Source: Terriglobia bacterium (lineage in GTDB: Bacteria; Acidobacteriota; Terriglobia; 20CM-2-55-15). From it: a DNA stretch of 64,000 nt. This document shows positions 1 through 64,000 of the stretch, piece by piece. The notes under the pieces are model-generated. The model was given only the letters and a program-made list of their open reading frames with translations, was not told the origin of the DNA and searched no databases. Location: contig CBDAOY010000005.1 of the NCBI GenBank assembly GCA_965198225.1, positions 320,001-384,000 of the forward strand, written 5' to 3'. Each line of letters begins with the position of its first letter. Within the stretch, counting starts at the first letter, position 1. Both the position numbers and the translations under genes were made by a program.

Positions 1-807
1 CAACGGCGATTTCGAACGGAATCCGATGAACGGCGGGCCGTCGGCTACGAACACCGTGTAGGCGTCCAAGGGCTGCCCCTTGTTTACAAGAAACTCCACA
101 TAAGGAAAGCGCTCCTGAGACCGTGTCTCGAACGTCCGCAATCGATTCCAGGCCAGTTCGGCCCCCAACTCGCTGTTCTGGCCGATGAAGTAACCCATCG
201 CAGTGAGGTTTGCCCCTTTCGTGTTCGGGACATGGGTCGCCACGATCATCTCGGGGTCTTCGTAGAACCTCCAGACCAGATCGAGGACCTGGGTCAGGTA
301 GCTCACGTCCAGATCGGCCGTACGCCGCAACTCGAAATCCGCCGCCTCGAGATCCCCCATCCGGATGTAAAGGTTGGCAGCCGCCCAGTGCATCTGCGCC
401 CAGTTCGGATCCATCTCGAGCGCCTTCCCCATCGCACCACGCGAGGCCTCGACATCGCCTTCCTGCTCGTAGAACTTCGACAACTCCAACCAGTGCCCGG
501 ACCGGTACGGGTTCAGTCGGACCGCTGCCAGGTATTGTTCCTTGGCCTTATCCAGGTCCAGATAGAGGGTCGAGTAGTTGTAGATCTGAGCGAGGGCGAA
601 TCGATAGTCGGCGTTTTCGGGATCGTACTCGATGGCGCGTTCGTAGATGGCGGGATCGGGAGTCCTGTCCCGCGTGATCCACGCGGCCAGGAACAGCCAC
701 CAGGTCTGGTAGAACATGAAACCGCACGCCGACAGCGTCAATACGATCGCGATCACCTTGCGGGGCCAGGTGTCGAGTTCGATCTCCCACTTGTTCCTAG
801 AAGTCAC
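1..807 (-). CDS. TPR-repeat protein with N-terminal membrane anchor (runs off the window edge)
   Basis: Manual translation from GTG at 807: MTSRNKWEIELDTWPRKVIAIVLTLSACGFMFYQTWWLFLAAW...YERAIEYDPENADYRFALAQIY...AVRLNPYRSGHWLELSKFYEQEGD...KALEMDPNWAQMHW. Open to position 1; absent from the ORF track because it has no stop in the window. Confidence 0.75.
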   Translation of the reverse strand, partial: MTSRNKWEIELDTWPRKVIAIVLTLSACGFMFYQTWWLFLAAWITRDRTPDPAIYERAIEYDPENADYRFALAQIYNYSTLYLDLDKAKEQYLAAVRLNPYRSGHWLELSKFYEQEGDVEASRGAMGKALEMDPNWAQMHWAAANLYIRMGDLEAADFELRRTADLDVSYLTQVLDLVWRFYEDPEMIVATHVPNTKGANLTAMGYFIGQNSELGAELAWNRLRTFETRSQERFPYVEFLVNKGQPLDAYTVFVADGPPFIGFRSKSPL

Positions 808-821
808 TGGCGATCGCGGCT

Positions 822-1940
822 CTACCCCCGCTGCTCCGGCGGGACCCACTTCAGGATGGGTTCCGGACCCGTGTAGTCGGCCCTTGGACGAATCAACCGA
901 TTGTCGGAGTATTGTTCCAGAACGTGCGCGGTCCAGCCGGCCATCCGGCTGACGGTGAAGAACGGCGTAAACAGGTCGATCGGGAGGCCGATCACGTAGT
1001 ATGTGCTGGCGGAGTAGAAATCGACGTTCGCGCTGAGCTTTTTCTCGGCGTTGATGATCTTCTCGATGTGCGATGACATGTCGAACCACTTCGTATCGCC
1101 GGAACGCTCGCCCGCTTCCTGAGACATCCTGCGCAGATGGGTCGCCCGCGGGTCCTCCGTCGTGTAGACGCGGTGTCCGAAGCCGGGGACCTTCTTCTTC
1201 TCGGCGAGCATCGCGTGGACGGTTTCGTCGACCTTCGAATCGTCACCGATCTCCAGCAACAACCGCATGACGTTCGCGTTCGCGCCGCCATGCAACGGGC
1301 CCTTGAGCGCTCCGATACCGGAAGTCACGGCCGAGTATATGTCCGACAGCGTGGCCGATGTCACCCGCGCCGCGAACGTCGACGCGTTGTACTCATGGTC
1401 GGCATGGAGGATCAGGGCGATGTCGAGCGCCCGCTCGATGACCTCGTTCGGTTCCTCGCCACTCAACATGTAGTAGAAGTTTCCCGCGTGGCTCAAGTCC
1501 GAGCGCGGCGCGACGGGCTCCTCCCCATCCCGCAGCCTGGCGATCGCGGCAACGAGCGTCGCGGTCTGGGCCGTGACCCGCATCGCTTTCCGGTTGTTCG
1601 CTTCTGTTGAGCTGTCCTCCGCATCCGGATCGAACAACGCCAGCGCAGACACGGCGGACCGAAGTGCCGCCATCGGGGGTGCGGACTTTGAAAAATGCCG
1701 GATGATCGCGCCGACTTCGTCGGGAATGGCTCGGGAGTCCGCCATCTGCTTCGAAGTGTCGGCGAGTTCGCCGGCCTTCGGCAGGCTTCCAAACCACAGC
1801 AGGTGAGCTGTCTCCTCGAAGGTGGAATTAGGAGCAAGCTCGTGGATGTCGTACCCACGGTAGGAAAGTAGCCCTTTCGCCCCATCGATGTAGCAGATCC
1901 CCGATTGACCCGCTATGACATCTTGAAGTCCTGCTGGCAT
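822..1940 (-). CDS. gltA: citrate synthase
   Basis: GLQDVIAG, LSYRGY, HADHEYNASTF, GPLHGGAN, GFGHRVY, NVDFYS motifs; GGAGG RBS. Confidence 0.95.
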   Translation of the reverse strand: MPAGLQDVIAGQSGICYIDGAKGLLSYRGYDIHELAPNSTFEETAHLLWFGSLPKAGELADTSKQMADSRAIPDEVGAIIRHFSKSAPPMAALRSAVSALALFDPDAEDSSTEANNRKAMRVTAQTATLVAAIARLRDGEEPVAPRSDLSHAGNFYYMLSGEEPNEVIERALDIALILHADHEYNASTFAARVTSATLSDIYSAVTSGIGALKGPLHGGANANVMRLLLEIGDDSKVDETVHAMLAEKKKVPGFGHRVYTTEDPRATHLRRMSQEAGERSGDTKWFDMSSHIEKIINAEKKLSANVDFYSASTYYVIGLPIDLFTPFFTVSRMAGWTAHVLEQYSDNRLIRPRADYTGPEPILKWVPPEQRG

Positions 1941-1993
1941 TTGCCGTCCTCCTTAGTTTGAATCACTAGAGCAGCCAGTACCGGGGCATCATT

Positions 1994-2746
1994 TTATTGG
2001 TTTGAGGGGGGAGTTTCTACTTCCAATTCGGCTCCGGCCCGGACGCGGAGGCGATCGGCCGCCGACGCCTGACTCATGGAAACCTCGACATAGCCGCTGC
2101 TGCCGACGATCAGGAACAGCTCTCCGGACGGCGCCGCAGAAAAGGAGGAATGTGTCTTTCGGATCTCGCGACCGCCGAGCCGGACGACGGACGTCGGGCT
2201 CAGGTCGTCCGGCCGGAGACTGGTGACAATGTTGCCGAACTTATCGACATGAAGAACACGCGGCCGGTCGCTGGCAGGCGCGAGGCTCAGGAAATCCCGG
2301 ATCCGGGGGCCTACAGACTCTAGCGGCGCACCCATCGCCAGTCGAGCCGCCACGGGCGCAAAGATGTCTCGCCCGTGGAATGTCGTGCTTACGGGATCCA
2401 GGAAGTACTCCTCGTTCGTGATGTGATGCAGGTCCCCGTCCTCGTCCAGGCACAATGACAACAGCCCGTTGTCCGGACCGACGAACAGGCTGCGCCCGTC
2501 GGACCCCGCAATCGGTCGCCGTTGGGAGCCGACTCCGGGGTCGACAACAGCGACATGGACCGTACCAGGCGGAAAGAATCTTGCCGCCGAAAAAAGAACG
2601 AAGGCGCCCGCCAGGACGTCGTGCGACGACACGCCGTGGCTGATGTCGACAACCCGGGCTTCGGGCACGATTCCCAAGATCACGCCCTTCATGCAGCCGA
2701 CATAGCCGTCGGCGGTCCCGAAGTCCGTGGTCAGAGTGATGATCAT
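1994..2746 (-). CDS. SAM hydroxide adenosyltransferase / chlorinase-fluorinase family (DUF62)
   Basis: IITLTTDFG, VAVVDPGVGS, GPDNGLL, TFHGRDIFAP, VDKFGN motifs. Confidence 0.9.
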   Translation of the reverse strand: MIITLTTDFGTADGYVGCMKGVILGIVPEARVVDISHGVSSHDVLAGAFVLFSAARFFPPGTVHVAVVDPGVGSQRRPIAGSDGRSLFVGPDNGLLSLCLDEDGDLHHITNEEYFLDPVSTTFHGRDIFAPVAARLAMGAPLESVGPRIRDFLSLAPASDRPRVLHVDKFGNIVTSLRPDDLSPTSVVRLGGREIRKTHSSFSAAPSGELFLIVGSSGYVEVSMSQASAADRLRVRAGAELEVETPPSNQ

Positions 2747-2823
2747 GCTAAGATCGGTCCAATGTCCGAAGTTCAAAGTCGAGCCTCTACTACCGTGATT
2801 TTGGACGTCGGACTGCTCGACCT

Positions 2824-4005
2824 ATGAGACAAGTTTACCTCGACAACAACGCGACGACCGCGCTGCGGCCCGAGGTGCTCGATCGGATGCAACCGTTCTT
2901 TCTCGAGCACTACGGCAACGCTTCGTCGATCCACCGTTTCGGCCAGGAAGCGAAGGCCGCGATAGACGATGCTAGAGGGCAGGTCGCGCGATTGATAGGA
3001 GCACAGACCGCGGAAATCGTCTTCCTGAGTGGCGGAACCGAGGCTGACAACCTCGCGATCCGAGGGATCGTCGAGTCGCAGGCACCCAAAGGCCGCCATA
3101 TTATCACGTCACAGATCGAGCATCATGCGGTCCTGCACACGTGCAAAGAGCTGGAAAAACAGGGCTTCGAGGTGACATGGCTCCCGGTCAGCCGGGACGG
3201 ACTCGTCGATGCGGACATGGTCCGGAGGGCAATTCGTCCGGATACGATTCTGATCACGATAATGCACGCCAACAACGAGATCGGCACGATACAGCCCCTC
3301 GAGCGGATCGGCCAGATCGCCGCCGACGCTGGCATCTGCCTCCACTCCGACGGGGTTCAGGCAACCGGAAAGATCCCGGTCGACGTGAAGGCCCTCGGCG
3401 CGCATCTGTACTCGATGTCGGGCCACAAGCTCCACGGTCCGAAGGGTGTGGGCGCGTTGTACGTCCGCAAGGGCACTCCTCTCAAGCCCCAGATGACCGG
3501 GGGTGGACACGAACGGAACCGCAGGTCCGGGACAGAGAACGTCACCGCGATTGTCGGGTTCGGTGCGGCCGCGGACCTCGCCCGACGTGAACTGACGGAA
3601 GAGATGAACCGGGTCGGGAGGCTCCGTGACACCATGGAGGAGGGCCTGCGGGCGGCAATACCCGACATCCACGTCAACGGCGAGAACGGGCCGCGGCTGC
3701 CGAACACGTCGAACCTCATGGTCGACTACGCTGAAGGCGAAGGCCTCGTTATTTCGCTGGACCTGAAGGGTATCGCGGTCTCGACCGGGTCGGCCTGTTC
3801 GTCGGGTTCGCTGGAACCCTCCCATGTCCTGACCGCGATCGGAAGGACTCCCGACGAGGGGTTTGGGAGCCTCAGGATCAGCCTGAGCGCCCTGACAACG
3901 CGGGAGGAGGTCGAATATTTACTCGAGGCCCTGCCCGGCATTGTCGAGAGACTTCGAGAGCTCTCGCCCTACTACAGGAAGTCCGGATCTGCCCAGAGAC
4001 GCTGA
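2824..4005 (+). CDS. iscS: cysteine desulfurase (IscS/NifS)
   Basis: YLDNNATT, SGHKLHGPKG (PLP Lys), RSGTEN, STGSACSS. Confidence 0.95.
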   Translation: MRQVYLDNNATTALRPEVLDRMQPFFLEHYGNASSIHRFGQEAKAAIDDARGQVARLIGAQTAEIVFLSGGTEADNLAIRGIVESQAPKGRHIITSQIEHHAVLHTCKELEKQGFEVTWLPVSRDGLVDADMVRRAIRPDTILITIMHANNEIGTIQPLERIGQIAADAGICLHSDGVQATGKIPVDVKALGAHLYSMSGHKLHGPKGVGALYVRKGTPLKPQMTGGGHERNRRSGTENVTAIVGFGAAADLARRELTEEMNRVGRLRDTMEEGLRAAIPDIHVNGENGPRLPNTSNLMVDYAEGEGLVISLDLKGIAVSTGSACSSGSLEPSHVLTAIGRTPDEGFGSLRISLSALTTREEVEYLLEALPGIVERLRELSPYYRKSGSAQRR

Positions 4006-4007
4006 CG

Positions 4008-4364
4008 ATGAGTTATTCCGAAAAGCTCCTGGACTACTTCGAAAATCCGCGCTGTGCGGGAGAGATCGCCGACGCCGATGTGGTCGCGGAGGTCAGCAAT
4101 CCGGTCTGCGGAGATGTCATGAAGCTGTGGATCAAACTCTCCGGTGAGCACGTCTCGGATGCAAAGTTCAAAGCGCAGGGATGCACCGCCGCGATCGCGA
4201 CGAGTTCGTTCGCGACCGAGATGCTGATCGGGATGGATATCGAGCAGGCGCGGGGGATCAGTCGGGAGGAAATCGCAGATGCCCTGGGCGGCCTGCCGGC
4301 ATCGAAGATGCATTGCAGCGTTCTGGCTTCGGACGCGATACGGGAGGCCTTGAGAGACCTGTGA
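4008..4364 (+). CDS. iscU: Fe-S scaffold protein (IscU/NifU N-terminal type)
   Basis: NPVCGD, GCTAAIA, KMHCS: three conserved Cys. Confidence 0.9.
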   Translation: MSYSEKLLDYFENPRCAGEIADADVVAEVSNPVCGDVMKLWIKLSGEHVSDAKFKAQGCTAAIATSSFATEMLIGMDIEQARGISREEIADALGGLPASKMHCSVLASDAIREALRDL

Positions 4365-5452
4365 TTGCTGTCGCTATGAGTGGCGGCGTCGATTCATCGG
4401 CCGCCGCGGCGTTGTTGAAGGCACAGGGGCATGACATCGTCGGGTTGTCGATGCAACTCTGGAATCAGCGGCGCAAACTCGGCGCGGACGCCGACGCGGA
4501 TGCGGAAGTTCGCCGCACGGGACGTTGCTGTTCGATCGATGACGTCTGGGATGCCCGGCGGGTAGCCAGCCACATCGGCTTTCCGTTCTACGTCCTGAAC
4601 CTCGAAGACAAATTCGAGCAGACCGTCATCGCGCCTTTTGTCAGCTCGTACTTGAATGGCGAGACTCCAAGCCCATGCGTCCTCTGCAACAACTACGTGA
4701 AGTTCCATCACCTGATGGACAAGGCGGCACAAATCGGCGCCGACCGCGTGGCCACGGGTCACTACGCCCGTGTCCGGTTCGACGAAGCACTCGGGCGGTG
4801 GCTTTTGCTTCGCGGACGCGATGGTGGGAAAGACCAATCCTATTTCCTGTTCGGTCTGACGCAAGCCCAACTGTCGAAGACGGTTTTTCCGCTCGGCGAG
4901 CTCCAGAAGGCTGAGGTGCGGGAGATCGCCCGGAACGCGGGCCTGCCAACCTACAACAAGCCGGAGTCGCAGGAAATTTGCTTTGTTCAGGGCCGTTCCT
5001 ATGCCGACTTCGTGGAGAAGTACTCCGAGACGACATCAGGTGATAGAGGGGAGATCGTGAACCTGGCGGGAGCCGTCGTCGGATCCCATTTGGGCATTCA
5101 CCGCTACACGGTCGGGCAAAGGAAGGGTCTGATGGCTACCGGGAAGCCGCAATACGTCGTCCGTATCGAGCCGGCTTCGAACCAGATCGTTGTCGGAGAC
5201 GACGCGGATACGGCCGAACAGCGCTTTGCCGTACGGGATGCGAATTGGATCGCGATCGAGCGGCCCTCCGACCCGATCCGCTGCAGCATCCAGATCCGGA
5301 ACCGGTTCGAGCCGCAGGCCGGCAGCGTCTTTATCGAAGACGGAAGGACGATCGTCCGTTTCGACACCCCGCAACGTGCCGTCACTCCTGGCCAGGCCGC
5401 CGTCTTCTACTGGGACGACGTCGTGGTCGGCGGCGGTTGGATCGTGCGCTGA
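4361..5452 (+). CDS. mnmA: tRNA 2-thiouridine synthase
   Basis: AMSGGVDSS, PCVLCN, ATGHYA, KDQSYFL, SQEICF, TPGQAAV; GTG start overlaps iscU stop (GTGA). Confidence 0.95.
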   Translation: MIAVAMSGGVDSSAAAALLKAQGHDIVGLSMQLWNQRRKLGADADADAEVRRTGRCCSIDDVWDARRVASHIGFPFYVLNLEDKFEQTVIAPFVSSYLNGETPSPCVLCNNYVKFHHLMDKAAQIGADRVATGHYARVRFDEALGRWLLLRGRDGGKDQSYFLFGLTQAQLSKTVFPLGELQKAEVREIARNAGLPTYNKPESQEICFVQGRSYADFVEKYSETTSGDRGEIVNLAGAVVGSHLGIHRYTVGQRKGLMATGKPQYVVRIEPASNQIVVGDDADTAEQRFAVRDANWIAIERPSDPIRCSIQIRNRFEPQAGSVFIEDGRTIVRFDTPQRAVTPGQAAVFYWDDVVVGGGWIVR

Positions 5453-5453
5453 T

Positions 5454-5635
5454 TAACCGGATTGCACGGACAGGAAGAAGCTAGCCACGGATTACACGGA
5501 TTGCACGGACAGGCAGAACCCTATGGTCTGCCCTCCGAAAGACCACTCCCAATCCGTTAAATCCGTGCAATCCGTGGCAATCCGTGGCTGAATTCATCCG
5601 CGCAATCCGTGGCTGGATCTCTCCGCGCAATCCAG
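5454..5635. repeat. intergenic repeat family B (ACGGATTRC 9-mer arrays in inverted arrangement around a conserved spacer)
   Basis: gccacggattacacggattgcacggac...aatccgtgcaatccgtggc; near-identical copies at 27617-27790 and 34733-34885. Confidence 0.85.
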
Positions 5636-5639
5636 GTTC

Positions 5640-6281
5640 ATGGACAATTATTTCAACTACTTCACCGAAATCGAACGGTATTACCAGTCCAAGCGCGAGA
5701 GTTTCACGCTCCTTTCGACCCTGGACTGGGTTCTGATCGAGAGTTGGAAGGACCAGGGAGTGCCGCTCGAACTCGTCCTCAAGGGAATGGACCGTGCCTT
5801 CTCCAAGGCCAAACGTAAGGTGAGCTCGCTGGCCTACTGCGCGAACGCAATCTCAGAGGTCGTCAACGAGCAGAAGAACCTGCGTACGGAAGCCCCCGAT
5901 CTGCCCGAATTCTCGACGGATGAAGTCGCCGCCTATCTCGCGGGACTGGCTGATCAGATCGCACCGCTGGGAAAAACCTTTCCGGAATTCGAATCTCGGT
6001 TCTCGCAGATCGCGAGTTCCATCCGCAGTCAGGAGGGTTCGGACCTTCAGGCAGGTGAACAGGCCCTCAACGCGCTGGAAGAGAAACTGATCGCCATCAT
6101 CAAGATCGCAGCCGATGAACGTATCTTGATCGATGTCGGGAGGGAAGTCGAGCGCAGCCTGGCATCGTTCCGTCGAACGATGACCGCCGAGCAACTGGCC
6201 ATGCTCGAACAGCAGCTCTGGAAGCGGAAACTGATGGAACGCTACAACGCCCCCCGCCTCAGCCTCTTCTACTTGATTTGA
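5640..6281 (+). CDS. conserved hypothetical protein (possible DnaD-like N-terminal domain)
   Basis: 213-aa ORF with host-like codon usage; LSTLDWVLIESWKDQGVPLELVLKG...SLAYC. Confidence 0.75.
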   Translation: MDNYFNYFTEIERYYQSKRESFTLLSTLDWVLIESWKDQGVPLELVLKGMDRAFSKAKRKVSSLAYCANAISEVVNEQKNLRTEAPDLPEFSTDEVAAYLAGLADQIAPLGKTFPEFESRFSQIASSIRSQEGSDLQAGEQALNALEEKLIAIIKIAADERILIDVGREVERSLASFRRTMTAEQLAMLEQQLWKRKLMERYNAPRLSLFYLI

Positions 6282-6298
6282 CACGAACGGAAGAGGAC

Positions 6299-6384
6299 TA
6301 ACCACGGAGGCGCAGAGGCACGGAGTTCTTAGTATTTCAAGCAGACCCTGAGACGATCCTCCGCGCCTCCATGTCTCCGGGGTC
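6299..6384. repeat. intergenic repeat family A (CACGGAGG 9-mer arrays, inverted)
   Basis: aaccacggaggcgcagaggcacggag ... ctccgcgcctccatgtctccgggg. Confidence 0.8.
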
Positions 6385-6416
6385 CAAAACAGGTTCGCGA
6401 TGTCAGTGCCTTCGCG

Positions 6417-7583
6417 GTGAAACGCCAAATGCGTATCAAGATCGAGAAACTGGTCTATGGTGGGGCGGGCATGGCCCGGACCAATACGGGGGTCGTGTTC
6501 GTGCCGCGCACCATACCTGGGGAGTTGGTCGAGGCGGAAATCGTCGACCGCAAGAAGGACTATGCCCACGCGCGGCTGGTAGAGATACTCGAACCGTCCG
6601 AGGACCGCAGGGGTCCGTCCTGCCCGAACTTCGAGACCGTGGGATGCTGCGGCTGGGATCACATTGCCTACGAGCGACAGCGTGCTCTAAAGCAGGAGAT
6701 CCTCTTCGAGAGCCTCGCGCGGCTGGGCAAGGTCGAATTGCCCGAACCGATCGAGTGCATTCACGGTCCGGAGCGCGAGTATCGGTTGCGAGCGAGCTTC
6801 CACGTCAGGGACCGCCGGCTGGGATTCATGAAGGAGGGCACGAATGACGTCGTCGCCATCGACCGTTGCGCGGCGTTGATGCCGGAACTGAACAGCTTCA
6901 TCAGCGTGGCCTCCGAGACGCTGACCCAGCCGGGACTCGAGGGGACCGACACCGTCCGAGCCGTTGTCTCGCCCGAAAAGGGAGAGGTCGCCGCGACTTT
7001 TCTCCGGGGTCGAGAACGGGCGCGATGGACCCACCGGGATCCGACGACCACGGTCGGCGGGATAGAGTTCCGGCTGAACCCGGATACCTTTTTCCAACCC
7101 AATCGATTTCTGCTCGAGAGGTTCGTGTCCGTAGTCGTCAATGCGGCGGGGGCTCCCGATATCACACTGGACCTGTTTTGTGGGAGCGGCTTCTTCTCGC
7201 TGCCCCTGGCAAAACTGTCCTCCCGGCTGTTGGGCGTCGACCGGCGCTCGATCCGGACCGCCCAAGGGAATGCCCGTCGGAATCGAATCGCAAACGTGGA
7301 GTTCATCAAGGCGTCGGCATGGGCGTTCCTGGCGAACTCCGACATCCGACCGGACCTGGTCGTTCTGGATCCGCCGCGCTCGGGTGCCGGCCGGAATATC
7401 GTCAAGAGGGTCGCCGGCCTCAGCCCGAAGCGGGTCGTGTACGTCTCCTGCAACCCGACAACTTTCGCCCCGGAAGCACGCCTGCTGCTGGAAACGGGGT
7501 ACGCCCTCACGTCGATCACATTTATAGATGAGTTTCCCAATTCCCACCACATAGAGACCGTCGGGCTGTTTGAACGAGCATGA
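6417..7583 (+). CDS. TRAM-domain RNA (uracil-5)-methyltransferase, RlmD/TrmA family
   Basis: IEKLVYGGAG TRAM start, FFQPN, LDLFCGSG, VLDPPRSG, YVSCNP, FPNSHHIE. Confidence 0.9.
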   Translation: MKRQMRIKIEKLVYGGAGMARTNTGVVFVPRTIPGELVEAEIVDRKKDYAHARLVEILEPSEDRRGPSCPNFETVGCCGWDHIAYERQRALKQEILFESLARLGKVELPEPIECIHGPEREYRLRASFHVRDRRLGFMKEGTNDVVAIDRCAALMPELNSFISVASETLTQPGLEGTDTVRAVVSPEKGEVAATFLRGRERARWTHRDPTTTVGGIEFRLNPDTFFQPNRFLLERFVSVVVNAAGAPDITLDLFCGSGFFSLPLAKLSSRLLGVDRRSIRTAQGNARRNRIANVEFIKASAWAFLANSDIRPDLVVLDPPRSGAGRNIVKRVAGLSPKRVVYVSCNPTTFAPEARLLLETGYALTSITFIDEFPNSHHIETVGLFERA

Positions 7584-7636
7584 AGGGGCGGCCGGCGTGG
7601 TGATATAATGAAGCCGCCCCCTGCCAAGATCCCTGT

Positions 7637-10177
7637 GTGCGTTGGCACCACTATATCCTCGTGATGTTGGCGGCCACCCTAGAGTCTGCGCGGCAGAAGA
7701 AACCCGGTACCTGTGTGCTAAGTGCTGCGCACACACACATGCTGTGGTCACAATGACCCAAAATCGTTCTACCGCGCAGACTCCTAGCCGCACTGATCGT
7801 GGGCATCGTCGCTTCACCCCACCTGGATCCGTTCTTCGTCTGGCTGACCCTGATTCCGACGCTTCTGATTTCCTTCCTCCGTCCCAAATGCCTCTTGCTT
7901 GCCTTCTGTCTAATCGGAGCCGGCCATCGCGCAAACCAGGAAGTCCGGCCTCCGGTAATCTTAGATGACGGATACCCCCGGCGGGTCGTCGCCGTGCTGG
8001 AAGGACCGCCCGAATGGAGGGATCCCGGTTACCACTTCGATGTCGACATCCGGACGCTCGACGGAAGACCATGGCGGGGTCGAGCCCGACTCTCCTTTTT
8101 CCCCGACGACGACAGGCTGGACGACCTGTTCAGTAAACTGGAGTTGGGAACCGGAGACCGCGTCGAAGTCCTCACCCGACTTCGCCCTCCACGCTCCTAC
8201 CGCAATCCCGGCGTGTTCGACTACCGGCGCTACCTGGCCCGTCACGGAATATTCTGGGCTGGTTCGATCCGAAACCCCCGGTTGATTCAGGTCCTCAACG
8301 GATCCTGGCACGGTGAGGACAGATTCCGGAAGTCGGTCACCGAACGCATCGGCCGGTTCTTCGACTCTGACGAAACGATCCGGGGTCTGGTACTGGGTAT
8401 GGTGCTCGGACAGCGTCGGAGACTTCCGGCCGATGATGTCCGCCGGTTTCAGGCGGCCGGCCTGATTCACCTCCTCGTCGTGTCCGGGTTCAACCTCGCG
8501 GTCGTGGCCGCGAGTGCGCTGTGGCTCGGGCGGCGGCTTCGGTTCGGACGGTTCCAGCGAGCCGGACGATATCTCTTCGCACTCGTCGCAATCCTGACCT
8601 ACGCCGCTCTCGTCGATGGCCAGAGTCCCGTCGTGCGGGCCACGCTGATGGCATCGATCCTGATTCTAGGAAAGCTGATGGACCGTGGTTACTCCATCGG
8701 AAACGCGCTCGCGGCGAGCGCTATCCTGATTCTGATCGCGGACCCGTCGGCGCTGGAGGATCCCAGCTTCCAGCTCACATTTGCGGCGGTACTGGCCATT
8801 CAAGTACTCGGAGTGCCGCTGATTCGGTGGCGTCTCGGGTGGCTGCGGCTGGCTTTGCGGAGTTTCTCCAGGACGGAACCGGACATGGCGGTGCCGTCTG
8901 ACGTTGCCGATTGGCGTGTGTCAAGACGCCTCCGGTGTGAGTTCGGCGGATGGCCGCACACGACGATCACCCTACCGTGGACGATCCTCGCGGCGTTCGC
9001 CGAAACGGCCCTCGTCACCCTGTCGGTACAATTGGTCCTCGTCGGGTTCATGGTCGAATCTTTTAACCTGCTCTCCCCCATCACGGTCCCGCTCAACGTG
9101 GTAGGCGCGGTCGTCGCCGCTGTCATCACGCCGCTCGGTCTTCTCCTGATCCTCCTGCCCCACTTCGCGGGTCTTATCGTCGCCGGACTCATGTCTGCGC
9201 TGCTCCATTTCCTGATCTTGTCGGTCGATCTGGGCCTGCGAGTCCCAGGAGCCAGTTTTCGGGTACCGTCCCCTCCCGGCGAGGTCTGGGCAATCTACGC
9301 CCTGACCGTTCTCTCGTTCATGTTCTCCATCCGACGACGCTCGCCCCGGGCGGCGCTGTTGAGCCTGGCAGCTGCCTACACTCTGCAGGCTTTGATCGTC
9401 GGCGCGGATTTCGACCCGGTTCCGCCGCGACACGCCACCTTGACCTTCCTGGACGTCGGCCAGGGGGATTCGAGTCTGGTCGAACTCACCGATGGCACGC
9501 GCGTTCTCATCGACGGAGGGGGTTCCACCACGGCACGCTACCGGTCAGCTGAGGGCCACGGGACGTTTTCTGTGGGAGAAGACGTCCTGACGCCCTACCT
9601 CTTCTCGCGCGGCATTCGCCGCCTGGACGTCGTCGCGCTGACCCACGCCCACCAAGATCACATGGGCGGTCTGTTCGATCTGATCCGGAATTTCCGGATT
9701 GGTGAGATCTGGCTCGGGCGGAACCCCATGACGGCGCGCTACCGCGAGTTGTTGCAGGAGGTGTATGAACACCAGATTCCCATCCGCTGGCTTCGGGCGG
9801 ACGATCGAATCAAAGGTTTCGAAGTGTTGAACCCGCCGCGGGACTGGAAAGCGGCCGGCAGGGTAAAGAATGACGACTCGCTCGTCTTGCTCTTGAGAAC
9901 CGAGGACGGGTCTGCGCTATTGACCGGGTATCTCGAACGTTCCATTCCGGCACCGGACTTCGTAGAAGTGCTCAAAGTGCCGCACCATGGCAGCAAGAAC
10001 ACAAACCTCCGGGTTCGTGCGCAACTACCGGTCATCTCCGTCGGAGCCAACAACCCGTTCAGACACCCCCACCCGACCAAGCTGCCGGCCCTCCGCACCG
10101 ACATCCTGGGAGCCATCCAGGTCGTGCTGACCCCGGACGGCCCCGTCGTATCGTTCCCTGGGCTGAAGGAAGAATAA
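7637..10177 (+). pseudogene. comEC: DNA uptake protein ComEC/Rec2 interrupted by a MITE (downstream part open 7799-10177)
   Basis: HLLVVSGFN, SFQLTF, FLDVGQGDS, THAHQDHMGG, KVPHHGS; in-frame TGA at 7754 inside the insertion. Confidence 0.8.
7682..7783. mobile_element. 102-bp MITE inserted in the 5' end of comEC
   Basis: 17-bp TIRs GAGTCTGCGCGG(C/T)AGAA with 1 mismatch; CTA duplicated at 7679-7681 and 7784-7786; removing it restores the comEC frame. Confidence 0.85.
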
Positions 10178-10339
10178 CCACGGAGGCACAGAGGTCTTGG
10201 AGGGTAGGGTCGTTCACCGACTTTTCTGCTGTAGTGAACACCCGGGGACAGGGCCAGGCCCCTGTCCCCCTCACGTCCGTTCTCTCACGGCACCGTACGC
10301 GCACCGAAAAACCTCCGTGCCTTCGTGTCTCCGTGGTTA
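10176..10339. repeat. family A repeat enclosing a family E unit (GGGGACAGGGC..GCCCTGTCCCC hairpin)
   Basis: aaccacggaggcacagagg ... cacccggggacagggccaggccctgtccccctcac ... ctccgtgccttcgtgtctccgtggtt. Confidence 0.8.
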
Positions 10340-10486
10340 ATCCCCTGCCGAGCCAATGCGGGTTGACTCGGTTTCAGCTCTTGTGTAACCTAACTTGTTG
10401 CAGGACGGCCACTAAGCGATGAAACACTCGCTTGCCGAGCCCGCCTGACCGGTCCCGCGCCAAGTACTCAACCGCGACATCTGGGG

Positions 10487-12331
10487 GTGTCTTCCTTGGT
10501 TCCTTACCACCGCATTCCTGCTCTCTCACTGATTATTGCGCTCTCGCTCGTCTCGGCGTGTTCGGGGACGAGGCGATCGTCCGCACGTCCGGTGCCGCCC
10601 CCACCGGTCGAGACCGCGAAAGCGGACACGCAGCCGCAGCCGGCCCCGAGGGATTCGCGAGTTGGTCCCGCCTCCGAAGTCCTTGTCCGGGCGGAAGCGC
10701 TCGAGTCGCGAGGAGCGGACTTGCTCCGGGCCGGGTTCGTCGAACGAGCCCGCGAGGAATTCGAGGCGGCCCTCGGTCTGCTCCGGGACTATTCGAGGCA
10801 AGCTCCCGGCAACTTCCGGATCGAACGGGAGATTGATTTTCTGCAAGTCCGAATCGCGACGCTGGAGACCGCTCAGAGGACCGAACGAGCCGCTATCGAC
10901 GACCTCGCGGGCATCGAGGCCTCCTCCGAAAACCTTGATCCCGGGCTGCGAGCTCGGGCGCGGACCGATGTCGAGGAAACGACCTACGATTTCCCCGTCG
11001 AGATCAACGACCGCGTGCTGTCGATGCTGGATTACTACACCGCGGGACGGGGTCGGAGCACCATCGAAGCCGGCCTCGAGCGAATCGGGCTCTACCGCTC
11101 GCTGATCGAGCGGATATTCGCGGAAGAAGGGGTGCCCCTGGACTTGATCTACCTGGCTCAGGCGGAGAGCGTCTTCAAGCCCAAGGCGCTCTCCAGCGCC
11201 AAGGCAAAGGGGATGTGGCAGTTCATATCGTCGCGTGGGAAGGAATACGGCCTGCGGCAGAACTGGTGGATCGATGAGCGATCAGACCCGCAGAAATCGA
11301 CGCGGGCAGCCGCGCGACACCTGAAGGATCTCTACGACCAGTTCGGGGACTGGTACCTTGCGATGGCGGCGTACAACTCGGGACCCGCCCGCGTCAGCCG
11401 GGCGATGAGACAGGCTGGTGCGTCCGACTTCTGGACCCTGTCGGAGCAGCGCCGGCTTCCTCGGGAAACGAGAAACTACGTCCCGACCATCATCGCGATG
11501 ACTATCATCGGGAAGCATCCGGACCGCTACGGGTTCGATGTCATCCCGGCCGAAAGCATCGATGCCGAGCGCGTCCGGGTCAACCTGGCAACGGACCTTC
11601 GGGTCATCGCTGATTATCTGGACCTGCCGCTGGAGCGGATACAGGAACTCAACCCCCATGTTCTGCGTTGGGCTACACCTCCCGGCGACAGTGAATTCGA
11701 ACTGAACCTGCCGATAGGGTACGGCAAGCCCTACTTCGCGAAGGTGGCCGGGTTAGCCGAGGAGAAACGCATCCTTTTCCGCCATCACATCGTCAGCAGC
11801 GGGGAAACCCTTTCCCACATCGCGCTGCGGTACGGCATTTCGGTGGGGGCGATCACCGACGCGAACAAGATCTCGGAACGACGGATCATCAGGATTGGTC
11901 AGTCCCTGGTGATTCCGATCAGTGGTCTGCCCGTCCCGGCTAACGCTTTCACGAGGGTTTCGCCGCCTGATCGGATCGCGGCTCCCCCGTCCACCCTCTA
12001 CCGAATAAGGAGGGGCGATACCCTGTCTGAGATCGCGGAAAGGTACGGCATTCCCATCGCGGACATCAGAGCTTGGAACGACATGTCTTCCAACCGGCTG
12101 ATCGCAGGCCGCACCCTGCGACTTGCTCCACAGCCGGCCATCGTCACGGGGTCCAAGGTTTCGGCTGAAGGGACCCGCAGAGTGGTCTACCTTGTCCGCC
12201 CGGGCGACACACTCAGTGGGATCGCGTCGTCGCACAACACCTCGGTGGCCGAAATCCGGGAGTGGAATCGAGAATCCGACCTCTCCATCATCCGTCCTGG
12301 AGATCCGATTACAATCTATAGAAAACGATGA
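10487..12331 (+). CDS. mltD: lytic transglycosylase with three LysM domains (MltD-like lipoprotein)
   Basis: Lipobox LVSAC, YLAQAES, AKGMWQF, AAYNSG, ETRNYVP, three GDTLS/GETLS LysM repeats. Confidence 0.9.
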   Translation: MSSLVPYHRIPALSLIIALSLVSACSGTRRSSARPVPPPPVETAKADTQPQPAPRDSRVGPASEVLVRAEALESRGADLLRAGFVERAREEFEAALGLLRDYSRQAPGNFRIEREIDFLQVRIATLETAQRTERAAIDDLAGIEASSENLDPGLRARARTDVEETTYDFPVEINDRVLSMLDYYTAGRGRSTIEAGLERIGLYRSLIERIFAEEGVPLDLIYLAQAESVFKPKALSSAKAKGMWQFISSRGKEYGLRQNWWIDERSDPQKSTRAAARHLKDLYDQFGDWYLAMAAYNSGPARVSRAMRQAGASDFWTLSEQRRLPRETRNYVPTIIAMTIIGKHPDRYGFDVIPAESIDAERVRVNLATDLRVIADYLDLPLERIQELNPHVLRWATPPGDSEFELNLPIGYGKPYFAKVAGLAEEKRILFRHHIVSSGETLSHIALRYGISVGAITDANKISERRIIRIGQSLVIPISGLPVPANAFTRVSPPDRIAAPPSTLYRIRRGDTLSEIAERYGIPIADIRAWNDMSSNRLIAGRTLRLAPQPAIVTGSKVSAEGTRRVVYLVRPGDTLSGIASSHNTSVAEIREWNRESDLSIIRPGDPITIYRKR

Positions 12332-12562
12332 GCGCCCGCACGATCGCCGGTGTCATTAGTTCATAGAGGTGGGTGCCACCCCGACTCTCCGGGCTCGCGC
12401 GTGCTGACAGCCTTTAGATATAATGGTTTAGAGGCCTGCCCTGGCGTTCCGGCCGGACTCCAGGGGGCCGTGGCGATGGCGAGGGGACCCCGCAATGGAC
12501 GTTGGTCCGATACCGCCTGATCCCGGGCAGGAAAACTTTGTAATTTTTCTGTAATTTCTCAT

Positions 12563-12590
12563 TTAACCTTTCTCGATCAGGGGCGTCAAA
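12563..12590 (+). promoter_or_regulatory. putative ECF-type autoregulatory promoter
   Basis: AAC(12565)-N16-CGTC(12584) just upstream of the ECF sigma start. Confidence 0.5.
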
Positions 12591-12601
12591 ACTACCTGAT
12601 C

Positions 12602-13225
12602 ATGGACACACTTACCTTGAAGAGGGCTCCGCGGCGCGAGGGGAATTCGGAAGAAGAGCGGCTTCTGGTCCAGCAGGCCCAGAGCGGCGATCGTGAAGCT
12701 TTCGAACAGTTGGTTTACCGCCACGACCGTGATATCTTGCGCCTAGCATTTCATATGCTTGGCAATCGGGAGGAGGCTCAGGACGTCTTCCAGGAGACGT
12801 TTCTCAAGGCTTATCGCTCCCTGGCGCGATTTCGCTCTGATTCCAGTTTTTACACCTGGATTTACCGGATCGCGACCAACGTGGCCCTGGATCGTCTCCG
12901 CAAGCGGCAAACGTTACGCGAGGAGATTTCCTACGAAGCCGACACTGCGGCCAATCCCGACCGCCCGGCTCTCAAGGACACGCTGGAAGAAAAAAGCTAC
13001 TACAGCAATCCCGAGCGTCGCCTCTACGGTCGAGAGGTCGGCGCAAAGATTCAGGAGGCCCTCAAAACACTCTCCGAAAAGGAAAGACTGGTCTTCGAGT
13101 TGAGGCATTACCAGGGATTGAGACTAAGAATGATCGGGGAGATCATGGGAAGCACCGAGGAAACTGCGAAGAACTACCTGTTCCGGGCAACCCAGAAACT
13201 CCGTGCTTATCTGTCCCGGATTTGA
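12602..13225 (+). CDS. ECF sigma-70 factor
   Basis: GDREAFEQLV, AQDVFQETFLKAY, FYTWIYRIATN, region 4 at C-terminus. Confidence 0.95.
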   Translation: MDTLTLKRAPRREGNSEEERLLVQQAQSGDREAFEQLVYRHDRDILRLAFHMLGNREEAQDVFQETFLKAYRSLARFRSDSSFYTWIYRIATNVALDRLRKRQTLREEISYEADTAANPDRPALKDTLEEKSYYSNPERRLYGREVGAKIQEALKTLSEKERLVFELRHYQGLRLRMIGEIMGSTEETAKNYLFRATQKLRAYLSRI

Positions 13226-13230
13226 AGAGC

Positions 13231-14157
13231 ATGAACTGTCTAGACCGCGAACACGATATCGTCCTCTTTCTTTACGACGAATTGCCGGAAGGACGGCGAA
13301 GCGAGCTCCGCGCTCACATGGACACTTGTGAGTCCTGCCAGCGCTTCCATGAGAATGAGAAACAGCTGCATTTCAGCCTGACCGAAGACTTCTCCGACTG
13401 GGAAGTTCCCTCCGACCTTCTGGTCGAGTCTCGACGAACGCTGTCGGAGGAATTGGATCGGATCGACGCGCGCCGCTCGTGGTGGCACCTGCCGTCGATG
13501 GCGCCGGTCTTCTCTCGCATGCGCCTGCTGGAATCCGCGGCGCTGGTTTCGATCGGACTGGCGCTAGGCGTTTACGTCATGGCTCAGCGCCCGGCCGCTC
13601 CGTCCCTTCCTCCCCCAACCCAGCAAGTCCTGGTCAACCCGATCCCGCAGAATGCCTCAGTTTCCAACCTCCGAATCATCGATTCCGACCTCTCAACCGG
13701 CCAGATTCAACTCGCCGGCGAGATGGTTCAGCCGATGCAGCTGCAGGGCAACCTGCGGGATGAAAACGTTCGGCGCCTCCTCTTCGGTGCTCTGCAATCG
13801 AGAAGCAACCCCGGGTTCCGGCTGCGGGCCGTCGAGCTGCTGGCCCAGGATCCACGTGATGCCAGCGTGAAAGATGTATTGATCGGCGCTCTGTTGAACG
13901 ACGAGAACGCCGGAGTACGGCTCTACGCTCTGCAGGGCTTGAAAGAATTTGCTTCCGACGAAGACGTCCGCCGGGCCCTGATCTATGCGCTCGAAAACGA
14001 CGGCAATGCGGGGGTTCGCGTCGAGGCAATCGAGGCTTTGATGCCGCTGACCCAGGATGAAGGCATGGGAGAGATCATCCAGGCAGCGACGCGAGAAGAC
14101 GAGAACGCATACGTCCGGATGAAGGCGTTGCAGTTCGTGGGGACGGGTAACCAATGA
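13231..14157 (+). CDS. zinc-finger (HxxxCxxC) anti-sigma factor with TM segment and HEAT repeats
   Basis: AHMDTCESC; TM helix; repeated NPGFRLRAVELL / NAGVRLYAL / NAGVRVEAI. Confidence 0.85.
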   Translation: MNCLDREHDIVLFLYDELPEGRRSELRAHMDTCESCQRFHENEKQLHFSLTEDFSDWEVPSDLLVESRRTLSEELDRIDARRSWWHLPSMAPVFSRMRLLESAALVSIGLALGVYVMAQRPAAPSLPPPTQQVLVNPIPQNASVSNLRIIDSDLSTGQIQLAGEMVQPMQLQGNLRDENVRRLLFGALQSRSNPGFRLRAVELLAQDPRDASVKDVLIGALLNDENAGVRLYALQGLKEFASDEDVRRALIYALENDGNAGVRVEAIEALMPLTQDEGMGEIIQAATREDENAYVRMKALQFVGTGNQ

Positions 14158-15296
14158 AGATCGGTTTGAAGCGTTCTGTCTGGCGCACCTCCCAGGTCAT
14201 AGTTTCGATTCTCGCCCTCCAGTCCCTGGCTCTCGCCCGATGCCCGATCCCGGAAAACGGATCCCTGTTCGTTCGAGCACCGCTGGGTAACCTGTTGATC
14301 GACACTTCCGCGTCCGGGTTTGTCGAGGTCGAAGTCTCGAACTCGGCTATTGAAGTCGAGGAGAACTGTTTCGAAGATCACGTCGAAGTGGGCGGCACGG
14401 CTCCGGCCCAGTTTTACGGACCCGTCGACTGGCAGATCCTGGTGCCCGGTTCCGTCGACCTTGATCTCATCACCTTCGCCGGAGGCATTCGGGTCTCGAC
14501 TACCGCAGGGAACGTCACTCTGCGCACCACGGGGGGTTCAGTCGTCACGGGGAACATCGGAGGGACGGCTGCCATGATCACCCAGGGCGGCTCGATCCTC
14601 GTCGGTAACATCGGCGGCGATGCGGAGCTGAGAAGCCTGGGTGGACAGATCGAGATCGGCGACGTCACCGGGAACGCGGAGTTGGAAACGCTGGGCGGTC
14701 CGATCACGACGGGAACCATCGCGGGGCAGGTCCGCGCAGAAACGGCCGGCGGAACGATCAGAATCTCGGAAAGCCAGGGGGATCTCAACGCCGTGACACT
14801 GGCCGGTGATATCGTCATCGGAACCGCGAGCCGTACGACCGTTCAGACGGCCGGTGGAAACATCATCGGACTGGTGATTCATGGCCCGTTCCAGGGTTTT
14901 ACCGAGCTGGGGAACATCCGGCTCGATCGGGCCGAGGCTTCCGTCGAAGCAACGTCCGGCATGGGAGACATCCAGGCTCAACTGGCGCCAACTTCCTTCG
15001 ATGGGGATCTCCATGTCACGCTGAGGACGACCTCAGGCAACATCCGCCTCGACATTCCCGAGAACCTCCCGGCCGACATCGAGGCTGTCGTCGACCGCTT
15101 GATCGTCCAGGAGCAGCGCATCCGCTCCGATTTTCCGCTCCGTAACGTCGGTTCAAACAGCAACACCACGACCTTCGGCCAGCGCTTTACGGTCGCCCCG
15201 GTCATACGGAACACCACTGTCCTGAACGGCGGCGGCAACCCGATCAAAGTCCAGACATCCCGGGGCACCATCGAGATCCGCCGAATCCGCCAGTAA
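14154..15296 (+). CDS. DUF4097 beta-strand repeat exported protein
   Basis: Signal peptide; repeating TxGGxI motifs; C-terminal IKVQTSRGTIEI. Confidence 0.8.
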   Translation: MKIGLKRSVWRTSQVIVSILALQSLALARCPIPENGSLFVRAPLGNLLIDTSASGFVEVEVSNSAIEVEENCFEDHVEVGGTAPAQFYGPVDWQILVPGSVDLDLITFAGGIRVSTTAGNVTLRTTGGSVVTGNIGGTAAMITQGGSILVGNIGGDAELRSLGGQIEIGDVTGNAELETLGGPITTGTIAGQVRAETAGGTIRISESQGDLNAVTLAGDIVIGTASRTTVQTAGGNIIGLVIHGPFQGFTELGNIRLDRAEASVEATSGMGDIQAQLAPTSFDGDLHVTLRTTSGNIRLDIPENLPADIEAVVDRLIVQEQRIRSDFPLRNVGSNSNTTTFGQRFTVAPVIRNTTVLNGGGNPIKVQTSRGTIEIRRIRQ

Positions 15297-15335
15297 CACC
15301 TGTCCCGTCCGTCAACACTAAATCCAAGACCGTTT

Positions 15336-15560
15336 TAACCACGGAGGCACGGAGATTCTGATGTCGGGAGAATTGTGTCAATGAACTCCGGGCCTCCGCG
15401 TTTCTGTCGTCAAGGCGAATCTTGGATTTGGCGCCCGCGCTACGGGAACCGACGCCGGCCGTAGTGGCACAACCAAACTACGGCAAAACAACTTTTTCCA
15501 GCCACAGAGGCACGGAGGCCATTGACTCAAAGACTCCGTGCCTTTGTGCCTCCGTGGTTA
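15336..15560. repeat. two family A repeats between convergent genes
   Basis: aaccacggaggcacggag...ctccgggcctccgcg and ccacagaggcacggagg...ctccgtgcctttgtgcctccgtggtt. Confidence 0.8.
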
Positions 15561-15579
15561 ATTCCTTCTATTGCCTCGG

Positions 15580-18297
15580 TTAGTTCGTTCCCCTGAGGAT
15601 GGCGATCTTGGCCGTGGAGGGGCTGAGGTATCTGGCGGCGACCGATTGGACGAAATCCAGGCCGACGAGCTGGATGTTGCCGCTGAAATCATCAACTGCC
15701 GAAACGCCGGTGCCCGCGTAAACCGAGCGCGCGTAGGCCAGAACGCGTCCCAGACGGGTCTGGAGCTGGATTTCATGGGCGCCAACGGAATAGTTGATAC
15801 CCTTCTGAAGTTCGTCTTCGGTGATCCCGTCCGCAATCAGCCGTTTGATCTCCGCCTCCAGCGACTCGAGCACCTGCGCTTCGTTCGCCGGCGAAAAGGC
15901 CGTGTAGGTAAACACGGCACCGGCCTTGGCCAGCGGGACATCCGACGCCATAACGGTGTAGGCAAGACCCTGCTGCTCGCGGATCGTCTCGAAGAAACGC
16001 CCGCCCAGGCCCGAAACGACATTTCCAAGTACCTTCAGCGCAAACCGATCCGGATTCGAGTTCGTCGGCCCGACGAAACCGTAGACGAGGGCCGTCTGCA
16101 GCCTGGAGGCTGACTCGACGTTCTCCTCACGCTCCAGGTCGACGTCGGGGATCGGCAGCGAGGAGATGTCGCGCTCAAACAGATCCTCGTTGGTCAACGC
16201 TTCTGCGATCGAAGCCACCAGCCCGGTGCCCTGCGTGTCGCCGACGATCACGATGAGAGGAACCAGCGTTCGCTGATGGAGCTGATGCCACTCGGCCAGG
16301 TTTTCCCGGGTCAGGGATCGAAGCGCCTCTTCGATGCCGACCGCCGGACGGGCATAGGAGTGCCCGTCAAAGACGGTGGACATGAACAGCTGCACGGGGT
16401 AGCGAAGATTGTCCTCGCGGAGCTTGCTGATTCGAGCCTGCTGCAGGCTGCGCTCGAGTTCCACCTCTTCGTCGGGAAACGCCGGCTCCTGGAGGATCTC
16501 GATCAGAATCTCCAGCGCCTGGCCCATCTGTCCGCTGACGCCGTCCAGGATGTAACCGAAGAAATCCTGTTCGTTGACGACCTGGATCCGAGCGCCTGCG
16601 TTTTCAAGGCGACGTCCGATGTCGGAGGTGTTGTACCGGCGGGTGCCCCGCAACGCACTGCGCAACATCAACTCGGTGATGCCCGCATTCGTCGCGGACT
16701 CGTAGAGACGCCCTCCGGGATAAAAGATCCCGAACGAAACCAGCGGCAACCGATGGTCCTCCAGAACATACACATCGGGGCCCCGGAGGATCGAACTTCG
16801 GACGACCGGCCGCACGAGGTCTTGAACGAGCTCCTGGTCCAGAAGCCGCACCTCGGCCGTAACAGGCAGTTCTTCCACAGACCGCTCGATCACTGCCTGA
16901 CCCACCAGCCGGAGCACATTCTCGCGAAAATCCGCGTCGGAGAACGATCGGGTCACCGACGCGGGCAGGTACTCGAACAGGCCGAGGTTCTCATTACCAA
17001 GGTAGGCGTTAGCGACGCGAGAGACGTCGGAGGCCGTCACACTCAGGATGCCGGGCAGGTACCCGTCCATGCGCTTCCAGTCGCCGAGCGCCTCGTGACG
17101 CGACAGTGCGTCGGCGATGCCGTCGACCGTCTCGAGTCGATGGTAGAACTCCTGGGCCAGGAGAGCCTTCGCCCGGGCCAGTTCCTCGCCGGTCACCCCG
17201 AACTGTCTGACCTGCTCGATCTCGGCCAGTGCCGCGATCTCCGCATCGACGGGCGATGCCGCGGTTTCCAATGCGATCTCGAAATAGCCGAGGTCTCTGA
17301 AACCGGACAGCGAAGCGGAAGCGCTGATGATGATGCCCTGTTCATCGCGGAGAAACCGGTTCATCCGGGATGCCCGTCCCATGGTCAGAATCGAGCGGAG
17401 GACCTCGATCGTGTGGCGGTCATCGGAGCGGGCGTCGGGAACATGGTAGCCGATCGCAATGTGGCTCTGCTCGTGGCTTCCACGCTGCCAGTTGTACCGG
17501 AAGCTTTCCTGGGGTCCTTCCGAAGGGGCGGAATCCCTTTCAACGGTCGTGTCCTCGGCGTCCCCGTAGACCCGGATGACTTGCTCCAGCAACTCTTCCC
17601 GCTCGAACCGGCCGACGAGAGTCAGGATGATGTTCGACGGCTGGTAGTACTTCCTGTAGTAGGCAACGATGTCGTCACGCGTCAGCGCCCGCAGCCCCTC
17701 GGCGCTGCCGATTCGCCATCGCCGCATTCGATGACTGCGGAACGCCGTCTCATACAACTTCTCGGACGCCACCGCAGGCGGGTTGTCAAGCTTTCGGTCG
17801 TTCTCCTGCAGGACTACTCCGATCTCGCGAGCGAGTTCTTCGGCATCGAGTGTCGGGTTCCACAGCGCATCGGCCTGGATGTCCATCGCGGCGACGGTGT
17901 TCTCGGCCGGGACGACGGCCCGGTAGACGGTACGGTCGTAAGCGGTATAGGCGTTCAGGAAACCTCCAAGGGCCTTGGTTTCCTTCGCAATCTGGCCGAC
18001 CGGCCTCTTGGGCGTCCCTTTGAAGAACATGTGCTCGATCACGTGGGAGATCCCCGAGATCCGATCGGGCTCGTCGAAGTACCCCACCTTGACGTGGGTA
18101 GTCACGCTGGTCAACGGGATGGCGTTCTGCTCTCGAACGATCACGGTCAGACCGTTCTGCAGGATGACTTTCGTCGTCTGTCCGACGTCTTCTCGAAAAA
18201 TATAAGGTCCCACGATTTCTCCGGCTATAGGTACTTCAGGAATCGGTATCGGCAGCTGCGGAATGACCTGCAGGAAAAGAAGGAAAGCGAGAAACAT
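15580..18297 (-). CDS. M16 family zinc peptidase (pitrilysin-like)
   Basis: GISHVIEHMFFKGT (HxxEH), NAYTAYDRT, IREQQGLAY. Confidence 0.92.
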   Translation of the reverse strand: MFLAFLLFLQVIPQLPIPIPEVPIAGEIVGPYIFREDVGQTTKVILQNGLTVIVREQNAIPLTSVTTHVKVGYFDEPDRISGISHVIEHMFFKGTPKRPVGQIAKETKALGGFLNAYTAYDRTVYRAVVPAENTVAAMDIQADALWNPTLDAEELAREIGVVLQENDRKLDNPPAVASEKLYETAFRSHRMRRWRIGSAEGLRALTRDDIVAYYRKYYQPSNIILTLVGRFEREELLEQVIRVYGDAEDTTVERDSAPSEGPQESFRYNWQRGSHEQSHIAIGYHVPDARSDDRHTIEVLRSILTMGRASRMNRFLRDEQGIIISASASLSGFRDLGYFEIALETAASPVDAEIAALAEIEQVRQFGVTGEELARAKALLAQEFYHRLETVDGIADALSRHEALGDWKRMDGYLPGILSVTASDVSRVANAYLGNENLGLFEYLPASVTRSFSDADFRENVLRLVGQAVIERSVEELPVTAEVRLLDQELVQDLVRPVVRSSILRGPDVYVLEDHRLPLVSFGIFYPGGRLYESATNAGITELMLRSALRGTRRYNTSDIGRRLENAGARIQVVNEQDFFGYILDGVSGQMGQALEILIEILQEPAFPDEEVELERSLQQARISKLREDNLRYPVQLFMSTVFDGHSYARPAVGIEEALRSLTRENLAEWHQLHQRTLVPLIVIVGDTQGTGLVASIAEALTNEDLFERDISSLPIPDVDLEREENVESASRLQTALVYGFVGPTNSNPDRFALKVLGNVVSGLGGRFFETIREQQGLAYTVMASDVPLAKAGAVFTYTAFSPANEAQVLESLEAEIKRLIADGITEDELQKGINYSVGAHEIQLQTRLGRVLAYARSVYAGTGVSAVDDFSGNIQLVGLDFVQSVAARYLSPSTAKIAILRGTN

Positions 18298-18346
18298 ACC
18301 ATTAGTTTACCCCACCCGAACACGCTGGCTCGAAGCAAGGCTTCCT

Positions 18347-18428
18347 TTTCACCACGGAGGCACAGAGGCACGGAGGTTCTCGATGAAATCCGAATCAGAT
18401 GCTCCGTGCCTCCGTGCCTCCGTGGTCA
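18347..18428. repeat. family A repeat overlapping the 3' end of tsaE
   Basis: caccacggaggcacagaggcacggagg...ctccgtgcctccgtgcctccgtggt. Confidence 0.85.
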
Positions 18429-18838
18429 ATCTCCAGTCGTCTTGTGTGGTCGTCGACGTAGGTCAGGGAAACACGTGTGGCGGGGCCGGGGTCGAAGTTG
18501 CCGAGACGTTCGGCCCATTCCACGACCACCGCGGCCGCGGGTTCATCGAACATGTCTTCCAGGCCCAGATCGTCGAGCTCGCCTGACTCGATGCGGTAGA
18601 GGTCGACATGGTAGATCGGTATCCGCGCCGCGTACTGATTGACGAGCGTGAAGGTCGGGCTGGATACGTCGTCGACGTCGTCCAGACCCAGACCGGCGGC
18701 CAACCCCTTCGTGAACGTTGTCTTCCCGGCTCCGAGTTCACCGAAGAGCAGGACGTGAACGGGCAGTTCCAGCGTGCCGGCCAGTTCCCGGGCAAACTCG
18801 AATGTCTGCTCTTCGGATTTGGACAAAAAGCTGGTCAT
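18395..18838 (-). CDS. tsaE: tRNA t6A biosynthesis ATPase
   Basis: GELGAGKT, VSSPTFTL, HVDLYR, VVEW. Confidence 0.95.
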   Translation of the reverse strand: MTSFLSKSEEQTFEFARELAGTLELPVHVLLFGELGAGKTTFTKGLAAGLGLDDVDDVSSPTFTLVNQYAARIPIYHVDLYRIESGELDDLGLEDMFDEPAAAVVVEWAERLGNFDPGPATRVSLTYVDDHTRRLEIDHGGTEARSI

Positions 18839-18847
18839 CGGATTCTA

Positions 18848-18980
18848 TTTTCACCACGGAGGCGCGGAGGCACGGCGGGTAACGGACAGGACCTCGGGGA
18901 GTTCAGGCACTGCGGCAAATCAAGCGAAATACGGAGCACCAAACCCGACCGACTGCCTCAACTCCGTGCCTCCGTGGTTA
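18848..18980. repeat. family A repeat
   Basis: caccacggaggcgcggaggcacgg ... ctccgtgcctccgtggtt. Confidence 0.8.
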
Positions 18981-18983
18981 GAA

Positions 18984-20558
18984 TCAATCGCCCCGGAGTT
19001 CCCGCCAAGCCTCGGGCAGGAACCCGATGATGTCGGTGGCGACGAGGGATTCTTCCCCGAGTTCCGAGGCGGCGATGTCCCCGGCCAATCCGTGAAGGTA
19101 GACGGCGAGACAGAGACGCTCTTCTAAACCGCCCAGATGCGGCTGACCCAGGATGCCGGCTATCATTCCGGTCAGGATGTCTCCGCTTCCGGCAGTCGCC
19201 ATGCCGGCATTTCCAGTCGGGTTCACGAAGGCGGTGCCGTCCGGACACGCGATGACACTGCGGAAACCCTTCAGAACGACGTAGACGTCGTGTTCACGGG
19301 CAAAGTCACGGGCCACTTCCAGCCGATTTCGACCGATGTAAGCGACATCCTTCCCGTTGAGCCGAGCCATTTCTCCGGGGTGGGGAGTGACGATGACGCC
19401 ACCCTCAGTCCCGCGTAGCTCGGCATCGTGCCCCTCGAACGCGTTCAATCCGTCGGCATCCAGAACAACCGGGACTGAAAGACGAGTGAGCAGGCTTCGG
19501 ACCAGTTCAGCTGTTTCCGGATGTCGGCTGATTCCCGGCCCGAGCGCCACTATCGACTTTCCGGCGACCACCGTCTCCAGCCGCCCATCGTCGAGCACAG
19601 TCAGGGAGAGGGTCCCTGCATCTGTCTCCGGAAGCGGCTCGGTCATCACCTCCGCCATGTGTCCAGCTATCGTCGAAAGCACGCCCTCGGGGCCGGCGAC
19701 GGTCACCAACCCGGAGCCGGACTGAAGCGCCGCCTGTCCGGCCATCGCTGCCGCCCCAGCCTTGCCCCGAGATCCACCGATGACCAGAACCTTGCCATAG
19801 TCCCCTTTGTTCGTGTCCGGATCCCTGGTGTAGGCAGCGTCGGGAAAACTGTCGGGCAGGAGCAGGTTGACGTTCAGGCTTGGATCGTCGAACAGCTCGC
19901 GCGGGTTTCCGATGTCGGCGATCACGACCTCGCCGGCCATCTCATGAGCCGGGGCAAACACCAGGCAGAATTTCGGGGCCGACAACGTCACGGTCAAGTC
20001 CGCATCGACGGCGGGACCGGCAAGATCCGCGCTGTCGGCGGCACATCCGGAAGGCAGGTCGATCGACACGATCATCGCTGCCGGGAAGTCGTCCCTCATC
20101 GATTCAACGACGTTCCGCAACAACCCCTCGACCGGTTTGGACAGGCCTGTCCCCAGTAGTGCGTCCACGACAATGTCCGCGTCGATGATTTCCAGACGCT
20201 CCTGATTCCATTCTTCCTCCCTCTGGATCTGGACCGGCGGATATCCGATCGCAGCCAGTATGTCCAGATTCGTCTTTGCGTCACCGGTGACCTCGGAGGG
20301 CGAAGCGAACAGGAAGACCGCGGGGAAACAGCCACGCTGCATCAACTGCCTGGCAACGACAAAGCCGTCACCGCCGTTGTTCCCTTTGCCGCAAAGAATG
20401 GCCACCGACCGGGCCTCGAGCCCTTCCACGCGCGCATCGATGGCCTCGACGACGCGCATGCCCGCATTCTCCATCAGAATGCTTCCGGCAATGCCGAACC
20501 TCTCAATCGATATGCGGTCGATCTCGCGGATCTCGGCTGAAGTGAGGATCTTCGTCAA
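18984..20558 (-). CDS. nnr: bifunctional NAD(P)HX epimerase/dehydratase
   Basis: LMENAG, CGKGNNGGDG, VDALLGTG, DADGLN, TPHPGE, MATAGSGD; start uncertain (TTG 20558). Confidence 0.93.
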   Translation of the reverse strand: MTKILTSAEIREIDRISIERFGIAGSILMENAGMRVVEAIDARVEGLEARSVAILCGKGNNGGDGFVVARQLMQRGCFPAVFLFASPSEVTGDAKTNLDILAAIGYPPVQIQREEEWNQERLEIIDADIVVDALLGTGLSKPVEGLLRNVVESMRDDFPAAMIVSIDLPSGCAADSADLAGPAVDADLTVTLSAPKFCLVFAPAHEMAGEVVIADIGNPRELFDDPSLNVNLLLPDSFPDAAYTRDPDTNKGDYGKVLVIGGSRGKAGAAAMAGQAALQSGSGLVTVAGPEGVLSTIAGHMAEVMTEPLPETDAGTLSLTVLDDGRLETVVAGKSIVALGPGISRHPETAELVRSLLTRLSVPVVLDADGLNAFEGHDAELRGTEGGVIVTPHPGEMARLNGKDVAYIGRNRLEVARDFAREHDVYVVLKGFRSVIACPDGTAFVNPTGNAGMATAGSGDILTGMIAGILGQPHLGGLEERLCLAVYLHGLAGDIAASELGEESLVATDIIGFLPEAWRELRGD

Positions 20559-20630
20559 GGGAGGGCTACCTGAAAACGAAAAGGACGCAGAGCCCACATC
20601 GGCCCTGCGTCCTTGATTGCGTCGAATGGA

Positions 20631-21188
20631 TCAGTTGTCCGAGAGCAGCGCACTCAGGTCGGTCAACAGCTTGTCGACCGGGATCAAACCACCCGTCACG
20701 TTCTTCCAGATCAAGGTTCCTTCCTCATCGATCAGGAAGTAGTAGCGGTTGGCAACCCGAACAGCGAGATTATCCCGGATTGCGCCATACATGGCGCTGA
20801 CCTTCAAATCCGGGTCACTCAGGAAGCGGTTCTTGGCCCCGACCTTGTTCTTGAACTCGTTCTGCGACGGGGCAAGATCTCTGGAAACTCCGACGATCTC
20901 GATGCCCATCTCCAGAAACTCGTCATATCTCTCACCGAACTCGGTGAACTCTCGCGTTCAGCCGCCGGTGAAGTCGGCCGGGTAGAACGCGAGCAGGACT
21001 TTACTGCGACCCGTGAAATCCTTGAGTCCAATCGTCTCCTGTCCGGCGATACCGGCTGGACTCTCGAAGTCGGGGGCCTTCTCTCCTACCGTCGGGGTGT
21101 TGTCGGCACCTGGTGCGGACAACTGGCTGAAGGCCATCGGGGCCATCACCAATGCCACGATCGGAAGGAGCACGGCAATCCTCTTCAT
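20631..21188 (-). CDS. selenocysteine-containing peroxiredoxin (AhpC/TSA, BCP-like), exported
   Basis: ORFs 20958-21188 and 20631-20909 share a frame; FYPADFTGG-TGA-TRE puts TGA at the peroxidatic Cys position; signal peptide; AGGAGG RBS. Confidence 0.88.
20932..20960 (-). promoter_or_regulatory. putative bacterial SECIS element
   Basis: UGA-acgcgagagu-UCACCG-AGUU-CGGUGA; apical loop starts 16 nt after UGA and contains GU. Confidence 0.7.
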
Positions 21189-21399
21189 CTCTGTCGTCCT
21201 CCTATTAAATCGGCGGCGAGGGGCTCGACGCCTCGTGGAAATGACCCGGCACTCAGTCTCTGGGACCTGCCGGACCCGGAATGAGAACCTGTAGATGATA
21301 TGCTAAGATTTCCGTCTTATGCAAGGTTTCGCACCAGCGAAGTCTTGAGTTGTCAATAATTAAGGCCGATTACGGGCCCGCCCCCCGGTTCTAGATCGA

Positions 21400-22620
21400 A
21401 TGTCACTCGCAAATGTCAAAAAGTTGGAGGCAGCCTACCTCCTGGGTATCTACAACCGCTACGAGGTCCTGATCGACCGAGGTAGCGGGCCGTACCTGTT
21501 CGATCGCAGCAACAAACGATACCTGGACCTGATGGCCGGTATCGGTGTCAACGCACTGGGGTATGGCGACCCGCGGATTCTCCGAGTCCTGCGAAAGCAG
21601 ATCAAGAAGCCTATTCACATCTCCAACCTGCTTTACCACGACTACCAGGGGCGGTTGGGGGAACGGCTCGTGCAGGTCTCCGGGCTGGACCGGGTGTTCT
21701 TTACGAACAGTGGCACGGAATCGGTCGAAGGATGCCTCAAGTTCGCCCGGGTCTACGCGAACCGGAAGGTCGAGCCCACGTCGGAACGCAGGTACCGGGT
21801 GCTTGCACTGGAGGGATCCTTTCATGGACGTTCGCTGGGTTCGCTCTCCGCGACCAATAAGCAGAAATACCGCGAACCCTTCGAACCGCTCGTGCCTGGT
21901 TTCGAGTTCGTCCGGTTCAACGATGTCGCGGACCTGGAATCGAAGTTCTCCGACGATGTCTGCGGGGTGATCATCGAAACGATGCAAGGCGAGGGTGGCG
22001 TCCGTCCCGTCTCCGAAGAGTACTACCGGCGGGCGCGAAGGCTTACCAGGGACTCAGGGTGTGTCCTCATTTGCGATGAAATCCAGTGCGGTCTGGGACG
22101 CACCGGGCGTTGGTTCGCCTTCCACAAATTCGCCGATCCGAACCGGAGGGAGGAACTTCCCGACCTGGTGTCTGTGGCCAAGCCGCTCGGGGTGGGCATC
22201 CCGCTGGGAGCCGTACTGATGAAGGAAGATCTCGCCCGGACGATTGAAGTCGGCACACACGGCACGACGTTTGGCGGCGGGCCGCTCGCATGTCGATTGA
22301 GCCTGGAACTGTTCAGGATCTTCGAGGAGGACAGCATCCTTGAACACGTCGTGGAGGTGGGCCGGCACTTCCGGCGCCGGCTCGAGGAGCTTACCGACCT
22401 GCCGATAGTCGAGGAGGTTCGTGGCGAGGGGCTGATGCTCGCCCTCGAACTGGGCGTCGCAGGCCAACCCGTCGTCAGAAAGCTGCTCGCGGAAGGCTTC
22501 ATCGTCAATTGCACCCGCGAGAGAGTACTTCGGATGCTGCCCCCGCTGATCATCACATCGAAGCAAGTGGATCGGTTCGTGAAAGTCCTGAGATCCCTGC
22601 TGGAGAACCACAATGCCTGA
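21400..22620 (+). CDS. argD: acetylornithine aminotransferase
   Basis: AGIGVNALG, NSGTES, SFHGRS, DEIQCGLGRTG, HGTTFGGGPL. Confidence 0.9.
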   Translation: MSLANVKKLEAAYLLGIYNRYEVLIDRGSGPYLFDRSNKRYLDLMAGIGVNALGYGDPRILRVLRKQIKKPIHISNLLYHDYQGRLGERLVQVSGLDRVFFTNSGTESVEGCLKFARVYANRKVEPTSERRYRVLALEGSFHGRSLGSLSATNKQKYREPFEPLVPGFEFVRFNDVADLESKFSDDVCGVIIETMQGEGGVRPVSEEYYRRARRLTRDSGCVLICDEIQCGLGRTGRWFAFHKFADPNRREELPDLVSVAKPLGVGIPLGAVLMKEDLARTIEVGTHGTTFGGGPLACRLSLELFRIFEEDSILEHVVEVGRHFRRRLEELTDLPIVEEVRGEGLMLALELGVAGQPVVRKLLAEGFIVNCTRERVLRMLPPLIITSKQVDRFVKVLRSLLENHNA

Positions 22621-23395
22621 CATCAAGGAACTCATTGCCAAGATCGAATCGTTCGTCCGACCGCCGACGTTCCCCATAGCCGTTCGAATGCTGTCGGATG
22701 GCGATGAGATACCCGAGCGGGCCAAACGTCCCCACCGCGACATGTCGGTCCAGATCACCACCTGTCAGGCTGTTACGATGGCGAGAAAGTATGGTTGGAC
22801 GGTCGCTATAACAACCGAGGACATCAACTGCCCACTGACCAAAGTGGCCTTCGGCCTGAAGGAGGAACCAGCGTACTTCACCGAGGGCCACTGCTGCGCC
22901 GGGATGTACACCCAGTCAGCGGAGGCAGGAGCCCGGACGGAGGCGGAAACCTATCACTTCCCTTACCACAGGTACGAAGGCATCCTCACGGCCCCCGCCG
23001 CCAAGGATGCCTTCGAGCCGCAGGTGATAATCCTCTACGGCAACCCGGCTCAGGTGATGCGACTGGTTACGGGAGCCCTCTGGAGAAACGGTGGGTCGAT
23101 CACGTCTGCGTTTACCGGAAGAATCGATTGCTCCGACGAGATCATCCGTCCGATCGAGACCGGGGAGTACCAGGTCATTCTCCCTTGTTACGGCGACCGT
23201 GTGTTCGGCCAGACCGAAGACCATGAGATGGCGTTCTCCCTGCCCGCGTCCAGGATCGACGAACTCGTCGAAGGACTCGATGGGACCCACAAAGGCGGAG
23301 TCCGTTACCCGATCCCCTCTTTCGTCCGCTACTCGGGCCAGTTCCCGGCGAGTTACAACAAGCTGGATGAAATCTGGGCAGCGGAAGATTCCTGA
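22613..23395 (+). CDS. DUF169 family protein
   Basis: TCQAVTMAR, INCP, YGNPAQVMRL, CSD, PCYGDR, HEM motifs. Confidence 0.8.
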   Translation: MPDIKELIAKIESFVRPPTFPIAVRMLSDGDEIPERAKRPHRDMSVQITTCQAVTMARKYGWTVAITTEDINCPLTKVAFGLKEEPAYFTEGHCCAGMYTQSAEAGARTEAETYHFPYHRYEGILTAPAAKDAFEPQVIILYGNPAQVMRLVTGALWRNGGSITSAFTGRIDCSDEIIRPIETGEYQVILPCYGDRVFGQTEDHEMAFSLPASRIDELVEGLDGTHKGGVRYPIPSFVRYSGQFPASYNKLDEIWAAEDS

Positions 23396-23427
23396 CTGAA
23401 GTCAGCTTCCGTCTTGAAACGTTTTTG

Positions 23428-23539
23428 TTTCAACACGAAGTCACGAAGGACACGAAGAAGAGGGATCTTTTTCATCACCTAGGATCCCCGGGGGAAAACC
23501 TTCGTGTTCCTTCGTTCCCTTCGTGACTTCGTGTTGAAA
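23428..23539. repeat. intergenic repeat family C (CACGAAG 9-mer arrays, inverted)
   Basis: tttcaacacgaagtcacgaaggacacgaag ... cttcgtgacttcgtgttgaaa; second copy at 37151-37234. Confidence 0.85.
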
Positions 23540-23558
23540 AGGTAATGTGGAAAATTGG

Positions 23559-24080
23559 ATGTCGAAAATACTGGAACAGTCAATTGAGTATGAAGGGCGG
23601 CGAATCACAGTCCGGCGGGACCGGATCATCGAACCGTCGGGCAAGGAAGGGATCCGTGACATCGTTCTGCATCCCGGTGCCGTCTCGATCATCGCGTGGT
23701 CGAAACCCGATGAGATCGTCTTGATACGGCAGTACCGCCATGCAACGGGTGAGGAGCTTCTCGAGCTTCCTGCAGGAACGTTGGAGGAAGGAGAAGATCC
23801 AGTCGATACTGCTCGGCGCGAATTGGAGGAAGAAACCGGCTATCGCGCCGGCCGGATCAAGCACCGTTCCACCTACTACACCACTCCCGGATTCAGCAAC
23901 GAGCTCATGCATCTCTATGAAGCCTCCGATCTGGAAGCAAGAAAACAGCGGCTCGAAGACGACGAAGCCATCGAAGTCGTCCCGACACCCTGGGAGGACG
24001 CCCTGCGGATGGTGCACGACGGCAGGATTCGCGACGCGAAAACGCTGGTCGGCCTCTTGATGGTTAGTGCTGCAGTATGA
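23559..24080 (+). CDS. NUDIX hydrolase (ADP-ribose pyrophosphatase-like)
   Basis: ELPAGTLEEGEDPVDTARRELEEETG Nudix box; DAKT. Confidence 0.92.
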   Translation: MSKILEQSIEYEGRRITVRRDRIIEPSGKEGIRDIVLHPGAVSIIAWSKPDEIVLIRQYRHATGEELLELPAGTLEEGEDPVDTARRELEEETGYRAGRIKHRSTYYTTPGFSNELMHLYEASDLEARKQRLEDDEAIEVVPTPWEDALRMVHDGRIRDAKTLVGLLMVSAAV

Positions 24081-25297
24081 GGACGACCCTCCTGAAGTTG
24101 CAGTCTCTCGAGGCGTGGCGCAAGAACCAGATCGCGGTCACGGTGTCGGGGTCGTTCGTCTTTTTCGGCTTCACACTGGTCATGCCGTTTCTGCCGCTGT
24201 ATGTCCGACAGCTCGGAGTCGAAGGCACCGGCGCAATCGCGCTCTGGACGGGTCTGATTCTGAGCATCAGCCCCGCGATGGCTGCCGTGACGGGACCGAT
24301 CTGGGGGCGCATAGGGGATCGGATCGGCCTGAAGCCGATGGCCCTCCGGGCTACCGGGGTGAACTGCCTCTGCTGGTTGGGGATGGCGTTTGCCGGCAAC
24401 GTCTGGGAACTGTTTTTGCTGCGAGCCGCGCTGGGTCTGCTCGGAGGGTTCAACAGCGTCTCCGTAGCGGCCGTCACCCAGTTGTCACCCAAGGAAAAGA
24501 TCGGCAGCGTCATCGGCACCCTGCAGTCGTCGCAGATCTTCGCCGCGGCGATCGGACCACTGGTCGGCGGCGTCCTGGCGGGCTCGATCGGCATCACGAA
24601 CACGTTCTTCGCGACCGCGATTCTGATGTTCGGATCGTTTCTCAGCATCATGCTGTTCTATCAGGATGCCGAACGAAGACCGGAGACAGCGGACGAACCC
24701 GGGCAGCGGGTCGACCGAAGCTTCCTAAAACACCCCGAGTATGTTCTTCCTCTGTTTCTCCTGTTCTTCATCCACATGAGCTTCCGCACGTTCAATCCGA
24801 TCGTTCCCCTGTTTCTCGAGGAACTGGGAACCGCGGCCACGCGCCTCGCAGCAATATCTGGGGCGTTGATCTCCATGGCGGCTTTCGGTGAAGCCTTCTC
24901 GGCCTGGATTTCGGGAAAACTGGCGGACAGGGTGGAACTCCGGAAGCTGATGGCGATTCGGCTGGCACTCGGGCTTCTGGTACTGGTTCCCATGGTCGGT
25001 GTCCAGAGTCCCGGGGGCTTTTTCGTGCTACGGGTGGCGCTGACTCTGCTGTCGGGGGGTACGATGACACTGGCCTTCAGCGCCGCCGGTCGGGTGATTC
25101 CAGGCGAACATCGGGGTACGGGCTTCAGCGTCCTTTCGAGCACTTCGCTGTTCGGCGGAGCGGCGGGGCCGATCATCGCCGGCGCTCTTGCCGGTTTCAG
25201 CATCCGCACGGTGTTCGTCTTCAACATCGTCATCTACACGGCCCTGATGCTGGCCGTCACTCGCGTCGGGCGGAGGTCGAGTGTAGATCAAACGTGA
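24077..25297 (+). CDS. MFS transporter (DHA1-like)
   Basis: About 12 hydrophobic segments; WGRIGDRIGLK motif A. Confidence 0.9.
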   Translation: MRTTLLKLQSLEAWRKNQIAVTVSGSFVFFGFTLVMPFLPLYVRQLGVEGTGAIALWTGLILSISPAMAAVTGPIWGRIGDRIGLKPMALRATGVNCLCWLGMAFAGNVWELFLLRAALGLLGGFNSVSVAAVTQLSPKEKIGSVIGTLQSSQIFAAAIGPLVGGVLAGSIGITNTFFATAILMFGSFLSIMLFYQDAERRPETADEPGQRVDRSFLKHPEYVLPLFLLFFIHMSFRTFNPIVPLFLEELGTAATRLAAISGALISMAAFGEAFSAWISGKLADRVELRKLMAIRLALGLLVLVPMVGVQSPGGFFVLRVALTLLSGGTMTLAFSAAGRVIPGEHRGTGFSVLSSTSLFGGAAGPIIAGALAGFSIRTVFVFNIVIYTALMLAVTRVGRRSSVDQT

Positions 25298-25312
25298 TAA
25301 CATTTCGAATCT

Positions 25313-26341
25313 ATGCTGATCGTGATGGATGCGCATGCGGGCCCGGAACAGACCGAGGCAGTGTGCAAGAAGATCGAAGAGCTGGGGTTCAAGGCCCATC
25401 CCATGCCGGGAGCCAACCGAACGGCAATCGGAGTCACCGGCAACAGCGAGCCGATCGTGCCCGACCCGTTCGAGAACATGCCTGGGGTCGTGGAGCTGAT
25501 ACCGGTCACCCACCCCTACAAGCTGGTCAGTCGGGAGTTCCGCGGGGATGACACTCTGGTTCAGGTCGGAGAAGTGACGGTCGGCGGTAGCGATCTGGTC
25601 GTCATCGCGGGACCGTGCGCTGTGGAGAACGAGGAGCGAACGATCCGTATCGCCGAGAAAGTGCGGGCGGCTGGAGCTCACATGCTTCGTGGGGGTGCTT
25701 TTAAACCGCGAACCTCGCCATACAGCTTTCAGGGGCTTGGACTAGAGGGGCTGAAGATGCTCGCCAAGGCCCGAGAACAAACGGGTCTGCCAATCGTGAC
25801 CGAGGCGGTCGATGGCGAAAGCCTCGATCTGGTCGAGGAGTACGCCGATGTCATCCAGATCGGCGCGCGCAACATGCAGAATTTCTCGCTCTTGAAGAGG
25901 GCCGGAAAGGCGTCGAAACCGGTATTTTTGAAACGCGGTATGAGCGCGACACTCGATGACTTCATGCTGGCTGCCGAATACGTCATGTCGGAGGGAAACT
26001 ACCAGGTCATCCTCTGTGAACGCGGCGTCCGGACTTTCGCCGATCACACACGAAACACGCTGGATCTTTCGATCATCCCGGCGGTCAAGCGGATCTCACA
26101 CCTGCCAATCCTCACCGACCCGAGCCACGGTACGGGCAAGCGCCACAAGGTGGGTCCGATGAGCCGGGCTTCAGTCGCCGCCGGCGCTGACGGACTGATC
26201 ATCGAGGTCCATGACGAACCCGATAAGGCCCTCTCGGACGGCCCGCAGGCACTCCTTCCGGATCATTTCGCACTCCTGATGGATGAGCTGAGGCTGCTGG
26301 CGCCGGTGGTCCGGCGTGGAATCCCTCTGGTTGCGGTGTAG
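25313..26341 (+). CDS. aroF: DAHP synthase, class I-beta
   Basis: [31 protein letters not shown]. Confidence 0.95.
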
Positions 26342-26405
26342 GTGCGCTCTATGAGCGCACAGTCCTCGAACCGCCACAACGTGCGCTCATAGAGCGCACC
26401 TACAC
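26336..26405. repeat. GTAG-type REP doublet (family D)
   Basis: GTAGGTGCGCTCTATGAGCGCAC ... GTGCGCTCATAGAGCGCACCTAC; contains the stops of both convergent genes. Confidence 0.9.
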
Positions 26406-27566
26406 GGCGATCCATTCTTGCGGCGAATTGGTCAATCGCTCGCAGCCGGTTTCTGTGATCACGTAGGTGTTCTCGACTCCCGCCCCACCCAGTCCTGGGT
26501 AGAAAACCTTCGGCTCGACCGCAAGGACGACACCGGGTTCCAGCGGGTCGTCGAACCGTTTAGCGATCACCGGAAGCTCGTCCAACTCCAGGCCGACGCC
26601 GTGTGCGACGAAGCCAACCCGGTTTTCCCCGGCCCCCATGAAATGCTCCCCGAAACCGGCGTTCGCCACTCGTTCCTGGGTCTTCGAGTAGATTTCGCTC
26701 GGGATCTCTCCCGGCTTGAGCTGCTCTTCGAGCCAGCCGTTCAAATCCAGGATGAAAGAATGCGTCTCCTGAACACGGAGGGACGGAGGTCCGAGCGAAT
26801 AGGCCCGGGATCCGTCTGCAAGATACCCTCCATGACCGCCGACGACATCGACCATGACGGGCTCGCCGCGCACGAGTTCCTTGTGTCCTCCCATGGCGGG
26901 AACCGCGGGATAGAGTCCCCGAACTCCGACGGGGCCGTCGAAGCTGTGAGGGTAAGCAGCGGTATCACCGAATGCGACCGCACCGTAGAACATTTCGAGA
27001 TTGAACCGCCGCATCCGCGCAAGCCCCTGATGGCCGGACATTCGCATGACATACTCGATCCGGGCGCTCAACTCGAACTCGCAGAGTCCATCCCGAAGCT
27101 GGTTTGGAATATCGACGAACGCTTCATCCAGCATGGCGGCAGCCCGGCGAATGTGTTCGATCTCGAAGTCGGTCTTCACGGCACGCGCGCGCCGGAGGGC
27201 CATCGACGAATCCACGACCCTGCAGTCAGGAAACACTTTCGTGATCTGCCGGTGTAACGCGACGGGCACAATGTCGAGTTCCAGCCCTACGACTTCCCCC
27301 ACGTCCGGGATCAGGGAAGCCAGTTCTCCGTAGCGACGGAACTGTACGATATTCTCGAGCGCGGATTCGGTAAGTGCCCGCTGGTGGCTCTTCCGCACGG
27401 CAAACACCGGCTCGCCTTCTCGGGGGAACCAGAGAACTCCGTTCTGTATCGTTCCAGTCAGATAGAACTGGTCGACGTTCTGGAGAACGATCAACGAATC
27501 GCAGTCCATGAAGCCCCGGACCCGCGTCCAACGCCGCTCGAGCTCTTCCCTGGGAACATAATCCAT
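26400..27566 (-). CDS. Xaa-Pro peptidase family (M24)
   Basis: RAVKTDFEI, GYLADGSR, AHGVGLELDE, AVEPK, GVENTY. Confidence 0.9.
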   Translation of the reverse strand: MDYVPREELERRWTRVRGFMDCDSLIVLQNVDQFYLTGTIQNGVLWFPREGEPVFAVRKSHQRALTESALENIVQFRRYGELASLIPDVGEVVGLELDIVPVALHRQITKVFPDCRVVDSSMALRRARAVKTDFEIEHIRRAAAMLDEAFVDIPNQLRDGLCEFELSARIEYVMRMSGHQGLARMRRFNLEMFYGAVAFGDTAAYPHSFDGPVGVRGLYPAVPAMGGHKELVRGEPVMVDVVGGHGGYLADGSRAYSLGPPSLRVQETHSFILDLNGWLEEQLKPGEIPSEIYSKTQERVANAGFGEHFMGAGENRVGFVAHGVGLELDELPVIAKRFDDPLEPGVVLAVEPKVFYPGLGGAGVENTYVITETGCERLTNSPQEWIAV

Positions 27567-27616
27567 GTCTGAACCTCCGCGACGCATTATAAGCGAACGG
27601 TTCGGGGTTCGGGGTT

Positions 27617-27790
27617 TTCCACGGATTGCACGGAAACCACGGATTGCGCGGAGGGTTCTTTCAGCCACGGATTACACGGATTTAACGGATTAGGAATGGT
27701 CTTTCGGAGAGCAGACCACAGGTCTTTTCCTATCCGTGCAATCCGTGTAATCCGTGGCTTGCTTCTTCCTCTCGGTGTAATCCGTGTTAA
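27617..27790. repeat. family B repeat (reverse orientation)
   Basis: ccacggattacacggatttaacggattaggaatggtctttcggagagcagacca...atccgtgtaatccgtggc. Confidence 0.85.
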
Positions 27791-27814
27791 AGGACCCTCA
27801 CGAAAGCTGATATG

Positions 27815-27966
27815 ATCATCCCGAACTTCGGATGAGGGAAAGCGGTGAGATTCCGCTGCTGCCCCGCAACTGTAAGACGACTCTTCCCTGCTACAGCCAC
27901 TGCCAGCTACGCTGGCGGGAAGGCGCCCGCGAAACCGCTGTCGTCAAGCCAGGACACCTCCCGGAG
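27815..27966 (+). promoter_or_regulatory. cobalamin riboswitch
   Basis: AGGGAA-GCGGTGAGATTCCGC-GCTGCCCCGCAACTGTA ... GCCACTG ... GGGAAGGC ... AAGCCAGGACACCT, directly upstream of a TonB-dependent receptor. Confidence 0.93.
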
Positions 27967-27993
27967 GAGATTACCTTTCGAGGGAGAGGGACC

Positions 27994-30141
27994 ATGTCCA
28001 AGTCTGGCCGTTTACGGCTTTGCCGTACCTTCAGTTTTCTGATCGCCATATCTTTTCTGACTTTGTGCACCGATGCATCCGCACTGGACTCTGTCGCGGG
28101 ATGCGTCGAGGACTCGACCAGCGCCCCGATCGCCGGGGCTCGCGTCCTCGTCCGGCATCTCGGGAGAGGGGATCTCGTCCAAACGCGATCCGATGAATCC
28201 GGTTGCTTCGCTGTCGAGGACTTCCCTCCGGGAAGCGCAAGCGTGAGCGTCCTGGCCGAAGCGTTCGAGGCCTACGAGAGCAGAGTCGAGCTAGACGGAC
28301 CCAAACGCATGCCGACGATCATCCTCAGACTGCAGCCGATCCGCAACTCCGTCACCGTCACGGCTCGCCGCACCGTAGCTCCGACTGCAAGCCTGGGTTC
28401 GAGCATAGATCTCGTGGACCGAACCGATCTCGAGGCATCGCAGACCCGGCACGTATCCGATGCATTGAGGACCATGGCCGGTATCGCCCTCCAGCAGACT
28501 GGCGCGAGCGGAATCACGAATTTCTTCGTCCGCGGCGGTGAATCCGACTACAACAAGGTGCTGATCGACGGAGTACCCGTCAACCTTCCGGGCGACACCT
28601 ACGATTTCGCTCACATTCCGGCTGACAACGTGGACCGCGTGGAGGTTGTCCGCGGACCACAGAGCGCACTGTTCGGGTCTGACGCAATGTCGAGCGTCGT
28701 CCAGATCTTCACCCGGGGGGGACCGGCATCTCCGGAGGTTGGCTACACGGTCGAGGGCGGCAGTTTCGGCACATTGCGTCAGGCGGCGTCCCTACGCGGT
28801 AGCTTCCGGGGCCTGGATTTCTCCAACACTTTCAGCCGCTCTGACACCGACAACGTAGCCGAGAACGACGACTACCGTAATGCCGGCTACTTCGGCAACT
28901 TCGGATACACGCCGGAACCGAATCAAACTCTCCGCGTCACACTGATGAACACTTCGGTTCGTGCCGGGACGCCGGGGCCGACTGCCGAAGGGTTCTTTTC
29001 TTTCGATCCAACCGCGTGGATGCGGCGCCGGGAAAGAGCCGGCGGGCTGAGCTATGACGCGCTGGTGGGAGCCCGCCTCACTCAGCACGTCGCCTATCGT
29101 ATACACGACCTGGATCAGACGTTTTTCGGGGCATTCGGTCCGTTCGAGGTCGCGAGCACACGACACCGGGTCGAGTATCGTGGCGACGTGCTGCTCTCGC
29201 GAAGCGGTACGCTTTCCTACGGTGTGGATTTCGATCGCGAACGCGGACTCGTCAGCGGCGATCCGCAGAGCCGGGACAACTTCGGCTACTACGTTCAGCA
29301 ACAGTTGGAGCCTGTCCGCGGTCTCCACCTCACGGCTGGCCTGCGTATCGAGGACAACGATTCCTTCGGAACAGTCGCAAGCCCGAGACTCGGTGTTTCC
29401 TACGGGGTTTGGGCGCCCGATGGCTTTTTCGGACCGGCCCGACTGCGTTTCGCGCTCGGTCGGGGCATCAAGGAGCCGCGTTTTCTGGAGAGCTTCAGCC
29501 GGAACCCCTTCTTTCTCGGGAACCCGGACCTCGAAGCGGAACGCTCCCGCAGTTGGGAGATCGGCTGGGAGCAGGGACTGGCGGGCGAGCATATCGTGGC
29601 CGACATCACATGGTTCGACAACACCTTCCTCAACCTGATTCAACTGGTAGGGACCGAGGACGGTTCAAGCCAGTACCAGAACATCGGATTGACCACCACG
29701 CAGGGTCTCGAGATTCGGACCCGGTTTCGAACCGGGGCAGTGCGTGCCAGCGCGAACTACACCTATCTCGAAGGCCGGATCGAAGAGTCTTCCTCCGCGT
29801 CTTTCCCGTTCAGGACGGGTGATCCCCTATTGCGCCGCCCGAAACACTCCGGCGACTTTCAGGTGTCCTGGCGTGGCAATCGCTGGACGGCGGCGTGGAA
29901 TTCTCGTTTCGTCGGGCGTCGCGCCGACAGCGACTTCTTCAGCCACTTCCCCCCGCTGACGAGCAACGAATACTACACCGCCTCCGACGTGGCCGTTACT
30001 CTGGAGCTGACACCCCAGCTGTCCACCTTTGTCCGAATCGACAACATCTTCGATCGGACATACCAGGAAGTTCTGGGTTTTGAGGCTCTTGGGCGCGGAA
30101 TAGCCGTCGGCAGTCGGATCCGCTGGGGTGGAGAACGTTGA
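27994..30141 (+). CDS. btuB: TonB-dependent receptor, probable vitamin B12 transporter
   Basis: Plug motifs VLIDGVPVN and VEVVRGPQSALFGSDA; GNPDLEAERS; downstream of the B12 riboswitch. Confidence 0.88.
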   Translation: MSKSGRLRLCRTFSFLIAISFLTLCTDASALDSVAGCVEDSTSAPIAGARVLVRHLGRGDLVQTRSDESGCFAVEDFPPGSASVSVLAEAFEAYESRVELDGPKRMPTIILRLQPIRNSVTVTARRTVAPTASLGSSIDLVDRTDLEASQTRHVSDALRTMAGIALQQTGASGITNFFVRGGESDYNKVLIDGVPVNLPGDTYDFAHIPADNVDRVEVVRGPQSALFGSDAMSSVVQIFTRGGPASPEVGYTVEGGSFGTLRQAASLRGSFRGLDFSNTFSRSDTDNVAENDDYRNAGYFGNFGYTPEPNQTLRVTLMNTSVRAGTPGPTAEGFFSFDPTAWMRRRERAGGLSYDALVGARLTQHVAYRIHDLDQTFFGAFGPFEVASTRHRVEYRGDVLLSRSGTLSYGVDFDRERGLVSGDPQSRDNFGYYVQQQLEPVRGLHLTAGLRIEDNDSFGTVASPRLGVSYGVWAPDGFFGPARLRFALGRGIKEPRFLESFSRNPFFLGNPDLEAERSRSWEIGWEQGLAGEHIVADITWFDNTFLNLIQLVGTEDGSSQYQNIGLTTTQGLEIRTRFRTGAVRASANYTYLEGRIEESSSASFPFRTGDPLLRRPKHSGDFQVSWRGNRWTAAWNSRFVGRRADSDFFSHFPPLTSNEYYTASDVAVTLELTPQLSTFVRIDNIFDRTYQEVLGFEALGRGIAVGSRIRWGGER

Positions 30142-31016
30142 ACCACATCGGACGATTCGCGGGTACGCTGATGTACGTCCTCCTGCTGCTGTCGTGCTCG
30201 GGATCCCAGACCGTGGAAATCCCCGGGCCAGAGGCTCCGGAGCGAATCGTCTCGCTCGTTCCCGCCGTGACGGAAATGCTGTTTGCACTCGGGGCCGGTG
30301 AGCGGGTCGTCGGCGTCAGCGACTACGACTCTTATCCACCAGAAGTCCTGGATTTGCCGAAGGTCGGGGCACTCATCAACCCGAACCTGGAGAAGATCTT
30401 CGAATTGCAACCGGAAATGGTGATCACCTACGGAACCCAGGCCAACCTGCGAGAGCGGCTCGACGCCGCCGGAATCCGCTCACGCTCTTTCCTGCATGGC
30501 CCGATCGACGAAATGCTGGATTACGTGCTCGAACTGAGCCATGAACTCCGGATGCAGATCGAGGGGCGCCGCCTGGTCGACGAAATCCGCGGCGAACTGG
30601 ACGCAATCCGAGGTGGCGCGTCCGGGTATCGACCCCGTGTCCTGCTGGCCCACAGCCGGGAAGTGGGCACGATGGGGTCGTTCTACAGCGGAGGCGGCGA
30701 ATCGTTCTTCAACGAGCTGATCGAGATCGGCGGGGGTGTCAACATCTTTGGTGATGTCGAGGACGACTCGATCCAGCCATCACTGGAAGAGGTTCTCAAA
30801 CGCCGCCCCGAGATCATCATCGAGCTGCTGCCGTCCAACAGGGATGACCCCGATCAGATCGCCCAGCGAATCCAGGATTGGGGGCAGCTCGAAACCCTGC
30901 CCGCAGTTCAACAGGAACGTGTCCACGTCCTCGCGGGGGACTACCTTCTCCTGATCGGCCCCCGGCTCCACCTTGCCGCCCGACGATTCGCTGAAGTGAT
31001 CAGGGAAGAAGAATAA
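30138..31016 (+). CDS. btuF: cobalamin-binding periplasmic lipoprotein
   Basis: Lipobox LLSC, RIVSLVPAVTEMLFALG, PNLEKI. Confidence 0.85.
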   Translation: MNHIGRFAGTLMYVLLLLSCSGSQTVEIPGPEAPERIVSLVPAVTEMLFALGAGERVVGVSDYDSYPPEVLDLPKVGALINPNLEKIFELQPEMVITYGTQANLRERLDAAGIRSRSFLHGPIDEMLDYVLELSHELRMQIEGRRLVDEIRGELDAIRGGASGYRPRVLLAHSREVGTMGSFYSGGGESFFNELIEIGGGVNIFGDVEDDSIQPSLEEVLKRRPEIIIELLPSNRDDPDQIAQRIQDWGQLETLPAVQQERVHVLAGDYLLLIGPRLHLAARRFAEVIREEE

Positions 31017-31136
31017 CCACGGAGGCGCGGAGACACGGAGGTCTTGCTCTTTCGTTAAGCGCATAGTGCCGCGAGAGAACCAATGTGAGGGGGACAGGGC
31101 TGGCCCTGTCCCCGGGTGTCCGCTTCAGCAGAAATG
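31015..31136. repeat. family A arm plus family E unit (reverse)
   Basis: aaccacggaggcgcggagacacggagg ... gtgagggggacagggctggccctgtcccgggtg. Confidence 0.8.
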
Positions 31137-31149
31137 CCCGTGAACGCCA

Positions 31150-32574
31150 CTACTCCAGTTCCGCGGCGATTGACTGGATGAGGTCCCATGCGGCGCGGAC
31201 GTGTTTCTCTTCGGTTCTCAGGTTCCCGACGGTGAAACGGATGGTCAGCCGACCGTCGAGTTTCGTGTGGGACAGAAAAGCCTTGCCGGAGGCGTTCACC
31301 CGATCGAGCAGGGCCTGGTTCTCGTCGTCTGATCCCTCGAGTCGAAAGCAGACTGTGCTGAACGGCGCCGGAGCCATCAATCCGAAGTTCGGGCTGTCTT
31401 CGATCCAGGAAGCAAACATCTGGCCGAGACGGATGTGCTCGCGAAGCCTTTCGCGGATGCCGTCCACGCCAAAATACCGGATGACCATCCAGAATTTCAG
31501 TGCCCGGAACCGGCGTCCGAGCTGGATCCCGTAGTCCATGTAGTTGGTGACGCTGTCGTCCTCGGCCGTTTTCAGGTATTCCGGCGTCATGCTGAATGCC
31601 TGTTTGAGTACTCCGGGACGGCGGCAATAGAACGCACTGAAATCGATCGGGGTGAACATCCATTTGTGGGGATTCACCACGAGCGAATCGGCACGTTCAC
31701 AACCGTCGAGAACGTGCCGCAGTTCGGGCAGGATCGCCGCCGATCCCGCATATGCCGCGTCGACGTGCAGCCAGAGCCCGTGACGCTCGCAAACCTTCGC
31801 TACTTCATCCACCGGATCGATGCTCGTCGTCGATGTCGTGCCGACGGTCGCCGAGACACAGAAGGGTCTCCACCCATCTTGTAAGTCTCGCTCGATCGCT
31901 GCTTCCAGGCCCGCCACGTCCAGGCGAAAACCCTCGTCTACGCCGACCTTGACGACTCCCCGGCGGCCGAGCCCGATCGCCAGAGCTGCTTTTTCCACCG
32001 AGGAGTGCGCATGCTCGGAGGTATAGAGGCGCAATCTGGGTGCTCCGGGACCAGAGATCCCTTCTTCGCTCACGTCTCGCTCTCCGATCGCCTGCCTTGC
32101 CGCTGCAAATGCGTGGAATGTGGAAATCGAGGCGGTATCGTAGACGACACCCATGAAGTCTTCCGGAAGTCCCAGCATCTGGCGGAGCCAATCCAGGACA
32201 AGCTCCTCGAGTTCCGTCGCCGAAGGCGAGGTCTTCCACAACATGGCGTTCACGTTGAATGCCGCCGTGAGGAGTTCGCCGAGTATTCCGGGACCGGACC
32301 CTGTTATCGCGAAGTACGCAAAGAAATCCGGATGATTCCAATGGGTTATCCCGGGAACAATGACGCGCTCCAGGTCAGCGAAGATCGTTTCCATCTCCTC
32401 TCCCGCGTCCGGCGGTGAAGCCGGCAACTGGTCGCGGATCGCCCCGGGTTCAACCTGTGTTAGGACCGGATACTTCTCCGGGTCGGCCAGGTAGTCCGCA
32501 ATCCAATCGATCGCGTAGTGTCCCCAGCGACGAAAATCTTCCGGGCTCATGTCCGACAGAACTGGATCACTCAT
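31150..32574 (-). CDS. PLP-dependent aromatic L-amino acid decarboxylase family
   Basis: PGITHWNHP, SPSATELE, AHSSVEKA, HVDAAYAG, NPHKW, LGRRFRALK. Confidence 0.92.
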   Translation of the reverse strand: MSDPVLSDMSPEDFRRWGHYAIDWIADYLADPEKYPVLTQVEPGAIRDQLPASPPDAGEEMETIFADLERVIVPGITHWNHPDFFAYFAITGSGPGILGELLTAAFNVNAMLWKTSPSATELEELVLDWLRQMLGLPEDFMGVVYDTASISTFHAFAAARQAIGERDVSEEGISGPGAPRLRLYTSEHAHSSVEKAALAIGLGRRGVVKVGVDEGFRLDVAGLEAAIERDLQDGWRPFCVSATVGTTSTTSIDPVDEVAKVCERHGLWLHVDAAYAGSAAILPELRHVLDGCERADSLVVNPHKWMFTPIDFSAFYCRRPGVLKQAFSMTPEYLKTAEDDSVTNYMDYGIQLGRRFRALKFWMVIRYFGVDGIRERLREHIRLGQMFASWIEDSPNFGLMAPAPFSTVCFRLEGSDDENQALLDRVNASGKAFLSHTKLDGRLTIRFTVGNLRTEEKHVRAAWDLIQSIAAELE

Positions 32575-32627
32575 GATTACTTCCTCTCAACTTCACAAGG
32601 CTGCCGAAAGATTCTTGAATCTTTCCA

Positions 32628-32691
32628 GCGGCGATCAGCCATCGGCTCAATCGGATGGTTCCGAGGTAGCTGATGGCGGACTGCTGACAGC
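32628..32691. repeat. heptamer-built inverted repeat (family G)
   Basis: ggcgatcagccatcggc ... gctgatggcggactgctgacagc; similar copy at 59560-59650. Confidence 0.55.
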
Positions 32692-32869
32692 ACGCTTGAT
32701 CCCCACATCTGGGAGCAGATCTTCCAACTCAATGATCAAGCGTCTTACGATCTCGCGTGAGGTCGCGAAAACAAATACCATCTTCGAAGAACCGATGGAA
32801 GGGCTTCCCATATCTTCTACGGGCGGCAACGATGGCGTTCCCCCGCCGGTACCCCTGACGTATCGCGCC

Positions 32870-32899
32870 TTGACGGTCCACGACTCAAACCCGTAAAAT
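32870..32899 (+). promoter_or_regulatory. sigma70-type promoter for carD
   Basis: TTGACG-N18-TAAAAT. Confidence 0.6.
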
Positions 32900-32922
32900 G
32901 TTATTCATACTCGGCAGGTTAT

Positions 32923-33432
32923 ATGGAAGAGTTTGAAATCGGCGACCAAGTGGTTTACCCAAACCACGGTGTCGGAATTATCGAAAAAATCTCGAATCGC
33001 CTGGTCCAAGGTAAATTTGAAAGGTTCTATCTTCTAAGAATCTGCTCCAACGACATCCTCGTCATGGTTCCCACGGCCAACGCCAGCGACGTCGGTCTCC
33101 GTCGAACGATCGATGTGAAAGACGTCGACCGCCTTTTCTCGTTCCTCTCCAACGGTGAGTTCTTCTCCCAACGCGACTGGAAAGACCGTTTCAAAGAGAA
33201 TTCCGAAAAGATGCGATCGGGTTCGATTTCCCATGTCGCCGAGGTCTACAAGAACCTGGTCTACCTCAACAAGATCAAGCCGCTCTCGTTCCGAGAAAAG
33301 CGCATGCAGGATCGGGCCCGTTTCCTGCTGGTTTCCGAACTGGCCTCCGTCATGGGCGTAGCCGAAGACGAGATTGAAACTCGAGTCGACAAGACAGTCA
33401 ACAAGGCCTGCGCAAGAGTTCCCGTCGCCTAA
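32923..33432 (+). CDS. carD: CarD family transcriptional regulator
   Basis: FEIGDQVVYPNHGVG, VMVPT, WKDRFKEN. Confidence 0.92.
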   Translation: MEEFEIGDQVVYPNHGVGIIEKISNRLVQGKFERFYLLRICSNDILVMVPTANASDVGLRRTIDVKDVDRLFSFLSNGEFFSQRDWKDRFKENSEKMRSGSISHVAEVYKNLVYLNKIKPLSFREKRMQDRARFLLVSELASVMGVAEDEIETRVDKTVNKACARVPVA

Positions 33433-33444
33433 CCCGGGCGCCCC

Positions 33445-34734
33445 ATGTCTTCCTTCCTTCTAATATCTATCCTTCTTTTATTCCTCTTCATGTCAGGATT
33501 CTTCTCCCTGTCGGAAACGGCGGTGTTGTCGAGTAACCGTTATCGCATCCGACACCTCGCGTCAAAGGGGAACAAGAACGCGGGGAAGCTCGCTGGTTGG
33601 TTGGACGCACCCCAGAAACTCCTTGCGACGATCCTGCTCGGCAACAACTTTGCGAACATCGGGGCCGCGACCGTGGCGGCAGCGCTCGTCACGCGCACCT
33701 TCCAGGAGCAGCAGCGGGACCTCTACCTGGCGCTGGAAACGATCGTGCTGACGCTTGTTGTTCTGTTGTTCTGCGAACTGGGGCCTAAGGCGTTCGCGAC
33801 GCGAACGCCCGAAAGGATCAGTCTCCGCCTCGTCGTCCCGATCGAGGTGTGGATGCGGGTCGTCTATCCCGTGGCCCGACTGGCAATCAGGTTTGCGGGT
33901 CTTTTCTACCGTAGTGTTCGCGAGAATCACCAGACGCTTGCGGCGTCGATATCAGACGTGGAACTCAAGTCGATCATCAACAGCTACACGCAGGATCGCA
34001 GGAAGATGCTCGAGCGGGTGCTCGAATTTTCGGAACGGCAAGTGCGAGATGTGATGGTGCCGCGGATGGAAACCGTATCACTCGCGATCTCGACGCCGCT
34101 GGAAGACGTCCTGCAAGTGGTAGAGACAACACGTTTCACGCGTTTCCCGGTATACCACGGCAGCATGGACAACGTGCTGGGCATCTTACACGGCAAGGAT
34201 CTGATGCCCTACCTGCACCAAAAGAAGACGTTCCGCATTTCGAACTTGCTCCGTAAACCGATCTTCATTCCCGATACTGCGCGGCTGAACAATGCCGTGA
34301 GTGTCCTGCAGACGGCACAGACTCACATGGGAATCGTCGTCGACGAGCATGGTGGTGTGGAGGGCATCGTCACCCTCGAAGACCTCATCGAAGAGATCGT
34401 CGGCGAGATTCAGGACGAACATGACGTTGAGGTTGACGAGATCGTCCCGCAGGCGAATGGGAATTACCTGATCGACGCCGGCATATCTGTCCGAGAACTG
34501 AACGAGCGATTGGGCTTGGAAGTGCCCGAAGAAGGACAATACGTCACGCTCGCCGGTTTCATCCTGATGAAGACGGGCCGACTGCCGACCGAAGGCGATG
34601 AGATCGAGTTCGAAGGAGACAAGTACCGGATCGATCAAATGGTCGGTCGCAGGATCATGCGCGTGCGGCTGAACCGGATGCTCCCTTCGTCCGACGTCAA
34701 GGAAGAAACGATCGACCTGAAAGAAAAGGCATAG
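33445..34734 (+). CDS. CNNM/CBS/CorC hemolysin-family transporter
   Basis: SGFFSLSETA, ILLGNN, VMVPR, VDEHGGVEGIVTLEDLIEEIVGEI. Confidence 0.92.
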   Translation: MSSFLLISILLLFLFMSGFFSLSETAVLSSNRYRIRHLASKGNKNAGKLAGWLDAPQKLLATILLGNNFANIGAATVAAALVTRTFQEQQRDLYLALETIVLTLVVLLFCELGPKAFATRTPERISLRLVVPIEVWMRVVYPVARLAIRFAGLFYRSVRENHQTLAASISDVELKSIINSYTQDRRKMLERVLEFSERQVRDVMVPRMETVSLAISTPLEDVLQVVETTRFTRFPVYHGSMDNVLGILHGKDLMPYLHQKKTFRISNLLRKPIFIPDTARLNNAVSVLQTAQTHMGIVVDEHGGVEGIVTLEDLIEEIVGEIQDEHDVEVDEIVPQANGNYLIDAGISVRELNERLGLEVPEEGQYVTLAGFILMKTGRLPTEGDEIEFEGDKYRIDQMVGRRIMRVRLNRMLPSSDVKEETIDLKEKA

Positions 34735-34885
34735 CCACGGATCACACAGACAGGAACAGGCAAGCCACGGATTACATGGATTCCACGGACAGGAAGAAAC
34801 CTGTGGTCTGCGCTCCGAAAAGGCCACTCCTAATCCGCTAAATCCGTGTAATCCGTGGCTGAATTCCTCCGTGCAATCCGTGACA
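34733..34885. repeat. family B repeat
   Basis: gccacggattacatggattccacggacagg...aatccgtgtaatccgtggctgaattc. Confidence 0.85.
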
Positions 34886-34891
34886 GTCCGG

Positions 34892-36184
34892 TCATCGTTG
34901 GGCCAGCTCCTCCAATACTTCAAAGAAGCCGGGAAAAGAAATCTCGACGCAATCGGGGTCCCGGATGCGCACACCCGACCGGGAAAGCAGACCCGCGACT
35001 GCAAACGCCATCGCTATTCGGTGGTCCCCGTGTGAAGAAACCGTGCCCCCCTCAATCGTCTGAGGACCGTCCACAGACAGGCCGTCGGGAAACTCCTCGA
35101 CGGAGACGCCAACGCTCTGGAGGTTGCGAACGATCGCGGCGATTCGATCACTCTCCTTTACCCGCAGCTCGGCAGCTCCCCGTACGTGCACCCCCCCGCG
35201 ACACCGGCTGCCCAGGACCGCCAGAACCGGCAACTCGTCGATCAGGCTCGGAACCGCGGCCGGATGAACGTCGATGCGACCCAAAGTCGACGACCTTACC
35301 GTAACGTCGGCTACCGGCTCGCCGCTTTCGCTTCTGAGCAATGCAAACGAAACGATTCCCCCGATACGCTCGAGCAGGGACAGGTAACCGGAACGAGTCG
35401 GATTGACCCCAACCTCCAACAAGCGCAATTCGGAATCGGCAAGGGCCAACGCGGCCACGACGAGGAAGGCGGCGGAGGAGGTGTCTCCGGGGATTCGTAT
35501 TGATCGCGCTCCAAGCTTCCCCCCACCTTCCAAATCAATTCGTGAGCCGTCGGAGAATATCTTTGCCCCGCATCCGCCGAGGGCGATCTCGGTGTGATCC
35601 CGTGTCGCGAACGTCTCGCGTAGAGAAGTGACCCCGGAGGCGTAAAGCCCGGCGAGAAGAACGGCAGATTTGACCTGCGCGCTCGCGACGGGCAGCGCGT
35701 AGTCGATCGCCTGAAGGGAACCTCCCCGGATCCGGAGCGGAAGCCGCTCGCCCTCGGCCGCCTCTATGTGAGCCCCGAAGCGTCGGAGTGGATCGATCAC
35801 GCGCCTCATCGGTCTTTCGCACAGCGAAGGGTCTCCGGACAGCGTCGATGAAAACGGCTGGCCCGCTAGAATTCCCAACAAGAGGCGGGCAGTAGTACCG
35901 GAGTTCCCCGCGTCGAGTACTTCCCGCGGCTCCTGCAAACCACGGAGACCTTGACCCTCGACACGGAGTCGGTGACTCTCGAGCCCGACGTCCACCCCGA
36001 GCGCGCGCAAGCAAGCAAGCGTGCTGAGACAGTCCGCGCCGAGGGGAAAGTTCTCCGCTTCGGTCGTGCCTTCGGAGATCGCTCCGATCAGTGCGACACG
36101 ATGACTGATCGACTTGTCCCCAGGCAAACGGACGTCCCCGCGAAACGACTTTGCCGGCTGGATTTCCCGTATGTTTGCAGTCAT
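34892..36184 (-). CDS. aroA: EPSP synthase
   Basis: PGDKSISHR, DAGNSGT, ASAQVKS, ELRVKESDRI, DHRIAM. Confidence 0.95.
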   Translation of the reverse strand: MTANIREIQPAKSFRGDVRLPGDKSISHRVALIGAISEGTTEAENFPLGADCLSTLACLRALGVDVGLESHRLRVEGQGLRGLQEPREVLDAGNSGTTARLLLGILAGQPFSSTLSGDPSLCERPMRRVIDPLRRFGAHIEAAEGERLPLRIRGGSLQAIDYALPVASAQVKSAVLLAGLYASGVTSLRETFATRDHTEIALGGCGAKIFSDGSRIDLEGGGKLGARSIRIPGDTSSAAFLVVAALALADSELRLLEVGVNPTRSGYLSLLERIGGIVSFALLRSESGEPVADVTVRSSTLGRIDVHPAAVPSLIDELPVLAVLGSRCRGGVHVRGAAELRVKESDRIAAIVRNLQSVGVSVEEFPDGLSVDGPQTIEGGTVSSHGDHRIAMAFAVAGLLSRSGVRIRDPDCVEISFPGFFEVLEELAQR

Positions 36185-36333
36185 CGGTCCAACCCCGCCG
36201 ATGCTCAGACCGCGCATCAGACGGAACCTGGTGAGCGGCTCAGCATAGCACGCTCTGCGTGCACGCTTGTTGGAGCGGTTTCGAGCGGAATCACTCATTG
36301 ATTTTTCAAAAACCGTATGTTACTTCTCGACCG

Positions 36334-36774
36334 ATGGGTCAAAGTGATTCTTCGGTCTTCGAGCTCACAGTTCCAAGCCGCATGGAGGAGCTCACCTCCG
36401 TACAGAAGCTCGTTGAGAAGGCCAGCCGGGCGTTCGGCCTGAGTGAGGAGCTGGCACACTGGATAGAGCTGACCGTCAGCGAGTCAACGATCAACGCGAT
36501 TGAACACGGCAACGGCGGAGATCCTTCCAAGAGTGTCTTCCTCAGCATTTCTTCAAACGGTGAGAACATCGAAGTCATCGTCGAGGACCAGGGCACGGGC
36601 TTCGAGCTGGCCGAGATACCGGACCCGACCGATGTCGAGAACCTTCTGAAACCGGGAGGTCGTGGCATCCTTATCATCCGCTCCTTCATGGACAAGGTTG
36701 AAGTTACCGAGCGTAAGGGTGGTGGAAGTCGTCTGAGAATGGTCAAAAACCTACAGGACTCTCAACCGGCATGA
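36334..36774 (+). CDS. RsbW-like anti-sigma factor kinase
   Basis: ESTINAIEHGN, DQGTGF, GGRGI. Confidence 0.9.
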   Translation: MGQSDSSVFELTVPSRMEELTSVQKLVEKASRAFGLSEELAHWIELTVSESTINAIEHGNGGDPSKSVFLSISSNGENIEVIVEDQGTGFELAEIPDPTDVENLLKPGGRGILIIRSFMDKVEVTERKGGGSRLRMVKNLQDSQPA

Positions 36775-37115
36775 GCATGGCAATCAGCGCGCGGCGCCTG
36801 GACGACGTCGAAATCCTGGATCTCGCCGGACGCATCACGATCGGTGAGGGCACCCTTATGCTCCGCGCCAAGATCCAGAATATGCTCGACGCCGGTGAAA
36901 CGAAGTTCCTGTTGAACCTCGCCGACGTCGACTACATCGACAGCTCCGGGCTCGGTGAACTCGTTTCGTCCTTCACCACGGTGAAGAATCAAGGCGGCGT
37001 GTTGAAACTGCTGGGCCTGACCCACCGCGTCCGTGACCTCATGCAGATCACCAAGCTCCTCACCGTTTTCGACGTCTACGATGACGAGCCGGAAGCCCTC
37101 AAGAGCTTCAGGTAG
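36771..37115 (+). CDS. STAS anti-anti-sigma factor
   Basis: VDYIDSSGLGEL. Confidence 0.92.
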   Translation: MSMAISARRLDDVEILDLAGRITIGEGTLMLRAKIQNMLDAGETKFLLNLADVDYIDSSGLGELVSSFTTVKNQGGVLKLLGLTHRVRDLMQITKLLTVFDVYDDEPEALKSFR

Positions 37116-37150
37116 ATCAACCCCTGCCTGCGACTTCACACATGCTCAGG

Positions 37151-37234
37151 TCTCTTTCAACACGAAGGCACGAAGGTCTCGAAGAAAAGAATTAGTTTTC
37201 TTCGTGTGTTCTTCGCTTCTTCGTGTTGAAGAGA
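37151..37234. repeat. family C repeat
   Basis: tttcaacacgaaggcacgaagg...cttcgtgttgaa. Confidence 0.8.
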
Positions 37235-37240
37235 CTCTTA

Positions 37241-37511
37241 GCAGCCCGTGGCAGAACTCTGCAGGGTCGCGCGCAGGGGTCTTCGGGTTGCAGGCGCGAA
37301 CAGAGGAGCGGAGCGATGATCATTCATCGTGACCGACGAGGGACAAAGCCTGCGGCCCGAACCCCCCTGCGCCCTTCGGGTTACGGCGAAACGGGGCCGT
37401 CTTCGTTGTCGCCGACTCCTCCCAATGAATGAGCATTGTTTCGTCCTCGCCTCCTAGAATCCGGCCCCGTTTGGCCGTAACGCGGCCCTGCAGAGTTCTG
37501 CCACCGGCTGC
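37241..37511. mobile_element. 271-bp MITE-like element with structured core
   Basis: 31-bp TIRs (29/31 match) GCAGCC(C/G)GTGGCAGAACTCTGCAGGG; TA on both sides; internal long hairpins. Confidence 0.85.
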
Positions 37512-38108
37512 TAGCGTTCGACGACGACGTTTGAGTCGGGCAGGACCAGGCGCAGGAGGCGGCCGTTGGAGTCGGTCGTAGCCTGTAGCTTCAAGTTGCT
37601 GCTGTCGAGTTCATAGGTCAGAGGTCAGATATCCGGTAGGACGAACCCGGACGCTGCCCAATTGCATCGCGCTGGGAACGAAAACCGGCAACTCCCCTCC
37701 CTCATTGCCGACTTTGTACAGCAGGAGCAGGTAATGGTGGAAGAAGTTGTTGTCCACGATCATGCCGTTCGTCGGAATACGAACGTCGTATGGAGTGCGT
37801 TGACCCTCGACGGTGTATTCGACTTCACTCACCGGGCTGGCAAGTCGAACACGAATCAGAGTGTCTTCGGACCGGTACTCATAAAAGGTCGGGTTGAGGT
37901 CTTTATCGAGCTCCATCCGGCTCCGAACGTCAACACTACTACCCTCGATCCTCAGCCTGGTGTGACCGCGTGCGATGAAACCGCTGCCGTCCTTCGAAAC
38001 GGAGAACTCTTCGGTTCCGACCCGTTCGCCGTCGACGCGCACCGTGAACCGCGCACTCTCGAGCTGGACTGGAAGAAGGAGCAAGAAGAGTAGCGACAGG
38101 GTGTTCAT
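37511..38108 (-). pseudogene. exported hypothetical protein frameshifted by a 7-bp duplication
   Basis: AGGTCAG twice at 37615-37628; removing one copy extends the ORF ...TGYLTYELDSSNLKLQATTDSNGRLLRLVLPDSNVVVER to TAG at 37511-37513. Confidence 0.75.
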
Positions 38109-38605
38109 GAATCTTCGATTGCCCGGACAATTTCCCGCACGACCTCGTCTGGTGCGAGGGGGTCGGTATCGATCCGTACCCGTGCCATTCTATACGATGG
38201 GCGTCGCCGCTCGAAGAGTTCCTCCACCCTCGAAGCGTCGGAAAAGAGTGGCCGGGTGCCGTCATCGGAGATGCGTGATCGAATCTGCGTCAGAGAAGCT
38301 TCCAGGTAGACAGACAGGCCATGAGATTCGACGAAGGTGCGGTTGTCGGGATCCACGTACGTTCCCCCGCCCAGGGCGATGACGCATTGCTCCTCTCCGG
38401 AAACCGTCCGGAGGAACCGGCTTTCGATCTCCCTGAAATACGGCTCACCGGATTCTTCGAAAATCCGTGTGATCGGACGAGCTTCCCAACGCACGAGCTC
38501 CTCGTCCAGATCCAGGAACTGCCATCCCAGTTCCCCGGCGACGAGCCGCCCCACTGTGCTCTTGCCCGAGCCCATGAAGCCGACCATGTACACTCTCGGT
38601 ACCAT
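38105..38605 (-). CDS. aroK: shikimate kinase
   Basis: GFMGSGKSTVG, GEPYFREIE, ALGGG, RPL. Confidence 0.93.
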   Translation of the reverse strand: MVPRVYMVGFMGSGKSTVGRLVAGELGWQFLDLDEELVRWEARPITRIFEESGEPYFREIESRFLRTVSGEEQCVIALGGGTYVDPDNRTFVESHGLSVYLEASLTQIRSRISDDGTRPLFSDASRVEELFERRRPSYRMARVRIDTDPLAPDEVVREIVRAIEDS

Positions 38606-38776
38606 CAAGCCGAGGTTATCCTGCCCTCGTGTCGCTGTCCAGAGCCGCTGATTCAGGCGCAAGAAACCAAAAAACGCGGAGAGAACGTCTCCCCGAAACG
38701 GGGAGGAGAACGTCTTCCCGCGTCTTCGTGGTGGCAGATTGTCGAAGCTGAACGCTGACGGCTGGATCGCCGGCAG

Positions 38777-39286
38777 CTAGGCCGCGCTCAGAGCCGAACG
38801 GATCCTGTAGTGCTCTCGACCTTCAGCCGACAACAAAACCCAGAAGGCATAGATGCCGATCGCTGTCCCAACCGGGAACTTGAAAAGCATGAACACGGCG
38901 GCAATGATCGCGATCACACGACCCCACGTCTGATAGTACAGGAGGCCCACGCCGGCAGCCGCCGTCAGGCCCGACACCACCACCATCGAGATCGCCACGA
39001 GCGAGATGATGGATGTCAGGAACACCCCGAGATCCATGTCGACTCCTGTGAAACCGAAATCGACAAACTCCAGGATCCGACCGGCGAGAAGAACCATCGT
39101 TGACAGCATGCCCATGAGTACGCCCGACCCGACGAGGAGCCAGGCCAGGATCTTTACATGGAGCTGCATGCTTTCGGGCGTTCGTACCCTCTTGGCAGGC
39201 GCCCCCGCCTCCGGTTGAGCTGCCCCGCAGCTACCGCAGAATCTGTGTTGAGGTTGGACCTGGGTTCCGCATTGTGGGCAATACAT
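38777..39286 (-). CDS. zinc-ribbon membrane protein
   Basis: MYCPQCG..FCGSCG followed by TM helices; GGAGG RBS. Confidence 0.85.
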   Translation of the reverse strand: MYCPQCGTQVQPQHRFCGSCGAAQPEAGAPAKRVRTPESMQLHVKILAWLLVGSGVLMGMLSTMVLLAGRILEFVDFGFTGVDMDLGVFLTSIISLVAISMVVVSGLTAAAGVGLLYYQTWGRVIAIIAAVFMLFKFPVGTAIGIYAFWVLLSAEGREHYRIRSALSAA

Positions 39287-39306
39287 GGGTGTTGCCTCCT
39301 GTGGAA

Positions 39307-39630
39307 GAAGTAGGCCGTAGGCCGTTGTCCGTTGGGCCCTCCGGGCCCCAGTCCGTTGGCCCTTGTCCGTTAGGGGTTAGTGTAAGAAAAAGAAAAACCC
39401 GCAACAGATCAACAAAGCGGCTCCGAGGGCCAGCAGACCGGTGTCCATCCGCTCCTCCGAGCGTCGCACCGCCTCAGCGCTATGTCCCAGTCCGTTTCCG
39501 CAGGCGGCACAAAAGCGATGGTGCGCCAGTACCGTCGAATCACATTTCGGACAATTCATTAATTTCTCCTGACGAGGAATGTCTGGCTTCGCCGACAACG
39601 GCCTACGGACAACGGCCTACGACCTACTTC
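39307..39630. repeat. heptamer-built inverted repeats flanking a small ORF
   Basis: gaagtaggccgtaggccgttgtccgt (39307) versus acggacaacggcctacgacctacttc (ending 39630). Confidence 0.75.
39377..39559 (-). CDS. small zinc-ribbon/TM protein (60 aa)
   Basis: MNCPKCD..HRFCAACG plus C-terminal TM; AGGAG RBS. Confidence 0.7.
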   Translation of the reverse strand: MNCPKCDSTVLAHHRFCAACGNGLGHSAEAVRRSEERMDTGLLALGAALLICCGFFFFLH

Positions 39631-39631
39631 C

Positions 39632-41002
39632 CTACCCCCTCTCTATCAACCTTATGTCCCCCCGACTGGTTTGAATCGTGATGCGGGGTCCGCCTTCGCC
39701 AAGTTCTCCAACGACCCTCTGGTCGCGTCCCGACGACACGCGGTCGATTCCTTCGAAATCCGAATCGAATGAGCCGGAGCGGGTCTGGGCATCGAGCGAA
39801 AAGTTCGAGGCCGCGGGCATCTCGATCCGGATGTCGGTATAGTCGCCGGTCAAGGAGATGTCGTTCTGCGGTGGCACCTCAAACAGGAGTCGAATGCCGC
39901 CGTGCCGGTTGGCGAGGTCGATCTCTCCGGTCGCGTTTCGTACAATGATGTCCTTGTAGGAACTCTCCACTTCGACCCGACCCGTCACATCCTCCAGGTC
40001 GACCGAGTTGTTACGCCCTTCGATCTGAACCCGGCCTCCGACTCTCTCGACGCTGACCAGGGAGTACTTGTTGTCGATCGTTGCGTCTCCCACGACTCCC
40101 GCCACGTGGACGCTTCCGTACTTGTTCTCGACGACAGCGTCACCGCCGATTTCGGTGACGGTTACGCTACCGTACTTGTTGACGATCCCGACGCTCCCCG
40201 AGATGTTCTCCGTGACGACAGGACCGTAGCCGTCCTCGATCCGGACACTGCCGGTGACGCCTCGTATCGTGGTGCCGCCGTGGCGATTCTCGACCGCCTG
40301 GTCCCCCCTCAGGCCCGTGACGCGAACCAGGCCGTACTTGTTGTTGACCGTGAGTGACGATTCGGCGGGTACTTGGATCGTGAGGCTGGTCTTGAAGCGC
40401 CGTCGGACCGATGAGCGAAGGTCGTCGCGATTCGACTGGACCACGTAGGAGTCACCCCGATCGGTGATCGTAAAGTACATTTCCGGCTCGAGGCGTTCGG
40501 CCTGCTCACGGCTTGTTGCCCGTACGGTCTTTTCGATGTTGACGATGATCCTGTCGCCCTCTCCAGGTTCGACCTCCACCGAACCGTAGATATTGTGGAT
40601 CTCGACGCTCCGTCCGGGCACGGCTTCAGCCTCGAGGTTGGCTGAGAATTCGTAGTTGTCCCCAAGGAGGTCAAACAGATCGAAATCTTCGCCCAGGTTG
40701 ATGTCGATGAACCCCAGGTCGGAAGTGAGGTGAGCGGCGGCAGTCAGAGCGCTGCCGACGAAGAGAACCAACACCAGCAGGGCGACCTCACCCCCGGAAA
40801 ACAGTCGTCGATTCTCGCCCTTCAATCGGTAGTAATCCACGACCTTCAGCATCCCCCAGGCGATGATCAGGACCGGCCAGTACAGGGCCAGTCCCTGCCA
40901 GATCGGGATGTCATAGCCGAGGTTTCGGAGCAACAGCACCACTCCGACGGCGATCAATATGATCGCCCAGAAGATGGTGCCCAGGCCACGACGCGGACTC
41001 AT
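39632..41002 (-). CDS. LiaF-like TM domain plus DUF4097 beta-repeat protein
   Basis: IFWAIILIAVGVVLLLRN..YWPVLII; NKYG repeats; ITIQTSRGDIRL. Confidence 0.85.
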   Translation of the reverse strand: MSPRRGLGTIFWAIILIAVGVVLLLRNLGYDIPIWQGLALYWPVLIIAWGMLKVVDYYRLKGENRRLFSGGEVALLVLVLFVGSALTAAAHLTSDLGFIDINLGEDFDLFDLLGDNYEFSANLEAEAVPGRSVEIHNIYGSVEVEPGEGDRIIVNIEKTVRATSREQAERLEPEMYFTITDRGDSYVVQSNRDDLRSSVRRRFKTSLTIQVPAESSLTVNNKYGLVRVTGLRGDQAVENRHGGTTIRGVTGSVRIEDGYGPVVTENISGSVGIVNKYGSVTVTEIGGDAVVENKYGSVHVAGVVGDATIDNKYSLVSVERVGGRVQIEGRNNSVDLEDVTGRVEVESSYKDIIVRNATGEIDLANRHGGIRLLFEVPPQNDISLTGDYTDIRIEMPAASNFSLDAQTRSGSFDSDFEGIDRVSSGRDQRVVGELGEGGPRITIQTSRGDIRLIERG

Positions 41003-41003
41003 C

Positions 41004-41396
41004 TCAATCCTCCTTTCCCGGGACCGATGACGAGCTTCCTTCAGCGTCCTTCGATTCCGGGTCCGCCTTCTCGACAGGCTTTGAAGCTTCGCTTCCCCTA
41101 CCGCCGTAGCCTGCCGACTGACGAGGTGCGTTGGTCTGAACGGGCTGGCCAGGTCCCGAAGACGGTACTGCCGATGCCGGTTTCGGAGCCGACGGCGGGG
41201 AGGACGGCGGCAGCGGTGATTTGGCAGCCGTTGGGCCTTGTACCGGGGACGGGCGCTGGAGGTAGTCGACGATCTTGACGACGCCGATGACGATCAGAAT
41301 AACCGGCCACATCCGCCCGAACTCCAACCGTGTCGGGTAGAGGTTGTTCATCAGGAGCAGAACACCCAGGGTGATCAACACGAATGCGCCGGTCAT
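41004..41396 (-). CDS. LiaI/LiaF-like (DUF5668) membrane protein
   Basis: LITLGVLLLMNN..WPVILIVIG plus Pro/Ser-rich tail. Confidence 0.8.
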   Translation of the reverse strand: MTGAFVLITLGVLLLMNNLYPTRLEFGRMWPVILIVIGVVKIVDYLQRPSPVQGPTAAKSPLPPSSPPSAPKPASAVPSSGPGQPVQTNAPRQSAGYGGRGSEASKPVEKADPESKDAEGSSSSVPGKED

Positions 41397-42064
41397 CTGT
41401 CTGCCTGCCCTTCATCCGGAGTCTTTGTTTCGCCCTTCTCCTGCTTGCTCCAAATCAGCCACACACCGATTGCGATCAACGCCACGGGCCAGAATTCGAA
41501 GACCTGACGCAGTTGAAAGAACCGGAAGTTGTCCATCAGGAACAACGCGCCTAGAACGACGAGGGCTACGCCACCCCAAAGCTCCTTATTCTCGACGCCG
41601 GAGACCTGTTCGTGAAGGCGATCGATCGGCGTTTCCAACTGTATGCCTTGAGTTTCCAGGCGTCTCTTCTTGGCCGTATAGTACGCTTCGAACGGCATGT
41701 AGATGTAGAACCCGGTGATCAACAGGCCGAACAGGGGCTCAAGCGAACGGGCCGAATCTACGATGCTGATCAAAACTCCGAAAATGATGATGTGAACGGC
41801 GGCTTTGAAGAATTCCCCGTTGTAGATGGCTCCAACTCCCGGGATCAGGCCGAGAGCAAATGCGGCTCCCGGGCTCTCCCCGCCGACACTGGACGGCGGT
41901 GCCGGCGGGCGGGCGGCCGGTCCCCCTCTCATCCTCTCCCCAAGACAGGTCTCGCAGTAGACACTCCCCTGCACATCTCGTTTGCACGAGGGACAGAGGG
42001 CTCGGCCGCATGTAACACAGAAAGCCACACTCTCAGCGTCAGCGTGGTAAGCGCAATTCATCAA
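41393..42064 (-). CDS. B-box zinc finger plus LiaF-like membrane protein
   Basis: CAYH..FCVTCGRALCPSC..YCETC; IPGVGAIYNG; FWPVALI. Confidence 0.85.
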   Translation of the reverse strand: MMNCAYHADAESVAFCVTCGRALCPSCKRDVQGSVYCETCLGERMRGGPAARPPAPPSSVGGESPGAAFALGLIPGVGAIYNGEFFKAAVHIIIFGVLISIVDSARSLEPLFGLLITGFYIYMPFEAYYTAKKRRLETQGIQLETPIDRLHEQVSGVENKELWGGVALVVLGALFLMDNFRFFQLRQVFEFWPVALIAIGVWLIWSKQEKGETKTPDEGQADR

Positions 42065-42561
42065 GAACTCTCCCTCAACCGCTCGATCTGGGACTGAATC
42101 TGCGTGACCAGCGGAGCGCGGTAATAAAGCCGAACAGCCCCGTCGTATGCATCGTTGACGAGATCACCAGCACTCCGATAGATCGCTGCCGGGCTCCGCA
42201 AGTCGGCCAGGCTGGGAGCTATTCCGACGGTGTTGGAAATCCAACCCAGCACCATCATTGAGGTGAAAACGGCCATCGCGGTTCTGGTATCCAGGACCCA
42301 ACGTCCGAGTGCCCCCAGCGTGTCCCTCCAGGTTTCGCGTTCCTTCCGCGGGGTGTTTGCCAGAATTCTGGTCACGAGCCACTCGGGAGCTTCGAAAACG
42401 GGGAAACTCCGGCCCCAATCGAGGACCTCCTCCATGCTCTCGTGGAGTCGCCGACACCTATCACACGAAGCGAGATGAGCTTCGAAGGAATGGTGCTCGC
42501 CGGGCGGGAGCAGTCGGTCCAGATAGTCGGAAAGCCTGGCTTCGAGAGTCGCGCAATTCAT
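42061..42561 (-). CDS. zf-HC2 anti-sigma factor
   Basis: LSDYLD..AHLASCDRC; TM segment. Confidence 0.88.
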   Translation of the reverse strand: MNCATLEARLSDYLDRLLPPGEHHSFEAHLASCDRCRRLHESMEEVLDWGRSFPVFEAPEWLVTRILANTPRKERETWRDTLGALGRWVLDTRTAMAVFTSMMVLGWISNTVGIAPSLADLRSPAAIYRSAGDLVNDAYDGAVRLYYRAPLVTQIQSQIERLRESS

Positions 42562-43130
42562 AACTGATCCCTCAATCGCCCCAGGACCAGAGCGAGTTCG
42601 CCGCGGCCTCGATTGATTCGTGACTTGACCGTCCCGATCGGGACATCCAATAAGCCGGACATTTCATCATAAGTAAAACCCTCCAGATCCCTCAGGATCA
42701 CGGCTTCTCTCAAGTCCTGGCTCAGCCGGAGCAATCCCTGGTGGACCAGGTCGGAAAGCTCCCGCTTCCGAAGAGCCTCCCCAGGGCTGTCATAGCGGGC
42801 CGGGTTTTCCTCGACCCGCTCGAACTCGGCATCGATCGCGTCGGTCCTGGAACGCTCGGTCTTGAACTTCCGGTAGTGGTCGATGATATGGTTTCGACCA
42901 ACTCGTATCAACCATGTAACCAGGGCTCCGGATTCCGGCCGGTAGGAGGCCAAAGTGCGGTAGACCTTGAGGAAGATCTCCTGAGCCAGGTCTTCTGCCT
43001 CATCGAACCGTCCCGTGTAGCGGTACGCCAGGTTGTAGATCCGCTGGTGATGCTGCCGTACTATGGACTCCCAGGCGCCATGCTCACCCTCCAGGCATTG
43101 CCTCACCAGTTCGGCTTCCGGTCGGTCCAA
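42558..43130 (-). CDS. ECF sigma-70 factor (SigW/RpoE-like)
   Basis: AEDLAQEIFLKVY, VPIGTVKSRINRGR. Confidence 0.95.
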   Translation of the reverse strand: MDRPEAELVRQCLEGEHGAWESIVRQHHQRIYNLAYRYTGRFDEAEDLAQEIFLKVYRTLASYRPESGALVTWLIRVGRNHIIDHYRKFKTERSRTDAIDAEFERVEENPARYDSPGEALRKRELSDLVHQGLLRLSQDLREAVILRDLEGFTYDEMSGLLDVPIGTVKSRINRGRGELALVLGRLRDQL

Positions 43131-43170
43131 CTAGGGGCTCCATCCGCTTCGCCGGCACTCACAATGGGTT

Positions 43171-43197
43171 AACGTAGTCACCCGAAGAAATGTTTCA
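43171..43197 (-). promoter_or_regulatory. putative ECF autoregulatory promoter
   Basis: TGAAAC-N17-CGTT on the minus strand, close to the SigW-type TGAAAC-N16-CGTA consensus. Confidence 0.6.
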
Positions 43198-43233
43198 GGA
43201 ACGTTAAACCTTTTTGAGATAATTCCTACCGAC

Positions 43234-44196
43234 ATGGGCCGGAAACTATTGGTTTTTTTGACCTTGGCGGCTTTTGCGGTGGCTCTGTACTTGCTGTTCC
43301 GCCGGGACTTCGATTCGCAGCTTTTTCTCGAGAGTGTCACGAACGTTCGACCCATATGGCTGGCCGCTTCGACCGTGCTGACTTTCGTCGGTTACGTCGT
43401 CCGTGCTCTTCGCTGGCAGATCTTGCTCATTTCAATGAAGTTAATCAAAATGACGTCCCTCCTCAGCGCTACAATTCTCGGTTTCAGCGTGATCTACCTG
43501 CTGGGCAGGGCCGGAGAATTCGCCCGACCGGTTTGGATTGCGCGCCGCGAAGGCGTCGCCATGGCCGGGTCTTTCGCGACTATCGCCGTCGAGCGCGTCT
43601 TCGACACCCTGATGCTGATCGTGTTCTTTGCCGCAACCGTCGGCGTCGTTCGGGTGGAAACTGGAGCGATCGCCCTGCTGACGACGTCCGTCTGGCTGCT
43701 TCTGGCTCTGTCCTCAGTCGCGCTTCTCGTGTTCATCCTGTTCCGCGCGCACGTCTCGTCAATCGCGAAGCGCCTCCCGTTCGAGCGGCTGGCGGCCACG
43801 CTCGAACGGTTTGCGGACGGCCTGGCCATCACGGGCAGCTGGCGAAACCTGGGACTTGCAACAGTATACTCGCTGCTGCTGTGGCTGGGGATTGCGCTAC
43901 AATTCTGGCTGATGCTGTTCGGGCTGAACCTGGAGTTCACCTTCCGGGCGGCGACGCTGGTACTGGTCGCCTCCGCAATCGGATCGATCGCACAGGTACC
44001 GGGGATCGGTGGAGGCTTCCAGGTCGGATTCATTTTCTGCCTGACAACATTTTTCCTGGTGCCACTGGAAACCGCGGTTGGGGCCTCATTGGTGGCCTGG
44101 TTCTTTACCTACGTTCCGACTATTGTCGTCGCAGCAATCTACATGACGTGGAAAGGCGTATCGGCGCGGGACCTGATCACACCAGAGCCGGCCTGA
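43234..44196 (+). CDS. lysylphosphatidylglycerol synthase TM-domain (flippase-like) protein
   Basis: RALRWQ, GRAGEFARP, ERVFD, PGIGGGF. Confidence 0.85.
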   Translation: MGRKLLVFLTLAAFAVALYLLFRRDFDSQLFLESVTNVRPIWLAASTVLTFVGYVVRALRWQILLISMKLIKMTSLLSATILGFSVIYLLGRAGEFARPVWIARREGVAMAGSFATIAVERVFDTLMLIVFFAATVGVVRVETGAIALLTTSVWLLLALSSVALLVFILFRAHVSSIAKRLPFERLAATLERFADGLAITGSWRNLGLATVYSLLLWLGIALQFWLMLFGLNLEFTFRAATLVLVASAIGSIAQVPGIGGGFQVGFIFCLTTFFLVPLETAVGASLVAWFFTYVPTIVVAAIYMTWKGVSARDLITPEPA

Positions 44197-44210
44197 CAGT
44201 TCCATAAGCT

Positions 44211-44669
44211 ATGAAATGCCCTTTTTGCGGCCACTTGAGAGACAAAGTGGTCGATTCACGCGAAAGTAAGGAAGGCGATGCGATCCGGCGGCGCCGGCAG
44301 TGTCTGGAATGCAGCCGTCGCTTCACCAGCTACGAAAGAATCGACGAGATCCCCTACATGGTCATCAAGAAGGACGGGCGCCGCGAACGCTTCGAACGCC
44401 AGAAGGTGTTATCGGGCATACTGAAAGCGTGTGAGCGCCGGCCGGTCTCGATGGTTCAGCTCGAGGCTATCGCGGACAAAGTCGAGCTCCTTGCCCAGGA
44501 ATCACCCGTCCGCGAGGTTTCTACCGGGACGGTCGGAGAGACGATCATGACGGACCTGAAGGATCTCGACAAGGTGGCCTACGTCCGGTTCGCGTCCGTA
44601 TACCTCGACTTCAAGGACGTTCAGGAATTCATGGCGGAGTTGAAAGACCTCCTCAAGAGCCGGGACTAG
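44211..44669 (+). CDS. nrdR: transcriptional repressor NrdR
   Basis: MKCPFC..KVVDSR..IRRRRQC; [12 protein letters not shown]. Confidence 0.97.
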
Positions 44670-44677
44670 GCACAGGC

Positions 44678-45049
44678 ATGGTCTACTTCCAGTTCGAGCC
44701 CGAAGAGCGTTTTCAATCCACCTGGTCTCCGATCGTCGACGTCTTCGAGCGGCCGGCCGCAATCATAGTTCGGGTGGAGCTGCCCGGAGTGGAAAAGAAC
44801 GACATCAAGCTGAGCTGGCGTGACGGAGTTCTTACGATCGCCGGCACCAAGCGGCGCCCGACCGCCGAACAGGGGAGTTGCCGATACCTGTGCATGGAGC
44901 GGAACTACGGCCACTTCCGGCGAGACATCGCGATCGGCAGCGAAGTTGATTATTCGAAATCCTCGGCGGAATTACGGGACGGGCTCTTGAATATTCAGCT
45001 CCCCAAACTGATGGAGCGGGACGGGGAGACGGTTATTCCGATCGAGTGA
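44678..45049 (+). CDS. Hsp20 small heat-shock protein
   Basis: VELPGV, ERNYGHFRR, DGLLNIQLPK. Confidence 0.92.
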   Translation: MVYFQFEPEERFQSTWSPIVDVFERPAAIIVRVELPGVEKNDIKLSWRDGVLTIAGTKRRPTAEQGSCRYLCMERNYGHFRRDIAIGSEVDYSKSSAELRDGLLNIQLPKLMERDGETVIPIE

Positions 45050-45053
45050 ACGG

Positions 45054-45120
45054 TGTAGGTGCGGTCTATGACCGCACGTTGTGCTGTTTGTAAGATGTGC
45101 GCTCATAGAGCGCCCCTACA
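45054..45120. repeat. GTAG-type REP doublet (family D)
   Basis: GTAGGTGCGGTCTATGACCGCAC ... GTGCGCTCATAGAGCGCCCCTAC. Confidence 0.9.
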
Positions 45121-45140
45121 GTTGCCACTTCTTGAAGACA

Positions 45141-47657
45141 ATGGAAATTATCAGCAACGAACCAGAAGAGACGCAGGAAGACCAACAGGTTTCCATACCC
45201 GAGACGCTGCCGGTTTTACCGCTGCCGGACGTTGTTGTCTTCCCATACATGATCGTCCCGCTCTTCGTGAACCGGGAGCAGTCCATCCAGGCTGTCGATC
45301 AATCGCTCGCCGAGAACCGGATGGTGCTGGTGGTGTCTCAAAAGACACCGGACGTCGAGGAGCCCACCGCGGACGACCTCTACCCATTCGGAACCGTATC
45401 GCTGATCATGCGCATGCTGAAGCTTCCCGACGGTCGAGTGCGGATCCTCGTCCAGGGCTTCGCGCGGGCGAGTGTCGAGTACCTGTCCGGCCCGGAACCC
45501 TTCCTCCAGGCCAAAGTGTTCCCGGAGGCCGAATTCACGCCTAGACAGGAGTCCCTGGAACTGGAAGCGTTGATACGGAGCGTCAAGTCGGCGCTGGAGC
45601 GGGCGATTTCTCTGGGCAAGAACATCTCCCAGGACATCGTCATCATCGCTGCAAACCTCGAAGACCCCGGTCGATTGGCCGACCTGATCGCCTCGAACAT
45701 GGAGCTGCGCATCGAAGAGGCCCAGAATGTCCTGGAAATCACCGATCCGGTTGATCGACTCCGGCAGATCAACACAATGCTGGCAAAGGAGCTGGAAGTC
45801 CTCCAGATTCAGCACGACATCACGACACAGGCAAAGGGCGAGATCGACCGGACTCAGCGGGAGTACTACCTCCGCCAACAGATGAAGGCGATACAGCAGG
45901 AACTGGGTGAAGGCAACGAACTGCTCGAGGAGATCGAACAGTACCGGGAAAAAGTTCGCGAGGCGAAGATGCCCGAAGAGGCAGCCGAAGAAACCGAGCG
46001 CCAGATCGGAAGGTTGGAGCGGATGCACCCCGATTCGGCCGAGACTGCCACCTTGCGCAATTACCTGGACTGGATGGTCGGCCTACCCTGGTCCACCTCA
46101 ACCCCAGACAACCTCGACCTGAAGAAGGCACAGAAGATACTCGACGAGGACCACTATGGCCTCGAGAAGATCAAAGAGAGGATCGTCGAGCACCTCGCCG
46201 TACGCAAACTGAAAAAGAAAACCAAGGGGCCCATCCTCTGCTTTGTGGGCCCCCCCGGGGTCGGCAAGACGTCGCTGGGCCGGTCGATCGCCCGGGCGCT
46301 GGGCCGCAAGTTCGTCCGGCTCAGTCTCGGCGGCGTCCACGACGAAGCTGAGATTCGGGGACACCGGCGCACTTACGTGGGAGCGATGCCGGGTCGGGTC
46401 GTCCAGAGCATCCATCAAGCGGGCACGAAAAACCCGGTGTTCATCATGGACGAAGTCGACAAGATCGGGGCTGATTTCCGGGGAGATCCGTCCTCCGCCC
46501 TGCTCGAAGTACTGGACCCGGAACAGAATTCTTCTTTCCGCGACAACTACCTCGGCGTCCCATTCGATCTGTCGGACGTGATGTTCATCACGACCGCAAA
46601 CACGCTCGACCCGATCCAGCCGGCATTCCGGGACCGAATGGAAACCATACGTTTGAGTGGTTACACAGAAGAAGAAAAGATCGAAATCGCCGAACGGCAT
46701 CTGATCCCGAAACAACTGGACGAGCACGGGCTGACGAAAAAACATCTCGAGTTCAGTGAGTCGGCCCTGCGGGCCGTGATCAGCGGGTATACGCAGGAAG
46801 CCGGTCTGAGAAACCTGGAACGAGAGATCGCGAGCGTCTGCAGAAAGGTTGCGCGCCAGGTCGCGATGGGCCAAACACGCTCACGCAGGCTGAATCCGAA
46901 GCAGGTCGACAAGTATCTTGGACGCCCGAAGGTTTTCCAGGACGAGCTCTTGAAGAACGACGAGATAGGCGTCGCGACCGGCCTGGCGTGGACCGCAACG
47001 GGCGGGGACATTCTCTTTGTGGAAGCCACGGCCATGAAGGGCAAGGGTGGGCTGGCTCTGACGGGACAACTCGGCGACGTAATGAAAGAGTCCGCCCACG
47101 CGGCGATGAGCTACGCGCGCTCCCATGCGACAGACTTCGGAATCGACGAGGACTTCTTCGCCGGCAACGACATCCACGTCCATGTACCCGAGGGGGCAAT
47201 TCCGAAGGACGGACCGTCGGCCGGTGTGACGATGGCAACGGCGATGATCTCGATGCTCGTCGGGAAGCCGGTTCACCGGAACATCGCGATGACCGGAGAG
47301 ATCACTTTGCGCGGAGAGGTTCTTCCGGTCGGAGGCATCAAGGAGAAAGTTCTCGCCGCAAGGCGAGCCAAGATCCGTTCGGTCATCCTCCCCGCACTGA
47401 ACGAGCGTGACCTTGAAGACGTCAACGAAGAACTGCGGCGGGAAATGCGGTTCGTCTTTGTCGGCCGTATCCACGAAGTGTTCGCCGAGGCCATCATCAC
47501 CGAGCCTAAGCCCCTCCCCAAGCGGAGCACTACGCGCAGGAAAACCGCAAAGAAACAGCCGACAAAGAAGACGACGAAGAAGAAAGCCGCAAAGCGGTCG
47601 ACGACGGCGTCAAAGAAATCTGCCACGAAGCGGGCAACGAAAAAGAGACGCCGCTAG
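45141..47657 (+). CDS. lon: Lon protease with Lys-rich C-terminal tail
   Basis: [37 protein letters not shown]. Confidence 0.97.
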
Positions 47658-47677
47658 TGGCCTGTAACAGGTCACTA
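47655..47677. mobile_element. collapsed footprint of the 63.7-kb element (fused termini only)
   Basis: TA-GTGGCCTGTAACAGGTCAC-TA matches both ends of 63688-63956. Confidence 0.65.
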
Positions 47678-47744
47678 GGATGACGGCTCAGGGGACTGCG
47701 TGACGTGGTCCTCGGCACTCTTTACTGACTACTGGGTCCCCCCC

Positions 47745-48683
47745 ATGTACCCCGAAGACGAGTTGATCGACATGATCCGGAAAAGGTTCGCCGACACGTC
47801 GGCGCGAGTCGGGATCGGCGACGCGTCAGTGCGTGTCGGGATCGGCGATGATGCGGCCGTCATCGATCTCTCGTCGGGCTTCTCTACCCTGGTCTGCTCG
47901 GACCTGCTTGCCGAGAACACCCATTTCCGACGCGAAACCCATCCTCCGGACTCCGTGGGATTCAAGGCCGTGGCGGTCAATGTCAGCGACATCGGGGCGA
48001 TGGGAGGAATCCCGGATTTTTGTCTGTTGTCTGTGGCCCTGCCCCGGGATCTGGAACGATCATGGATCGACGCTTTCCTGGATGGTGTAGCAGCGGCGTG
48101 CCGTGAATTCGAGATAAGCCTTGTCGGGGGCGATTCTTCGGCTGCAGATCGAGTGTTCGTCGACGTGTCGGTCATCGGACAGGTTCGGCGAGGCAGCGCG
48201 GTACTTCGATCGGGCGCCCGTTCGGGGAACAACGTTTACATCACGGGCAGTCTTGGAGGGTCCGCAATGGGCCTCGAGTTGCTCGAGGAAGGTCGGAGGG
48301 ACCATCCAGCGGTCCGCCGTAGTCTTTACCCGGAACCCCGACACCGGATCGGCTCAAGAGTCGCGGACCGGGCGACCGCGATGATCGACATCAGCGACGG
48401 GCTTTCCGCCGACCTCACACACATTCTGGAAGCTTCATCTGTCTCCGCGCGGATCACCAGCGAGTCGATTCCACTCCACCCCGGTGCGGATGTTTCACGA
48501 GCCCTGCACAGCGGTGAGGAATACGAACTGATCGTGACGGCTGAAGATCTGCCGAGGGAGATCGACGGCGTACCGATAACATGCATCGGTCAAATCGTGC
48601 CTTCGGGCGAGAAGCCGCAGATTCTGCTGATCGAAGGGCTGAGGGAACAGGTGCTGGATCCGAAGGGGTGGAAACACTTCTGA
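47745..48683 (+). CDS. thiL: thiamine-monophosphate kinase
   Basis: GIGDDAAV, NVSDIGAMGG, VGGD, IDISDGL, GEEYEL. Confidence 0.93.
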   Translation: MYPEDELIDMIRKRFADTSARVGIGDASVRVGIGDDAAVIDLSSGFSTLVCSDLLAENTHFRRETHPPDSVGFKAVAVNVSDIGAMGGIPDFCLLSVALPRDLERSWIDAFLDGVAAACREFEISLVGGDSSAADRVFVDVSVIGQVRRGSAVLRSGARSGNNVYITGSLGGSAMGLELLEEGRRDHPAVRRSLYPEPRHRIGSRVADRATAMIDISDGLSADLTHILEASSVSARITSESIPLHPGADVSRALHSGEEYELIVTAEDLPREIDGVPITCIGQIVPSGEKPQILLIEGLREQVLDPKGWKHF

Positions 48684-48735
48684 TGTGCCAGTTCTGGCTC
48701 CTTCGGACTCTTGGACTCTATGCTATCCTCAGACC

Positions 48736-49278
48736 ATGTCGAACCCGGACCTCCTGAACCAGGCGGACAAGATCCTCCGACCGGTATTACGCAAACTGAC
48801 AAACGTACCCTGGATGAAGGTGACGGCCTGCTGTGCGGGGCACGAACCGGAAGACAGCGTGTGGATCGAGGTGCATGTACGGGGATCTTCCGGTTTGAGT
48901 AGATTGATGGAGCTGCTCAGGGTGCTGGAGGGAAAGCTGGCCGGTACTGACTGCCGGGCGGACTGCCTCGTAAACTACGGAACAGATGCGGAGGCGGTTC
49001 GCATTCAGCACGGATGGTTCCCGATCGTCGTCGAGGTCTTCTGGGGGTCGAAGGACGACTGGAGGCGCGGGCAGGCGCTGATTGTCGAAGCGCTGCTGTC
49101 TTCGGTCGAAGAATTCGGGGACCGTATCGACGACGCGACACAGCCTGAAGGCGCGATCGTCTATTGCCCGTACTGCTCCTCCTCGTTCATCAAGCTGGAG
49201 GGGTTCGAACCCTCAGGGCATCGGTACCTCTGCGGCGATTGTGAAACTCCGTGGACGATGATCGATCCTTCCATGTAG
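48736..49278 (+). CDS. hypothetical protein with TACCAGH motif and C-terminal zinc ribbon
   Basis: Host-like codon usage; CPYC...CGDC. Confidence 0.7.
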
Positions 49279-49457
49279 TTCGACACCACGCCCCCAACCT
49301 CCATTCCGGTATATATCCGAAGCGTCCTTGCGCGGGGCGCCTGCGTCGTGGAGCGTTCCACCCACGCCCCCTGACGGATAGACGCCGACGGTCGTGCGCG
49401 TTCCAACTCGAAACCGGTTCATGGTATAAAGCTCGGTTACGTTTTCACGGAGGAAGC

Positions 49458-50600
49458 ATGGAGTTCAGCCAGTCGGACGAGCTGCAAGAGATTCGGCGCA
49501 CTGTCCGGGAGTTCGCCGAAAATGAAATTCGTCCACAGATGATGGAGTGGGATGAGAAACAGATCTTCCCCCGGGAAGTCATCGACAAGCTCGGAGAACT
49601 CGGGTTTATGGGGGTCCTCATCCCGGCCGAATACGGCGGGGCCGGGCTCGGATACCAGGAATACATCACACTCGTTGAGGAACTGTCGCGGGTTGACGGT
49701 TCCGTCGGGATCTGCATTGCTGCCCACAACTCGCTGTGTACCGGACACATCTTCCTCGCGGGAACGGAAGAACAACGTCGCAAATTCGTCACACCGCTCG
49801 CGAAGGGTGAGAAGCTGGGGGCCTGGAGCTTGACCGAGCCTGAAGCCGGCAGCGACGCCGCTGGCACACAGACCGTCGCGACGAAGGATGGTGATTCCTG
49901 GGTCCTCAAGGGTCAGAAAACATTCACGACCAACGGTACCTACGGCGACGTCTGTATCGCCATGGCAGTGACAGATCCGACGAAGGGGCACGACGGGATT
50001 TCCGCCTTCATCATCGAGAAGGGGACGCCCGGCTTTCATCCCGGCCATAAGGAAAACAAGCTCGGTCTCCGAGCCAGCGATACCTCGACCGTCATCTTCG
50101 AAGACTGCCGGATACCGGCCGAGAACCTCCTGGGTGAGGAAGGGGGCGGTTTCCGTGATTCCATGAGAGTGCTCGACGGCGGGCGGATCTCGATAGCGGC
50201 GTTGGCTGTCGGCATGGCTCAGGGGGCCTATGAAGCAGCGCTCAGCTACTCCAAAGAACGCAAGCAGTTCGGCAAGTCCATTTCTGAATTCCAGGCCATC
50301 CAGTTCAAACTTGCGGACATGGCGACGGAAATCGACGCCGCACGTCTCCTGATGTTCCGGGCAGCATGGATGAAAGACAAAGGCATGATGACGACCTTGG
50401 AGTCGTCGATGGCCAAGCTCTACGCGGGCGAAGTGGGGGTCCGCGTCGCCAACGAGAGTGTCCAGATCCACGGCGGCTACGGCTTCATCAAGGACTATCC
50501 TGCTGAGAAGTTCTACAGGGACGTCAAGCTCTGCACGATCGGTGAAGGCACGAGCGAAATCCAACGCATGGTGATCGCCAGACAGATCCTGCGGGATTAG
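49458..50600 (+). CDS. acyl-CoA dehydrogenase
   Basis: [40 protein letters not shown]; GGAGG RBS. Confidence 0.95.
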
Positions 50601-50630
50601 CGCCTCGCTCCCACCAACTTCAGCGACCCT

Positions 50631-51596
50631 ATGAATGACCTCTTAGAGCGTTTCTCGAAAGGTGATGTACGAGCGCTGGCAAGGGTCATTACAACAGTCG
50701 AGAACCGCGCTGACGGCAGCCTCGCGCTGTTGCGGAAAATTTTTCCGCAGAGCGGCAGGGCCCGGATCCTCGGCGTAACAGGCAGCCCGGGTTCGGGCAA
50801 GAGCACTCTGGTCGACAAGCTGGCCCTTTCTTACCGTCAGGCGGGCGATCCGGTCGGGATCGTCGCGGTCGATCCAAGCAGCCCGTACACAGGCGGCGCT
50901 ATTCTCGGCGACAGGATCCGGATGCACGCGCTGGAGACAGATCCCGGGGTGTACATCCGCAGCATGGCCACGCGGGGTAACCTGGGCGGATTGGCCGCGG
51001 CGACAACCGATGTTGTGACAGTCCTGGATGCTGCCGGCAAGAATCCCGTGATTGTTGAAACCGTGGGGGTCGGTCAGGACGAAGTCGACATCGTGAGACT
51101 GGCTGATGTGTCGATCGTCGTGCTCGTCCCGGGTATGGGCGACGACATCCAGGCATTGAAGGCGGGAATCATGGAGATCGGCGATATTTTCGTCATCAAC
51201 AAGTGCGACCGGCCGGGCGTAGAGAAGATGGAGCGGGCGATTCAGGCGATGCTGTCGCTGGCGCCACACACGAGGGATTGGGAGCCGCCCATTGTGCGAG
51301 TAACGGCAACGGATGGCGACGGGATCGAGGAGTTGTCGCGCACGATCGCGGATTGCCACCGCGTCTTCGGGAGCCAGCCGATCGAGGCGGAACGTCGACG
51401 CCAGGCCACACGGGACCGGCTGGTCAAGTTGATGCAAGAGAGACTCGTCGGCAGGGTGATGGAGAGGGCGTTCCCCGGGGGTGAGCTCGAGCGAGTCGTC
51501 GATGCCATTTCCAGGCGCGAGATCGATCCATACTCGGTTGTCGAAGAATTGATCGAACGTCTGAGCTTTGAAGGTCTCGAGGGGTCCCAGTCATGA
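50631..51596 (+). CDS. meaB: methylmalonyl-CoA mutase-associated GTPase
   Basis: TGSPGSGKST, VDPSSPYTGGAILGDRIRM, ETVGVGQ, KAGIMEIGD. Confidence 0.95.
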   Translation: MNDLLERFSKGDVRALARVITTVENRADGSLALLRKIFPQSGRARILGVTGSPGSGKSTLVDKLALSYRQAGDPVGIVAVDPSSPYTGGAILGDRIRMHALETDPGVYIRSMATRGNLGGLAAATTDVVTVLDAAGKNPVIVETVGVGQDEVDIVRLADVSIVVLVPGMGDDIQALKAGIMEIGDIFVINKCDRPGVEKMERAIQAMLSLAPHTRDWEPPIVRVTATDGDGIEELSRTIADCHRVFGSQPIEAERRRQATRDRLVKLMQERLVGRVMERAFPGGELERVVDAISRREIDPYSVVEELIERLSFEGLEGSQS

Positions 51597-51991
51597 TCAT
51601 CGAACACATCGGAATCGCGGTCAGGTCGCTCGAAGAGGCGACGAAAACATACGAAGAGTGTCTCGGCTTGGAGCTCGAGGGAGTCGACCACGTGGAAGAC
51701 CAGGGTGTGCGGGTCGCCATGCTTCCGATCGGGGAAAGCCGCATCGAGCTGTTGGAGCCGGTCACAGCGGAGTCGCCGATCGAGAAGTTCCTGGCCAAGC
51801 GCGGCCCCGGAATCCATCACATCGCGGTACGGGTCGACGACATCGAGGAATCTCTCGAAAGGATGAAGGCGGCGGGTGCCCGGTTGATCGATGAATCGCC
51901 GCGCGCCGGCGCCCACAACACGCGGATCGCGTTCGTCCATCCATCGTCCACTCACGGAGTTCTGTTGGAGCTAGTCGAACATGGCAAATGA
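51593..51991 (+). CDS. mce: methylmalonyl-CoA epimerase
   Basis: [32 protein letters not shown]. Confidence 0.93.
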
Positions 51992-52844
51992 TATCAAGAT
52001 CGGAATCATCGGAGGCAGCGGCCTCTATGAAATGGACGGGCTGACCGATGTCCAGGACATGTCTGTCGAAACGCCATTCGGCTCTCCGTCAGACGCCTAC
52101 CGCGTCGGCACCCTGGAGGACCGCCGGGTCGCCTTTCTCGCCCGGCACGGGCGCGGCCACACGATCATGCCTTCAGAACTGAACTTCAGGGCAAACATCT
52201 ACGGCTTCAAGAAACTCGGTGTGGAGCGAATCCTTTCCGCGAGCGCAGTCGGTTCCCTCAAGGAGGAGCATGCCCCCCTGGACATCCTGCTTCCGGACCA
52301 GTTTTTCGACCGGACCCGGACGAGAGTTTCGACTTTCTTCGGTGACGGGCTGGTCGCACACGTCAGCTTCGGAGATCCGATCTGTCCGGATCTGGCCGAC
52401 GTCATCGAGAGCGCGGCCGCAGACGCCGGTATTTCGATCGAGCGCGGAGGGACCTACATCTGTATGGAAGGCCCGCAATTTTCGACCAAGGCGGAATCGA
52501 ACACATACCGCAGCTGGGGCATGGATGTCATCGGCATGACGAACCTGCAGGAAGCCAAGCTCGCCAGAGAGGCTGAAATCTGCTACACGACGATGGCACT
52601 CGTCACCGACTATGACTGCTGGCACCCGGATCACGATTCGGTGACCGTCAGTGAAATCATCGAGAACCTCCAGAAGAACAGCGCCAGCGCGCAAAAGATC
52701 ATCCGTGCCGCCGTCCCCCGTCTGCCCGAGAGTCGGGACTGCGCCTGCAAGGACGCTCTCAAGTACGCTTTGATCACCGATCCAGCGAGAGTACCGGCAG
52801 AGACGCGGAAACGTCTGGACTTGCTGGTGGGGAAGTATTTGTAG
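51981..52844 (+). CDS. mtnP: S-methyl-5'-thioadenosine phosphorylase
   Basis: [34 protein letters not shown]. Confidence 0.95.
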
Positions 52845-52907
52845 GTGCGGTCTATGACCGCACATTCTCCGAACCGAGACAACGTGCGCTCATAGAGCGC
52901 ACCTACA
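52840..52907. repeat. GTAG-type REP doublet (family D)
   Basis: GTAGGTGCGGTCTATGACCGCAC ... GTGCGCTCATAGAGCGCACCTAC; contains the mtnP stop. Confidence 0.9.
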
Positions 52908-52926
52908 CTGGCCGTCAGATTCAGAA

Positions 52927-53877
52927 ATGTCCGTCTTCTTCAACGAATCGAGCGAACTCCGATCCGGCTGGAAGTTTGCAATCTATCTCTTGATCTTCGG
53001 CCTCTTTCTGTTCGCCGCAGGCGCCTTGATCTCGGCCCTACTGGATCCTTCTTTGGCCGAGATCGAGGTCGGCTTGCTGGGTCTCAATGCGCTCGCCCTG
53101 CTGATCCCGGCGGTCGGTGCCCTGCTGTTCATGGTTCGATTTGTCGATCGCATCCCGGTTTCCACCTACGGCGTCGCGATGCACGAGAAGTGGGGGCGGG
53201 ATCTCGTGCTGGGTCTGCTGATTGCCCTGGCAATGTTGATGCTTTTCGACCTCGTTGGCGCCGTCGTCGAAAACCTCGGCGTAGAAACCGCTGCACATGG
53301 CGACGGCTTCTGGTTGAACTTCCTGCTGATCCTCGTGATGCTCGGCGTTTCCGCCGCCAACGAAGAACTCGTCTTCAGGGGTTACCCCTTGCAGGTATTG
53401 ATGGCCGGTATCGGCGCGTGGCCGGCGATGATTCTTCTGTCGGGGCTTTTCGGCTTGCTGCACCACTTGAACCCGGGGGCGACGTGGCTGGGGACGACGA
53501 ACACGTTTCTGGCCGGGATGCTCCTGTCGCTGGCGTACCTGCGAACCCGATCGCTCTGGTTTCCGTTCGGCATTCACATCGGCTGGAACGTCGCGATCGG
53601 ACCCATTTCGGGGTATGCCGTCTCGGGCATCCAGATCAGTTCCATCTGGACGACCGAAATGTCGGGCGCGGACTGGTTTACCGGGGGTGTGTACGGACCG
53701 GAAGGAGGCGCCCTCGGCACCGTGGTCATGACCACCGCAATCGGCGCCGTGCTAATGACCCGGAGGGTCGAAATCAGCCCGACCCTCCGCAAACTTCTAC
53801 TGGATCATTCGACAAAGGTGTACACGAAAGACATCGTGGGTTCGTTGACGGACACTTCCGGACCGTCGCAATCATGA
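52927..53877 (+). CDS. CPBP (CAAX/Abi) intramembrane metalloprotease
   Basis: EELVFRGY, FGLLH, HIGWN, GPEGG. Confidence 0.9.
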   Translation: MSVFFNESSELRSGWKFAIYLLIFGLFLFAAGALISALLDPSLAEIEVGLLGLNALALLIPAVGALLFMVRFVDRIPVSTYGVAMHEKWGRDLVLGLLIALAMLMLFDLVGAVVENLGVETAAHGDGFWLNFLLILVMLGVSAANEELVFRGYPLQVLMAGIGAWPAMILLSGLFGLLHHLNPGATWLGTTNTFLAGMLLSLAYLRTRSLWFPFGIHIGWNVAIGPISGYAVSGIQISSIWTTEMSGADWFTGGVYGPEGGALGTVVMTTAIGAVLMTRRVEISPTLRKLLLDHSTKVYTKDIVGSLTDTSGPSQS

Positions 53878-53914
53878 TTGGTAGGCTATCTTCTTACACT
53901 TTTCAAGGAGCGCG

Positions 53915-54829
53915 ATGAAATCCACGATACTGGTTGTCGGTTCTGTGGCGCTGGATTCGGTGAAGACGCCTTTCGGCGAAGTCGACGACGCACTGGGCGG
54001 ATCGGCAACCTATTTTTCTGTGGCCGCCAGCTTCTTCTCCCCGGTCCGCGTCGTCGCGGTCGTCGGAGACGACTTCAGCGAGGACCACTCCGCGATCTTC
54101 AAGCGCCATAACATCGACACCGACGGTCTGGTGCGGGCCGACGGGCTAACCTTCCGATGGAAGGGGGAATACAGCTACGATCTCAACGAGGCACGAACAC
54201 TCGACACACAACTCAACGTCTTCGAGGCGTTCAAGCCCGAGATACCAGCATCCTACAGGGCTTCGGAGTACGTGTTTCTGGGCAACATCGACCCCGAACT
54301 CCAGTGCCAGGTTCTGGAACAAATCGAACACCCGAAACTTGTCGCCTGCGACACGATGAATTTCTGGATTGACGGCAAGCTGGACGAACTGAAGCGTACT
54401 CTCGGCAAGGTCAACATCCTTATCATCAATGACGGGGAGGCCCGTATGCTCGCCGGGGAGTCCAATCTCGTCCGGGCGGCGAGCAAGATCAGGGCAATGG
54501 GCCCGCGAATCCTGATCGTGAAACGCGGGGAGTACGGAGTGCTGATGTTCAGCGAAGGCTCGGTATTCGGGGCACCGGCCTTCCCCCTGGAGGAAGTCTA
54601 CGATCCGACCGGGGCGGGAGATTCGTTCGCCGGGGGGTTCGTAGGCTATCTCGCACAGGCCGGAGAAGTGACCGATGAAGTGTTCCGCCGATCGATCATA
54701 TTCGGCTCGGTCATGGCTTCTTTCAACGTGGAACAGTTCAGTCTCGACGGTCTATCCAAGCTCACGCGCACAGACATCGATTTCCGCTTTAGACAGTTTA
54801 AAAAGCTGACACACTTCGAAACACTTTAG
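53915..54829 (+). CDS. PfkB family kinase
   Basis: GGSATY, DPTGAGDSFAGG. Confidence 0.92.
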   Translation: MKSTILVVGSVALDSVKTPFGEVDDALGGSATYFSVAASFFSPVRVVAVVGDDFSEDHSAIFKRHNIDTDGLVRADGLTFRWKGEYSYDLNEARTLDTQLNVFEAFKPEIPASYRASEYVFLGNIDPELQCQVLEQIEHPKLVACDTMNFWIDGKLDELKRTLGKVNILIINDGEARMLAGESNLVRAASKIRAMGPRILIVKRGEYGVLMFSEGSVFGAPAFPLEEVYDPTGAGDSFAGGFVGYLAQAGEVTDEVFRRSIIFGSVMASFNVEQFSLDGLSKLTRTDIDFRFRQFKKLTHFETL

Positions 54830-54831
54830 CC

Positions 54832-55653
54832 ATGATCCCCTTCATAAAGACAAACGCACTGGGAAACGACTTCATCCTGGTCGCGCACAGCGAGTTGAGC
54901 GGCGACGCTTCAAACCTGGCAACACGGATATGCGATCGCCACTTCGGCGTCGGCGCGGACGGCCTGATCGTATGGAAGCCGGGCGACGAAGGCGCTGATA
55001 TTCGGATCTTCAACATGGACGGCAGCGAAGCGGAGTGCTCCGGGAACGGTTTGCGGTGCGCCGCGGTCTACCTGATGGGCCTGGAACAGTTCGACGACGC
55101 GCAGATCGAGCTCAGGACGGTTTCAGGCAGCTACCCGATTCGACGGGTCGGCACCGCGTTCGAAACGGCCATGGGCGAACCCGGGCTGAAACCGGAGGAG
55201 ATACCGTTCACGGACGCAGATGGGCTCGAACGCATCGTCGACTACGCACTGGACGTCGACGGAAGCCCGGTTCGCATCACCGCGTGCTCGACAGGCAATC
55301 CACACTGTTCCCTGTTTGTCGACTCGATCGAACCCGGCATGATCGAGAGCCTGGGGCCGAAGCTGGAGAATCATCCGGCCTTCCCGAACCGGACGAACGT
55401 GGAGTTCGTGCACCTGAGAAACCGGCATGAAATCGAAGTCGCGTTCTGGGAACGAGGGGTCGGCCTGACGTTCGCATCGGGAACAGGATCTTGCGGTGCG
55501 ACAGTGGCTTCGATCTTGAACGGCAGGACCGAACGGCAGGTCCGGGTTCACACCCGAGCTGGACAGCTCGACGTAGAGTGGGCCAAAGACGGCAAACTGA
55601 AGCTGACGTCGACGGCGGAAGTCGTCGCCGAAGGCCGGTACATGAATTCCTGA
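54832..55653 (+). CDS. dapF: diaminopimelate epimerase
   Basis: GNDF, GVGADG, SGNGLRC, GNPH, TNVEF, ERGVG..SGTG. Confidence 0.9.
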   Translation: MIPFIKTNALGNDFILVAHSELSGDASNLATRICDRHFGVGADGLIVWKPGDEGADIRIFNMDGSEAECSGNGLRCAAVYLMGLEQFDDAQIELRTVSGSYPIRRVGTAFETAMGEPGLKPEEIPFTDADGLERIVDYALDVDGSPVRITACSTGNPHCSLFVDSIEPGMIESLGPKLENHPAFPNRTNVEFVHLRNRHEIEVAFWERGVGLTFASGTGSCGATVASILNGRTERQVRVHTRAGQLDVEWAKDGKLKLTSTAEVVAEGRYMNS

Positions 55654-55664
55654 ACGAACTCGCC

Positions 55665-56627
55665 ATGAACAAGGTACTTGACGCAATCATCATCGGCGCC
55701 GGCCCGACCGGCCTGGCCGCGGGGATCGAGGCAAAGAGATACGGCCTCGATTACCTGATCATCGAAAAAGGCTGTGTCACAAATTCGATTTTTCACTTCC
55801 CGACGCAGATGGTGTTCTTCACGACGCCGGAACTGCTCGAGATCGGGAACATGCCCCTGGTGTGCGAACGCGAGAAGCCGAACCGGAACGAGGCACTCAA
55901 GTACTACCGGAAGGTGGTCGGAGCCACCGATCTCCTGGTTCACCAATACGAGGAGGTGCGAAGCGTAGGGCGTGACGAGGAGACATTTGCCGTTGAAACT
56001 TCGGCCGCGAACTACCAAGCCCGGACGCTCGTCCTCGCGACCGGATACTACGACAACCCGAACCCGCTGGAGATTCCCGGGGAGGACCTCCCTCATGTGT
56101 CGCACTACTACACCGAGGCCCATCCTTTCTTCGATCGGGACGTCGTCGTCATCGGCGGGAAGAACTCGGCAGCCGAGGCCGCACTCGAGCTCTTTCGCAC
56201 CGGTGCCAGAGTCACGCTGATTCACCGGGGAAGCGAATTGGGGGCGTCGATCAAGTATTGGGTCCGGCCGGACATGCAGAATCGGATCGACCGCAAGCAG
56301 ATTCAAGCCTATTTCGACACGACGGTGGAGCAGATCCTGCCGGACCGGGTTCTCGTCCGGAGGAATTCACACACGTTCGAGATCGAAGCGCAGCAGGTCT
56401 TCGCGCTGACCGGCTACCGTCCCTCCACGGAGTTCTTCAAACAACTGGGGGTCCGATTCGACACCGAGATCCTGGAACCCGAGTACGATCCCGACACCTA
56501 CGAAACGAACGTGCCCGGTGTCTTTCTGGCGGGGTCGATAGTGGCGGGAACGAAGAACCGCGAGATATTCATCGAGAACGGGCGCGTCGTCATGAAGACG
56601 ATAGCGGAACGCCTCGGCAAGACATAG
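55665..56627 (+). CDS. YpdA-family (bacillithiol disulfide reductase-like) flavoprotein
   Basis: GAGPTG, FFTTPELLEIG, ATGYYD, GGKNSA, KYWVRPD, IFIENG. Confidence 0.88.
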   Translation: MNKVLDAIIIGAGPTGLAAGIEAKRYGLDYLIIEKGCVTNSIFHFPTQMVFFTTPELLEIGNMPLVCEREKPNRNEALKYYRKVVGATDLLVHQYEEVRSVGRDEETFAVETSAANYQARTLVLATGYYDNPNPLEIPGEDLPHVSHYYTEAHPFFDRDVVVIGGKNSAAEAALELFRTGARVTLIHRGSELGASIKYWVRPDMQNRIDRKQIQAYFDTTVEQILPDRVLVRRNSHTFEIEAQQVFALTGYRPSTEFFKQLGVRFDTEILEPEYDPDTYETNVPGVFLAGSIVAGTKNREIFIENGRVVMKTIAERLGKT

Positions 56628-56710
56628 CTAGCCTGACGAAGCTGTTCGGGCTTACGAAGAACGTCTGAAGACGATTCACAAGAACTGACGAAGCTTTCTT
56701 GTCTTTCGAA

Positions 56711-56783
56711 CTTTTCTGCTCAGCAACCACCCGGGGACAGGGCTAGCCCTGTCCCCCTCACATTCGCTCTCTCACGGAACACC
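56711..56783. repeat. family E unit
   Basis: cttttctgct...cacccggggacagggctagccctgtccccctcacattcgctctctcacgg. Confidence 0.8.
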
Positions 56784-56881
56784 TGGCGGGCCATACAAAA
56801 CTCCGCGTCGGGCCGTCGTTTACAAACCAAAAGGCGGCCGGTTGGCCGCCTTTTCTTCCCGTGCTGGGGTTTCGAGTCAGG

Positions 56882-57274
56882 CTAGTCGCCCGCGACTCCT
56901 TCGTAGGCCTCGACGGCTTCGTCGTACTTATCGTGGAGCTGGATGCCGAAGTATTCTTCGACTTGGGACGTCGGATACATGGCGATAGCATCCCAAGCCA
57001 TTCGCTCGCACACGTTCACACATATCTTGCATCCGATGCACTCGTCGAAGCGGACCTGCACGGGCTCGATGATGACACGCACGTTATCGGAGACGTCGCG
57101 CGGAACATGCTCGATGCAGTCCACCGGGCAGAACGGGATACAGGCTTCACAGCCGGTGCAGTTGTCGGGGTTGACCACTGCAAGGATCTTGGGCTTCTTT
57201 TTCTTCCGGGTGATCTTCCCCGGAGCTTCCGGGATGATTGCAGTCGGATTCGCTTTCTTCTTATTGACGGCCAT
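56882..57274 (-). CDS. 2x[4Fe-4S] ferredoxin
   Basis: CTGCEACIPFCP and CIGCKICVNVC. Confidence 0.9.
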   Translation of the reverse strand: MAVNKKKANPTAIIPEAPGKITRKKKKPKILAVVNPDNCTGCEACIPFCPVDCIEHVPRDVSDNVRVIIEPVQVRFDECIGCKICVNVCERMAWDAIAMYPTSQVEEYFGIQLHDKYDEAVEAYEGVAGD

Positions 57275-58472
57275 CTATCAAGTCCTTCAATCGATTAAGC
57301 CCCATTGTATCTCGAAAACCGACGATGCGCTCGACCGCTTCCCCGATTTGACTATTCGGTGTGGACGCCCCTGACGTCAACCCGATCGTCTGAGGTCCAT
57401 CGGCAAGCCAGTGGCGAGTCGTTGTCTCCTCCATCCGCCCCGTCACCTTGTGCTGAATCTCCTCGACGTCGAGTATCGACCGGGCGTCCTCGATGTGGAA
57501 GACCCGCGTAAACTCCGATGCGATCCGAGCCAGATTGTTGGTGTTTGAACTGTTGTAGCCGCCGATGACGATCATCAGGTCGATCGGTTCTCTGCGGAGC
57601 GCCTTCATCGCGTCCTGCCGATCCTGAGTCGCGCTACAGATCGTGTCGAAGGAAACGTAACGCTGATCCAGCCCCTCCTTCCCATGTTTACGGATCAGCG
57701 CAAGGCGCAACATCTCTGCGATCTCGAGCGATTCGGAACTCAGCATAGTCGTCTGATTGGCCAACCCGACACGCTTCAGGTGATGGTCCGGATCGAACCC
57801 GTCGGATGCAGCCTTCCGAAACTTGTCAAGGAATGCCTTCCGACTGCCGCCTCGCTCGATGTAGTCGCAAACGTCGGCGGCCTCGTCCTTGTTTCGCACG
57901 ATCAGGTAATGGGCACCGGGATGCAGGGAGGTCCTGGAAAACGTCGCACGCGTCTCTTCGTGCTCGAACTTCCCATGGATGATCGACGTGATCCCGTCGG
58001 CCGCGTAACGCTCGACGTTCTTCCAGACGTTGAGAACTGAACCGCAGGTGGTGTCGACGACGACACAGCCCTTTTCGGCCAGCACATCCAACTCGCTGCC
58101 GGGGACTCCGAAGGCGGGCACGATGACGACGTCTTCCGCAGTTACAGGACTGTACTTGTCCGGATCAGTCAGGAACTCGATTCCGGACTCTTTCAGTTCG
58201 TTGTTTACGAAAGGATTGTGGATGATCTCGCCGGTCAGAAAGATGCGGCGGTTGGGAAACTTGGCAACCGTCTCGTAGGCGTATTCGACGGCCCGCTCGA
58301 CGCCGTAACAGAACCCGAATTCGTTCGCCAGCCGGAACGTGAGGTCACCGACCTCGAGCCGGAAACCCTGCGCTCTCATCAGGTCGACGATCTGGCTGCG
58401 GTAGTTTTCCTGGAGTTGAGGACGGACCTGAGAACGTAGTCCAAACCCCTTTTGGAAGTACGTCTGGCCCAT
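57261..58472 (-). CDS. ispH: 4-hydroxy-3-methylbut-2-enyl diphosphate reductase
   Basis: FGFCYGVERA, IIHN, DTTC, NQTT, DTICSATQDRQ, SSNT, SGASTP. Confidence 0.95.
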   Translation of the reverse strand: MGQTYFQKGFGLRSQVRPQLQENYRSQIVDLMRAQGFRLEVGDLTFRLANEFGFCYGVERAVEYAYETVAKFPNRRIFLTGEIIHNPFVNNELKESGIEFLTDPDKYSPVTAEDVVIVPAFGVPGSELDVLAEKGCVVVDTTCGSVLNVWKNVERYAADGITSIIHGKFEHEETRATFSRTSLHPGAHYLIVRNKDEAADVCDYIERGGSRKAFLDKFRKAASDGFDPDHHLKRVGLANQTTMLSSESLEIAEMLRLALIRKHGKEGLDQRYVSFDTICSATQDRQDAMKALRREPIDLMIVIGGYNSSNTNNLARIASEFTRVFHIEDARSILDVEEIQHKVTGRMEETTTRHWLADGPQTIGLTSGASTPNSQIGEAVERIVGFRDTMGLNRLKDLIDGRQ

Positions 58473-58565
58473 AAGTCAACGATTGTAACACACCACTGAT
58501 TGTGCTAATTTCGGGCTTCTCCTGCCTTTGAGGAGCCCCGTTTTTAAGGTTCGAGGGACCCCAGT

Positions 58566-59558
58566 TTGGCGAAGAAACACGCTGCGATCACATCCGTCTC
58601 ACACTTTCTGCCCGAAGGCCGACTCACCAATCAGGACCTGGAAAAGATGGTCGACACGACCGACCAGTGGATCCTGGATCGGACCGGTATCAGCGAACGA
58701 CGAATCGTCGCAAAAGGACAGGCAACCAGCGACCTGGCCGCGGGAGCCGCTCGCCAGATTCTCATGGACCGGGGGATTGGGCCCGAAGAAATCGATCTGA
58801 TCATCGTGGCGACTGTGACGCCGGACATGTTCTTTCCGTCTACAGCCTGCGTCATGCAGGAAAAGATCGGCGCCACAAACGCCTGGGGTTTCGATCTGCT
58901 CGGGGCTTGTTCCGGGTTTCTCTATGCGCTGACCACCGGCGCGCAGTTCATCGCGAACGGAAGCCACGAGAAGGTGCTGATCGTGGGCGCCGACGTCATG
59001 AGTTCGATCATCGACTTCGAGGACCGGGCAACCTGTGTGCTCTTCGGCGACGGGGCGGGTGCGGTACTGCTGGAACCGTCCGATAGCCCCAACGGCGTGC
59101 TCGACTGGATTCTCCGCAGCGACGGCGGCGGCGGACAGTTTCTCTACATGCCCGGCGGGGGGAGCCTGAATCCGTCGACCACCGAAACGGTCGGTAAGAA
59201 AATGCACTATGTCCACCAGAACGGCCGTAACGTGTTCAAGTATGCGGTAAAGGGCATGGTCGAAGTCTCACAGGCAATCCTCGAACGGAACAACCTGAAG
59301 ATGGAAGACCTGAAGCTGTATGTCCCGCACCAGGCCAACCTCCGAATCATCAAGGCCGCCGCGGACAAACTTCAACTGGACGAATCGCAGGTGGCGATCA
59401 ACATCGACCGCTATGCGAACACGACGGCCGGAACCATACCGATCTGTCTGTCCGAAGCCGTTGACGACGGCCTGGTCCTGGACGGCGACATACTCTTGCT
59501 GGCGAGCTTCGGCGCAGGATTTACCTGGGGCAGTTTGCTCCTCCGCTGGGGGGCTTGA
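58566..59558 (+). CDS. fabH: beta-ketoacyl-ACP synthase III
   Basis: [34 protein letters not shown]. Confidence 0.96.
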
Positions 59559-59559
59559 T

Positions 59560-59650
59560 AGGCGATCAGCCGTCGGCGATCAGCTGTCAGCTCAATACGA
59601 TGGAACTATCGTTCGTTTCCGAAGGAGCTGACGGTGAGCGCCGAGGGCGC
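59560..59650. repeat. family G heptamer inverted repeat
   Basis: ggcgatcagccgtcggcgatcagctgtcagc ... gctgacggtgagcgccgagggc. Confidence 0.55.
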
Positions 59651-59782
59651 GCCTGATCCCCTCCTTCAGAGAGCACGATCCTCAAGCATGAGGATCAAGC
59701 GCCTAAAGTTATTTCAAAGAAAAACCGAAATAATACTGAATGACGTATTTTTGACAGCCCTGTCAAATCTATTGTTATGTAA

Positions 59783-59916
59783 GGCGGCATTAGAAAACGC
59801 AGCCGAGCTTTGATCTAAAAAGAGATACTTTTCCGATACCGTCCCTGGCTGAGAAAAGCAATCATAGATCGCAAAGCTTGGCACCAAAGCCCTCGCACAG
59901 CGAGGGCTTTTTATTT
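59783..59916 (+). ncRNA. candidate small RNA
   Basis: AT-rich upstream region with TTGACA at 59751, extended stem 59803-59881, intrinsic terminator, no credible ORF. Confidence 0.45.
59886..59916 (+). terminator. intrinsic terminator
   Basis: AAAGCCCTCGC-ACA-GCGAGGGCTTT followed by TTATTT. Confidence 0.85.
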
Positions 59917-60076
59917 GTCCGAGTATCGAACTCCAGGACAAGATACCCGCTCTTTCCCTTCAACTCCGTCAACTCACGGCCTGCTGCTACCGCTATACAG
60001 CCAATTCCTCTGTCAACATATTGTCACTCGGGAGGCACGCGACGGGTGCGGATGAAACCTGCAAATCGAATGGAAT

Positions 60077-60301
60077 CTATACCTTGGACTCTGACAGCCA
60101 GGATCCGAACTGCCAGACATCCTTCAACACCGCCGACAATGGAGGTCGATGGTGGCCATAGGCAGTCTGGAAACGCCATGCCAGGTACTTTCGCGTTGGA
60201 ACGGGCAGGAACGGGAAACGTCGGTACCAATCGCCAGGTACGATCCGGAAGTAGAAGCCAACGAGCGCTCGGGCGATCGTCAAATGCCGCACAAGGCGCA
60301 T
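60077..60301 (-). CDS. small hypothetical protein
   Basis: 74 aa, WYRRFPFLPVPTRKYLAWRFQTAYG; divergent from fxsA. Confidence 0.6.
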   Translation of the reverse strand: MRLVRHLTIARALVGFYFRIVPGDWYRRFPFLPVPTRKYLAWRFQTAYGHHRPPLSAVLKDVWQFGSWLSESKV

Positions 60302-60315
60302 GCTATCATAAACTC

Positions 60316-60711
60316 ATGAAAATATTCGGCATCCTGCTGTCGATGTTCATCGTGATCCCGCTGGTGGAGTTCGCACTTCTAATCGAAATCGGATCTCGTT
60401 TGGGGACCGTGCGGACGCTGATGCTCATCTTCGGGACCGGCGTCGTGGGCGCTTACCTCGCTCGACTCGAGGGACTGCGGATTCTTTACCGCATCCAACG
60501 GGAATTCCAACGGGGATCAATGCCGAGCGAGCAGCTTTTTGACGGTATTCTCGTCCTGCTCGCCGGAGTCGTTCTGATCACTCCCGGACTGCTGACCGAC
60601 ATCGGCGGCTTGATCCTGCTGATTCCCGTGACCCGATACCCGATCAAGGCCTTCATCAAGCGTCGCGCGCAGTCCTGGCTCTCCGGCAGCCACGTTCGTA
60701 TCTCCATGTAG
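60316..60711 (+). CDS. fxsA: FxsA family membrane protein
   Basis: PLVEFALLIEIG..G, LITPGLLTDIGG. Confidence 0.9.
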   Translation: MKIFGILLSMFIVIPLVEFALLIEIGSRLGTVRTLMLIFGTGVVGAYLARLEGLRILYRIQREFQRGSMPSEQLFDGILVLLAGVVLITPGLLTDIGGLILLIPVTRYPIKAFIKRRAQSWLSGSHVRISM

Positions 60712-60810
60712 TTGAGCCACTCGCCGGCGCCAGTTTGACGATTCCCACCCGGTTCCTATAACATCCAGCCGTTTCGTCCCCACTTCAATAACACAGATGA
60801 GGAGCAACCC

Positions 60811-62412
60811 ATGGCTTCCAAACGACCGTTTCTCCTGACCGAGCTCGGCGCCGCATTTGCGGTCCTCTCGCTGGTAGCTCTCTGTTTGCCGCTGCTGGGG
60901 CAGACATCTCCGTTCACGGTCTCTCACGTCAAGGAAGCATCGATCGCCGATGTCCACGCCGCAATGACCGCGGGTGAACTGACGGCCCAGGATCTGGTGC
61001 AGATGTACCTGGATCGAATCGAGGCGTACGACAAGCAGGGGCCGGCCATCAACGCGATCATCATGATCAACCCGAGGGCCATGGACCGCGCCGCAGAATT
61101 GGACGCGAAGTTCGCCGAGTCAGGCTTCGTGGGTCCGTTGCACGGGATTCCCGTCATCATCAAGGACAACTACGACACCCACGACATGCCCACGACGAAC
61201 GGAACGCTCGCACTCAAGGATTCCATACCTCCCGATGACGCCTACCAGGTCCGAAAACTGCGAGAGGCCGGAGCGATCATCCTGGCCAAATCCAACATGG
61301 CGGAGTTCGCGATGAGCGGTGGTTTCTCGGTCAGCTCCATCCTGGCCGGGTACACGCGGAACCCCTACGACACGAGTCGGGCGACGGCCGGCTCCAGTGG
61401 CGGCACTGCCGCAGCGATTGCTGCGAATTTCGCGACCGTCGGCCTGGGCACCGACACCGGTAGTTCGATCCGAGGTCCCGCCTCGCATCAGAGTCTGGTC
61501 GGGTTCCGATCGACGGTAGGGCTCACGAGCCGCGACGGCATCATCCCACTCAATGCCGCACGCGATGTGGGAGGGCCGATCGCTCGCAGCGTTACCGACG
61601 CGGTGGTCGTTTTCGAACTGATCGCGGGGCACGATCCGGCGGATCCGATAACGGCCGCAAGCGAGGGAAAGGTGCCCGACAACTACAGCCAGTTTCTCGT
61701 CGAGGACGGTCTGAAGGGAGCTCGCCTCGGGGCTTTCCGGCAGCTATTCCCGGAAGACGACACGGACCCCGAGGTCTTGCGGCTCATGGACCAGGCCCTG
61801 GAAGACATGAAAGCCGCGGGCGCCATCATCATCGACCCGGTCCGGATACCGGACCTCGAAGAGATGCGAGAGTCGTTCAAGGAGGGAACCAGCCGAATGA
61901 AGTACGACTTCGAACGGTATCTCGCCACGCTGGGACCCGACGCGCCCTTCAAGACCCTGGACGAGATCGTCGAAACGGGCGACTTCCACCCCTTCTTGAG
62001 AAGGAATCTGAACCGCGCCCTGGAACGGGCCAAGGAGAATCCCGGTCCCCCCGAAGAGAATCCGGACTACCAGCACAACATGGAGGTCGAAAAGCAGCTT
62101 CGGGAAGCCGTTCTCAAAGCGATGGAGGACAACTCGGTCGAAGCGCTGATCTACCCGACGTTCCGGTATCCCCCGCGACTCATCGGTGACGAAAACACGA
62201 CGCCGCTGGGCGCGAACAGCAATCCACTCTCGCCTCCGACGGGCTTCCCCGCCTTCTCCGTCCCGATGGGCTTCACCGTCAACGGCCTGCCGGTGGGCTT
62301 GCAGTTGCTGGGGCGCGCCTTCGACGAAGGGACCCTGATTCGGCTGTCCTACGCCTACGAACAGGCCACGAAACATCGCCGCGCTCCCCGGAGCACGCCG
62401 CCTCTCTGGTAG
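60811..62412 (+). CDS. amidase signature family protein, exported
   Basis: GPLHGIPVIIKDN, GSSGGTA, GTDTGSSIRGP. Confidence 0.93.
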   Translation: MASKRPFLLTELGAAFAVLSLVALCLPLLGQTSPFTVSHVKEASIADVHAAMTAGELTAQDLVQMYLDRIEAYDKQGPAINAIIMINPRAMDRAAELDAKFAESGFVGPLHGIPVIIKDNYDTHDMPTTNGTLALKDSIPPDDAYQVRKLREAGAIILAKSNMAEFAMSGGFSVSSILAGYTRNPYDTSRATAGSSGGTAAAIAANFATVGLGTDTGSSIRGPASHQSLVGFRSTVGLTSRDGIIPLNAARDVGGPIARSVTDAVVVFELIAGHDPADPITAASEGKVPDNYSQFLVEDGLKGARLGAFRQLFPEDDTDPEVLRLMDQALEDMKAAGAIIIDPVRIPDLEEMRESFKEGTSRMKYDFERYLATLGPDAPFKTLDEIVETGDFHPFLRRNLNRALERAKENPGPPEENPDYQHNMEVEKQLREAVLKAMEDNSVEALIYPTFRYPPRLIGDENTTPLGANSNPLSPPTGFPAFSVPMGFTVNGLPVGLQLLGRAFDEGTLIRLSYAYEQATKHRRAPRSTPPLW

Positions 62413-62635
62413 CCGATGAGAAAACCTCGGCCGGACGTGTGAAGTTCAAGAGCTGTCACACGTCCGGCCGGCGGTCCCGTCATACGCCGCCACCTTCAGA
62501 TCAGCCCCGAAATCCAGCAGGCGGACCGACCAAGAGTCGGTTGATCGACTCACTTCAGCTTTGACTGTTGGAATCGGTATCATTTTCGTCATGGCGCTTT
62601 GCGTGCGTCTCGACATGGAACGAGGAGCGGATTCT

Positions 62636-63688
62636 GTGAGCACTACCCCGTACTTCTCACCCGACTACAACACGGCACGCGATCGGTTTCGCAAGGCGGT
62701 CGAGCGGGAGGGAGGACGGCTCGATGCGCTCGAACTAGATGCCGAAGGACCAGAGGGAACGGATCTGACGATCGACATTGCCTGGTTCGGGTCGGTGAAC
62801 CCCAAACGCGCCCTCGTCCACTCGTCCGGACTGCACGGGGTGGAGGGATTCGCGGGCTCCGCCATCCAACTGCGGCTCCTCGACCAAATGCCCGCCATTG
62901 CTGAAGGTGACGCGATCGCTATAGTCCACATTCTGAATCCCTACGGTATGGCCTGGCTCCGCCGCTTCAACGAGAACAGCGTGGACCTGAACCGTAATTT
63001 TCTAGGCGAAGACGAGCGCTACAGCGGGACGCCTGAGGCATACCCCGGGCTGAACTCGTTCCTGAATCCGGCCAGCCCGCCTTCGCTGGACCTGTTTTCG
63101 CTTCGCGTCGCATGGCTCATCGCACGGCACGGCCTGGCCGCGATGAAAGAAGCAATCGTCAGCGGCCAATACGAGTACCCGAAGGGACTTTTCTTCGGCG
63201 GAAAGCGGCTGGAACAGGGGGCGCAATTGTACCTCGAATGGGTGCGAAAGCATCTGTCGACGACGGAGCGTGTCCTTGCGGTGGATATTCACACGGGTCT
63301 CGGAAAATCCGGCGAAGACACCCTGCTCGTAGACCGCAACGTGCACGCACGGGCACGTCGTCTGTTCGGCAGACGGGTCGCTCCCCTCGATGCGGATCGC
63401 AGCGTCGCCTACGAGACCCGCGGTGGTCTCGACATGAGGGTTACTGATCTGCTACCCAATGTCGACTTCGTCGGCCAGGAATTCGGGACATACGGCCCGA
63501 TTCATGTCCTCCACGCTCTTCGTGAGGAAAACCGCTGGCACCACTACGGCGGGGGCGGCATCGATCATCCGGTCAAGATAGGGTTGAAGGAAGCCTTCTG
63601 CCGGGACCAGGAGTCCTGGAGGCAGAAAGTGCTGACCCGTGGATGTGAGATGTTTGAGCAGGCAGTCGGTGTGGTGTTCGGATCCTAG
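62636..63688 (+). CDS. DUF2817 / M14-like metallopeptidase
   Basis: SGLHGVEG, NPYG..RRFNENSVDLNRNF, DIHTGLG, EFGT; GAGGAG RBS before GTG. Confidence 0.85.
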   Translation: MSTTPYFSPDYNTARDRFRKAVEREGGRLDALELDAEGPEGTDLTIDIAWFGSVNPKRALVHSSGLHGVEGFAGSAIQLRLLDQMPAIAEGDAIAIVHILNPYGMAWLRRFNENSVDLNRNFLGEDERYSGTPEAYPGLNSFLNPASPPSLDLFSLRVAWLIARHGLAAMKEAIVSGQYEYPKGLFFGGKRLEQGAQLYLEWVRKHLSTTERVLAVDIHTGLGKSGEDTLLVDRNVHARARRLFGRRVAPLDADRSVAYETRGGLDMRVTDLLPNVDFVGQEFGTYGPIHVLHALREENRWHHYGGGGIDHPVKIGLKEAFCRDQESWRQKVLTRGCEMFEQAVGVVFGS

Positions 63689-63956
63689 TGGCCTGGAACA
63701 ATGCTATCGGTACCATCGCCGATGGGTCTTGCGGGCGAGGTGGAGGAGGGAGACGGAAAGCGATGCTCTTTCATCGGTGACGGCTTCCGACAAAGAGATC
63801 GCCCACAACCCCCATCGGCCCGAAGGGTTCGGCCCAACGGCGCCGTCTTCGGTGTCGTAACGCCCTCGCAATGAAACAGCATTGGCTCGAGCGTCACTCC
63901 TAGAATCCGACGCCGTTCCGCCGAACGCTGGTACCGATAGCACTGTTACAGGTCAC
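63688..63956. mobile_element. 269-bp MITE-like element with structured core
   Basis: 28-bp TIRs (25/28 match) ending TGCTATCGGTACCA; TA on both sides; core homologous to 37241-37511. Confidence 0.85.
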
Positions 63957-64000
63957 TAATCGATGCGGCGTCAGCCAGCGGTATCACAACGGTTAATCTG

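Follow-up and report, generated by a model that had tools for sequence, protein, structure and literature searches.

Probable IS630-type MITEs with a covarying fold-back interior in an Acidobacteriota genome

Small mobile repeats with stable folds

MITEs are usually viewed as short-lived, species-specific debris with a drifting interior. Several described repeat families share part of the organization of the two ~270-bp elements considered here. One is RUP of Streptococcus pneumoniae, a 107-bp MITE with IS630-Spn1 as its proposed mover; like the present family, it is non-autonomous, intergenic and multicopy, inserts at TA and bears TIRs resembling those of a resident IS630-family IS (PMC2229807). 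Compared at the level of architecture, the present family differs from RUP in its length of 270 bp, its Y-shaped fold, a core retained in different genera and families, ends that match several IS630 lineages and a preference for CTAG. The Correia (NEMIS) elements of Neisseria also combine TA duplication with a stable stem-loop, have TIRs of ~24-26 bp and are often transcribed together with adjacent genes (PMC2229807). Correia elements measure 100-155 bp, no transposase partner is known for them and roles with IHF and RNase III have been reported, whereas a partner IS has been identified for one end type of the present family; the likeness lies in architecture only.

Two further groups are instructive for the fold itself. 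Eukaryotic Stowaway-like and fold-back MITEs (Tc1/mariner) share the TA target and long TIRs or whole-element hairpins, the autonomous element having short TIRs (PMC3814204). Stowaway-like families usually share their TIRs and differ inside, whereas the present family shares its inside, especially arm 2, and diverges at the ends and in the inner stem. The RAYT-mobilized REPINs are selfish hairpin repeats, their hairpin kept by compensatory changes and the replicating lineage being the unit of selection, features with which the present family is comparable (PMC3116915). In contrast, REPINs are ~100 bp long, lack target duplication and rely on a Y1 (IS200-like) single-strand enzyme, whereas the present family shows TA duplications and DDE-type termini. 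A full-text literature search found no description of the family, which may be among the prokaryotic MITEs in the supplements of PMC11602168.

Two copies of one family and their insertion sites

The window (the whole 64,000-nt stretch of DNA analysed) holds two elements that are, far beyond chance, copies of one repeat superfamily. In their own 6.4-Mb Acidobacteriota genome this superfamily occupies 172 loci, which fall into 15 subfamilies and include 118 full-length copies, and the covariance model returns at least 150 matches. Within the class, 33 of 150 genomes contain it, and these cover 7 of 13 families; near-canonical copies extend to other genera and to one further family (G040, 289 bits; G051, 262 bits), and the architecture is retained in distant families despite most of the sequence having changed. 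The elements carry no transposase gene, and the ORFs that overlap them were judged by eye to be short and to differ between subfamilies. It is highly probable that both are non-autonomous MITEs of the IS630/Tc1-mariner type, belonging to an abundant family. Phage carriage was dropped as a candidate, since a search of viral contigs gave no matches. The two copies, and the parts of copy 1, are as follows.

37241..37511, + strand: MITE copy 1, subfamily cl4, with 'type A' ends (GCAGCCCGTGGCAGAA...); covariance model score 263.7 bits on +, 114.7 on -
37239-37240 and 37512-37513: TA duplication of copy 1
37241..37271, + strand: left half of closing stem P1 of copy 1, pairing with 37481-37511
37273..37370, + strand: arm 1 of copy 1, basal stem 37273-37295 / 37348-37370
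37372..37380, + strand: central 3-bp hairpin CCC-NNN-GGG, at the three-way junction
37381..37480, + strand: arm 2 of copy 1, the most conserved module, with blocks CCGTCTTCGTTGTCGC, CAATG-N6-CATTG and CTCCTAGAATCCGG
63688..63956, + strand: MITE copy 2, subfamily cl13, with 'type B' ends (GTGGCCTGTAACAG...); covariance model score 258.7 bits on +, 104.5 on -
63686-63687 and 63957-63958: TA duplication of copy 2

An earlier note on this DNA had described these elements, and their coordinates, TA flanks, closing inverted repeats of 28-31 bp and colinear core were all found as it gave them; the arms it had delimited (37273-37295 with 37348-37370; 37380-37399 with 37462-37481), their ATG-N6-CAT caps and the conserved blocks are likewise present. 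The genome has 18 full-length cl4 copies and 40 of cl13. As a whole the element folds into a Y, with a closing stem, two hairpin arms and the 3-bp junction hairpin; both strands fold very stably, and the z-scores for the two elements are -11.98 and -7.19, with none of 200 shuffles as good. The outer ~16 nt of P1 constitute a transposase-type terminus, and its inner part is a fast-evolving, covarying extension. Arm 1 ends in the hairpin CGATG-ATCATT-CATCG and the block GACAAAG, an apex that is swapped for other sequence in subfamilies cl8, cl1 and others. The central hairpins CCCTTCGGG and CCCGAAGGG, noted earlier as reverse complements, prove to be a free 3-nt loop on an invariant CCC/GGG stem, and the loop reads GGA, TGC, AAA or TAC in other copies.

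One-arm forms of 167 and 187 bp exist at several loci, so that neither arm is individually essential; in G004 and G008 such forms predominate, and both genomes have arm-2-only forms with other ends. Loss of a hairpin arm produced an identical junction in two subfamilies. Mosaic or chimeric copies occur as well, such as cl6, which joins the left end of one type to the right half of cl13.

The elements insert at CTAG and duplicate the TA. Among the 118 full-length copies, 58 have CTAG and 74 have TA on both sides, and in two nested insertions the sequence flank-TA-flank equals 19 and 8 uninterrupted elements, respectively, over all 104 columns, end to end. CTAG is also the target preference of IS630. 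Three genomes of the same genus align on both flanks of copy 1 and lack the element. Empty TA sites therefore exist, exactly and with TA duplication in the nested insertions, which overturns the possibility, kept open in the earlier note, that the TIRs were merely a closing stem with no empty sites. Both copies in the window adjoin stop codons.

62561..63688, + strand: ORF of 375 aa upstream of copy 2; its TAG stop, 63686-63688, consists of the duplicated TA and the first G of copy 2
37512..37514, - strand: CTA, the reverse complement of a TAG stop, given by the last C of copy 1 and TA

Alignment of the three same-genus genomes together with frame arithmetic shows the latter to be the original stop of the gene that lies right of copy 1 on the minus strand. 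Genome-wide, 35 of the 118 elements lie directly against a predicted TAG stop, as judged from the crude ORF/GC3 gene calls behind all context statistics. With G as its first and C as its last base, the element restores a TAG stop codon that it enters, which fits the ~30% of copies that lie exactly on gene ends. The CTAG target alone, a tetranucleotide counted 3394 times in the genome against ~23070 expected, accounts for the stop-codon location.

Covariation of the fold and strand symmetry

The fold was assessed on 30 sequences less than 90% identical to one another, taken from the elements' own genome and at least 10 other assemblies. In this set 91.7% of cells are paired and 49 of 61 pairs show compensatory changes, a level reached in none of 500 shuffles; when partners were slid by 1-3 columns, at most 43.6% of cells paired. 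The earlier observation that the stems of the two copies differ by compensatory changes thus extends, strongly, to many copies and genomes. Nearly all pairs of the closing stem (helix 1) have changed on both sides (23 of 25), as compared with 12 compensatory pairs of 16 in arm 1 (helix 2) and 14 of 17 in arm 2 (helices 4-5); in the junction hairpin (helix 3) the stem does not vary and the loop is free. Within subfamilies, the long-range closing stem holds 14 of the 23 compensated double changes. Constraint is unequal: identity in the closing stem is 0.55 in the inner and 0.77 in the outer part, and in arm 2 it is 0.81 at paired and 0.76 at unpaired positions, so the unpaired blocks are conserved too. 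Loop sequences are shared among loci instead of being particular to each.

The paired cells of the alignment comprise 1611 Watson-Crick, 51 G·T and 61 A·C combinations, the same pairing on both strands, and the distinct stem hits within subfamilies include 53 G·T and 67 A·C. In young inserted copies stems and loops decay alike, with paired and unpaired mutation densities of 0.0199 and 0.0173 in cl13 and 0.0166 and 0.0236 in cl4. Orientation bias was seen neither relative to flanking tandem genes (33 co-oriented, 41 anti-oriented), nor to the abutting gene (20 versus 15), nor to GC skew (45 versus 45). Nothing in this strand-symmetric, almost exclusively Watson-Crick pairing, lack of gene-orientation bias and equal stem and loop decay points to the structured RNA proposed earlier. 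As that proposal itself had anticipated, Rfam 15 offers no relevant hit: at gathering score the sole match in the whole window is a cobalamin riboswitch at 27812-27979, and 12 representatives gave no hits at E <= 5.

No sigma-70-like promoter was detected in or beside copy 1, and the terminator-like sites there are weak. An outward promoter from a conserved block has low odds; the block contains a -10-like TAGAAT with no properly spaced -35, and the scan gave no promoter-like sites. A small peptide in arm 2 was rejected, since the short frames present on both strands differ between subfamilies by changes that are, by eye, mostly non-synonymous. The element is not symmetric in sequence, the model scoring ~260 bits on one strand and ~110 on the other; given this asymmetry and the conserved unpaired blocks of arm 2, a strand-specific reader, RNA or protein, is possible.

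Pairing between the arms fared less well than pairing within them. The apical hairpins of each copy are complementary at 11 of 12 nt, as had been noted, whereas their joint change does not hold beyond these two copies. Both apical hairpins are present in only 12 of 30 representatives, and loop-loop complementarity averages 3.92 of 6 for cognate partners against 3.88 +/- 0.19 for shuffled ones, on which a kissing loop was rejected. A selected rod or other arm-arm pairing was rejected too (cognate -33.5 versus non-cognate -34.1 kcal/mol; 3622 of 5000 permutations equal or better). Neither the kissing loop nor the cruciform/rod switch that had been suggested is therefore backed by covariation; the complementarity of the apical loops goes back to an ancient inverted duplication from which the arms derive.

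Transposase partners, proposed scaffold and rival readings

The two end types had been called unrelated, but by hand count 10 of the first 17 bases after TA agree between them, on a common CTAG..CC.G...C skeleton, and the end columns A3, G4, C8, C9, G11 and C15 are invariant or nearly so across 30-35 representatives. By sequence, both end types are related variants of a single IS630-type terminus. A resident IS630-family IS of 1128 bp, present in three identical copies with ends CTAGTGGCCTGTAAC, encodes a 349-aa HTH + DDE_3 protein (DDE_3 E 1.6e-25); the type B termini of copy 2 match it over the terminal 15-18 nt only. This confinement of the match to the ends rules out derivation of the core from the IS interior, and an antisense action on transposase mRNA is ruled out by complementarity no longer than 8-11-mers. 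The ends of other subfamilies resemble those of further IS630 lineages, bearing out the earlier suggestion that one core is carried with several end types. Assignment of TIR types to autonomous IS thus succeeded for type B and failed for type A, as a non-exhaustive search found no IS with TAGCAGCCCGTGGC ends, those of copy 1, in its own genome or at 30 IS630 loci of relatives. One candidate partner for type A, of 1.7 kb in L057, was discarded, as it resembles by eye a frameshifted IS256-like transposase inserted into a MITE. The window also contains a short palindrome built from type B ends.

47655..47677, no strand assigned: 23-bp end-to-end palindrome TAGTGGCCTGTAACAGGTCACTA within CTAG...CTAG, two type-B termini fused at a common CTGTWACAG

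The genome has 24 such 23-bp sites, 16 of them with C...G flanks; the one in the window most likely represents an internal-deletion remnant or, alternatively, a minimal element.

The reading that best explains the whole, with a probability of about 0.6, is an IS630-type MITE whose fold-back scaffold is kept by its multiplying lineages. IS630-type transposases would cut and paste the elements in trans, as their termini suggest. The interior would form the scaffold, consisting of the long closing stem, the two arms as old inverted duplicates and the 3-bp junction hairpin, and would be maintained by lineages that continue multiplying rather than by the host at each locus. Intrastrand or cruciform pairing is predicted to join the two transposase-binding ends, and the conserved blocks of arm 2, including an internal end-like CTAGAATCCGG site, could act as an accessory site. 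A role of the core in DNA, in cis, is put forward tentatively, at somewhat less than even odds: strand-symmetric Watson-Crick pairing, the lack of transcription or replication polarity and decay after insertion make this the most likely level. IS630/Tc1-mariner transposition is not known to depend on intrastrand structure, so it is on symmetry and the lack of polarity that we infer a DNA-level role. A more specific version, in which arm 2 and the closing stem are a cis-acting structured module under element-level selection, either an ssDNA or cruciform 'transposition enhancer' with the internal end-like site or a 3' UTR RNA effective in either orientation, seems unlikely.

A serious though doubtful rival holds that the fold has no function. 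Inherited fold-back DNA would have its complementarity made and refreshed by palindrome mutation (template switching, abortive gap repair) and by arm-swapping recombination, and arm 2 would look conserved because the subfamilies are young or horizontally spread. Such a history is consistent with symmetric pairing left unprotected in inserted copies, with mosaics such as cl6, with arms lost by slippage at short repeats, with the 24 end-to-end remnants and with the near-canonical copies in G040 and G051; a repair-based origin of long-TIR MITEs has been proposed (PMC3814204). It sits poorly with the low identity of the inner closing stem next to that of arm 2, unpaired blocks included, and with an architecture that persists in distant families. 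Moreover, compensated double changes peak in the closing stem, where 210 nt separate the two halves, a distance hard to bridge by short-range template switching.

Readings that place the fold in RNA fare worse. That the MITE carries a functional structured RNA (a 3'-UTR stabilizer, terminator, RNase III site or small RNA) is improbable, despite some favourable context: in 54% of the distances measured, the 3' end of a flanking gene lies within 20 bp (median 8 bp), the 35 copies touching a stop codon mean that many copies have to be transcribed along with their neighbours, both strands form very stable folds with conserved loop-like blocks, and the RNase III role of Correia elements provides a precedent (PMC2229807). 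Against it stand the Rfam and promoter results, the absence of orientation bias, G·U pairs no commoner than A·C, stems unprotected in young copies and a CTAG target that by itself explains stop-codon placement. Guide RNAs were also considered, as the two arms with their large internal loops loosely recall IS110 bridge RNAs. These are encoded in the non-coding end of IS110 beside a DEDD recombinase, and their loops are complementary to target and donor. The elements described here are instead 270 bp long, lie within TA duplications between host genes, carry no recombinase and have loops conserved across loci, leaving the resemblance suggested earlier with no support. The TA duplications, inverted termini that equal those of a DDE_3 IS, and the even split between leading and lagging strands (45 versus 45 against GC skew) speak equally against the single-strand systems IS200/IS605 and REPIN/RAYT, so that any RNA-guided or single-strand system can for practical purposes be set aside.

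The family departs from the usual picture of MITEs in that one fold, and one arm nearly unchanged in sequence, recur within an Acidobacteriota class in seven or more families, with termini that track different IS630 transposases and with TAG stop codons hit in a way that rebuilds them. If the enhancer version were true, a cut-and-paste MITE would have been picked up by several IS630 transposases and then amplified; on either version, a conserved, covarying module of ~100 nt would hitch-hike between transposase systems across a bacterial class. Should the fold matter for mobilization, the family would offer a case in which structure-dependent amplification can be tested on a cut-and-paste element. 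Even if the fold is irrelevant to mobilization, the family cautions that strong covariation is not in itself the sign of an RNA gene, and it is useful for following horizontal exchange and genome dynamics in soil Acidobacteriota, which are poorly cultured.

Affiliation and insertion of the elements

The two ~270-bp elements, placed correctly by the earlier note on inspection of the sequence, are very probably (about 0.9) IS630-type MITEs, non-autonomous elements with a closing stem (P1), two arms and a junction hairpin. BLAST and iterated nhmmer searches of the source genome (6.41 Mb, 9 contigs, ~60% G+C) recovered 172 loci, including 118 full-length copies, which a 13% distance cut divides into 15 subfamilies. 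These comprise cl13 (40 copies, the type of copy 2), cl4 (18, the type of copy 1), cl8 (16), cl14 (15), cl3 (13), cl1 (6), one subfamily with 2 copies and eight singletons. Copies differ at a median of 7 positions in cl13 (minimum 1) and 8 in cl4 (minimum 3). A covariance model of the family (R1), built on 35 representatives with 277 positions and 61 pairs, has at least 150 matches in this genome.

Features of the window associated with the MITE family
37241-37511: MITE copy 1 (type A ends), TA flanks at 37239-37240 and 37512-37513
37512-37514: CTA, ancestral stop of the minus-strand gene adjoining copy 1
47655-47677: 23-bp palindrome of fused type B termini, one of 24 in the genome
62561-63688: 375-aa ORF, stop TAG at 63686-63688, at the left edge of copy 2
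63688-63956: MITE copy 2 (type B ends), TA flanks at 63686-63687 and 63957-63958

A 1128-bp IS with ends CTAGTGGCCTGTAAC, present in three identical copies in the source genome, has a 349-aa product containing HTH domains and DDE_3 (E 1.6e-25); only its terminal 15-18 nt are common to it and the type B MITEs. The ends of a second IS630 relative (44% identical), CTAGTCTCCTGTCCCAG, resemble cl11 and cl15, and further lineages from relatives (proteins 38-72% identical) have ends TAGTGGTCCCCGTCAAAC, resembling cl2; CTAGTGTGGTGTCCCAGC, resembling MITE forms of the related genomes G004 and G008; CTAGTATAGTGTCTCGTAAATAAC, resembling Versatilivorator-type MITE ends; and CTAGTGTCCTGACAT, resembling cl1. 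The matching of repeat types to autonomous IS ends, proposed in the earlier note, succeeded for type B, gave resemblances for several other subfamilies and failed for type A, as no IS with the ends of copy 1 was found in the source genome or among 30 IS630 loci of relatives. Nor are the terminal repeats of the two copies unrelated, as first read: 10 of the 17 first bases after TA agree between types A and B, and all representatives share the skeleton CTAG..CC.G...C with hardly any variation. A 363-aa IS630-family transposase is very abundant in relatives (at least 69 matches in G003, at least 43 in G015, at least 19 in G021 and 37 in G005), numbers that amount to a bloom of this IS across several of the family's genera. 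In a related MAG, a sequence that by eye resembles a frameshifted IS256-like transposase lies beside or inside a type A MITE (L057:5086-6505).

Nearly all copies read CTAG-...-CTAG; CTAG stands on both sides of 58 of the 118 copies, and TA on both sides of 74. Two copies are nested inside others, and their left flank, TA and right flank, when joined, fit 19 and 8 uninterrupted elements in all 104 columns, which is direct proof of TA duplication on insertion. The empty TA sites that the earlier note proposed to look for in relatives are supplied by nested insertions; three same-genus genomes alignable on either side of copy 1 lack the element, their intergenic DNA being too diverged for an exact empty site.

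By crude gene calls, 105 of the 118 copies are intergenic, the flanking genes (74 tandem, 25 divergent, 19 convergent) mirror the genome background, the median distance to a gene 3' end is 8 bp, and 35 copies exactly abut a predicted TAG stop. As the first base of the element is G and the last is C, a TAG is restored on insertion into C-TA-G, as seen at both window copies. CTAG is about seven-fold depleted in the genome (3394 observed vs ~23070 expected), and 1763 of 5033 crude gene calls end on TAG. In the minus-strand gene to the right of copy 1 (37512-38108), a TGA interrupts the frame at 37611-37613, a codon that is CGA in three relatives. It reflects either a nonsense mutation or an error of assembly, and another 33 codons follow in frame before the ancestral TAG (37512-37514) is reached.

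Distribution and decay

An exact-pattern scan covering one genome per species returned at least 42 stretches; among the matches listed, 41 are in MAGs labelled Terriglobia, Acidobacteria or Candidatus Versatilivorator, one is in Paraburkholderia (likely chance), and at least 40 full-length elements are contained in these loci. R1 detects the elements in 18 of 23 genomes of the source genome's own family, both genomes of one other and none of 14 in nine further families; in a wider draw of the class, 33 of 150 genomes and 7 of 13 families are positive. Distant families keep the architecture with largely different sequence. Horizontal spread is suggested by near-canonical copies that occur outside the genus and in another family (289 and 262 bits), though MAG contamination could also account for them. 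No MITE match was found in viral contigs. One 310-bp variant occurs on short contigs of two MAGs assigned to different genera (L050:2290-2599 and L057:1153-1462), with immediate flanks identical as far as shown (~6 bp each side), which would fit a mobile replicon common to both or a binning artefact.

Several loci carry one-arm forms, 167 and 187 bp long. The arm-loss junction falls on a short repeat that marks the foot of the missing arm, and an identical junction arose in two subfamilies. The genome also holds 24 palindromes of 23 bp, each comprising two type B MITE/IS termini fused at their common CTGTWACAG. These products point to frequent loss of hairpins by slippage-type events and, by their existence, show that either arm on its own is dispensable.

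Fold and level of selection

The arm coordinates, ATG-N6-CAT caps and conserved blocks reported earlier are all correct, and each copy forms a long closing stem with two arms and, at the junction, a hairpin of 3 bp (copy 1, -175.7 kcal/mol, z-score -11.98; copy 2, -134.6 kcal/mol, z-score -7.19, against dinucleotide shuffles). Their opposite strands are similarly foldable (z-scores -10.29 and -8.66). Directly left of copy 1, and separate from it, lies an ~85-bp hairpin repeat (CTCTTTCAACACGAAG...CTTCGTGTTGAAGAGAC; 37150-37236, -44 kcal/mol) with few partial copies in the source genome and dozens of matches on both strands of the same-genus genome G001. The sole Rfam match in the window is a cobalamin riboswitch (RF00174; 27812-27979, plus strand, 87.7 bits, E 2.8e-20).

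Covariation in the stems, noted earlier from two copies, is strong across 30 sequences <90% identical, drawn from the source genome plus 10 or more further assemblies: 91.7% of 1812 cells are paired, 49 of 61 pairs have changed on both sides, and the score of 0.464 (0.148 in shuffles) was reached by 0 of 500; sliding the partners by 1-3 columns leaves no more than 43.6% of cells paired. Pairs are nearly all of Watson-Crick type and wobble is symmetric (1611 Watson-Crick, 51 G·T and 61 A·C pairs), with 53 G·T and 67 A·C among distinct stem hits within subfamilies. Mutation densities at paired and unpaired positions of young subfamilies (0.0199 vs 0.0173 and 0.0166 vs 0.0236) count as the same, and orientation is unbiased relative to flanking genes (33 vs 41, and 20 vs 15 in a second test) and GC skew (45 vs 45). 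The elements match no Rfam family, as the earlier note had left to be checked (window at gathering score; 12 representatives at E <= 5). Pairing symmetry, decay, orientation and the Rfam result argue against a strand-specific RNA maintained locus by locus; the fold is therefore preserved by lineages still multiplying, not by the host copy by copy.

The arms are old inverted duplicates, since the arm 1 apex aligns to the reverse complement of the arm 2 apex (11.5-19.5 vs 3.8-5.7 +/- 1.5-2.1 in shuffles) and not to arm 2 directly. This origin explains the 11/12 apical complementarity, which stands; the claim that the hairpins change together does not. True partners reach a loop-loop complementarity of 3.92 of 6 and shuffled ones 3.88, and whole-apex duplex energy is -33.5 kcal/mol for cognate and -34.1 for non-cognate pairs, ruling out co-evolution as what keeps the complementarity. 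Both hairpins are present in only 12 of 30 representatives.

Possible role of the core and known relatives

Constraint is uneven along the element, with arm 2 its most conserved module. The inner closing stem has an identity of 0.55 and the outer termini 0.77; paired and unpaired positions have 0.79 and 0.62 in arm 1, and 0.81 and 0.76 in arm 2, the portion kept in 168-nt forms that other genera carry with different ends again. That the complementarity is purely mutational in origin, the fold having no function, is a rival reading of lower probability. Compensated double changes within subfamilies number 23, including 14 in the closing stem, whose two halves are separated by 210 nt. A Correia-type RNA role in 3' UTRs is a further rival, less likely still. 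Pairing symmetry, absent polarity and lineage-level constraint favour, tentatively and at somewhat less than even odds, a cis role of the core at the DNA level. The core would be a fold-back scaffold that brings the two element ends together and favours mobilisation, with arm 2 possibly supplying an accessory site. Judged by eye, the block CTAGAATCCGGCGCC agrees with the terminus of the element itself at 8 of 9 skeleton positions.

Full-text literature searches gave no description of the family, which the supplementary catalogue of a large MITE census (PMC11602168) may list. Among described elements it comes closest to RUP/IS630-Spn1 and Correia elements (PMC2229807), along with Stowaway-like and fold-back MITEs (PMC3814204). 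In lineage-level selection on hairpins it is nearest to REPINs (PMC3116915).
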